64,000 nt of DNA, from positions 20,606,629-20,670,628 of the forward strand of contig NC_081391.1 in NCBI RefSeq assembly GCF_030684315.1. Reading direction: 5' to 3'. The position numbers and the translations under genes are program-made. Positions 1 to 64,000 of the stretch are shown here, in pieces. A model generated the notes under the pieces. That model was not told the origin of the DNA. It did not search any database and saw nothing but the letters and a program-made list of their open reading frames with translations. The stretch's first letter is position 1. The number at the start of each line of letters is the position of its first letter. The stretch is from Stegostoma tigrinum (Eukaryota).

Positions 1-201
1 CTCAGCTCCTCCTCCACATCCCCATCTCCTTTGTTCATTGGTGCCTGGGTGGATGGGCTATCCCTGATTGGCTGCCAGTATAATTGGTGACACCATTCCC
101 TGGTCGAATGCAAGATATCTCAGCAGTACAAATGCCAGAGGTTGTGGGTGTGAGGTTTAATTTGAGATTAGTCTAGGTTATAGTGAGTTGGAATAGTGAG
201 G
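1..201 (+). promoter_or_regulatory. Promoter / 5' UTR of copy 1
   Basis: Inverted CCAAT boxes (ATTGG) at 37, 67 and 83. The TATA position reads TACAAA (127) rather than TATAAA. Homologous to the other seven promoters. Confidence 0.7.
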
Positions 202-2423
202 ATGTCCTCCCAAGTGTGTCAGAACTACCACAAGGACTGTGAGGATGCTGTTAACAAGCAGATCAACCTGGAGCTCTATTCCTCCTATGTTTACCTCTCC
301 ATGGTGAGCCTGGTGCTGCATTCTGAAATTTATTTGGGCTGTGTTCTGTTACACTTCAATTGATGCCATTTTGTTAGGAATTGGGAGCTGGTTGTTAGTT
401 GTGTCGTTCATGCTTTTAGTGAGGAATGATGTTGAAGTAACTGTTGGTTACTGCACCTGACCTGCATTAAGACCTGATGTACAAAGCCCTTAACTGGGCT
501 CTTGTCTACTCCTGAGCTAGGAAGCCTGGGTTCAAGTTCTGCCTGTTCCTCAAAAACAATACTTTCCGATCCACTCGTTTGGGAGTTTTATCTGGCCCTA
601 ATTCAACTAAGGTCATATAACATAGTGGCAACCAAGTTGAAATTCCTAGACAAACCCATTTAGTCAACAAGTAACTGGTGAAATGTTGGGGATTCCCATG
701 GGCTTGTTAAATCTGTTTGAAAGTTGCTCCTTTTATGTCTATTTACATAGAATGTGCTTCACTTCCCCCAAAGAGCTTTAATGCACCAAGCTGCTTTCTA
801 AATCCCCCAAACCCAGTGAGATCCTGTGCCTGAGCTGTTCAGCAGCCTCTTGCACTGACTTTAAAGTTCCTGGCCACATTTTAATGGTTGAGCAAAGTAT
901 TAAATCTGCAGGCTAATGGGCAGATGGTCCTCATCTTATAATAGTTTCAGTTATCTGAATACACAGATTTAAGCTGCTATCTTGACCTGAATGAGATTCA
1001 GAAATTGTAGAAGTGAAATTGAACCATCCCTATCTTTTGGCTGCTTTTTGTCTATATACCTGGAGGAAGTTTCAGATTTCTTTCTGTTTTCTGGTTCTTA
1101 TTGATTTTAAAGAACAGTCTCTAACAAGCAAAAAAAATCCAAATCTAATTATTAAATAAACATGCTGTCATTGGTTTTTCTCCTTTCCAATAGTTCTCTC
1201 ATTTTGACCGGGATGATGTTGCCCTGCGTAACTTTGCTGAGTTCTTCAAGGAGCAGTCCCATGAGGAACGGGAACACGCTGAGAAACTGATGGCATTCCA
1301 GAATAAACGTGGAGGTCGTGTCCTCCTGCAGGACATCAAGGTTGGTGTATCCTCCTACATTGTAATGACCTGAACTAGATATGGATTTGAAGCTTGAATT
1401 CTGCTGGGGTAATGTTAAATGGCCCACACTATTCCTAGATACCTTTTTTCAATCTCATTGCTTTGCACTCCCCCTTCATTTTTCACTGAAACATCTGTCT
1501 CTTCCCTCCCTCCAGAAGCCAGAGCAGGATGAGTGGGGCAATGGTTTGGAGGCAGTGCAGAGAGCTCTGCAGATGGAGAAGGATGTGAACCAGAGTCTGC
1601 TGGATCTGCACAAACTCTCCTCTGATTGCGTGGACCCTCATGTGAGTCAAAAATGCTTAGCTGTGGTCTGAAGTCAGACAGACAGCACAGAAATGGACCC
1701 TTCAGTACATGCTGCATGTAAGCCCAAACTAAGCTAGTCCCACCTGCCTGTACCTGGCCCACTTCACTACCAACTGCCCCTATTCATTGTAGTTTTACAA
1801 TGTATAAAACGACTTGGTTGCTGTTCCTTCCACATGCAAACCACTCATCAAAAAGATGCTTATGTCCTTTATTTCTGGCTCCTTAAATTGCCACCTAATC
1901 CTAGAGAAAAGACACTTGCCATTTAACCCTATCTATACTCATGATCTTGTGACCCCTCAACCACCTATGCTCCAGTTGGAAAAACGTTCCAGCCTTTCTT
2001 AACTCCACCTTCCTTCTATACCAGACAACATCCCAGTAAATCTCTCCTGAGCCCCCTGCAGCTCACTGTCTCTCTGGGTGACTGGAACTGCACACAGTAT
2101 TACAAAAGGTGATTCACCAGTGCTTTGTCTTCCATCAACACCACATTATTTTCTCATTGGTTTTTCTCTCTCTATTAAACCATCTCGATACCACTAAATC
2201 TCCATTTCCAAAGGATGCGAATCTCCAAATGTTTCGGGAGAAATTCACTTGTATTTTTTTATTCTAGCTGTGTGACTTCCTGGAGAGGCACTACTTGGAT
2301 GAGCAAGTGAAGATGGTCAAGAAGCTGGGAGATCACATCACCAACCTGAAGAGACTGGGAGCCCCTGACAATGGCATGGGAGAGTACCTGTTTGACAGGC
2401 TCACCCTGGGGGAGAGTGACTGA
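202..2423 (+). CDS. Ferritin copy 1 (heavy chain B-like / middle subunit), 176 aa, 4 exons
   Basis: Exons 202-303, 1194-1340, 1516-1641, 2268-2423 with GT-AG phase-0 introns. Translates [34 protein letters not shown] / [31 protein letters not shown]...QDIK / [13 protein letters not shown]...DPH / [57 protein letters not shown] at 2543-2548. Confidence 0.95.
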
Positions 2424-3595
2424 ACTGACTGCAGGGAGCAAGCTGCTTGTGTTTATTACTGTGAAATGTGTAACTGAGGTATAGGGAGTGTGGTTTGTGA
2501 TGTGCATCGTGTGACACCTGGTTCTATTGTCAAATGTGCAATAATAAATCTGCTCCATATTAGACTGGATTCTTTCTTTCTTTCTCTGGGTGGTCTCCAT
2601 TTATTGCTTTCCAATCTGGACTGCTGACTTGCCAGAATGCTTTGCCGAGTGATCGATGCTGTGTAGTTAATCTGAAGCCTGTAACGTGCAATGATGGCCA
2701 ACATAAGAAGATGGTGTAACTGCCTGGTTTGTGCCCCTTAGCAAGTGTTGTTACTAATCCCCTCCCTACACAGTACGCTGACCTTAATCCTCCTTGGCCA
2801 GATGCTGCTGATCTTGGATGGCAGTCCTCGATTGGGACGGACCCAGCAAGGAAGAGCCCTGTTGCCACGAGTGACTAATTTCTCTCGGGTGGGGAATGTG
2901 TGGGGTTTTTTTTATATTTTAAAACTCTCCTCAAACACAAACTAACTCCTTTTATGAACTGGCTGGAGCCATTTTTGGATGTAGAGATGTGTTCGTGTTC
3001 CCCCTACCTCTGGGTGCTGCTCTTAGCTTCTCCCTGGGGCTGTCTTGCCCCTTGCCTTGTGTGGGGCTTGGTTCTGTTCTGTTCTGTTCTGATATTCTGC
3101 CCCACTATGAATCCTCTCAAAAGGGGGCAGTAGTTGCAGGAAATCATCCATTTCAGCAAAGCCTTCAGAGTATCGAAAAGGGGGGGGGGGTGGGGTGTTT
3201 GTTTTTCCTGGTCTACACAAGTTAACTTTTTTGTTTAAACCCACAGTCATGTTCCATTGACACTGAAACACAAACTAAGAAGCACCTTCATCAAAAAAAA
3301 CCCTCGAGTCTGTTGCATCCGTATGCTCAAACGGAATTGTTCTGGCAATACTATTAGGTGGCTGTGGGTCATCTTGATTTGCAATTTCAACAGCAAGCTT
3401 CAATCAGCTGATCTTTAGATGTAGGAGTTTAGTCAAGATACTGCAAATGCATAGTGTTGCAGTCCTCTCACCGAGGCATATAAATATTTTTGGAGGTGCT
3501 AAAAGCAAAGTCCTCATGCCTAAAGGACAATTCTCCTCACAAGTGGACAGTTTTCCATTTTCCATTTTCCACTTCCTCGTCGAAAGGGACAATTG

Positions 3596-5973
3596 ATAGA
3601 TATAGAACAGTAGAGCACAGAACAGGCCCTCCAGCCCACAATGTTGTGCCGACCATTGATGCTCACGTATGCACCCTCAAATTTCTGTGACCGTATGCAT
3701 GTCCAGCAGTCTCTTAAATGACCCCAATGACCTTGCTTCCACAACTGCTGCTGGCAACGCATTCCATGCTCTCACAACTCTCTGTGTAAAGAACCCGCCT
3801 CTGACATCCCCTCTATACTTTCCACCGACCAGCTTAAAACTATGACCCCTCGTGCTAACCATTTCTGCCCTGGGAAATAGTCTGTGGCTATCAACTCTAT
3901 CTATGCCTCTCATTATCTTGTATACCTCAATTAGGTCCCCTCTCCTCCTCCTTTTCTCCAATGAAAAGAGACCGAGCTCAGTCAACCTCTCTTCATAAGA
4001 TAAGCCCTCCAGTCCAGGCAGCATCCTGGTAAACCTCCTCTGAACCCTCTCCAAAGCATCCACATCTTTCCTATAATACGGCGCCCAGAACTGGATGCAG
4101 TATTCCAAGTGCGGTCTAACCAAAGTTTTATAGAGCTGCAACAAGATCTCACGACTCTTAAACTCAATCCCCCTGTTAATGAAAGCCAAAACACCATATG
4201 CTTTCTTAACAACCCTGTCCACTTGGGTGGCCATTTTAAAGGATCTATGTATCTGCACACCAAGATCCCTCTGCTCCTCCACACTGCCAAGAATCCTATC
4301 CTTAATCCTGTACTCAGCTTTCAAATTCGACCTTCCAAAATGCATCACCTCGCATTTATCCAGGTTGAACTCCATCTGCCACCTCTCAGCCCATCTCTGC
4401 ATCCTGTCAATGTCCCGCTGCAGCCTACAACAGCCGTCTATACTGTAAATGACACCTCCGACCTTTGTGTCATCTGCAAACTTGCTGACCCATCCTTCAA
4501 TCCCCTCATCCAAGTCATTAATAAAAATTACAAACAGTAGAGGCCCAAGGACAGAGCCCTGTGGAACCCCACTCACCACTGACTTCCAGGCAGAATATTT
4601 TCCTTCTACTACCACTCGCTGTCTTCTGTTGGCCAGCCAATTCTGTATCCAAGCAGCTAAGTTCCCTTGTATCCCATTCCTCTTGACCTTCTGAATGAGC
4701 CTACCATGGGGAACCTTATCAAATGCCTTACTGAAGTCCATATACACCACATCCACAGCTCGACCCTCATCAACTTTTCTAGTCACATCCTCAAAGAACT
4801 CAATAAGGTTTGTGAGGCATGACCTACCCCTCACAAAGCCATGTTGACTGTATTTGATCAAGCCATGCTCTTCCATATGGTCATAAATCCTATCCCTCAG
4901 AATTCTTTCTAACACCTTGCAGACAACAGACGTGAGACTTACTGGTCTGTAATTGCCGGGGATTTCCCTATTTCCTTTCTTGAAGAGAGGAATTACATTT
5001 GCCTCTCTCCAGTCCTCAGGTACGACTCCAGTGAAGAGCGAGGATGCAAAGATCTTCGCAAGTGGCGAAGCAATTACATTTCTCGCTTCCCAAAGCAGCC
5101 GAGGACAAATCTGGTCCGGGCCTGGCGACTTGTCAATTTTAATGTTTGACAGAATTTTCAGCACATCAGCTTCCTCTATCTCTATCCATTCCAGCATGCA
5201 CACCTGCTCTTCAAAGGTTTCATTCACTACAAACTTTGTTTGTTTCGTAAAGACAGAAGCAAAAAACTCATTTAGGGCTTCCCCTACCTCCTCAGACTCC
5301 ACACACAAGTTCCCTATGCTATCCCTGATCGGCCCTACTCTTTCTTTGACCATTCTCTTATTCCTCACATAAGTGTAAAATGCCTTTGTGTTTTCCCGGA
5401 TTCCTTCTGCCAAGCCTTTCTCGTGCCCCCTCCTGGCTCTCCTCAGACCATTTTTGAGCTCTTTCCTCGCCTGCCTGTAATCCTCTAGAGCTGAGCTTGA
5501 CCCTAGCTTCCTCCACCTTATGGAAGCTACCTTCTTCCTTTTGACGAGAAGCTCCACCGCTCTCGTCATCCAAGGTTCCTTTATCTTACCCCTTCTTGCC
5601 TGTCTCAGAGGGACATATTTACTCATCACTCACAACAACTGTTCCTTAAACAGTCTCCACATGTCTATAGTTCCCTTACCATGGAACAATTGCTCCCAGT
5701 CCATGCTTCCTAACTCATGTCTAATCGCGTCATAGTTTCCTCTTCCCCAATTAAATATCCTCCCATTTTGCCTAATCCTCTCCTTCTCCATAGCTATGTA
5801 GAATCTGAGGCAGTTATGGTCACTATCACCAAAATGCTCTCCCACCACAAGATCTGATACCTGCCCCGGCTCGTTTCCGAGCACCAAGTCTAGAATGGCC
5901 TCTCCCCTCGTCGGCCTGTCAACGTACTGCGTTAGGAAACCCTCCTGAACACACCTTACAAAAACTGCTCCAT
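3596..5973 (-). mobile_element. Young 5'-truncated CR1 LINE (end of APE endonuclease, RT domain, 3' UTR)
   Basis: ORF2 motifs NYRPVSLTS, DFSKAFDKVPH, GVPQGSVLGP, FADD, LVRPHLEYC. One in-frame TGA (5630-5632) separates ORFs 5630-5887 and 3677-5629. The 3' tail ends in TTCTATATCTATC. Confidence 0.95.
3677..5629 (-). CDS. CR1 ORF2 reverse transcriptase, uninterrupted 650-codon segment of a 5'-truncated element (probably not expressed)
   Basis: ORF track translation shows the non-LTR RT motifs (QHGF, DFSKAFD, PQGSVLGP, FADD). Confidence 0.7.
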   Translation of the reverse strand: MMSKYVPLRQARRGKIKEPWMTRAVELLVKRKKVASIRWRKLGSSSALEDYRQARKELKNGLRRARRGHEKGLAEGIRENTKAFYTYVRNKRMVKERVGPIRDSIGNLCVESEEVGEALNEFFASVFTKQTKFVVNETFEEQVCMLEWIEIEEADVLKILSNIKIDKSPGPDQICPRLLWEARNVIASPLAKIFASSLFTGVVPEDWREANVIPLFKKGNREIPGNYRPVSLTSVVCKVLERILRDRIYDHMEEHGLIKYSQHGFVRGRSCLTNLIEFFEDVTRKVDEGRAVDVVYMDFSKAFDKVPHGRLIQKVKRNGIQGNLAAWIQNWLANRRQRVVVEGKYSAWKSVVSGVPQGSVLGPLLFVIFINDLDEGIEGWVSKFADDTKVGGVIYSIDGCCRLQRDIDRMQRWAERWQMEFNLDKCEVMHFGRSNLKAEYRIKDRILGSVEEQRDLGVQIHRSFKMATQVDRVVKKAYGVLAFINRGIEFKSREILLQLYKTLVRPHLEYCIQFWAPYYRKDVDALERVQRRFTRMLPGLEGLSYEERLTELGLFSLEKRRRRGDLIEVYKIMRGIDRVDSHRLFPRAEMVSTRGHSFKLVGGKYRGDVRGGFFTQRVVRAWNALPAAVVEARSLGSFKRLLDMHTVTEI

Positions 5974-6649
5974 TTACGATTTATTTTTCTGCAGAGCCAG
6001 TGACCAGAGGCTTTTGAAATCACCAGGCATGGAGCTGGATGAACACAGCAGGTCAAGCAGCATCTTAGGAGCACAAAAGTGTTTTTGTTCCCATTATCTC
6101 TGATACAATTTTAACCAGAGGTCTCTGATGTGGGTGACGTTGGGATAGTAAGTCAAACCAAATCAGCTTCCCTATGTCATGATATATAAAACTAAAACAT
6201 TCTACCACCCTTGTTGCCCAGATGTTATGTCTTAAAGCCTGGTTAGAAGTAAATCAGGCACCAAATCTAAGGCTTAAGCAAGATACTTCATTAATATTGT
6301 AATAGCCGAGCAAAGCTAAGGACAGTGATTTAATGTCTCTGATTTAAACCAATCTTGAGTCCTAACCTATTCTTTCATGAACAGAAACAGTTAAGTTGAT
6401 CAACTGGTCAGTTAACTTCGGCAGTTTTAAAAGCTTGGTGCAAAACCTTCATGTAATCTTGACTAATGAATCATTCGCCAGATGTACCTTGCTTGAATTC
6501 TGCAGCCAATGCAAAAAGATTCTGTTGGAGACTTTTACTACGTGTCTGATAGACTGGGGCTCTTCTTCTCAGAGCTTCCAATAATTTGATAACTGGGTGT
6601 AAACTAGAAAGTAACTAAAGCTCCACCCTCTAGCTTTCACTGGCCACTA

Positions 6650-8055
6650 ACAGATACCTGGATCATGTACAACCATGAGTGAGGAACGAGAGGACTGGAG
6701 AGTGGCTAACGTTTGCCTTTATTAGTATAAAGGCTGTAAGGAGGAGCCTGACAAATATAGATGCGTTGGTTTGGTGCTAGTGATGGAGAGGTTGTTGGAG
6801 GGGTTTGAGAGAGGTTTTATGTGCATTTGAAGATGCAAGAAGAGATTGTGTATGGTCGGCAAAGCTTTGTGTGTGAGATACCATGTCTCTCAAACTTGAT
6901 GGTCCTTTTTAAGGACATGACCAAAGAGAGAGATGAGGGTAGGGTGGTATATATTGTCTACATGACGTTTGTGAAGCATTTGACATGGTTGCCTGTGATA
7001 GACTGATTAGTAAAGTTACATGTCAAGGAGAGCTTGCCAATTGGTTACAAACTTTGTTTGACGGTAAGACTGAGAGCGGGTGGTGGTAAAGAAATGTTTT
7101 CATACTGGATGCCTGTGATCAGTGATGTTCCATAGGGCTCGGTGCTGGGTTCACTGTTGATTGTCATTTATTTAAAACAATTCGGATTAGAATTTAAGAA
7201 GCATGGTCAGCAAGTTTGCAGGTGATTGCAAAATTGGTGGTATATTACATAGTGAAGAAGGTTGCCCAAGACTGCAAAGGGATCTCGATCACTTGGACTG
7301 GTGGAGTTTAATTTAAACAAATGTGAGGTGTTGCATTATGGTCAGACAAACAAGGGCAGAACCTATCCTGTCAATGATAGATAGTGTCCTGGGAAATGTT
7401 GCTGGCGAGAGAGGCCCCAGTTTCAGGTACACAGTTCATTGAAAGCAGCACCACATGTAGACAGGGTGGTAAAGACAGCATTTAGTACAAGCACATTCAT
7501 TCCTCAGACCAGTGAGTGTACGAGTTGGGAAGCCATGATGTGATTCGAGAGGGCGTTGATACGACTAGTTTTGGCATACTCTGTCCGGTTCTGGTCACCG
7601 TGTTATAGGAAGGATATTATTAAATTGGAAAGGGGTCTAGAGAAGCTGTGACTTCTTTCACAGGAGTGTAGGAGGTTGAGGGGTGGCCTAATAGACATTA
7701 ATAAAATCCTGTAGGACATAGATAAAGTGAATAGCACAGGTCCTTTCCCGACAAGGGGGTTGGAGGGCGAGTTCAACACCAGACAACATATTCTTAAGTG
7801 AGAGGAGAAAGATTTAAAAGGGGTGACCTTTTCATACAGAGAGTGGTTCGCATGTGGAATGAACTGCCAGAAAATTGTAGATCCATGTACAGTTACAAAA
7901 TTTAATAGACATTTGGACAAGTACGTCAATAGAAAAGTTTGAGGGATTTGGGCTAAGAGCAGGCAAATGGGGCCAGTTTAGTTTTGTGAAACTTGATCAG
8001 CATGGACGAGTTAGACCGAAGGGTCTGTTTCTGAGCTGTACGACTCCATGACGCT
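6650..8055 (+). mobile_element. Decayed CR1 LINE 3' part
   Basis: Degenerate RT motifs (CLSNL...F, DEGRVV...VY, KFAGD) and a CR1-type 3' UTR (gaccgaagggtctgtttctg). Confidence 0.85.
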
Positions 8056-8229
8056 GCCTTCTGCCAAACAAAAGCCAGTCAGACCCTGATCAATTTTTGC
8101 TTTCTCCTTTCCCCAAAGTTCTCTCTGCTTGAGCAGTCAACACTGTCTCCCCCTTCGATTGCCTTTTTCAACATCCAAGCAGCTGCCAGGCCTTGTGCCC
8201 CAAGTGTGTCACCATCCAGACTGCTCTTT

Positions 8230-8320
8230 ACATAGAACATAGAACATAGAACATTACGGCACAGTACAGGCCCTTCGGCCCTCGATGTTGTGCCGACCTG
8301 TCATTTCGATCTGAAGCCCA
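8230..8320 (-). mobile_element. Short CR1 3'-end insertion with (TTCTATG)n tail
   Basis: catagaacatagaacatagaac...ggcccttcggccctcgatgttgtgccgacc; near-identical to the copies at 25266, 43781 and 44474. Confidence 0.8.
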
Positions 8321-8947
8321 AATCTTTGACCAATCTTCAAACAGCAATCAACTTTCGAGGCTACTTACCATAAAGACATATCAGTTTATCTTTTCTTTCC
8401 TATTTGTTTATTAAAACAAGCTGATACTCAAAGTCTGCTGTTTAATTCTTAACTTCAACTCACAGTTTCACCCCAAGATGAGAAACATTAAAAACAGTGA
8501 CCAATCCAACAGCACTGAGTGACTACGTGATGTCCAGTATTGCGAACATAGCCTTCTATGACGACAGGGCATTCTGTGTCTTTCGGCTCATTTTTGACAG
8601 GGATGGGGGAAATTTATGGATATATTTTCAGTTTGGGTGGGTCAATTAGTGGCATCTCTCCCAAGAGGCCAGTGCCTGAATGGGGATTGGTAGCTCCAGG
8701 CACCCCTCTCTGTCACTTCCCACTGATCGCAGAGATTAATCCCAAGGCAACAGTTTGCATCCCCACATCCAGGAACTGAATGTCTCTGATTAATCCAGAT
8801 GTTAACATGGGAGATTTTCATGAGGAACAGTATTGATGCAAAAGAACCACAGGGAGAGCCAGGTTGTTAAGTTCTAGAGTTCATAATCTGAGACAATGGC
8901 AGAAGCAGATTAAATAGTAGCTTTCATGAAGATGTCAGATATGCACA

Positions 8948-10243
8948 CGTTATGGATCAGACCAAACCCCCTTAACATATTCAAAGAGAATGGTGGAACA
9001 GTCACCGAAGGTTGGCATGCAGGTACAGCAGGCAATGAGGAAAGCCAATGGCATGCCAGCCTTCACAGCAAGAGGATTTGAATATCGGAACAAGGGTGAC
9101 TTGCTGCTGTCACACAGGGCCTTAGTGGGGCCACACCTTGAGTACTGTGTGCAGTTTTGGTTTCCTGGTCTGAGGAAGGAAGTTCTTACTCTTGAAGGAA
9201 TCCAACAAAGATTCTCCAGTCTGATTCCTGGGTAGGCAGGATTGACATATGAGGAATGGGCTTGTACTCACTGGGATTTAGAAGACGGAGGGGGATTTCA
9301 TTGAAACATATAAAATCCTGTTGACACTGGACAGGGTAGATGCAGGAAGAATGTTCCCAATGTTTGAGAGGTCAAGAACGAGGGTTTATAGTCTAAGAAT
9401 AAAGGAAAGGCCACTCAGGAGTAAAATGAGGAAGAATTTCCTCTCTCAGAGTTGTGAACCTGTGGAATTCACCCCCACAGAAAGCAGTTGGGTTCAGTTT
9501 GTTAGATTTCTTCAAAAGGGAGCTGGACAGGGCCCTTAAGGCTAAAGGGATCAAGGGGTATGGAGAAAAAATGGGAACAGGGTACTGAGATTGCATGATC
9601 AGCCAGGATCACATTGCATCTACTTTCAATGTTTCTATGATAGCCTGCACTTTAGCATTTTCTCATATTAATGGCAAATTCCAGACATTGTGTGCCAGAT
9701 GCAATTTGATTAGTCAAAATACCAGGCTTGATGTAAAACACACTTTATTCATAAACTGTAGTTAAAATACAACAAAAGAAAGAAGAAGTTGGAAAGCTTA
9801 CCTGTTGAGAAAATTATCAGAATAATAGAGTATTTAATTGTTAATAATTAACTGTTCCAGTATATAATAGCCCATAAACACGCCCTTGGCAATGGCAGAT
9901 TCAGTGAATAGATTGTCTCACATGCAATTCTAACGGCCAGAGGAGAACTCCCAGCTTGTAGCTGTAACAGAGAGAGGAAAAGCAGCTTCCACATCTGGCT
10001 TCAAGACCCCAGCAGCAACTGCCACTGAAAACTTACTAACTTAAAAACGTTGGCTCTGGGGCAGCTTGAGTCCACCCGTTCAGGCTGCGTCTATTGTTCC
10101 AATTTAAAAAGAAAACCATTACCTCACAAGCTGTTTACTTTATTGAACACAAATAGATTACTCAGTACCTCTGCCTTAACATTTCTCTTTAAAACATAAA
10201 CCCAGGACAAAAATACATTACTTACAGATGTACAATTGTCACA
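8948..10243. mobile_element. Solo-LTR-like element interrupted by a CR1 fragment
   Basis: Begins (T/C)GTTATGG and ends GTCACA, with a TSD-like caca/taca. Related copies at 16564 and 23259. Confidence 0.6.
8990..9640 (+). mobile_element. CR1 LINE 3' fragment nested in the solo LTR
   Basis: Translates ALVGPHLEYCVQFW...LEGIQQRF; absent from the paralogous LTR at 16564. Confidence 0.85.
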
Positions 10244-10899
10244 TACACGAAAGGAAATATGGTAGAAGTGGGCAAATGGATTGAAACTGCCGAGTTAATT
10301 CACAGCTGGCACAGGCACATGGGATAAATGGCCTTATCTGAGTCTATGAATCAATGTTGAGTCAAACAGCTTGAGAAAATTTGCATCCTTTCCAATCAGA
10401 CTCAAACATTCCTCAGCAATGTTGAAAGTTCACCAGTGAAGGACTAATTAAAAAAAACCAACATTGATGGCAGGAAAAGACCAGCTTCAGCCAATGGGAG
10501 ATGAGTGTCTGAATGACACAGGATTCAGTCGCGTTCACTCACTCCCATTCTCACATTTTCATTTCTCTATCCAATGGCTGGTTTGCAAATTCAGCTTGAA
10601 TTCAAGACAACTTCATTCCTTTGAGTGTTGTGTCAGCTCCAAATCTCCTCAGGAGAAACAAACTTGACCAGGTTATGTAAAGCTGCTCCAGCAAAAGTAA
10701 CAAATTATCACCAAATTCAAAGATGTGGTTCCTGATGATTAAACACTTGCCGATTCTGAAACTCCTTCAAAATGAACGAGGTGTCAAAATTCAAAGTTGG
10801 GGTTCCAGAATCTGAGACACTTTTAAATCTCAATACAATCAATTGGGCCAAATTCAATGACATGATTGGGATTAAACTTTGAAACCTCTCTGTATTCTG

Positions 10900-11123
10900 A
10901 ATCTCTGATTGGCTCTCAAGCTCAGTCCCTTCCCCCAGCCCCTTTAGACTCTCCTTTGTTCATTGGTGCCTAGATTGATGGCGATTCCTCAGTGGCTGTC
11001 AGAGATTGTCAATCATCATTGGTGATGTCATTCCCTGTTGAGTGCAGCATGTTCCCAGAAGTATAAATACAAGAGCTCATGGCCTGAAAGCTCAGTTTTG
11101 GAGTGGTCTTGGTTATAGTGAAG
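10900..11123 (+). promoter_or_regulatory. Promoter of copy 2
   Basis: ATTGG at 10908, 10962 and 11018; TGATGTCA 11023; GAGTGCA (reverse TGCACTC) 11040; TATAAA 11062. Confidence 0.75.
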
Positions 11124-13457
<2,334 letters not shown>

Positions 13458-13640
13458 ACTGCCAGCAGGGAGCAAGCTGCTTGTATTTATTACCATGAAA
13501 TGTGTAACTGAGGTATATGGAGTATGGCTTGTGATGTGCATAGTGACACCTGGTTCTATTGTAAAAATGTGCAATAATAAATCTGCTCCATATTGGACTG
13601 GATTCTGTCTCCTGGCTCAAGTACTACTTTCTGATCGAAG

Positions 13641-13941
13641 CATGGTGGCTCAGTGCTTAGCACTATGGCCTCAGTGCCAGGGGCTGGCTTAATTCCACGC
13701 TTTAACTGTCAATGTGGACTTTGCACACACACTCCATGTCTGTTTAGATTTCCTTGCAGGTGCTCTTGGTTACCTCTCACAGTCTAAAGATGTCCTGTCT
13801 AGGCTGGTAAACTGCCCCACTGTGTCCCAAGGATGTGCTGAATAGTTGGGTTATAGGGGATGGTGTCTGGGTGGGATACACAGGGTGGTGTGGATTTGGA
13901 GTCAAAAGGCCTGTTTCTACACTGTGTAGGGATTCTGATTC
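13641..13941 (+). mobile_element. tRNA-derived SINE
   Basis: A-box-like tggctcagtgcttagc, degenerate B box, CR1-like tail (ggcctgtttctacactgt...gattc); homologous to the copies at 17965, 20638 and 52700. Confidence 0.7.
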
Positions 13942-15374
13942 AATACTTTCAGCTTTCTAGATGTTTTGTACTTAATTGAACCCAAAGCTTGACTGTACCA
14001 TGCAATGATCACCAAAATGTGACAATGGTGCAATGTTCTGGTATGGCTCTGAAGCAAGTGTTTTTCTACTACCCTCCATGCATTGTATGTGACCTAAACT
14101 CCTCCCCAAAGCTGATTGGTTTGTCCAAATGGTCATGTCACTGCACCTCTTAAATGGCAGCCCTAGACAAGGAGGGAGCTGTTGGAGCCTAGCTGCCTGA
14201 ACAGTGCAGGGAGGTGACACTATGTCCAATTTGGACAAACATTGGCTTCTTAACCTCTGCCTCTAAGCAGTTTGTTGCACTAGAGGATAGTTTTCAAGTT
14301 TAAAAATGGGTGGTGATTTGATGGATGAATTTTCTACCATGCTAAATGGAAATGTATACTGACAAGGAGACATCGCTCAACCTGAATGGCTTCTTAACTC
14401 CTTTTTGGAATTCTGGTAAGCTCCCAGTGCTAAATGGTAAATGATCTGTGAACCTGTGTCCTGAGAACAGTGCCCCCTTTCTCCTTCTCCACCTCACCCA
14501 CCCCAACCCCACATATCTGGTCTGTACACAGAAATCAGTTGCTGTCTAGATTTAGGAGCTGAGCTAAGATGCTGCAAAAGCATACCATTTCAATCCTGTT
14601 CAGTCATGGTAAGAACTGATTTTTGCACCTCCAAAACAACAGATATTATTAACATCCTCAGTGAAAGGACAATTCTCCAGTCCAATTCCCTGATCTGGTC
14701 CAGTAGATTTAAAGTTTTTTTTTCACCCTTGGGGAAAGGTCAAGCAGTAGATGTTTGGTTTCTTTCTCCCCGCCCCCAACCCCCCGAAAAGCCAGTAACC
14801 ATACCTTCAATGAGGCTGAGCATTGTTATTTTGGGGGGGTTGGAATAATAGGTCAAACCAAATCAGCCTCCCTAAACCTGGACTCAACCAATAAAATGAA
14901 AACATTCTAAGATCCTCATTTGTCCAAATGTTTGGTTTTAAAAAAGTTTGTAAAACCTGGTTAAAAGAAAATCAGATAACTAAATTAACTTGCTTAAATT
15001 TTAAATTGGTGTGTAATTTTAGCAGAGTAAAGCTAAATATTGCAATCTCTCTAATTTAAGACCAATCTTTGATCGTAATTCACATGCTTAGATATATCTG
15101 AGGGATACATTGAAGAGAGTTTGTCAATCAGTTTTGACAGATGGTTGCAAGCCTTTCATTCAATCCTTGGATTATGAGTCATCTACAGGCACGCAGGACT
15201 GAGGATCTTCCTCAATTCTTATTTCAAAGGAAAATCTTTCTGTTGGAAAGTTTCACTCAGTGACTGGTGTTCTTCTCAAAGCTTCCACTAGAGAATAACT
15301 AAAACTCTATCTCGGAGCTTTTGCTAGCATGCTGGTTCCCTAGCAGAAATATCTGTTGTTACAGGATGCCCTGG

Positions 15375-16032
15375 GTCATGTAGTTAAACAGAGGCCATGG
15401 TTTCAGGTACGCAATTCATTGAAAGCTGTGTCACAGGTAGATGGCATATTTAAGAAAGCAGTCAGCACACTTGCCTTCGTTGCTCAGATCAACTGAGTAT
15501 AGGAGTTGGTGTATTGGTGAGGGGGTCTTGGAGTACCCTTTACCATTCTGGTCGCACTGAGTGGAAGGATATTATTAAACTGGAAAGTGTTCAGAAAAGA
15601 CTTGCTGGGACTGGAAGGTCTGAGTTATGATAGGTTGGGCCTTTTTTTCACTGGAGTAGGGGAAGCTCATAAAATCATGAGGGTCATGAATAAGGTAATA
15701 ACAAAGGTTTTTAACCCCCCCCCCCCCCGCCCCAGGGCAGGCAAGCTCAAAAATAAAAGGTATATTTTTAAGGTGAGAGGAGAAAGATTTAAAAGGGATC
15801 GGAGGGGCAATTGTTTCACAGAGGGGCTGTTTCGTGTGTGGAATGAACTGCCAGAGGGAGTGGCAGATGCAGGTACAGTTGTGATATTTCAAAGACATTT
15901 GGACAGCGTCATACATAGAAAAGGTTTAAAGGGACATGGGCCACACGCAGACAAATGGGATTACTTTAGTTTGGAACACTTTGCCAAGTTAAGCCGAAGG
16001 GTCTGTTTCTGTGCTGTATGGCTCCATGGCGC
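15375..16032 (+). mobile_element. Decayed CR1 3' fragment, at the position paralogous to 7410-8055
   Basis: GLEGLSYDRLGLF...FKVRGERFK...WNELPE; the downstream flank matches the one after 8055. Confidence 0.85.
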
Positions 16033-16563
16033 TGCCTTCTGCTGAAAAAAAGCCATCAGAGCCTGGTCAATCTTTGGTTTCTCAATTTTTCCAGCATTCC
16101 TTCTGCATGGCTGGTTGGCACTGGCCAAACTTTTGTTGTCCTTTTTAACATCCAAGCTCTGCCAGTCCTTGAACATAATGTGCCCCAGGAGTCTAAATGT
16201 GCAGACTGCCCTCTGACAGGGATGGTTATAAATTCCGCGATATATTTTCTGTTTGGTGGGTCAGTAGGTGGTATCTCTCCCAAGAGGCCAGTGCCTGGAT
16301 GAGGATTGGTCACTCAGACGCCCCTCTTTGTTGCATCCCACTGAACCCAGCGTTTAACCTCAAGGGAACAGTTCTCATCCCCTCATCCAGGAATTGAACT
16401 GCTACGATTAATCCAGACATTAACATGGGAGATTCATGAGGAACAGTGCTGATACACAAGAACCACAGGTCGAGGCAAGTTGTTAAGTTCTAGAGCTCAC
16501 AACCTGAACCAACAGCAGAACCAGATTAAATAGTGACTTTCAGGTATATGTTGGACATGTACA

Positions 16564-17070
16564 TGGTATGGACCAGGCCAAACCCCCTTGAAATATGTTA
16601 AGACAATGGCCTAAACGCTAATATTTCTTATTTTAACAGCAAATGCCCGGCAATGCATTCCAGCTGCAATTTTATCAGTAATGCTACTAGTCTTGAAGCA
16701 AAACACTTTATCAATATACTATATTTAAAATACAACAAAAGAAAGAAGAAATTGGAATAACTTAGCTCTACTGGAAAACTTAACAGAAAGAATAGATTAT
16801 TTAACTGTTTAGAAACAGTAACTGTTTCCATATAGTAAAATCCTGTAAACACACCCTTGGCAAAGACTAATTCAGTGAAACAGATTGTCTCACAGGTACC
16901 TCTAGCAGCAGGAAGTGAAACCTCAGCTTTTAGCTGCAACAAAGAGAGGAAAAACAGCTTCCACATTCAGCTCAAGACCCCAGTAGCAACTACCATGGAA
17001 AAAAATCAGAAACTAAAAACCCTTGTTCTAGGGAGCTTGACCCCACCCATTCAGGCTGCTTCTATTATTT
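16564..17070. mobile_element. Truncated paralogous copy of the solo-LTR-like element
   Basis: Collinear with 8948-8990 plus 9640-10100, at the same insertion site in the duplicated spacer. Confidence 0.6.
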
Positions 17071-17384
17071 AAATTGGATTCAAGACAACTTCGTTCCTTA
17101 GAGTTTTGTAGCATGTCCAAAGCTCCTCAAGTGACAAACTTGATCAGGTTATGAAAGCTGCTCCAGCAAAAGTAACAAGTTGTCCAGAAATTCAAAGATG
17201 TGGTTTGGCAGGGTTAAACAGGGAGACACTTGCAGACTCTGAAATAACTTCAACATGAACCAAATGTCAAAATTCAAAGTTATGGTTCCAGAATCTTAGA
17301 TACTTTTGAATCTCAATATGTTCCATTGAGCTAAATCAGTGGTTATGACTGAGATTAAACTCCCAAATCTCACTGTATTCTTAA

Positions 17385-17611
17385 TCTCTGGCTCCCAGTC
17401 CCACCTCCACAGCCACTTTGGACTCTCCTTTATTCATTGGTGACTAGATTGATGGAGATTCCTCATTGGCTATCAGGGATTGTCAGTCATCGTGGCTGTT
17501 TTCAATCCCTGGTTGGGTGAAGGATGGCCCCAGGAGTATAAACACAAGAGCTTGTGGGAGAGAGGCTCAGTTTTAGAGTTGTCTTGGTGATAGTGAGCAG
17601 GAATAGTGAAG
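17385..17611 (+). promoter_or_regulatory. Promoter of copy 3
   Basis: Two ATTGG boxes and TATAAA at 17537; same architecture as the other copies. Confidence 0.65.
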
Positions 17612-17964
17612 ATGGCCTCCCAAGTGTGTCAGAACTACCACAAGGACTGTGAGGATGCTGTTAACAAGCAGATCAACCTGGAGCTCTATTCCTCCTATGT
17701 TTATCTCTCCATGATGAGTGTGGTGATCTTTGCTGTTTTCTGAAATGTTGTGATTTCAATGGATTGAAGTTCTCTTGACGCTGTTTCTTGGGATGGGGTG
17801 TAAGGGCAAGTCTTTATGGAGTGTTTCTAGAGTGAAATACAGGGTAATAGTAAATAAACTGTACCTGGCAGCAGCTGTCTTCTGTTGAGGCATAATGGAA
17901 AAAAACCACTTGTATATCATCTGGATCTCCCGCCCCCCCCCTCCCAATTTGCCCCTAATTGGGG

Positions 17965-18200
17965 TGATACGGTGACTCAGGGGTTAGCATTGTTGTCTCT
18001 CAGACCCAGGTGCCTGAGTTTGATTCTGAGTTTGGTGTCTGTGTATTTTTTGTATATTACTCCCATACCTGCCTTAATGTCTGTGGATTTCCTCCTGCTC
18101 TCCAAAGATGTTCAGATGAGGTGGATTGTCCATGCAACATGCAGGGTTATAGGGTGGGAGATGGGTCTGGGTGGGATGGTCTATGTTCTAACTTTCTCTA
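17965..18200 (+). mobile_element. tRNA-derived SINE in intron 1 of copy 3
   Basis: cggtgactcaggggttagca...gagtttgattc, with the SINE body ctcctgctctccaaagatg. Confidence 0.65.
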
Positions 18201-18464
18201 TTGGGATTAGAAACTTCTCAGTGGGGTGCTGAAGTGAAATGTTGGCAGATTGCTGTTACCTTATTCCTTCTGTCTAACTCCACTCTGTTCTCAGTTCTGA
18301 CCAATGCTGGCTTTAAAAGCACAAAAGGAATCCACCTCCACTATATTGGAATATCTGAAAGTGCTTTGTGGAACAAATTGCTTTCTGTTGGGTTAATATC
18401 CAATTATGCCTGAGTTTCAGACCCTAATTTGTCTGTAGTATGGTCTGTATGATGATGCTGTAAT

Positions 18465-18827
18465 CCAGTGACTTTCAGTCACACTGATTTTAAACTTACG
18501 CAGACATGTTCCCAATGACTTTCAGTCATACTGATTTTAAACTGACGCAGACATGTTCCCAGTGACTTTCAGTCACACTGATTTTAAACTGACGCAGACA
18601 TGTTCCCAGTGACTTTCAGTCACACTGATTTTAAACTTACGCAGACATGTTCCCAGTGACTTTCAGTCACACTGATTTTAAACTGACGCAGACATGTTCC
18701 CAGTGACTTTCAGTCACACTGATTTTAAACTTACGCAGACATGTTCCCAGTGACTTTCAGTCACACTGATTTTAAACTTACGCAGACATGTTCCCAGTGA
18801 CTTTCAGTCACACTGATTTTAAACTTA
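18465..18827. repeat. 47-bp minisatellite, about 7.7 copies
   Basis: Unit CAGTGACTTTCAGTCACACTGATTTTAAACT(T/G)ACGCAGACATGTTCC starts at 18466, 18513, 18560, 18607, 18654, 18701, 18748 and 18795. Confidence 0.97.
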
Positions 18828-19638
18828 TCAGGGCCATGCAAAGAAGCTCCTATTTGCTAACTTTCAATTTGCTTGAATGGACAGATAAACGAACACCAAA
18901 GTGATGGCGTCTAGGAGCTTTTGCAAGTGCATATTCTAGGCACGTGGCATAATCCCAGTCTAGATTTGGACTTGCAATGAAGGGTAGGAATGAGTGTCAA
19001 TGTTGTTTGACAGTTAACTTTTTGTATTTAGATGAATTTGCTACGTGGGGGTAAATACAATCTACAAATACATACAGGCTCATCACTTCAATTCTCTTCC
19101 CACAGTCCTTCTACTTTGACCGGGATGACGTTGCCCTGCGTCACTTTGCTCAGTTCTTCAAGGAGCAGTCCCATGAGGAACGGGAACATGCTGAGAAACT
19201 GATGGCATTCCAGAATAAACGTGGAGGCCGAGTCCTCCTGCAGGACATCAAGGTTGGGCTCAATAGAATGAGTGGCCTTTCTGCCTCGGTTCCTTTTGCT
19301 TTCCTCTTATCCTTTTAAGGATTTTGAAATAGGTTTAACTTGGTGATCTTAGCTTTTTTTCCCCTAGCCCTGGACATTAATATGCCTCATTTTTCCTTTT
19401 TAAAATCCTCACATGGTTTTATTTTAATCCATGTGTTAATGAACTTCCCTCCTTCCAGAAGCCAGAGCAGGATGAGTAGGGCAATGGTCTGGAGGCAATG
19501 CAGAGAGCTCTGCAGATGGAGAAGGATGTGAACCAGAGTCTGCTGGATCTGCACAAACTCGCCTCTGGCCACACGGACCCTCATGTGAGTTCTTGTTTGA
19601 GATCAGACAGTAGTCCTTTAAATTGAATTCCTGTTTGA

Positions 19639-19965
<327 letters not shown>

Positions 19966-20637
19966 TGAACTGACTACAGGGAGCAAACTGCTGTTGTGTG
20001 CAACATGGAGACAATATCCTTGCGTATCAGATCTGGATAGTATTGTGATTTTAATCACACAATGTAAATAAACTCAATATTGGACAAGGTTTGGCCTCCC
20101 TGTTTGACTTCATTTGTACGCCATAACATGAGCATTGGATCTGTGCACCAACATTGAGGCACAAGTTAGTGTAACAGCATATCTCCCAGATCTTGACATT
20201 CAATGTCAATTCCCAGTTTGAATCCATTCCCTTGGATGTGAACAGTTATTGTTGCTCACTAGCCTTGGCTTCACAAACTGCGCTGTATGGCATAAAAGGG
20301 ACACAGCACAAACAGTTACAGAATCTCATGGAAGACTGCCAAGCCTAGAATAAGCAGGTTGGCCTCGTGTGGATACAAATTGTTAACAATGCTGATTCAC
20401 CACTTACTCTGTTTATTTTAAAGCATACTTTCCATGCTCCTTCCCAGGTCCCCTTAGAAAGTTAACTTCTAGTCACTAAATAGGTCTGTTTTTTTTTTCT
20501 TGTTCCCCCCCCCCCCCGCCTCCACTACCCCCCCACCCCACCAATCTGACTTGTTCAGAGTCCCAGCTGCTAGAATGCAATCCCTCGTTGACCAGGAAGA
20601 AATTCTACCGCCCTCATGAAAGAAACTTAACTCCCTC

Positions 20638-20928
20638 CATGGTTAGCGTAGCTGCTTCACAGCCCCAGGGACCTGAGTTTGATTCCAACCTCAAGCGACT
20701 GTGCAAACTACACACAGACACATTCTTCCTTTGTGTGGGTTTTCTCTGGGTGCTCTGGTTTCCTCCCACAGTCCAAAGACATGCAGGTGAGGCGCATTGG
20801 CCGGGTTAAATTGCCCTAAGTATCTAAGGTGGGAAATATAGGGATGGTGTACTGGGTGGGATGCTCCTTGGATGGTTGGTGAGGATGCAGTGAGCTGAAT
20901 AGCCTGTCTCCTGACTGTAAGGATTCTT
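20638..20928 (+). mobile_element. tRNA-derived SINE
   Basis: tggttagcgtagctgcttcacagccccagggacctgagtttgattcc...ggtttcctcccacagtccaaagac. Confidence 0.75.
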
Positions 20929-21849
20929 CATTTAGAAGTAGTCTTATCGAAGCAGTGAGGTGTTTCAGAGCCCTTCTGACCTCCACTTATCTTGGAGTGC
21001 CTGTGGAACTGCAGGCTGGTACCATTCCTTGACAAGGTGGATTGTTTTCTGTAAAGTCCATAGGAAATAACTCCGTTAAATATTTTACCTTGCCTTACCC
21101 TAAACACATTCTGTAAAATCAGTCTTTAAACAAGGCAGTAGCAGCAACTGTTTGCCGTGGGCACACTTTATGACTGGATAACTTTACCAAGATGAGAATC
21201 GCTCTTTTTCCATGCCATTTTTTTATTTGTATCCATTTATTTCATTCCATCCTCTCGATGCAAAAGTTGGGGTTACAGCTGTAACTAGCCAGTGCCTGAG
21301 ATCATTTAGGACTTGGTTAAACCTGCAGAATTTCTCAATCTACCTTTAGCCATATGTCGCAAAGTGTTTCCACTTCTGAAGTAAGGTTCCGGGGTTCAAG
21401 GCCTTTTGATTTCATCGTAGGATTAAAAACTTTTGTGGGAGAAAGATGCTTCTTACTAGCTTGTGGTTTTAAACATCTATCACCATTTTTTTTCTGTGCA
21501 AGAAGTTACAGAATTCAACCAGTGTAAAGGATAATCAATAAGTTTCCCAACTCCAGTCTGGTGTCTCTCAGTTTGGACAGTCACTTATGACCACTGGACA
21601 TTCACTGCACGTTGTCCTTTTCAATCAGATCAAGTAAAATTAAACAGTACACTTTCTGTTCAAGTGGGTCAACTATACATAGTGGTGGTATCTCTCCTCA
21701 CAGCATCATATCTAGGTTAATTGACTCAAGATATAATGACATGTCCCCAGTCTTGCCAATCCAAATTGTGTGAAGTATTGGTTCAAGCTGTCAATTCAGG
21801 GCAAATTTCAAGAGGGAGGAAATCTACACTTAATGTTAAAGCACTTCAG

Positions 21850-23250
21850 ACCTGCTAAAAGAAATGCAGAGGCTAGAAAGAACCTACTTATAGCAAAGAG
21901 CAAAAATAATATTACGAGAAAGTTTTAAGTTTGATCGGCCAAATCGAATATAGAATTCAAACTTCCAAGCTAGATACTAAATCAAAAGCTGAAAAATAAA
22001 TTCTCATTTACATTCATTGGCCTACATTATTCTGTTGGGCTGTAATCTGTGAGGACAGATTTCTGGTGAAATTCTATGAGATTTCAGTATTGACCTTCAC
22101 CTTAAAACTAGTTTAGAAAGTCTTCAAAGAAGAAAATTGAACAGATGAGATCAACGTTTGGCGAATCCATAGATAATCTCATTATTGATCCCGACACATG
22201 AATTGAAAAGTTAAATTTCCATTTACAAGTGGCAGAATTTTTATTGGAATTACTGATTAACCTTTGTCGGACTTATTACAGTCCAAAAATTTGATATTGG
22301 GGAAAGCCATTCAGGTGATGAGTGGGGCATAATCCCAGAACACCACAAGGGGGAGGAGATCAACTTATGTTATGAGATTTGCAGAATCTATGCACTCAAG
22401 GTAGAAGATACACGTGAGAAGACATTTCAAAGAATAGTTTACATAGCAGATACTAAGAGTTTGTTATTGTTGTGAAGGTAAGAAACCTCATGGGCACAAG
22501 TAGTGACCAGCTATTTAAATAAAAAAACATATGCCTGTAAAACGATAGTTATTTCCAGAAGATGTACAGCATCATTAGATACACAGCAGCAAAGGTCAAA
22601 GATATTTCATGACCTACAGTCCACAGCAACTAGCAAATGAAGAAACATCCAATACATTCCCAGTTGGAATTGATGATCCAACCAATACATTTTGGTGAGT
22701 GGCAATTCATTTCAATGGATAAGCCAGCAAGTGTGACCATATCAGAGTTAATGTTAAGATCGGGATTATCAGATCATATACTATGGGTGAAAAATAGTAT
22801 TTGCAACCTGCAACAGTGCACCTACTTGGTCCAGGAGGCATACCACTTAAGTTGAAGGGCAACTCTGTAAAAGAAATAAAGAAGAAAATGTACACACATT
22901 TCACAATTGAATTCTCACTCTTTACTGTGAATGAAGGTCTTGACTTAAACATTACTCAAATAGTAAAGGAATTGCAATTGATAGTGAACAGATTGAATGA
23001 CAGTCAATTATGCCAAGCATCTTTGAAGAAAGGCTACAACAGATCAAGGAGCAGCCTGTTATGGAATCTCAGGTCAAGGAAATGTCAATCATTGAATAAG
23101 AAACTGCTGGACATCCAGTACAAGAAGTCATTCAGCTTTCTGGGCTCATTACGGAATTCCAGAAATAGAGAAACTACTGGGATTAATAAGGTTAATTATC
23201 AGAGAATTGTTTCATACTGTCACTACGATAGGGATTTGTGACTATGTAGC
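21850..23250 (+). mobile_element. Heavily decayed LTR-element / ERV-like gag-pol remnant
   Basis: A-rich + strand. Fragments LWVKN..VHLLGP, IVNRLND..ASLKK and KKSFSFLGS resemble retroviral RT motifs in the expected order. Recognised by eye only. Confidence 0.45.
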
Positions 23251-23258
23251 ATTCGCAG

Positions 23259-23647
23259 TATTATGGACCAGACCAGACCCATCAAAATGCTTCAAGAAAG
23301 TAGACTCAGCCCTAACATTTTCTGATTGTAAAGGTAAATGTCAGTTGCTGTGTTTCAAATGTAATTTGTTTGGCCAAACTACTTGATGTTAAGCAAAACA
23401 GTTTATTCATACAATGTAGTTAAAATAAAACAAAAGAAAAAAATGAAGAAGAGAACTAGCTTTGATCAAACTCTGTTAGAATGCTTCAGAAAATAATAGA
23501 TATAGTTACTATTATTAAATAACCCTATCCAATATAGCAACATCCCATAAACACACACTTGGCAAAAGGAAAATTCATGACCTGGATTGTCTCACATGCA
23601 GTTCTCCGATCCATGAGGAAAGAACATCAAAAGATAATTCTGAGAGA

Positions 23648-23691
<44 letters not shown>

Positions 23692-24402
23692 TCCAGTGTT
23701 TAACTGCTGCAAAGAGAGATGTGACAGCTTTTCACAATGCTAACTGTTTCTCACCTTGATGAGCCTGTTACAGCAACTGCTGCAAAAATCCCTGGTCCTT
23801 TGGGCAAGAGCTTGACCATATCTGTTCAGTTGTTCTATTGTTTCAACTTTAAAACAAACACTTAAAGCTTCACAGAGAGAGAGTAAGAACTGCTGATGCT
23901 GGAGTCAGTGATAACACAGCTGGAGGAGCACTTTACCAGTTTACCAAAAGGACTGTGCCAGTTTCAAAATCTCCTCACCCCCTCCCTAATTCCATGACCA
24001 ACCCTCCCTCTCATCCCCGCCTCCTTGACCTGACACAACCTGTCCACCTTTTCTCCAACCTATCTGCTCCTCCCACCTCACTGACCAATCCCCACCACTC
24101 CCTAACTATGCTCACCTATCACCATCCCACCTTCCTTCCCCTGCCCCATCCCTCCTCTCTCTCTATTTGTTTCCAGCTCCCTTCCTCCCCATTTCAGACG
24201 AAGGGTCCTGGCCCAAAATGTTGACTTTCCTGCTCCTCTGATGCTGCCTGGCCTGCTGTGCTCCTCCAGCTCCACATTGCGTTACCTAAAACTTCAAGAG
24301 TTGTTTATCTACTCATAGACTGCTCATCCCCTGTTCCCCAATGTCTCTTTAAGAGGAACCAGGACAAAACACACCAGTTAAAGCCACAGCAGCATCTTAG
24401 CA
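23259..24402. mobile_element. Third solo-LTR-like copy, with a nested Penelope-derived repeat (about 23885-24285)
   Basis: tattatggaccagaccagaccc...ccaggacaaaacacac, collinear with 8948-10243. Confidence 0.6.
23642..23688. repeat. (GA)n microsatellite
   Basis: About 23 GA units with one GT interruption. Confidence 0.95.
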
Positions 24403-25265
24403 GCAATGTTTTCCAATCCTATCAACACTAAAGATAGTTTAGATGACAAAAATCTGCAAAGGGATAAAAAGGTCCTCGGTGGAAGGAGACCGCAGGCACC
24501 ATTCAGGGCCATGATCAGAATCAAGGTCAGCAGTCCTCAAGCCAAAGTCCTGCTCATCCTCCACATTGGAGGAGATTGCTTTCTGAAAGCTAAATGAAAG
24601 TTCCAGATTGCCTGGGTTTGTGAAGAGAGATATTGAGAAGAGATGGAGTCATGTTCATTGTTATTATATTTGAGAATGCATAACGGTACGTTATGGGATA
24701 AAATCTTGGAAGGAGATGTTGTAGACAGTAATGGTTCTGAAAGATTAAATGCTGAACCCCACATTAAGCTCTATCTAATCTAACGATGTCACAGGATTTG
24801 TGCGGGGAATGGCTGAACAGTCCTGTATCGTGAAGGGGACAGCCTTGTCTTCTTCACTGAAACAATTTTTGTTGTTATGCAATAAGCTACATCTTATTTA
24901 AAACTCTTCTTATTTAAAATGAGGATCTTCTCATTAGCCTTCCGGTGATGTTCCACCACAACACTAGACAAAGATTCGATACCAACCTAAATGGAGCATA
25001 CTGTTGTGTCATGGCTCACAGTCAGTACACCTTGAAGAGACATGCTTAAGACGTCACCATTGTATCATGGAACATGACCCGAGGGTATAAAGGTCTCAGA
25101 GTCCAGCTTACTGAGGATCACCTCAAGCATGACGCTCTACTTGAAGCACTTCTGTGCTATGTAGCCCAGATACTTATGTGCTTCTAAATGTCATGTTTAC
25201 ATAAAATAGCGAGCTGTTGGATTTACTTAATACCACAACAACTGCGTTGAGGTCATTCTGTTACA

Positions 25266-25394
25266 GGATGGACAAGCATATGGACGTACATGGAATAGTG
25301 TAGGTTAGGTGGTCTTCAGATTGGTACGACAGGTCGGCACAACATCGAGGGCCGAAGGGCCTGTACTGTGCTGTAATGTTCTATGTTCTATGTT
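25266..25394 (+). mobile_element. Short CR1 3'-end insertion
   Basis: tggacaagcatatggacgtacatgg...gagggccgaagggcctgtactgtgctgtaatgttctatgttctatgtt. Confidence 0.8.
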
Positions 25395-25794
25395 AGGACA
25401 TACCATAAGCATTGCTACATCAGGTAAAACACTTTGCCAAGATCAAGCCTCACATCAGACGATGGCTGTAAACTGACCACATATCGTCCAATATTGTTTG
25501 CCCAAAGATTGAGTACAGCTGCATCCAACCAACAAACAGAACTTTGATGCAAGGGGACAAATTGCATCAGCTCATCCAGGACTTAACCACTTTGACTTTG
25601 ATCTATGGGCTCAGAGAGGTCACAGCCACATGAGGCAAAAGAACCAAATTAGGTCAAATTAGGAAAAAACAGTGTCATTGGAATAATTTTTTTTTCGCTC
25701 TAATCATTCCTATCTCTCTATCTAAAAGCAAAAAAAGAACAGCTAGTTTAGGGCATGTACAGGATCAATTATGCCAAAATGTCTCTTTGTTCCA

Positions 25795-26026
25795 AATCTC
25801 TGAATGGCTCTGGGTCTCAGCTCCACCCCACGGCCCCTTCTCCTTTGTTCATTGGTGCCTGGATTCATGGAGATTCCTGATTGGCTGTCAGAGATTGTCA
25901 ATTGTCATTGATGATGTCATTCTCTGATTGAGTGCAGATTGTTCCCAGGAGTATAAATGCAAGACCTTATGAGAAAAAGGGTCTGTTCCAGAGTTGTCTA
26001 GCTAATACTGAATAGGAAAAGTGAAG
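25795..26026 (+). promoter_or_regulatory. Promoter of copy 4
   Basis: ATTGG boxes, TGATGTCA, GAGTGCA 25930, TATAAA 25952. Confidence 0.75.
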
Positions 26027-27722
<1,696 letters not shown>

Positions 27723-29547
27723 CTGAACTGCCTTAATCTCAATTGGCAAAATAATCTGTAGGATTTGACAAGTATGACTGTAATAAAATGCTTAATGTTG
27801 ACTGGATTCTGGCCTTCAATTTGGAGTATGCAACACTGCTGCTAAAACAACTTTTTTCTGATTAACATAGTGGTCTCAATCTGCTGCCTCAGGGTCACAA
27901 GTGAAGGCCTAGTTTCAATCCCTTCTGGGGAGGGGCTAGGTACAAGGGAAGAGCATGAGCTGAAACAGGCCTTTTCTGTGAGCTACCTTGATATAGTAAA
28001 ATCTTTTTGTAGACTAGGGTGGGTGGAAGTGTCACTTTGGCCTCTAAGATATCAACAAAAGGATAGCTGATCATCCCATTTGACTTTCTTTCATTTTTTT
28101 TTCAGTTTCCTGGAAAAAAACTTTCCTCCAAGGGGTAGTGATTACAACCTCAACAATTTCAGTGACAGGGGAAATCTGTAAATTTTACTAGGCAACTGCC
28201 AATGTTCTTATCTCCTAAAATGGCCCATTTCATCCTCATCAACAGACATCTGGGATATGCCTCCTGTTACCAGGACAACACTTGCCACAGCATAGGCAAT
28301 GTCAATGCTGACCATAACCACACTTTCCCTGGGCTTGGCCCATAGGCCTCAGGAAATTACCCAAACATCTCTTTAAACATTTGTACCTGTGTCCATCACT
28401 TCCAGGGACAGTTCAGACAGCACATGGATTTTTTTTTGAATGAACAAACTTGTCTTCATCTTATTATAACAAAATGCCCCACCCCACTATGTCTTAATTT
28501 TTTCCCCTACCTATGGAGAGGCTGCCTGCCGCTCACTTAACCTACACGCTGCTCACTTAATCTACACCCCTCTGACATTTGGTGGCTCATTGCTTCAGAA
28601 GAGGCCTCTCCCATCTCATATACAACCTCAATGGGATGTTCCAACTCCTACACTGAAAGGACTGAGCAATGAGGGCATGCAAGCTACATGCATGAACAGC
28701 TATGGCTGAAACAAACTTCTAAGCATTATGTATCCTAAGCCCTCAATCTTGTTCTACAACACTCTCCAAGGATCTACTTTTCATAGCATAAGTTATGCCC
28801 TTTCTATGTTCTTCTGGAGAACTGCAATCAGCAAAATGACATTTCAAGTCCCTGCATTCTTTTTAAGTCTGCAGTTGTATTTCATCTTTGCCATTGTATC
28901 TAAATTCATCATTCAGAATTTATGCTTCTTACCACTTTGATTTTATTTTATAATCCACTCTCACAAGTATGTGCTGATTGACCCTTCCCACAGGAGCTGC
29001 TTCCGATCAGTAGTTAGCCCTCGAGCCAGTACAGCCACAGGTCTTCACCAAAGTTTGTAGGGTCCATGGAGTGACCATGTGTATCTGTCAGTTTGGTCAA
29101 AGCTTGTTGTGACCACTGAACATTTACGACAGCTTCAAACTTTTTTCAACTAGATCAGGTGTTGATATCTGAATGCATTTTCAGTTTGTGTGGATCAACT
29201 GTGTCTGTTGGTGGTATCTCTCCTTAAAAGCTTTTGCCTGTCAAATAACCAGCAGTTCCAGATGTGAATCACTGTCAGTCTGCCTAGTGCATCTGAATCA
29301 AAAGCTAATCCAAGGGACCACACTCTTCTGTAATGAAACTCGATGGCAAAACATGGTGTCTCCGTGATAGTCACTTGAAGCAAAATAACCAGATCAGATT
29401 ATAGAAAAGCTCTTCAAAAGTATTTAAAAAAAACATTTCATTTTTAATCCACCTGCAACCAACCAGCTGGGTGCAAGCTTGTTGAGATTTATTAATCTGA
29501 AAGCAGTGACCTCATCAAGACTAATCTCCCAAATCTTTATATTCCCA

Positions 29548-32281
<2,734 letters not shown>

Positions 32282-34859
32282 CTGAACTGACTGCAAGGAG
32301 CGAGCTTGTGCACAATCTGCAGGGACTGTGGCTTCAAATACATGCTGCATTGTAATTTAGTAAATGACTAAACTGTTCATGGACTAATTTTTGCCTCACT
32401 TGTTTAATTGCACAACTTGATCAATCTTCCAAGTATGGAGTAAGATTGCTCTTCAATCCAACAGTTCAGGGCCCACTTATAAAATTCTGTGAAAATAGAT
32501 TGTCTTAGCAGCACATCCTGCAAGTCTGAGATTGTTATGAGAAAATGGACTTGGGTTGTTTCAAAACTCCATGATGTCTAGCTCGTGGGAAAATCTATGG
32601 CCACAACTGTTGAGAGCAGTTTTCCCATAAATTTCAGACTTTGTTTTGCCCTAGTCCATGTTGGTTTTCATGTGGGGTGTGGTTTAGCTGCTTGGGTGCC
32701 CATGAGGAGGACAAATACCACTGTTCCTTAGCCATGTCTACACTTAAATTCTCTTGCTCCCATCCCTCTGTTCGAACCAAAAGCAAAGTGCTATCGGCGT
32801 CACTGGGGAAGTGGTGTTTTTTTTAAACTCCAGCATTGGCCTGTTTCCTTGTAGGATCAAGCCTAGTCCATGTCTGTCACTTGACCATTTTTAAAAAGCC
32901 TACACCACAGTCCACCAACGAACTAGGCAAGAGATTGATGTCTCCAACAGTGCACCGTGGGAGGTTCCCTAATGTCAAAGATACTGACTTTGACTTTGGC
33001 TTAAAATCAAGCCATGATTGCTGCCACTTGATTTAAGGAGGAATCAATATTTTGTTCCCCCCCTCTCCCTCCCCAGTTCGTAATGCAACATTCTCCAAGT
33101 CGGGCCTCCTTCCACAATTGGAGGGAGGATTAGTCTATAGGTGGCTGAGGGCAGGAATCCCTCAGGATAAGGGAATGTGTAACTGAAAGATTGGGATAGG
33201 TGGCTCCACTTTTAAACCTGCTTTTTCAATCAGTTTCACGAGAGGTAACTGCTCACCGAACAATTTGTATGGGTGAGTTACCCAGTTGTAGTCTTTTTAA
33301 TTGAATTGGCAATGAAACTTCCGACATCCTTTATCTTTATTTGTTCCATTAATGCAATTGGAGGGCTTCAAATGTTAATGTTTCTGCTGCAAGCGTCCTG
33401 TGTCTTAAGAGTTTTGAGGAATGCGACAAGTTTAATGAGATTTCAGTCTTCGTTCAATGTTAATGCCTTTGCATCTTCCACCCCCCTGACCCCTCCCAAA
33501 AAAAAGGGTTTCAGTTACCTTTTACTTTTGCTATTGAATCGGCATTCGTTAAATTACATCACTTCAACTGGCGTTGAATTGTCACCATCCCTGACTCTCG
33601 CAGGTACTGATACTGAGTTCAAATCATCCCTGTGTAAACATCTATCGTTTGTTTCTGTTGCTATGGAGCAGTGTCCAGACAGTCCTGTACTTGTAAGAAG
33701 CTGCATGATATCGTGTGACTATCCTGCTGTCGCTCTCATGTTTTCTCTCTCAGACGGTTTAGTCAGTCTGTTGTGTGAAATAGACAGTTACATTAAGGCA
33801 CACAAACCAGACTAAATGTGTTCATTGTGTAAACTACAAATTGAATCATGGGAGCATCCCACAAACATTGACACAGAGAATGCTGTTAGCCTGCAAACCA
33901 GTGTAGATACACAAACTGAAGTACAGTGAGAGTCCATATGAGAGGCTGCCTATCTACATTCCAAGAAATAGAATTTTAAATGGTCCTGAAAGGACAGTTC
34001 AAAGAACTCCTTGAAGAAAATATATCTTAAAAACATTAAAAAATTTGGTTTCTAATTTGAAAAAAAAATTACCTGTGTCTAAATGTCAGCCATTTATCAT
34101 TACCTATTTCCAAATTGATGGGATAATTTTAAAACAATACCCTCATGCTGCTGTGAGATCGGAATCCCCTCTGACTGCGCTTAATGCAATACGGTCAGAT
34201 GAAATACCAAACCTTGTGGATGTGTATGCTGTGAATAAAAGCCAAGCCTTAACATAAAACACTGAAATATGTGCTATTTGAGGGGTTAATTTCAGACATT
34301 CCAATGTCAGGATACAACTGATGATATTAAAAAGGCTGGAAGTTGGGATATGATGATAACAATGACACAGAATAACGACTATCATGATATTTGAAGCGTG
34401 GAAGAGGCCATTGAAGGACCAAGTGGTGCGAGACAATGCCATTCGTAGCACTGGATAGTGGGAAATAACAGCATTGTGTTGTTCTGTCTGGATCAAAGAG
34501 GCTGCTCAGCATTGACCATTCAGCAGAATGGCCTCAGTAACTGTGCTGATGTTATTCCCGTGAAGATCATCACAAGAGAAAAAACTGGCACTGCAGATGG
34601 AAGATGGGACAGCATTGGTCGGCCTGACTGAAGCCTGCATTCAACAGAGGATGGAGCCGTGGTGCTGGGGATTTTGGGGATTGTCAGTGTTCCAGCTGAA
34701 TTGGAGTGATCACAGTCTGGGAGGTGTCTGCAGCAGATGAAGGGTCCAAATCAGTCAAGCTGGTTCGTGGACTCATCGTTCTCACTGGAAACTGAGTGCG
34801 GGGTTGTATGTCATCAGCCGAATCTGAGGGGTATGAGGGCTGAGAACTTTTTACGAGAT

Positions 34860-35745
34860 TTTTTATTATCTTGGGGGACATTAGTGTGACTAGCTGATAT
34901 TTTTTGCCACTCCCTTTTTGCAGTTGAGAAGCTAGGGGTGACCTGCCACCCATGTGCTGTAGGTAGACCCATAATGCCATTAGGGAGGAAACTCCAGGCG
35001 TTTGACGAGAGACACTGAAGGAATGGTGAGGTATTTCCAAGTCAGGGTAATGAGTGGCTTGGAGGGGAACTGGCAGCTGGTGGCAGCTGGTGGCGTTCCC
35101 ATGGACTTGCTGCCCTCGTCCTTCCAAATCTAAGTTGCCATGGGTTCCAAAGGATCTTTGGTAAACTTTTGCAGTGCATCTTCTTGAGAGTACGCACTGC
35201 TGCTGTTGAGTGTTATTGGTGGAAGGATTGGATATTTGTGGAGTGGCACTAATCAAATGGGCTGCTTTGCCCTGGATAACACCAAGCTTCTTGAGTGTTG
35301 TTGGGGCTGCACACATCCAGGCGAGTGGGGTGTATTCCATCACACCCCTGACTTGTAGATGGTGACAGGCTTTGGGGACTCAGGAGGTGGGTTACTCACC
35401 ACAGCATTCCTAGCCTCTGACCTGCTCTGCTAAACATTGTGTTTAAGTGGTGAGTCCAGCCAAGTTTCTGGTCAATGATAACTCCCAGGATGTCGACAGC
35501 AGGGTATTCAGTGACTGTATGGACATTGAATGTCAAGGCACAGTGGTTAGATTTTATTACTGATGGTCATTGCCTGGCATTTGTGTGGTGTAAACTTTCC
35601 TCGCCACTTCTCAACCCAAGACTGGATATGGTCCAGCTCTTGTTGCATTTACATGTGAAATGTTGCAGTATCTGAGGAGTGGTGAACGGTGCTGAACGTT
35701 ATGCAATCACCGGCAAACAGCCTCGCTTCTGACCTTATGACGGAG
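34860..35745 (-). mobile_element. CR1/L2-group LINE 3' fragment
   Basis: MEYTPLAWMCAAPTTLKKLGVIQGKAAHLI; same family as 43155-44060 and 44070-44675. Confidence 0.8.
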
Positions 35746-36511
35746 ACAAACGGAAAGTAGTTTAAGAGTAATGACTAAAACCAGGCATTTTGTGTTTGAA
35801 TTGAGTTTGATTCGGAGAGAAACATAAGGATTTGCAAGTGGAATTTTGGTTTTATTTAAATACATCATGCTGCCTGGTGCCGGTTTTGGGTGAGTGTCAG
35901 TGTTAAATCAGGGTGAGATTTAAATTGGACAGGTGTTGTATCATTTAGACCAGCTGAGAGGCGTTGTGTCAGGGCACCAGGAGGCTTATTCTATCAAGCA
36001 AATTTGTGGTTGGTCCAAACGCTGTGTCTGTGTGATAGTGTTCTTTATGAAATTCTACATTCCAAGGCCCGCTGTAAGGAGGGGACCAAGAACAGAAGCC
36101 GTTAGGATATGTTTACCCCTTTCTGGGCCTGGATGCCCAAAGGGCTGCTCTCCTTAAAAGGGCAGTGACATACAACTAACTAAAAGAGGGAATGGGTAAA
36201 CAAAAATATAGAAAATCATGATACAATACCAGCTAAAGACCACAAAAATGGAAAGTAAAATTTAGCTTGGCATACCATTGATATTTTGTTAGAGCTCCAG
36301 TTATTACCCAGAGGTAACATTTTTTAAATTACTTTGTTCCTATCTAATTGTAGATGTTTTCTGAGCAGCCAGGGGGATCTGAACGTGCTGTCCTTCAGAA
36401 TTAAGGGTATGGACACTATAAGTAACCCACTAGTTTGGGATCTGTTGAGGACCCATTACTCCAAAAGCACTTGCACAATCAAGACTCTTTCCCAAACCTC
36501 TCTGTATACCA

Positions 36512-36740
36512 AATCTCTGATTGGCCCTGGGTCTCAGCCCTATCCCCACAGTGCCCTCTCTTTTTTTCATTGATGCCTGCATTGATAGATTCCTGATTGG
36601 CTATCAGGGACTATCAATCATCATTGGTGACCTTGTTCCTTGTTTCAGTGCCGGATGTACCCAGGAGTATAAATACAAGAGCTTGTGGGTGTGATACAGT
36701 TCTAGAGTTGGCCTAGTGGTAGTGAGCAGGAGTAGTGAAG
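36512..36740 (+). promoter_or_regulatory. Promoter of copy 6
   Basis: CTGATTGG twice, CATTGG, TATAAA 36668. Confidence 0.65.
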
Positions 36741-38985
<2,245 letters not shown>

Positions 38986-41900
38986 CTGAACTGACTGCAG
39001 GGAGCAGGTTTGTTGACACCTGTCTGAACAGGAGACCTGTAGAGACTTCTCGTTTTGTAGAAGCAGCTCATTGTCCTGCACCAAGTGTAAATAAACTGAT
39101 CACATGGGACCATGTCTTGCCTCCCTTTCTTGGTTAATCCTTGCTGTGAGCTGTAGCTTGATCCTGTTTGATTCTGCTCTTGCTGATGAGAACACTCTCT
39201 CCCTCCTAGGCTGTGGGTTTCACTGTCTGGCCCAGACAATTGCCTAGAACAAGTCATCTTTGTGGTGAGCTTCTGCCTTGAACCCCAGGGCCATGGTCCA
39301 GAGACTTTCCCCTTCCTCTCAAAGGAATTGGCATACTTTGGCCCAGTGTATTTCCACCCAGATAAGTGGCTTGAACCAGAACTTGGTGGTGGTATTCCTG
39401 TTACTGACTTCTCTTCAGTGGAAGTGGTCATAGATTTGAATGGTCCAAGGCAGGGAGCCTCAGTGAGTTTCTGCTGTGCGCAACACTCAGCACCATTTGG
39501 TGCAATGATAACAGCAGTGGCAGTGACTTTGGTTTCAGGGTCATATACCAAATTCTATTCAAAGTTACTTCCAAATCAGTGAAGCCTCACAGAGCCCTAA
39601 TGACTGTACATTGACAATCATGCTTACAAGAAGACTGACCAAAATCTCTTAAATTGACTTTTTATTTACCAGGTCTGGCAGTCAGTCAGCAGAATTCAAG
39701 AGTAATGGGGTTATCCCTGATAGGTCTGTTTTCAATTCTGTGTAAAAACCCCACCCTTTTCTCGAACAGAAACACCTTTGCAGGTGCTAAGGGCTCCAAC
39801 AGTGGCTCAGTGAGTAGCAGGATCACAGTGTGCTCAATGGCTATCGTAGAACATCGTCAAATTCTGAGGCTGCAACACTTCAGCGATTGCCATGCTTTTT
39901 CCAGGGTCAGCATGCAGTTACCCACTTTGAGCAAAGCTGATTTTATTTTTAAGCCTAGTTTGGGAAATGGAGTTTTTGCTGTCACCACCTGCCACAAAGA
40001 CATTGTGCTCTAAATTTGTTGCTAATTCCTGATTTAGAGCCCAGTCCTAACACGTCAGGGTGATGTATCCCTGGGAAACTGTGCCTCAATCCACTGGGAC
40101 TTGGGTGAATTTTTCTACAACATAGCTCAAAGGCTGGCATCAAGTTCCGCTTCTACCATTCTGTCTCTGGGCCAAAATGGTTCTCTAACTTAAAACAGTA
40201 GCGATTGCTCCTATCAGTTTGTATGTTACTGAATTATACAGTGGCTTTTTTAAAAATTCAAACCAATTTGTTGACTGACTTTTTCACATCTTAAACTATT
40301 TCCATTTGTTGAATGCATCTTCCTTGCCCCCTCTTTCCCCCCACACCACACCCCATGAATGGATATAAATGTTAATGGTGCAGCTGTAATTATCCAGTGT
40401 TTTCAGGAATTTGATAGAAAATGCAAAAGTGAACAAAATCTGTTTATCCGCTGTTAATGCCTTGCATATCTGAAAGAAATTTTCAGGCACCTTTTTCACG
40501 TTTGCTATTGAATCAATAATCATAAAAGACATTTCACACTTGGAGTTTAATTATCACCATTCCTGATCCTAACAGGTGTTGCTACTGAAGTTAAATAATT
40601 TTACCCTTGGGGGGGATAAAAAATCTATCATGTGTTCCTGTTATAATACAGCAGAGTTTTCAGGCAGTCCTGTACTTGTAAGACAGCTGCACAATATCAC
40701 AATGTATGACTTTCCAGTATAAAAATATCTGCTTTGCTGTCAATCACACGCACGTTTGTCAGTCAGTTGTGTGGAATAGATATAGAAAGCAGACTAAATG
40801 TGTTTATAGGGTAAATCGCAGAGAGTGCCGTTAGCCTGCAAATCTGTGTAGATACACAAACTGAAGTACAGTGAGAGGCTGCTAATCTAAATTTCAAGAA
40901 ATGGAATTTTAACTGGTGCTGAAAAGACAACCCAAAGGATTCCTTGAAGAAAATATGCATTAAAAGCGCCAAAACGTGTGCTTTTTTTTCCCATTTAAAA
41001 AGGAATTACCTGTGTCCAGATGTCAGCCATTTCTATCATTTTCTACTTCCAAACTGTGAAATCGTTAAAGAAACATTCTGTTGTGAGACCGAAGTCCCTT
41101 CCATCTGGGTTTATGGAATAAAGTGCAATTAAATAATAAATCTTATGGATATGAATAGTGTGAATAAAAGCCAAGACTCAACACAAAACATGGAGAGGAA
41201 TGCTACATTTGAGCAGTAAATCTCAAACATTCCAACATCAGATCAGAACTGATGATGGTAAAAGGGCTGGAAGTTGGGATATGATCACAACAATACAATG
41301 GCACAGGATAACCAGCATCATGGCATCTAACTAAGGAAAGGAGTAGGTCATTGAAGAACCATGCGATGCCAGACAAATGCCATTCATAGCGCTGGATGGT
41401 GATAAAATAACATCATTGAGCTGGTCTGTCCAGATCAAAGAGACTGTTAAGCACTGACCATTCAGCAGAATGGCCTCAGTAAATGTGCTGATATCATTTC
41501 TGTGAAGATCATCATAAGAGAAAGAACTGGCATTGCAGATGGAAAGTGGGAAAGGATTGGTCAGCCTGACTCAAGCCTGTATTCAACCGAGGATGGAGCC
41601 GTGCTGTTGGGGATTTTGGGGATTGTTAGTGTTTGGGCCGAATTAGAGTGATCACAGTCTAGGAGGTGTCTGCAGCCAGGAGGAGAGTCCAGATCAGCCA
41701 AGCCGGTTTGTGAACCCATCGTTCTCACTGGAAAGACCAAACTGAGCGCAGGGTTGTACATCGTCAGCCATACCTGAGGGGTAATGGGTCTGAGAGGTTT
41801 TCACAATTTTTAATCTCTCGTGGGACGTTGATGTTGCTGACTGAGACAGTATTTATTAGCTACCCCTAGTTGCCCTTCAGAAGGTGGTGATCTGCATTCT

Positions 41901-43154
41901 TGATCCGTTGTAGTTGATGTTCTGTAGGTTGACGCACAATGCTGTTCGGGAGGGGATTGCAGGATTTTCACTCGGCGACACTGAAGGAACGGTACTATAT
42001 TTCCAGTCAGAATGGTGAGTGACTTGTCGGGGAATTTGCCAGGGTTGACGTTCCACGCATATCTGTTGGCTGTCCTAGTGGGTGTGCGTTTGGAAGGTGC
42101 TATCGAAACACTTTGGTGAATTCCTGCAGCGCATCCTCTGGAAGGTACACACGGCTGCTACTGAGCGTCATTCTACATTCCAAGGCCCGTTGTAAGGAGG
42201 GGAACAAGAACAGGAGCCGTTATGATATGTTTACCCCTCTTTGGGCCTGGATGCCCAAAGGGCTGCTCTCCTTAAAAGGGCAGTGACATACAACTAACTA
42301 AAGAGGGGGAAGGCCAACAAAAATATAGAAAATCATGATACAATACCAGCTAAAGACCACAAAAATGGAAAGTAAAATTTGGCTTGGAACACCATTGACA
42401 TTTTATTCGAGCTCCAGTTATTTCAATTAAGAATCAGTCTTACTTTATGCGTCAGCAGAACTGCTGATGTTTGGACAAAGTCCTTTGTATCACTGGACAC
42501 ACACTGCATCTCCACTTTGACCAGGACATGTGCCAAGCTCCAAATACATCTTCTGTTGGGGAGGTCAACTGTGCCCATTGGTGGGGTCTGTCCCAAAAGG
42601 ATTGTGCATGAAAGGTCATTGCTGGTTCCCAAAGTCAATCACAGGCCTCCCCCCCAAACATCTGGCCCATCTGAGCCAGAGTTTCATCCAAGGAGACACT
42701 TCTCATCACCTAATCCTGGGCTGAAGCCTTTTGAGGATGAAACCAGATGGAAACACCTGGGATATCAGAGAAGCAGTTGTAGTTAAAGGGGTCAATTTGC
42801 ACTGATGATGGAAAAGTTGCTTCCCTCGAGGTAACATTTTTTAATTACTTCATTCCTATACCACTGTAGATATTTTCTGAGCAACATATTGTGGAGACAT
42901 TGGAACCAGAACCCAGAGGTTTCAGATCTAGAGGAGTGGGTCCTACATATTCATTTACAAACAACCAGCTAGTTTGGGAGGTGTTGAGAATCCACCACTT
43001 TAAAAGCACTTATAGAGTCAAAGCTAATTGCCGGGTCACCAAACCTGAAACATTAACTCTGTTTTCTCCTCCGCAGATGCTGTCAGACCTGCTGAGCTTT
43101 TCCAGCAATTTTGCTTTTGTTCCTGATTCACAGCATCTGCAGTTCTTTAGGTTT

Positions 43155-44060
43155 TTATGAAGATCTGGACAATATCCAGGCTTGTGCTGACAAGCGGCAA
43201 GTGACATTCCCGCCACGCAAATGCCAGGCTAAGACCATCACCAATAAGAGACAATCTAACCACCAGCCCTTGGCAGTCAATGGTGTTACTATCACTGAAG
43301 ATCCCACGATCAAAATCCTGGGTGTTATCCTTGACCAGAAACTGAGCTGGACTCACCACATTAACACAATGGATACAAGAGCAGGCCAGAAGCTGGGATT
43401 ACTGCAGCGAGTCCCTCACCCCCTGACCCCTCAAAGCCTGTCCACCATCTCCAAGGCACAAGTCAGGAGTGGGATGGAATACTCCCCACTTGCCTGGATG
43501 GGTGTCGACATAACAACACTCAAGATGCTTGACACCATCCAGGATAAAGCAACCGCTTGATTGGGACCATACCCATCAACATCTACTCCTTCCACGATTG
43601 CTGCTCGGTAGCAGCAGTGTGTACCAACTACAAGATGCTCTGCAGAAATTCACCAAAGATCCTCAGACAGCACCTTCCAAACCCACAACCACTTCCACCT
43701 TGAAGGACAAGGGCATCAGACATATGGGAACACCTGACGTGGAAACATACCACTATTCTTTCATTGTCGCTGGCTCAAAATAGAACATAGAACATAGAAC
43801 ATTACAGCACAGTACAGGCCCTTCAGCCCTCGATATTGTGCCAACCTGAGATACCGATCTGAAGCCCAGCTAACCTACACTATTCCATGTACGTCCATAT
43901 GCTTGTCCAAAAATCCTGAAATTCCCTTCTTATTAGCATTGTGGGACAACCCACAGCAGGGGGGCTGCAGCTGGTCCAGAAGGTGGCTCACCCACACCTT
44001 CTCTAGGGACGGGCAAGACATACTGGGCCCAGCCAGTGACACCCACATCCTAGAAATGCA
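43155..44060 (+). mobile_element. CR1/L2-group LINE 3' fragment with a nested CR1 tail (43781-43888, minus strand)
   Basis: DLDNIQA..ILGVILDQKLSWTHHI..KAQVRSGMEYSPLAWMG..LDTIQDKA. Confidence 0.85.
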
Positions 44061-44069
44061 TTTACTGCC

Positions 44070-44675
44070 TGGGCCAGCATTTATTACTCATTCCTTGTTG
44101 CCCTTGAAGGCGTTGGTGAGCTGCCACCGTGAAATGCTGTGAGTGCATCCACATTGCCCAAACGGAAGGAATTCCAGGAGTTTTGACCTAGCAACATGTA
44201 ATTCTAAATCAGGTTGGTGGAAGTGGTTTGGAGGGGACCTTGCAACGGGTAGTGTTCCCATCTATCTGCTGCCCTTGTCCTTCCAGATGAAGTGGTCATG
44301 GGTTTGGAAGTTGTTGTCTGAGGAGCTTTGGTGAATCTCTCCAGTGCATCTAGCAGCTAGTACACACTGCTGTGACTGCGCCTGTTGTAGAGAGAGTGGA
44401 TGTGGTGCCCATCAAGTGGCTGCAGTGTCCTGGATGGTGTCAAGCTTCTTGAGTGTTGTTGGAGCTGCACTCACGGGCTTGAGATCGGTATGACAGGTCG
44501 ACACAACATTGAGGGCCGAAGAGCCTGGACTGTGCTGTAACGTTCTATGTTCTATGTTCATCCAAGCAAGTGGGGACTATTCCATCGCACTCCTGACTTG
44601 TATCTTATAGATGGTACGCAGGGCTCGGGGAGTCAGGAGGTGAGTTACTCACCGCAGGATTCCCTGCCTCTGACG
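44070..44675 (-). mobile_element. CR1/L2-group LINE 3' fragment (opposite orientation) with a nested CR1 tail (44474-44557)
   Basis: Reverse complement of the same family (caagcttcttgagtgttgttggagctgcac...ggggactattccatc); the nested insert has TSD tca. Confidence 0.8.
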
Positions 44676-46484
44676 TCTGTTCACTTGTTAAGTGCGTGAG
44701 CTGTGTCTGGGCTTCAAATCAACTCTCCCACCCCTTCCTGTATCCTTGAATTACCAAGTAACCAAAGCGTCTGTTCATCCCAGCTTTGCATACACCCATC
44801 AGCTACATAACCGCACATCTCCAGTAGAGGGAATTTCAAACACACCCAATCCTTTCAGCAAAATACTTTATGCTCCTCTCCATCCCAGTTAGCAAAGGAC
44901 ACTTTAGCTCTCACACCCATTACCAACACCACACCCTCCCATATGCCATGACCCTGAATTCAGATTAACATTGATGTGAGAATACAATATTTAGGATATT
45001 ATGCACTAAATCTAGATCACCAACTTTGTGGAGGAAGATTCAATTGAGTTATTCAAGAGGGAATTCAGTTATTTCAATGGGAATAAGGTACAGAGTCAAA
45101 GAAAAGGCTGGAGAATGCTGCAAAGTCAAAATGGTTATTCAGGAAGCTGGTGCGACCATGATGGCCCAAATGGTACTGTTACGTTTTTGCGATTATCTGC
45201 ACGAGTGTCTAGAAAGAGTCAAGAGGCCAGCCTTAGCCTGGCAATAAAGAGCTGACCTCCAGTGATGGGCAGGAGGAGAGATGGCCATTTTACTAACTTG
45301 GTACCTGTCCAATACTCATTGGGTGCAAGGATTCAAACTGACGGTTGATGTAAGCCACCCAAAGGGTCCATGGTCTTATGTGGCACTGTGGTACTGTCCC
45401 TATCTCTGAGCCAGGTTCAAGGCTCACCTCTCCAGAGGTCTGTCATAGCATCTCCAAACTGGTTGATTAGAAAAAATATCTGAGACTACTTGAGGTGGTA
45501 ATCAGCGTATGGACATGGTGATCGCTGGTTCCACAGATCACTGCTGAACTAGAATCACAGAGGTACTTGCAGTGGCAGGAAACATCAGAGGGAATATAGA
45601 TTGCAGCCAGCAAAGGAAGGACATGTCAATGGCACAGTCTCAGGATAAAAGGGCCATAGTCAAAGACTGGTATGAGGAGGAATTCCTTCCCTCAGAGGGT
45701 TGAGAGTCTTTGGAACTCCTTGCTACAGTAAGTTGTGGGGTGCCTTGTGAATTCTTAAAGCTGAAATAGACAGATTCCCGATGAGTTGGAGAATAAAGAC
45801 TTACAGAGAAGGGGCAAGTAGGTGGCTGGGAGGAATGCTGGCTCAGCCATGATCCTATAGAATAGTGGAGGAGGTTGAAGGGGCTAAATGGCCTACTCCT
45901 GCTCCTAGACCTAATGGTTTTATGGTCTATTGTCTATGGATGAGGGGTGAGAGAAGTTAAGAATTTGCCCAGGGAGGGGAACAGAACTTTCCTGGTGTCT
46001 CAGCTGACCTGGGAATGAAAGAAATAAAGAAGAGAAAGATCATTCCTGTCAGCAAATGCTGAAGGACTGTCAGTCCTATTATCTCACGCTGTAGAGATTA
46101 GCTGCATCCATTTATCCACGCTCTGGGATCGATAAAACTCTCAATTGTCTCATATTTAAACTGTGGCAATAAACTTAATAAATTTTCTTAAAGCTGCTGA
46201 AAAAATCCTGAAGTGATTACCTAAGGTAACAGTACTCCCTGAATACAAAATCTTACAAATATATAGTTCCCACTGAGACTGTCAGATGCTGCTGGGGATG
46301 TCACTTCTCAGGCATCACCTCAGCAAGGACAATCGACCGACACCACTAAAAGATAATGGTGAAATGTTGCCCCACCATCCGTGTCAAAGGGTAACTGGGG
46401 ATCTCTGACAGTGGGAGATTGAAACTCCCTGTTACAAATGGAGGGCCCACACAATGGAACAGCTGCTGAGTTTGTGGGTGAGAT

Positions 46485-46815
46485 CATAGGAACTGCAGAT
46501 GATGGAGACTCTATTAACTTCATCCCACCGCCTTGACCTGTCTGTTCTCCCTGGACTGACCTATCTCTTCCCTACCTCCCCACTTACACCCACCTTTACT
46601 GGCTCCATCCCCACCTCTTTGACCTGCCTGTCTCCTTCCATCTAACTTATCCTCTATGCATCTTCTATCCGACTCCCCCCTCTCCCTATTTATTTCAGAG
46701 CCCCCTTCTTCTCCCCCATTTCTGAAGAAGGGTCTAGGCCCGAAATGTCAGCCTTCCTGCTCCTCTGATGCTGCTTGTCCTGCTGGGTTCATCCAGCTCT
46801 ACACCTTGTTATCTG
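46485..46815 (+). mobile_element. Penelope-derived terminal repeat with hammerhead-like core (46722-46749)
   Basis: Pyrimidine-rich body and CTGAAGA-AGGGTCTAGGCCC-GAAATGTC; homologous to the 3' end of the PLE at 59200-59420. Confidence 0.7.
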
Positions 46816-47024
46816 AGTTTGTGGGCAACACTGAATTCAGTTACATTCACTGACTCTCATTCACTCATTTCCATTTCTCTGTCCAGTGGCTGTTTTTGCA
46901 AATTTCCACAAAACGACTGAATTTGTTTTGTGTACTATATCAGCTTCGCAGCTCCTCAATCATACCAAATTTGGCCAGGTTATGAAAAGCTGCTTCAGCA
47001 AAAGTAACACGTTATTGCTAACAA

Positions 47025-47270
47025 CAAGAACAAAGAAAACTGGAGAAACTCACAGGCCTGGCAGCATCTGCGAGGAGAGAAAGAGAGTTAATGTTTCGGG
47101 TCCAGTGACCTTTGTCAGATATTCTATTCTGATGAAGGCTCTCTGGACTTGAAAGGTTAACTCCGTTTAACTCTTCACAGATGCTTCCAGATCTGCTGAG
47201 TTTCTCCAGCAATTTCTGTTTCTTTTTCTCAGATTTCCACCATCCACAGTTCTTAATTTTATTTTAGTGT
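47025..47270. repeat. Inverted pair of Penelope-type terminal repeats (imperfect palindrome)
   Basis: Arm ctggagaaactca...gcatctg...gagttaatgtttcgggtcc is the reverse complement of ggacttgaaaggttaactc...cagatgc...tgagtttctccag. A similar structure lies at 53575-53740. Confidence 0.7.
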
Positions 47271-47384
47271 TTATCACTAAGTTCAAACAAGAATGTTAAA
47301 TACTGAGGTACTTTCAGATTTGAAACAAGAACCCAAGAGCAGTAACACCATTGAGGATAAGGCCCTAAAACTGTTTCTATCACA

Positions 47385-47580
47385 AACCTCTGATTGGCTC
47401 TGGTCATATCCTTATTAATTGATGACTGAATGCATGATTCCTGATTGGTTGTCAGGAATCGTCAGTCATCATTGGTGATGTTATTCCCTGTTTCAGTGCA
47501 GGGTGTTCCCAGGAGTATAAATGCAGGAACAAGAGTCAGTTCTAGAGTAGTCTAGGTGATAGTGAGCAGGAATAGTGAAG
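47385..47580 (+). promoter_or_regulatory. Promoter of copy 7
   Basis: CTGATTGG twice, CATTGG, TATAAA 47516. Confidence 0.72.
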
Positions 47581-50914
<3,334 letters not shown>

Positions 50915-52699
50915 ACTGCCAGCAGGAAATGAATTTGTAATGTACTTGTGTAGCTAGGAAACTTGTAACTAGTGAGGCCAAGCTTGTCAAAACATTAAAT
51001 AAAGTGCCTATGGGCTAGATCCTCGTGGTCTGTTAATGTACCTGAAATCAGGCGTCTCATGTACCAGACCAGCCAAGATGTTGATGAGATTATCACTCCC
51101 ATGTCATTTTTGGCATGACACAGGACAAGATCTGGTCTTGTATGATCTTCATGCAATGCACTATAGAGTTTAGAGCTGCTCTAACAACAGTTAGAATTTA
51201 GTATGATATTTTTCTTGCCCATCTAAAGCTGATGTGGGGGTAGCAGGTGGGTCAAAGGAATATCAAGAATAAACTAAACTTTCTTGAATCTTTTCAAGGG
51301 CTCAGTCTTCAGGAGCAGGGCCTCTGGACTGAGGAAGGAACACTACCACAGGAGCCTCTATAAACAAATGACAGCCTCTTAAAAGTGGGACATCAAATCA
51401 AAGGGTATGACTCCATGTTAATCCCATAAACACTTTACAAACCCTGCTGGACCTACTTGGTTACTTTTAAAACATTTTCATTTTCTTTTTGAATCTCTAG
51501 CATCTAGGTTTCTACCTAGTTGACCTGCTCCTCAAAGGGGAGTGCTGGTTAAAACAGTAGCTTGTGGGAACTTAGTTCAATACATGGGTAGAAACACTGT
51601 TTCCAAACTCCTCTGTTCTAATGGAGCCCTTATTTACAATAGTTTAAACAATTGTTTTTTTAATCCAAAAGCAGATACCATGAGGAATTAACTTGCGTAG
51701 TTTTGCTCACTTAAAACTTACGCATATTCCCTTTTAACATTTTTCTGGTAACACTTGAGCAAAGTTGTAAATGACAAGTAGTTCTGGAGACCTGTGAGCT
51801 CCTCTTTATTGAACAAGCTCTTGGCAGTTCCTTGCAAACAGAAGGTTAATACAAAAGTATGCTTTTATTTTTGAAGTTGAAGAATAAATTAAAGCTGGTT
51901 CTATGAATCTGAGCTTTAAACCTTTCAGGCCTGATCCATCAGTTAATAAAACTCAAATGAAGCTGCTCCTTCATTAAACTTGTCAGCTTGTTGTTAAATT
52001 TGAAGGAAATACCCATTTCCAATCCTGTTTGTTCACTATACATCTACATCTACATCTCCTTCACGTTAATGGTTTAACCTTGTTGCCATGACCACAATTC
52101 TGAGGTTTGGTAGTTCATTTTTGGAACTTAGTTGAGGTCTGGTTGATACAAGAAAATTATTCGTCTGTCACTTGAATCACAATCTTTGAATCTCAGACGG
52201 AAAGAATGAGTTTATTTCCAAACCCAAACCATCCCTTCGCCCTGCTGGCAGATACTGAAGTCTTGTGGTTCCTGGGAAAAGGATTTGTCAGTAGTTATAC
52301 CAACAATCTGTAACCGCAGGCCTTCCAACAATGGATCTTGTGTCCTGTGTCCATCTGCATGGCTATTGAGTGACCATATTATGTCTATCCGCTTGGACAA
52401 AGCCCTTTATGAGGACTGAACATTCCCTGCATCTCAGCCTTTTCAATAAGGACAGGTTTTGGTGCCCGGTATAGCTTCTGTTCAGCTGGGTCAACTGTAC
52501 CCATTTAGTGGTATCTCTTCGCAAGAAGATTTTATCTATAGTGTCAGCAATGGTCCTGGGTGTGAATCTCAGACAGCCTCGTTTTTGTATCTGGACCAGC
52601 GTTTACTCCAAAGAAGCCACATGTTCACCTGTTCCAGGATTGAACCACTTCTCTAATAAACTGTGACATCAACGCTTGGGATCTTAGAGGATGCTAGGA

Positions 52700-53046
52700 T
52701 TCCTAACAGACCAGAAAGAGGTCATTCAGCCCATTGAGTCTGCACCAACCCTCCAAAGAGCACCACACCCAGACTAATCATTTGCCTCCCATCCCTGTCC
52801 CTGCAACTACACATTTTCCATGGTTAGCCCACTTGCCTGCACATCCCTGGACAGTAGGGGAAATTTGGCACAATCAACCCACCTCGCCTACAACATCTTT
52901 AGATTTAAGGAGGAAACTGTAACACTTGGAAGAGACCCATGCAGACATGGGGAGAATGTGTAAACTCCACGCAGACAGTCGCCTCATGCCAGGATCGAAC
53001 CCAGGTCCCTGGTGCTGTGAGGCAGCAGTGCTAGCCATTGTGACAC
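52700..53046 (-). mobile_element. tRNA-derived SINE
   Basis: Reverse strand caatggctagcactgctgcctcacagcaccagggacctgggttcgatcc (A box and B box GTTCGATCC) plus CR1-like tail. Confidence 0.8.
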
Positions 53047-53944
53047 AAAACAAGGCCAGAGGGAAAGACTAAAATTATTTTTAAATAGTGAGTTGTTACA
53101 ATTGAGAACGCACTGATAGGGCAAGGTAAGAGAAGCAGATGCCTCAATGATTTCAAAGAGAGATTTGGAGACATATAACGACAATGAAATGAATGGCAGC
53201 ACTATTGGGAAAATCAGAGGACTGGGACTAATTTGAAAGTTCTTTCAAAGAGCCAGCACAAACTTTCGGTACTAAATGGTCTCCATTTGTGTCTGAATCA
53301 AAGAGTTGGAAAATATTCGAGTCTAAACATTTCAAATAGATTCAAGTCACATCAGTCAAGTTGAAAGTCACCCTCTGAACAAATAACATTGACCACAGGA
53401 AAAGATGAGCTGCTCCACTGAGTGTGTTCTCAAATCTCTGCAGCCGAGACCAGTGTGTGGGTGAAATTAGATTCAGCCACATTAACTTGCTCTCACATTT
53501 CCATTTCTCTGTCCTGTGGTTGGTTTGCAAATTCCCTCAAGATGATCTGACTTGCTGAGGAAAAAAAAATAGCAAAATAACTGCGGATGCTGGAAATCAG
53601 AAACAAAATCAGAAATTGCTAGAAAAGCTCAGCAGGTCTGGCTGCATGTGTAGAACAGTTCTGAGGCAGGGTCACTGGGCCCAAACGTTAACTCTGGTTT
53701 CCCTTCACAACTGCTGCCAGACCTTCTGAGCTTTTCTCGACCTGCAAAAGGTACTGTATCAGCTTCACAGCTCCTCGTACGTATCAAACTTGACCAGGTT
53801 ATGAAAAGCTGCTTCAGCAACAGAGTAAGATATAGTTCCAGAGAATAAAACTTCAAGGGATTTTCAGAATTGAGGAATGTCAATGGAATCAAAAAACTAG
53901 TGACAACACCAAGACAATTCGGTCAAACGGGACACTATTTTCCA

Positions 53945-54164
53945 AATCTCTGATTGGCTCTGGGTCTCAGTCCATTCCCGACAGGCCCCTCTCCTGAGTT
54001 CACTGGTGCCTGAATTCATGGAGATTCCTGATTGGCTATCAGTGATTGTCAATCTTCATTGGTCACATCATTCCCTGGTTGAACGCAGGATGATACGAGG
54101 AATATAAATACAAGAGCTTGTGGTAGAGAAACTCAGTTCTAGAGTTGTTGAGGTGATAGTGAAG
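53945..54164 (+). promoter_or_regulatory. Promoter of copy 8
   Basis: ATTGG at 53953, 54031 and 54058; TATAAA 54103. Confidence 0.72.
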
Positions 54165-56526
54165 ATGGCGTCTCAAGTGTGTCAGAACTACCACAAGGAC
54201 TGTGAGGATGCTGTTAACAAGCAGATCAACCTGGAGCTCTATTCCTCCTATGTTTACCTCTCCATGGTGAGGCTTGTGGTATTGAGAGTTCATGCTTTCT
54301 CCTTTACTTGTTACCCTTACTGGCTTGACCCCACCCTTCTGTACACCTCCCAACAACCTGGAGCAACTAAGTGTATGTAATATATCAATGTTGTCTATTC
54401 TCCTGTGTTTTATAGCTGCCTGTCTCTTATAACTGTCTGGTGAGAGCTAATGAAATGTTTGTTTTCATGTTTCTTTCGCCTACCAAACCGCACCCTCTTC
54501 TCTCCCCCTGCGGCACCCCCCCCCCCCCCCATCCACTTAAGGGGTCCCTTTTGCATTAAGGGACTAACTGCTTTGCATGATGTCACTATTAGGTTTTATT
54601 TCAGTATCTTATTGGGGTTCAAGATTCCTTGTAGCTTCTTGGATGATTTTCAGGACACAAAACTGATCAATTTCCATTCCACTTTCACTTTAAAGTGAAT
54701 GGGGTGACTCACTGTTGAAGCGGTCACTATGTATGAGCCACCTTCATGTCTATGAAGGAGTATAACCCTGATGTGTTGGTTTCATACTGGTACTTCCAAA
54801 ATGATGTCTTATGTTGCCTCAATGTCAAGGGATCTTTTTCTTGTCTCAACTAATAGTAGTGGATTGTTAATTTTTGGGCTTTTAGTGAAAGAGTCTGATT
54901 CATTTGGATCAAGTACTGAAATAAACCCAGGCTCCCTATGCAAGTAGGAATTTTCTGAAAGGGGTGTTTGGTCTCTTGACTGTCCTTTTGAGATCTGGGG
55001 GAAATAATGGCTGTTGAGGTGCTTGAGTTCTGACTCATTAGCTCCTATGCCAATGAATGTGAGTCTGACCAGTTGTGATCACTTTCCATGTTAAAATGGT
55101 GGTGGGATGGGTGGGTCTATAGCTGGAGAAGACTTTTTCTCCAAGGAGAAGTGAACTCTGGTCACAGTGATAGAAAACATGACCTGTAGCTGTGATCACT
55201 ATTTGTAGTAAGATCATGGTCATTTGGTGTACATTCTACAGTAATCTTCTAGCTAACCAGTAACTCTGCCTCAATATCCACTTCCTTAACTATTCCACAT
55301 TTCCCCAACACCCAAATCTTTCAGTTGCACAAGCAATTGAAGCTGCTTGTCAGTCAAATGACATAGACATTCCTACACTTGTCTCTAGTACTGCACTCTG
55401 TATACCCAGCCTAATATGGTCCTATATTGTCTGTATAGACAGGATTTGAATGCTTCATTCTTTGTCTTTTTAAAAGAAAAACTACACAAGCTCTTGCTGA
55501 AGCTCTGGCTGGATGAGATCTGGAGCTTTGCTGACTTGGCCACTTTGTCCTCTTCTCCCCACAGTTCTCTTACTTTGACCAGGATGATGTTGCCCTGCGT
55601 CACTTTGCTGAGTTCTTCAAGGAGCAGTCCCAAGAGGAATGGGAACATGCTGAGAAACTGATGGCATTCCAGAATAAACGTGGGGGCCGAGTCCTCCTGC
55701 AGGACATCAAGGTTGGTCTATCCGCCTACATTGTAATGACCTGAACTAGACATGGATTTGAAGCTTGAATTCTACTGGGATAATGCTATATGGCACATTA
55801 GTTCCTAGTTGCCTTTCCAACTCACTGCATTGCACTTCCCTTCACTTTTCACATGAGTGAAGCATCTGTCTCTTCCCTCCCTCCAGAAGCCAGAGCAGGA
55901 TGAGTGGGGCAATGGCCTGGAGGCAATGCAGAGAGCTCTGCAGATGGAGAAGGATGTGAACCAGAGTCTGCTCGATCTGCACAAACTCTCCTCTGGCCAT
56001 ATGGACCCTCATGTGAGTTACTGATGATCAATCATCAGGGTATTGAAGGTGATAGTGGAATCTGCCCTGCCCTGCATATTGACCAATGTCCATGCAAGCT
56101 TGTTTTGGTGCAAAAAGCACTTGTGCTAATTGTCTGTGACTAATTTGATGTCGTATTCAGTGTGTAAGCTATTATAGGGATTATGGCCAATTAAATGAAT
56201 TAGCTTGGCAAATGTGGACAAGTCAGCTTTGCTCTGCCTTCTGTAACACCTGTAGCTCAGGAGGCTGTTTCTAGCCTGTTCTTGGAGATCGCCAGTTGCT
56301 GTAGCTATCCATAATAGTAACACCAAGGAAGGCCAATCCAAACATGTCTGTCTGAACTAATTACTCTTGTTTCCTCCAGCTGTGTGACTTCCTGGAGAGG
56401 CACTACCTGGATGAGCAAGTGAGGATGATCAAGAAGCTGGGAGAGCACATCACCAACCTGAAGAGACTGGGAGCCCCTGACAATGGCATGGGAGAGTACC
56501 TGTTTGACAGGCTCACACTCAGCTGA
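54165..56526 (+). CDS. Ferritin copy 8, 173 aa (ends LTLS*), 4 exons
   Basis: Exons 54165-54266, 55565-55711, 55887-56012, 56380-56526; GT-AG; open frame; QSQEEWEH in helix B; TATAAA 54103; AATAAA 56598-56603. Confidence 0.93.
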
Positions 56527-59197
56527 GCTTTGGCACCGTTTTCTACTTTGTGTAGAATGCTAACATAAGCCTGTTCTTCTTTCTCTCTGGGTATGGAAAT
56601 AAATTTCAGTGAAACTGACATGCTGCTGTGTTGCTCATTCCATGCACAGCAATCCAGACAAAAGATTGCTAGCTGTTTGAACTGATGGTGGGTAAACTTT
56701 AATGCGCTATTGGCATTCCTTCTGGCTCCCTAAATGTTATCCAGTGCTAGGCTACCTCTCCAGGCTACAGTTGAGCTGCATGAGGCTTTTGGTGTTGGGT
56801 TGAGAATGCAGGATGAAAATTGGCTACTCTGTTTACTGCATTCAGGGACTTCTTCCATTTCAACGGCATGTATTTACAATCATGACCTAGTTCAACACTG
56901 CAGCAGAGATTGACAAATTCTTTATCTCAAAAGGAATAAAGGGCTGCAGGGAAGTGGTGTTGAAATGCCCATCAGCCATGGTTTAAATGGCTGAGTGGAC
57001 TTGATGGGCCGAATGGCCTTACTTCTGCTCAGTCTTATGGTCTGATATGTCATTTGGAAACATCATTGAGCTAGATCACAGAACTAGAAAAGGGTGAAAA
57101 TGCTGTCTTTTAACAAGAGGAAAAGCTGCTTAGGCCCCTGCTGTCAAACACTCCCAGGCCAATGACATTGCAGGGCAGGAGGCGTGGTAGAGCTACTTAA
57201 AAGAAAAGAAGTCTTGATGCTTTCAGCTTCAAAGTAAAGCATCTTTGATACTCTTCTCAAATTGTGTCAGGACATGGTTTTTTCTTGGCCTGAAGAATGA
57301 TCCCACTCCCACCAGGGGGAGAAGTTAATGCCCTGTTGTGTGCATTGGAGTACAAGGTATGTTTGAGTTGAGCAGAGCTGGAGTTTAAGATTCATTTATC
57401 TCATCTCCAAGAAATTACAATCATGGCATTCCAAATCCCTACAGTGTGGAAAAGGGCCCTTTGGCCCAACAATTCCATGCTGACCCATTCCCTTATAACC
57501 CACCTATCTTGCGAAATACTTGAACACTTAGCAATTTCTCACAGCCAGTGTGCACCTCTTTGGGTGGTGAGAGGAAGCTAGAGGATACCCACACCACTAC
57601 TGCATAAGGGGTTCAGATAAGGCCTTTTGCAGACAAGTTGGGGAGGGGCTTCATGTTGATGAGGTGCAGGACAAACTTTTATCTGCTAATCCTTGTTGAG
57701 CAACAGGGACTTGATTGATGGTTGTGGGGAGGACACCCCTTTTTGGGAGAGCTTAGAGCAACTGGTCACCCATTTAAAATGAAATCTTGCTTTGCACTGG
57801 TAGGTTGAGGAGTTGAAAGTATCCGTTAAAGTGATTCTGAACATTACTGAGAGAGATTCTTCATGAGCAGAGGTGAAATTTTGACCCATGTTGGTGGGGT
57901 TCTGCTGATTGTTTGCAGGAACCAGAAATGGAACAATCTCTTCAATTCCACCAAATTATTGAAAGTGTTTCTTGCAGTTCTCCATGTGTCTGATGGGCTG
58001 ACGTGCTCTTGCTCAGGAAATAAGTCCAGCCCCTGGATCTAAATGCTTCACAATCATTCCCTATGTTCAATGCATTCCAAACACTTTTCCCCCACCATCA
58101 ATGACAGAAACAGAAATTGCTGGAAAAGCACAGCAGGTCTGTCACTGTCAGCATCTGTGAAGTAAATTTCGGAGCTAACATTTCAGGTCCGGTAACCCTT
58201 CCTCAGAATAAATGGCTGCTTGGAAAATGTCAGTTCATATGCAGAAGATAGGGATGGGGATGGGGTAGGGATTAAAAGGTTGGATAAAGGATAGAACACA
58301 CAAGAGCAGATGGACAGACAAAGGAGTTGATAACAATGTGGCTAAGAGGGTGAATAGCTGTTAATGAGGATTGTTAGCGACTAACAACAGGTAGTGTGTG
58401 AAGGCAGGCCATCATTAAACTTGTTCTGAGGCGTAAATGGTCACAGAGAGCTGAAAGCAGAAGTATATCTGTGACAGCACCAACACCCCGATGGCCATTG
58501 TTGCCTCTGAACTCATGATTCCCTCTATTTCGGCTCTGCTCTGGCAAGTCCTCTCCTGGTTAGTTACAAATAGTACCGTAGTTGTGATCACATTCGACAT
58601 GGTCTTGTTTCAGTTCTCAAACAGCTGGCTGGTTACGTTCCAAATTCTACAGCTCACAAAACAGTGAAAGGATGTTTTGTTTTCACCCGTTCATGTGACT
58701 GTGCATTGACCACTTTGAGATGACCCCCTTGACAGATGCCAACTGTTGGGAACTATTGTCTGTACCCGCACTGTCCGATGGGCATACAACACGCTGCATG
58801 AATAAAAGCAGAAAGGCTCAAGTTACATCCCAAGGCTCTCCAAGTATCAAATGTTAAATCTTGTCTCACAAATACCTCTCATTTTAAAGTCAACATTTGC
58901 AGAAGGAAAAGAACATTTAGACTGAGTGATGTTTGTCATCAACTGTTGTGATTATTATCAGGATCACTGACCTCTTATGAACCTGATGAGCGATGTGTCA
59001 ATTCATCAAGAGATGGGCGAATACAGGAGCAATTGTACACAATAGCATCTCCAGGGTTGAATTTCCTGAGATGTATTGGGAAACTCTGATTTCGAGAATT
59101 CTATCAGTTTCAACTTGAGGAAAGTCACACAACCAATCTCCATTACAGACAAGTGTCCATGACATAACAGTAAGAAAGTCAAGCATGTGGAGAAATA

Positions 59198-60761
<1,564 letters not shown>

Positions 60762-61599
60762 ACTGCCTGCAGGGAGTGAGCTTGTTGTCATGTGTCTGAA
60801 TGGGAGACCTGTAGAGACTTATCCTTTTTGTAGAAGCAGCTCATTGCTCTGTACAAAGTGTAAATAAATTGCTCAATAGTGGACCATGTCTTGCCTCCCT
60901 TTCTCATTTTAATCTTTGCTGTGAGTTGTACTGTACTTAGTTCCTGTTTGGTTCTGCTGCTGCTGATGGGAACTCGTTTCCCAATGGGCTGTGGGTTTCA
61001 CTATGTGGACCAGACAATAGTCTGCAGCGAGTTACCTTGGACAGGGGGAGCTGCTGCCCTGAGCCTTCCTGCATCCTGTAGTGGTTGACCCACCATATCC
61101 TCTGTAGGAAGGAATTAGAACTGATTCAGGAACAGTGAAGTGTGAGGAATGGCTCATGGACCTACCCTTCTTGACAAAAGGGCCAACTGAGCAGAAGGTT
61201 CTAAGCCATCAGGGAAACGTTGGTGGGGCGAGTGGGGGGGTTGTTATTGGGAAAACTGGTATTCCAGTAAGTTAAGCACAGCCCACAATTCAAGACACTT
61301 GTGGGTATGGAAAGAATAAACTTCAGGTTGTGCCTATGGAATTTTGCTTTCAATGCTACTTTAGTTGGCTTCATCAAGCTGTTTAGTATTACACTCTAAT
61401 GGAGTGGTTGGGACTTGAAACCACCCCTCCTAGACGAGGGGTAGGGATGCTGCCATTGCACCAGCTAGAGTTAAGCAAATAATACATGCTAAGTGTGCAT
61501 ATGGGTTGAGTCCAACTCTCAAATCAGAGTGAGATGTAAATTTCTTGACTTGTCAAGTTTATCAGTCCTTGTTAGACTCCTGGGAGCACTTTCAAATAA

Positions 61600-62200
61600 A
61601 GGCCTAGGGTGCAGGTATTAAGTTCCTTGAAGGTGGGAAAGAAAATATTTGGGATGCTTCCCTGCATTGTCAGGGCATGGGGTACAGTATTTAGAATGTC
61701 ACCCTACAGCTGAATCGGGTAGTGGTGAGGTTACTTTAGGAATACTGCATTTATTGCTGGGTTTCCTCCTAAAGATATCCTAAAAGCTAAAGGTTCAGGA
61801 AAAACATCAGCAAAGAGGCTGAGTAAACTGGCTCTAGCCTCATTTGAGTGCCAGAAGCCAAGAGGAGACATTCGATTTGTAATATCGAGGGACGTGGATG
61901 GAATAAATAGTCAAGGCCTTTCTTCCCAGGCTTGAAGAGAGCATAGATGAAAAGTGAGAGGCAAGATTAAAAAGGGTTCCTGGGGCAGCTGCCCTGTAGG
62001 GTGTGGTGCATTTGGAATGAGCTGCGAGAGGAACTGGTGGAGGCTGGTACAGTTAACAACAGGAGATGGTACTTGGCTGTGTCTCTGAAGAGTAAGTGTT
62101 CAGAATAATATGGGCAAATACTCATGAATGGGACCAGACTGGTTTTGTATATCTGGTGGACACTGTTGAATGGGACTAAATAGTGAGTTTCCATAATGAC
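61600..62200 (+). mobile_element. Very decayed CR1 3' fragment
   Basis: Residual motifs agttccttgaaaggtgg, gaatactgc and ttggaatgagctgcgagaggaactggtggaggctggtacagtt. Confidence 0.6.
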
Positions 62201-62329
62201 TATTCGTCCAACTGAGGAATGGAGTGCGCATCTGAGGGTTTACTCTAACAAGCTGGTGGCTGAGCCCCAACATTACATTTTCTTCATAAAGTTCGAGGAC
62301 TAAAGGAGGGGAACAGGAACTTCACAAAA

Positions 62330-63610
62330 GAAACACTATTTTCCATCTACCTGTCGCCTGCAGGAATGAAAGCCCACCTTAAGGGGCTCTGTTAGACATA
62401 TGACAAAACAGGAGAGATCCCAACAGAAAGTTTTAGAGTCCCTTCCAAACAAAAGGATGGAAAGCAACAAAAAAACAATTATCAGTCGACGACTGCCACT
62501 GTGTCAGGATCAGGTCTTGAAAAGTAGGAATTTATTTTATTTCAGAGGCTCAGCTTCTACATGAGCAGGAATGGCAGGGAGCTAACCTCCTTCTCACTCT
62601 GGGGCCTGCAGAATTTGTAAGAATAACATCCTCTGGCATTTCTGATGATGGTAAGGGTTGTGCTGACATTGAGATGTCCAATTGTGGGAGATATAGCTTG
62701 AGTTCATGTCATGCAGCCAATAGCCAGGGCAAGTGTTTGATCGGTGCAAAGGGAGATGTTGAAGAGCAGGTATGAAAAGTGAATTCACTGAAGCCAATCT
62801 ATGTGGAAAAGTTTGAACTCAGTGTTATCTGTACATCCATCGTTTCCTCATAAAGGATCCTCTTGAACAAACACAAAGAATTGATGGCCAGCTGGGTAAA
62901 AGAAGCAACTGTAAAACAATGACGACAAGCCAGTAGCATCTGCCAGTGCTTGACTGTGGAACAATTATTCCAATCCTTGAGTCAGATGTGGCTCATCTCA
63001 CCCACCAAAGCACAGTCCATTCTTTCAAAATACATCCAGGTTGTGTTGTACGGGAGCAGATTGAGTTCAAATCTGTCAAAGTCCAATCGCCCAGCAAAGC
63101 CCAAATTGTCACAACCCCGTGCGAAGAAGGGCCAAGGAGGAAACAATGCCAAATGAGCTTGGAACAGTGTGTCAGGCAGGATCGATTCCAACAACAGAAG
63201 GATAGCTTCAGTGAGAAACTGCCAATATATTTACATCTTGTAGATACCATTCGCAGAACAAATACACTTTAGCAAAACGAAAATCTTCTTCAACTGATGA
63301 CAGTAGCAAGGAATTATGGTCTTGTTTTCAACCGTATAAAAGATCAAATAAATTTGAGCCAAATCAATTTATTTTGTTGAATCTCCTGATCAGATGATAT
63401 TGAACTTCATTCTGCAAAATAAAACATAAATGAGATGCCGATGTCAGATAGAAATTACTGACAGAGGTGTCTCAATTTCTTAAGCTTTCTCTACCCACAT
63501 GCTCGGAACCTTGCACCCGCTCAGGAGTTCTCTACAAAAACATGAGATAAGGCGATTAACCAGTCAGTGTGTCCTTCAACATTGTATTATGAACTTCCTG
63601 CAGTGTATTT
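62330..63610 (+). mobile_element. Decayed Gypsy-type LTR retrotransposon gag-pol remnant
   Basis: Fragments VRQDRFQQQKD, ARNYGLVFN..KDQI...QI and PLRSS resemble Gypsy RT motifs in order; many stops and frameshifts. Confidence 0.5.
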
Positions 63611-64000
63611 ATTTGGATATCAACTTGAGAAGAACGTGGCTATCTGTGGTTGATGTTACACAGACAACCAGGGAGTAAGCCAGGAACACCACCTATTCCC
63701 ACAGAGCCAGGCACCACAGTCATTCATCAAAGTCTCTGGTGACCATTGAATGACCATGCGATGTGCATTAGTTTAGAAAAAACCCTTTGTGACCATGGGT
63801 CATTCCCTGCAGCTCAGGTCCATTCTGACCAAGATATTTGTCAATCACCAGATACATTTTCTGTTCAAATGGATGAAAAGTGTCTGTCCCAAGAGGGCTG
63901 TGTGTGGAAGATGATTGGTGGATTCTGATGTCAATCCCATCTGGCCCGTTAAATCTAAAGGAACACATCTCATCACCTGTTCCAGGACCAAACTGCTCAG

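Follow-up and report, generated by a model that had tools for sequence, protein, structure and literature searches.

A tandem array of four-exon ferritin genes with no IRE-shaped sequence before their start codons in Stegostoma tigrinum

A 64,000-nt stretch of Stegostoma tigrinum DNA (the window) contains eight four-exon ferritin genes arranged head-to-tail on the + strand, six of them intact and two broken, and no sequence with the shape of an iron-responsive element (IRE) precedes any of their start codons. Given this absence, and with transcription starts that are predicted, the intact copies are likely to be under transcriptional and copy-number control in place of the customary iron-dependent switch in translation. 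As a whole, the locus is probably a tandem array of IRE-less, ferroxidase-bearing ferritin genes whose intact members are run by promoter and gene dosage. It represents regulatory variation within a well-known gene family rather than a new type of system.

Gene models and predicted products

Each of the eight copies has four exons and three introns; copies 3 and 6 have damaged splice sites. The initial annotation stated that all eight copies lack an IRE; this stands for the sequence before each of the eight ATGs, but it overstates the array in that only six copies are intact, copies 3 and 6 being pseudogenes.

127..2423, + strand: ferritin copy 1, intact, 176 aa in an open frame; introns with GT-AG ends, TATA at 127 a variant
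202-303, 1194-1340, 1516-1641, 2268-2423, + strand: exons of copy 1
11062..13457, + strand: ferritin copy 2, intact
11124-11225, 12159-12305, 12493-12618, 13302-13457, + strand: exons of copy 2
17537..19968, + strand: ferritin copy 3, pseudogene; three separate lesions (AT at the intron-1 donor, exon 3 interrupted by an in-frame stop, acceptor of exon 4 out of register)
25952..27722, + strand: ferritin copy 4, intact, 175 aa; nucleation residue 54 is Lys, degenerate initiator
29704..32281, + strand: ferritin copy 5, intact, 175 aa; AATAAA/ATTAAA not found within 400 nt of the stop
36668..38985, + strand: ferritin copy 6, pseudogene; two separate lesions (exon-2 acceptor 2 nt out of register, in-frame stop in exon 2)
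47516..50914, + strand: ferritin copy 7, intact; interval from TATA to initiator-like motif shortened by a 10-nt deletion
54103..56526, + strand: ferritin copy 8, intact, 173 aa
60606..60761, + strand: ninth copy, an orphan exon 4 with acceptor and 3' flank

Exons 1-3 of the ninth copy were not found within the window, and retroelements are present between the ferritin copies. With two of eight copies broken and a ninth reduced to a fragment, dosage is not tightly held, which counts against the reading we favor.

We take these genes to be vertebrate-type ferritins on the strength of gene structure and residue positions. The four-exon, three-intron structure of a vertebrate cytosolic ferritin gene, the M-chain residues and the salmon numbering of the ferroxidase positions follow PMC4117605. 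Ferroxidase residues Glu24, Glu58, Glu59, His62, Glu104 and Gln138 are present in all eight copies, as is nucleation residue Glu61; Glu54 is present in seven (copy 4 has Lys), and position 57 is His or Gln. This is the residue set of an M chain (ferroxidase center with nucleation Glu54/Glu61), Lys54 of copy 4 excepted. The 173-176 aa frames begin at the ferritin core, with no signal or mitochondrial leader peptide and no ATG in the predicted leader, and the product would be an M-type cytosolic ferritin. FTH1 Arg23 binds NCOA4, and the equivalent residue is Lys in all eight copies.

Search for iron-responsive elements

A canonical IRP-regulated mRNA has a 5' IRE with a CAGUGN loop, a 5-bp upper stem and a bulged C, and neither Rfam nor a pattern scan detected one here. 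The Rfam scan of the full 64,000 bases, using a collection that we take to include IRE models, returned no matches at the gathering score and seven at E≤10, none of them an IRE. Narrow rescans around copy 7 (161 nt), copy 2 (161 nt) and copy 3 (61 nt) gave four, four and one weak matches, again without an IRE; all Rfam scans were run without a real IRE as positive control. For the pattern scan we required a C bulge and a 5-bp stem with at most one mismatch, and took the expectation from 30 shuffles. The canonical pattern matches the + strand once, at 59287 and 3' of all eight genes (1.7 expected), and variant-loop patterns match 19 times (17.2 expected). CAGUG/CAGAG loops 5' of the ATGs number 119, none of which has IRE geometry (C bulge and stem), and no IRE-type loop with C bulge and stem was found in the eight gene bodies.

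The CAGUG loop is absent from all eight predicted leaders. Canonical-type loops between TATA and ATG are restricted to CAGAG in copy 1 (TATA+9, preceding the predicted start) and copy 4 (TATA+37), and no IRE stem accompanies either. A non-canonical UAGAGU loop with a C bulge and one mismatch at TATA+37 of copy 5 counts against our reading. The leaders were initially annotated as lacking both the CAGUGN loop and the bulged-C stem, and the Rfam scan, the pattern scan and the upstream loops bear this out.

The closest look-alike near a gene lies just upstream of the copy 2 TATA box.

11034..11050, + strand: IRE look-alike at TATA-22 of copy 2; GAGUGC loop, C bulge, one stem mismatch

This site is upstream of the predicted start, and copies 4, 5 and 7 have homologous, weaker ones; it would be transcribed from any start further upstream, which also counts against our reading. 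As a fossil IRE it is a weak candidate, as the consensus fold is a 4-bp helix of -1.9 kcal/mol closing an 8-nt loop, unlike the geometry of an IRE. Nor is there support for reading the leaders' TAGTGA motifs as eroded IRE loops, with no stem above shuffle level and no Rfam trace at E≤10, and a metal-response element at TATA-22 was set aside, its minus-strand core occurring in copies 2, 4 and 5 only and within reach of chance. No antioxidant response element was found up to 260 nt from any TATA box, and GATA sites show no conservation between copies; readings in terms of stress and of blood cells are both weakened by this.

Promoters, leaders and history of the copies

TATA-like boxes are located at 127 (the variant TACAAATG), 11062, 17537, 25952, 29704, 36668, 47516 and 54103, and the TATA-to-ATG distances of copies 1-8 are 75, 62, 75, 75, 62, 73, 65 and 62 nt, so that the positions and the 62-75 nt spacing initially annotated are correct for all eight. 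The short 5' UTR proposed with them also agrees with the predicted leaders of ∼30-43 nt that follow from a conserved CCAAT-TATA-initiator promoter.

10900..11123, + strand: shared promoter and leader, copy 2 as example; ATTGG at TATA-154, -100 and -44, TATA at 11062

In copy 2 the initiator-like TCAGTT has its A at TATA+32, for a predicted leader of 30 nt. Among 47 TA[T/C]AAA hexamers in the whole window, six are followed by [T/A]CAGTT, and all six are ferritin promoters; four of them place the initiator A at +32, one at +30 and one at +22. Motif and spacing are conserved across copies, and a start about 30 nt after TATA is predicted. The CAGTT motif is missing from copies 1 and 4 and too near the TATA in copy 7, and these exceptions count against the reading, as do the variant TATA of copy 1 and the want of a canonical poly(A) signal in copy 5. 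Across the 21 pairs formed by copies 2-8, promoters share an identity of 0.80 between TATA-100 and -50 and of 0.73 between -50 and +32, whereas sequence within intron 1 gives 0.50-0.53 and random 100-mers give 0.51; each promoter has two to five ATTGG boxes within 260 nt.

Leader folding is no better than in shuffles for any of the eight copies (z -1.28 to +1.43). No ATG occurs beyond TATA+17, A is at -3 in all eight, and the leaders contain no strong acceptor, the best pyrimidine fraction 3' of TATA being 0.65 (real acceptors 0.59-1.0, mostly ≥0.76). The promoters are CpG-poor and of the TATA type with a strong start context. Together with an unstructured leader, these features are consistent with the bulk production in a specialized cell type proposed initially.

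The intact copies are under purifying selection: over 15 pairs, mean dS is 0.127 and dN 0.036, with dN/dS ∼0.28, and values are raised to 0.48-0.95 for copy 6. GC3 is 0.65-0.69 within a region of 43% GC. Of 869 pairwise comparisons at four-fold positions, 95 show a difference, and introns, which vary in length and sequence between all copies, give blastn matches in only 2 of 84 pairs. Similarity between copies is mosaic. Exon identity is partly due to exchange, and low divergence alone is therefore no proof of use. Trees of the eight promoters and of the eight coding sequences have no well-supported fork, so we claim no duplication order. The loss of the IRE was probably a single event rather than eight, because the copies have one promoter ancestor and show mosaic exchange.

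Interpretation and relationship to known ferritins

The most probable explanation is that the six intact copies would be transcribed from about TATA+30 to +32 into mRNAs with short, unstructured leaders that are likely not repressible by IRP1/2, their output likely being set by the shared CCAAT-TATA-initiator promoter and gene dosage. One ancestral IRE may have been lost before or during expansion, with the IRE-less state then propagated, and held the same between copies, by duplication and short-tract gene conversion, and the proteins could be stocked in advance to buffer iron and oxidants in a tissue of high output, for which nucleated blood cells are our leading guess. The uncoupling from IRE/IRP control proposed in the initial annotation would hold given a correct start prediction, and the anatomy of the promoter favors the start predicted here. 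It is possible, although improbable, that these are lineage-wide vertebrate "sink" ferritins, freed from iron control both in their production, by escape from IRP repression, and in their release, which would be less ready (as every one of the eight copies has Lys at the equivalent of the NCOA4-binding Arg23). Exon-limited gene conversion would then have multiplied them and held them alike, and they would fill one cell type before iron load.

Alternatively, this could be a birth-and-death array of minor paralogues, in which the IRE decayed neutrally in a weakly or narrowly expressed duplicate and exons look young through gene conversion; the loss of the IRE would then have no adaptive meaning for bulk output. 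The two broken copies, the fragment and the intervening retroelements fit this, as does the exchange evident in the four-fold and intron comparisons; in the chiton, expression is lower for the isoform without an IRE (PMC7850002, in part) and sponge IRE-less ferritins are often minor and divergent (PMC8395497, in part). However, dN/dS is low in intact copies and higher in pseudogene copy 6, the promoter is kept far above intron background, the ferroxidase centers are intact in all copies and GC3 exceeds regional GC, and we regard this account as unlikely. IRP control could also persist if transcription began further upstream and took in the TATA-22 hairpin, if a non-coding exon lay at a distance beyond the window, or if the genes used a non-canonical IRE. 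A GAGUGC/CAGUGC loop with a C six nt upstream does occupy a homologous place in copies 2, 4, 5 and 7, but its stem carries one or two mismatches there and fails in the remaining copies, its consensus fold departs from IRE geometry as noted above, and no IRE emerged from the rescans that span it in copies 2 and 7. TATA-initiator spacing points to a start downstream of the site, and the leaders lack a strong acceptor. The pattern scan found no IRE-bearing exon for copies 2-8 in their own intergenic spans, in line with the initial annotation, although for copy 1 it covers only the 126 nt 5' of TATA that lie within the window. Persistent IRP control therefore appears quite improbable.

The array could in part be an assembly artefact of collapsed or duplicated alleles, with sequencing errors in copies 3 and 6, whose lesions are known from the assembly sequence alone. 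We consider this very improbable: copy 3 has three and copy 6 two separate lesions, copy 6 also has raised dN/dS, and the copies are not alleles because introns differ in length and sequence between all of them. In four public data sets from one study, 67-77% of sampled words of the copy 2 region are present, although these may derive from the window's own sample and so are not independent.

Among known systems, the genes most resemble Atlantic salmon ferritins M1-M3 as described in PMC4117605, with four exons and three introns, the same ferroxidase positions, Glu54 (seven of eight here) and Glu61 (all eight), and the 531-nt frame of M1 in three intact copies. In contrast, salmon M1-M3 all have a 5' IRE with a CAGUGA loop and UGC bulge, whereas the array is IRE-less, with predicted 30-43 nt leaders, and has at least nine tandem members (the ninth exon 4 only). 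The hadal snailfish fthl27 genes are likewise a vertebrate tandem expansion, with 14 copies, mostly tandem, interpreted as dosage for ROS defense with antioxidant benefit (PMC10746142, in part), but belong to a different lineage as far as can be judged. Mammalian FTMT is a vertebrate ferritin with a ferroxidase center and no IRE, transcriptionally controlled and tissue-restricted; however, it is an intronless single gene with a mitochondrial leader (PMC4496698, PMC7760355, both in part), whereas every copy here has three introns and no N-terminal extension, unlike an FTMT or retrogene type. The mouse Fthl17 family (six genes, restricted expression) is clustered, multi-copy and accompanied by pseudogenes, but FTHL17 is without ferroxidase activity (PMC7760355), and the center is intact here. 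Chiton ferritin isoform 2 and certain sponge ferritins also lack an IRE and are interpreted as constitutively translated; these are invertebrate cases, an alternative start of one gene in the chiton and mostly divergent proteins in sponges (PMC7850002, PMC8395497, both in part).

Published work covers, separately, ferritins without an IRE (mitochondrial ferritin, chiton, sponges) and tandem expansions of ferritin genes (hadal snailfish). Their combination in intron-bearing vertebrate M-type genes was not found in the literature searched, a body of work to which most subscription papers on fish and amphibian ferritins do not belong. A 5' IRE is regarded as standard in intron-bearing vertebrate ferritin genes, fish M chains included (PMC4117605, in part), and human FTL in a comparable state causes hyperferritinaemia-cataract disease (PMC11719527). 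A selected, ferroxidase-intact, multi-copy exception would show that in a vertebrate lineage some ferritin output had passed from control by translation to control by transcription and dosage, and the array offers a natural test, by simple assays, of what the IRE is for.

Organisation and coding capacity of the ferritin array

A search with the four exons of copy 1 as queries found eight complete ferritin-like genes on the forward strand, with neighbouring starts 3.7–10.9 kb apart, together with an additional exon 4, the leftover of a ninth copy. TATA-like boxes were confirmed 62–75 nt 5' of the ATG in all eight.

Ferritin features of the window (exon query search; TATA-like box in brackets)
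202, + strand, start codon of copy 1 (127)
11124, + strand, start codon of copy 2 (11062)
17612, + strand, start codon of copy 3 (17537)
26027, + strand, start codon of copy 4 (25952)
29766, + strand, start codon of copy 5 (29704)
36741, + strand, start codon of copy 6 (36668)
47581, + strand, start codon of copy 7 (47516)
54165, + strand, start codon of copy 8 (54103)
60606, + strand, orphan exon 4 without exons 1–3 in the window

Six of the copies have GT-AG introns and an open frame of 173–176 aa. In copy 3 the intron-1 donor is dead, the exon-4 acceptor is shifted and exon 3 contains a stop codon; in copy 6, exon 2 has both a stop codon and a shifted acceptor. Because of these lesions, the eight copies of the initial annotation amount to six genes plus two pseudogenes.

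Every copy retains Glu24, Glu58, Glu59, His62, Glu104 and Gln138, the ferroxidase centre positions reported for salmon ferritin; Glu54 (7/8) and Glu61 (8/8), the M-chain criterion in the same account (PMC4117605), are present as well. The assignment of the array to ferritin is based on the structure of the genes, the positions of these residues and general features of the family. Codon 19, in exon 1, encodes Lys in every copy, and by residue numbering we take it to align with Arg23 of human FTH1. The FTH1 Arg23 residue is described as required for NCOA4 binding, the ferritinophagy site (PMC6316710).

Among the six intact copies (15 pairs) mean dS is 0.127 and mean dN 0.036. Pairs involving copy 6 have dN/dS of 0.48–0.95; those involving copy 3, its pairing with copy 6 excepted, have 0.20–0.38, so that copy 3 either was broken recently or has been refreshed by exchange.

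Promoters, predicted leaders and the search for iron-responsive elements

When aligned, the 5' regions have in common a block of ∼170 nt upstream of the TATA box with repeated ATTGG (inverted CCAAT) boxes, followed by TATA and TCAGTT, which we take from its consensus to be an initiator-type motif. In the window, [T/A]CAGTT follows six of the 47 TA[T/C]AAA hexamers, each of them a ferritin promoter. The initiator-like A lies at TATA+32 in four copies, at +30 in copy 6 and at +22 in copy 7; copies 1 and 4 have variant motifs at this column. Across copies 2–8 promoter identity from TATA-100 to +32 is 0.73–0.80, whereas intron 1 (0.50–0.53) is on a par with random 100-mers (0.51). Promoter CpG o/e is low (0.05–0.28; window, 0.21). 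Transcription probably starts at a TATA/initiator-type promoter, with a short predicted leader (5' UTR) of ∼30 nt in copies 2, 5 and 8 and ∼43 nt in the rest; the difference arises because copies 1, 3, 4, 6 and 7 contain a 13-nt unit, flanked by two ATAGTGA-like repeats, that the others lack. None of the eight leaders contains an upstream ATG or folds above shuffle level, and every copy has A at -3 relative to the start codon. We also note a TGTCAATCA-like motif, presumably resembling a PBX/MEIS-type site, which most copies keep between about TATA-57 and -45, adjoining the proximal ATTGG box, and which is deleted in copy 1. No antioxidant response element was found in the 260 nt upstream of any TATA box, and GATA sites are not conserved across the promoters.

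Rfam, which we take to include iron-responsive element (IRE) models, was searched without a positive-control IRE; the window gave no match at gathering score and seven at E≤10, none an IRE, and rescanning short stretches around copies 7, 2 and 3 gave no IRE either. An independent pattern scan required a loop, a 5-bp stem with no more than a single mismatch and a C six nucleotides before the loop. The canonical-loop pattern has one forward-strand match in the window (59287; 1.7 expected), downstream of all eight genes, and the variant-loop pattern has 19 (17.2 expected). In the spans from the previous stop codon to each ATG, which cover the entire intergenic DNA for copies 2–8 and 201 nt for copy 1, none of 119 CAGUG/CAGAG loops has both stem and bulge, and eight have the stem without the bulge; the scan found no such loop with IRE geometry inside the eight gene bodies. 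These results bear out the initial annotation in its claim that the copies lack an IRE and have short TATA-to-ATG distances. Its interpretation, that the array is uncoupled from iron-dependent translational control, is partly supported: the predicted leaders contain no IRE hairpin, but the intact genes number six rather than eight.

Two look-alikes were considered and rejected as canonical IREs. At TATA-22, upstream of the predicted transcription start, a C precedes GAGTGC or CAGTGC by six nt in copies 2, 4, 5 and 7, and the stem has one or two mismatches; the copy 2 site is the sole variant-loop match adjoining a promoter, and consensus folding yields a weak helix of 4 bp closed by an 8-nt loop. 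The other is a UAGAGU loop at TATA+37 of copy 5, with one mismatch and a bulge that would fall at the cap. The TATA-22 sites of copies 2, 4 and 5 (11040, 25930 and 29682) also contain, on the minus strand and inside a weak palindrome, what we take to be a metal-response-element core; it is present in only three of the eight copies, which chance could explain.

Probable homogenisation of the array

Exons are 92–96% identical between copies and 95 of 869 pairwise four-fold positions differ. Identity drops to background within 20–30 nt of the splice sites, and introns are unalignable apart from blastn matches in 2 of 84 pairs. Similarity is also mosaic: copy 1 resembles copy 8 over exon 2–intron 2–exon 3 (89% across 462 nt) and copy 2 over exon 4 and its 3' flank (94% across 317 nt), and copy 6 resembles the orphan exon 4 and flank (84% across 469 nt). 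Neither the promoter nor the coding-sequence tree contains a well-supported fork. This mosaic similarity with sharp exon edges argues for exon-limited homogenisation, and we infer that short-tract gene conversion, together with selection, has kept an old array uniform. IRE loss was therefore likely a single ancestral event, in which case its absence from 8/8 copies is not eight separate pieces of evidence.

Other elements are interspersed. A 650-aa LINE-type reverse transcriptase frame (3677–5629, minus strand; presumably CR1-like) lies between copies 1 and 2, with decayed relatives elsewhere, such as 48191–49168 in intron 1 of copy 7. Intron 1 of pseudogene copy 3 contains a 47-bp tandem repeat (18465–18827; 7.7 copies, 97% matches). 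Intergenic segments of 1.6 kb upstream of copies 6 and 7 (33509–35069 and 40481–42034) share 71% identity, and the DNA immediately upstream of the orphan exon 4 contains a degenerate element whose frame is GIY-YIG-like and which we assume to be Penelope-like (59200–60761 region).

Relationship to other ferritins and proposed use

IRE-less ferritins and tandem ferritin expansions have each been published. The salmon genes H1, H2 and M1–M3 are described as four-exon genes, all with an IRE (PMC4117605); the array has the M-type vertebrate gene structure, but the IRE is missing. Mitochondrial ferritin also lacks an IRE, although its gene is reported as intronless (PMC4496698, PMC7760355), whereas the array genes have introns. 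Chiton ferritin isoform 2 (PMC7850002) and several sponge ferritins are reported as IRE-less, with an IRE in 47% of surveyed non-insect invertebrate ferritins (PMC8395497). Tandem expansion is shared with hadal snailfish, for which 14 fthl27 copies and ROS protection in transfected cells are reported (PMC10746142). Mouse Fthl17 is likewise multi-copy, but its six genes are described as without ferroxidase activity (PMC7760355), whereas the array keeps the ferroxidase residues. No intron-bearing, ferroxidase-intact, multi-copy, IRE-less vertebrate ferritin was found in the literature searched, which covers fish ferritins in part and does not establish absence from print.

IRP binding to a 5' IRE is reported to block initiation and so repress ferritin (PMC11719527). 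The predicted unstructured leader of 30–43 nt would offer IRPs no hairpin to bind, so that protein output would track mRNA level, which the CCAAT/TATA promoter and the six gene copies would determine; by analogy, the array would work like other constitutively translated IRE-less ferritins. Ferritin is listed with haemoglobin among the top transcripts of lantern-shark eye and skin (10.1101/364992) and among liver-specific dogfish proteins (PMC5568229), which ferritin being unstated in both; the window may itself derive from a cartilaginous fish. The likely use of the array is as a ferritin reserve made before iron or oxidant load.
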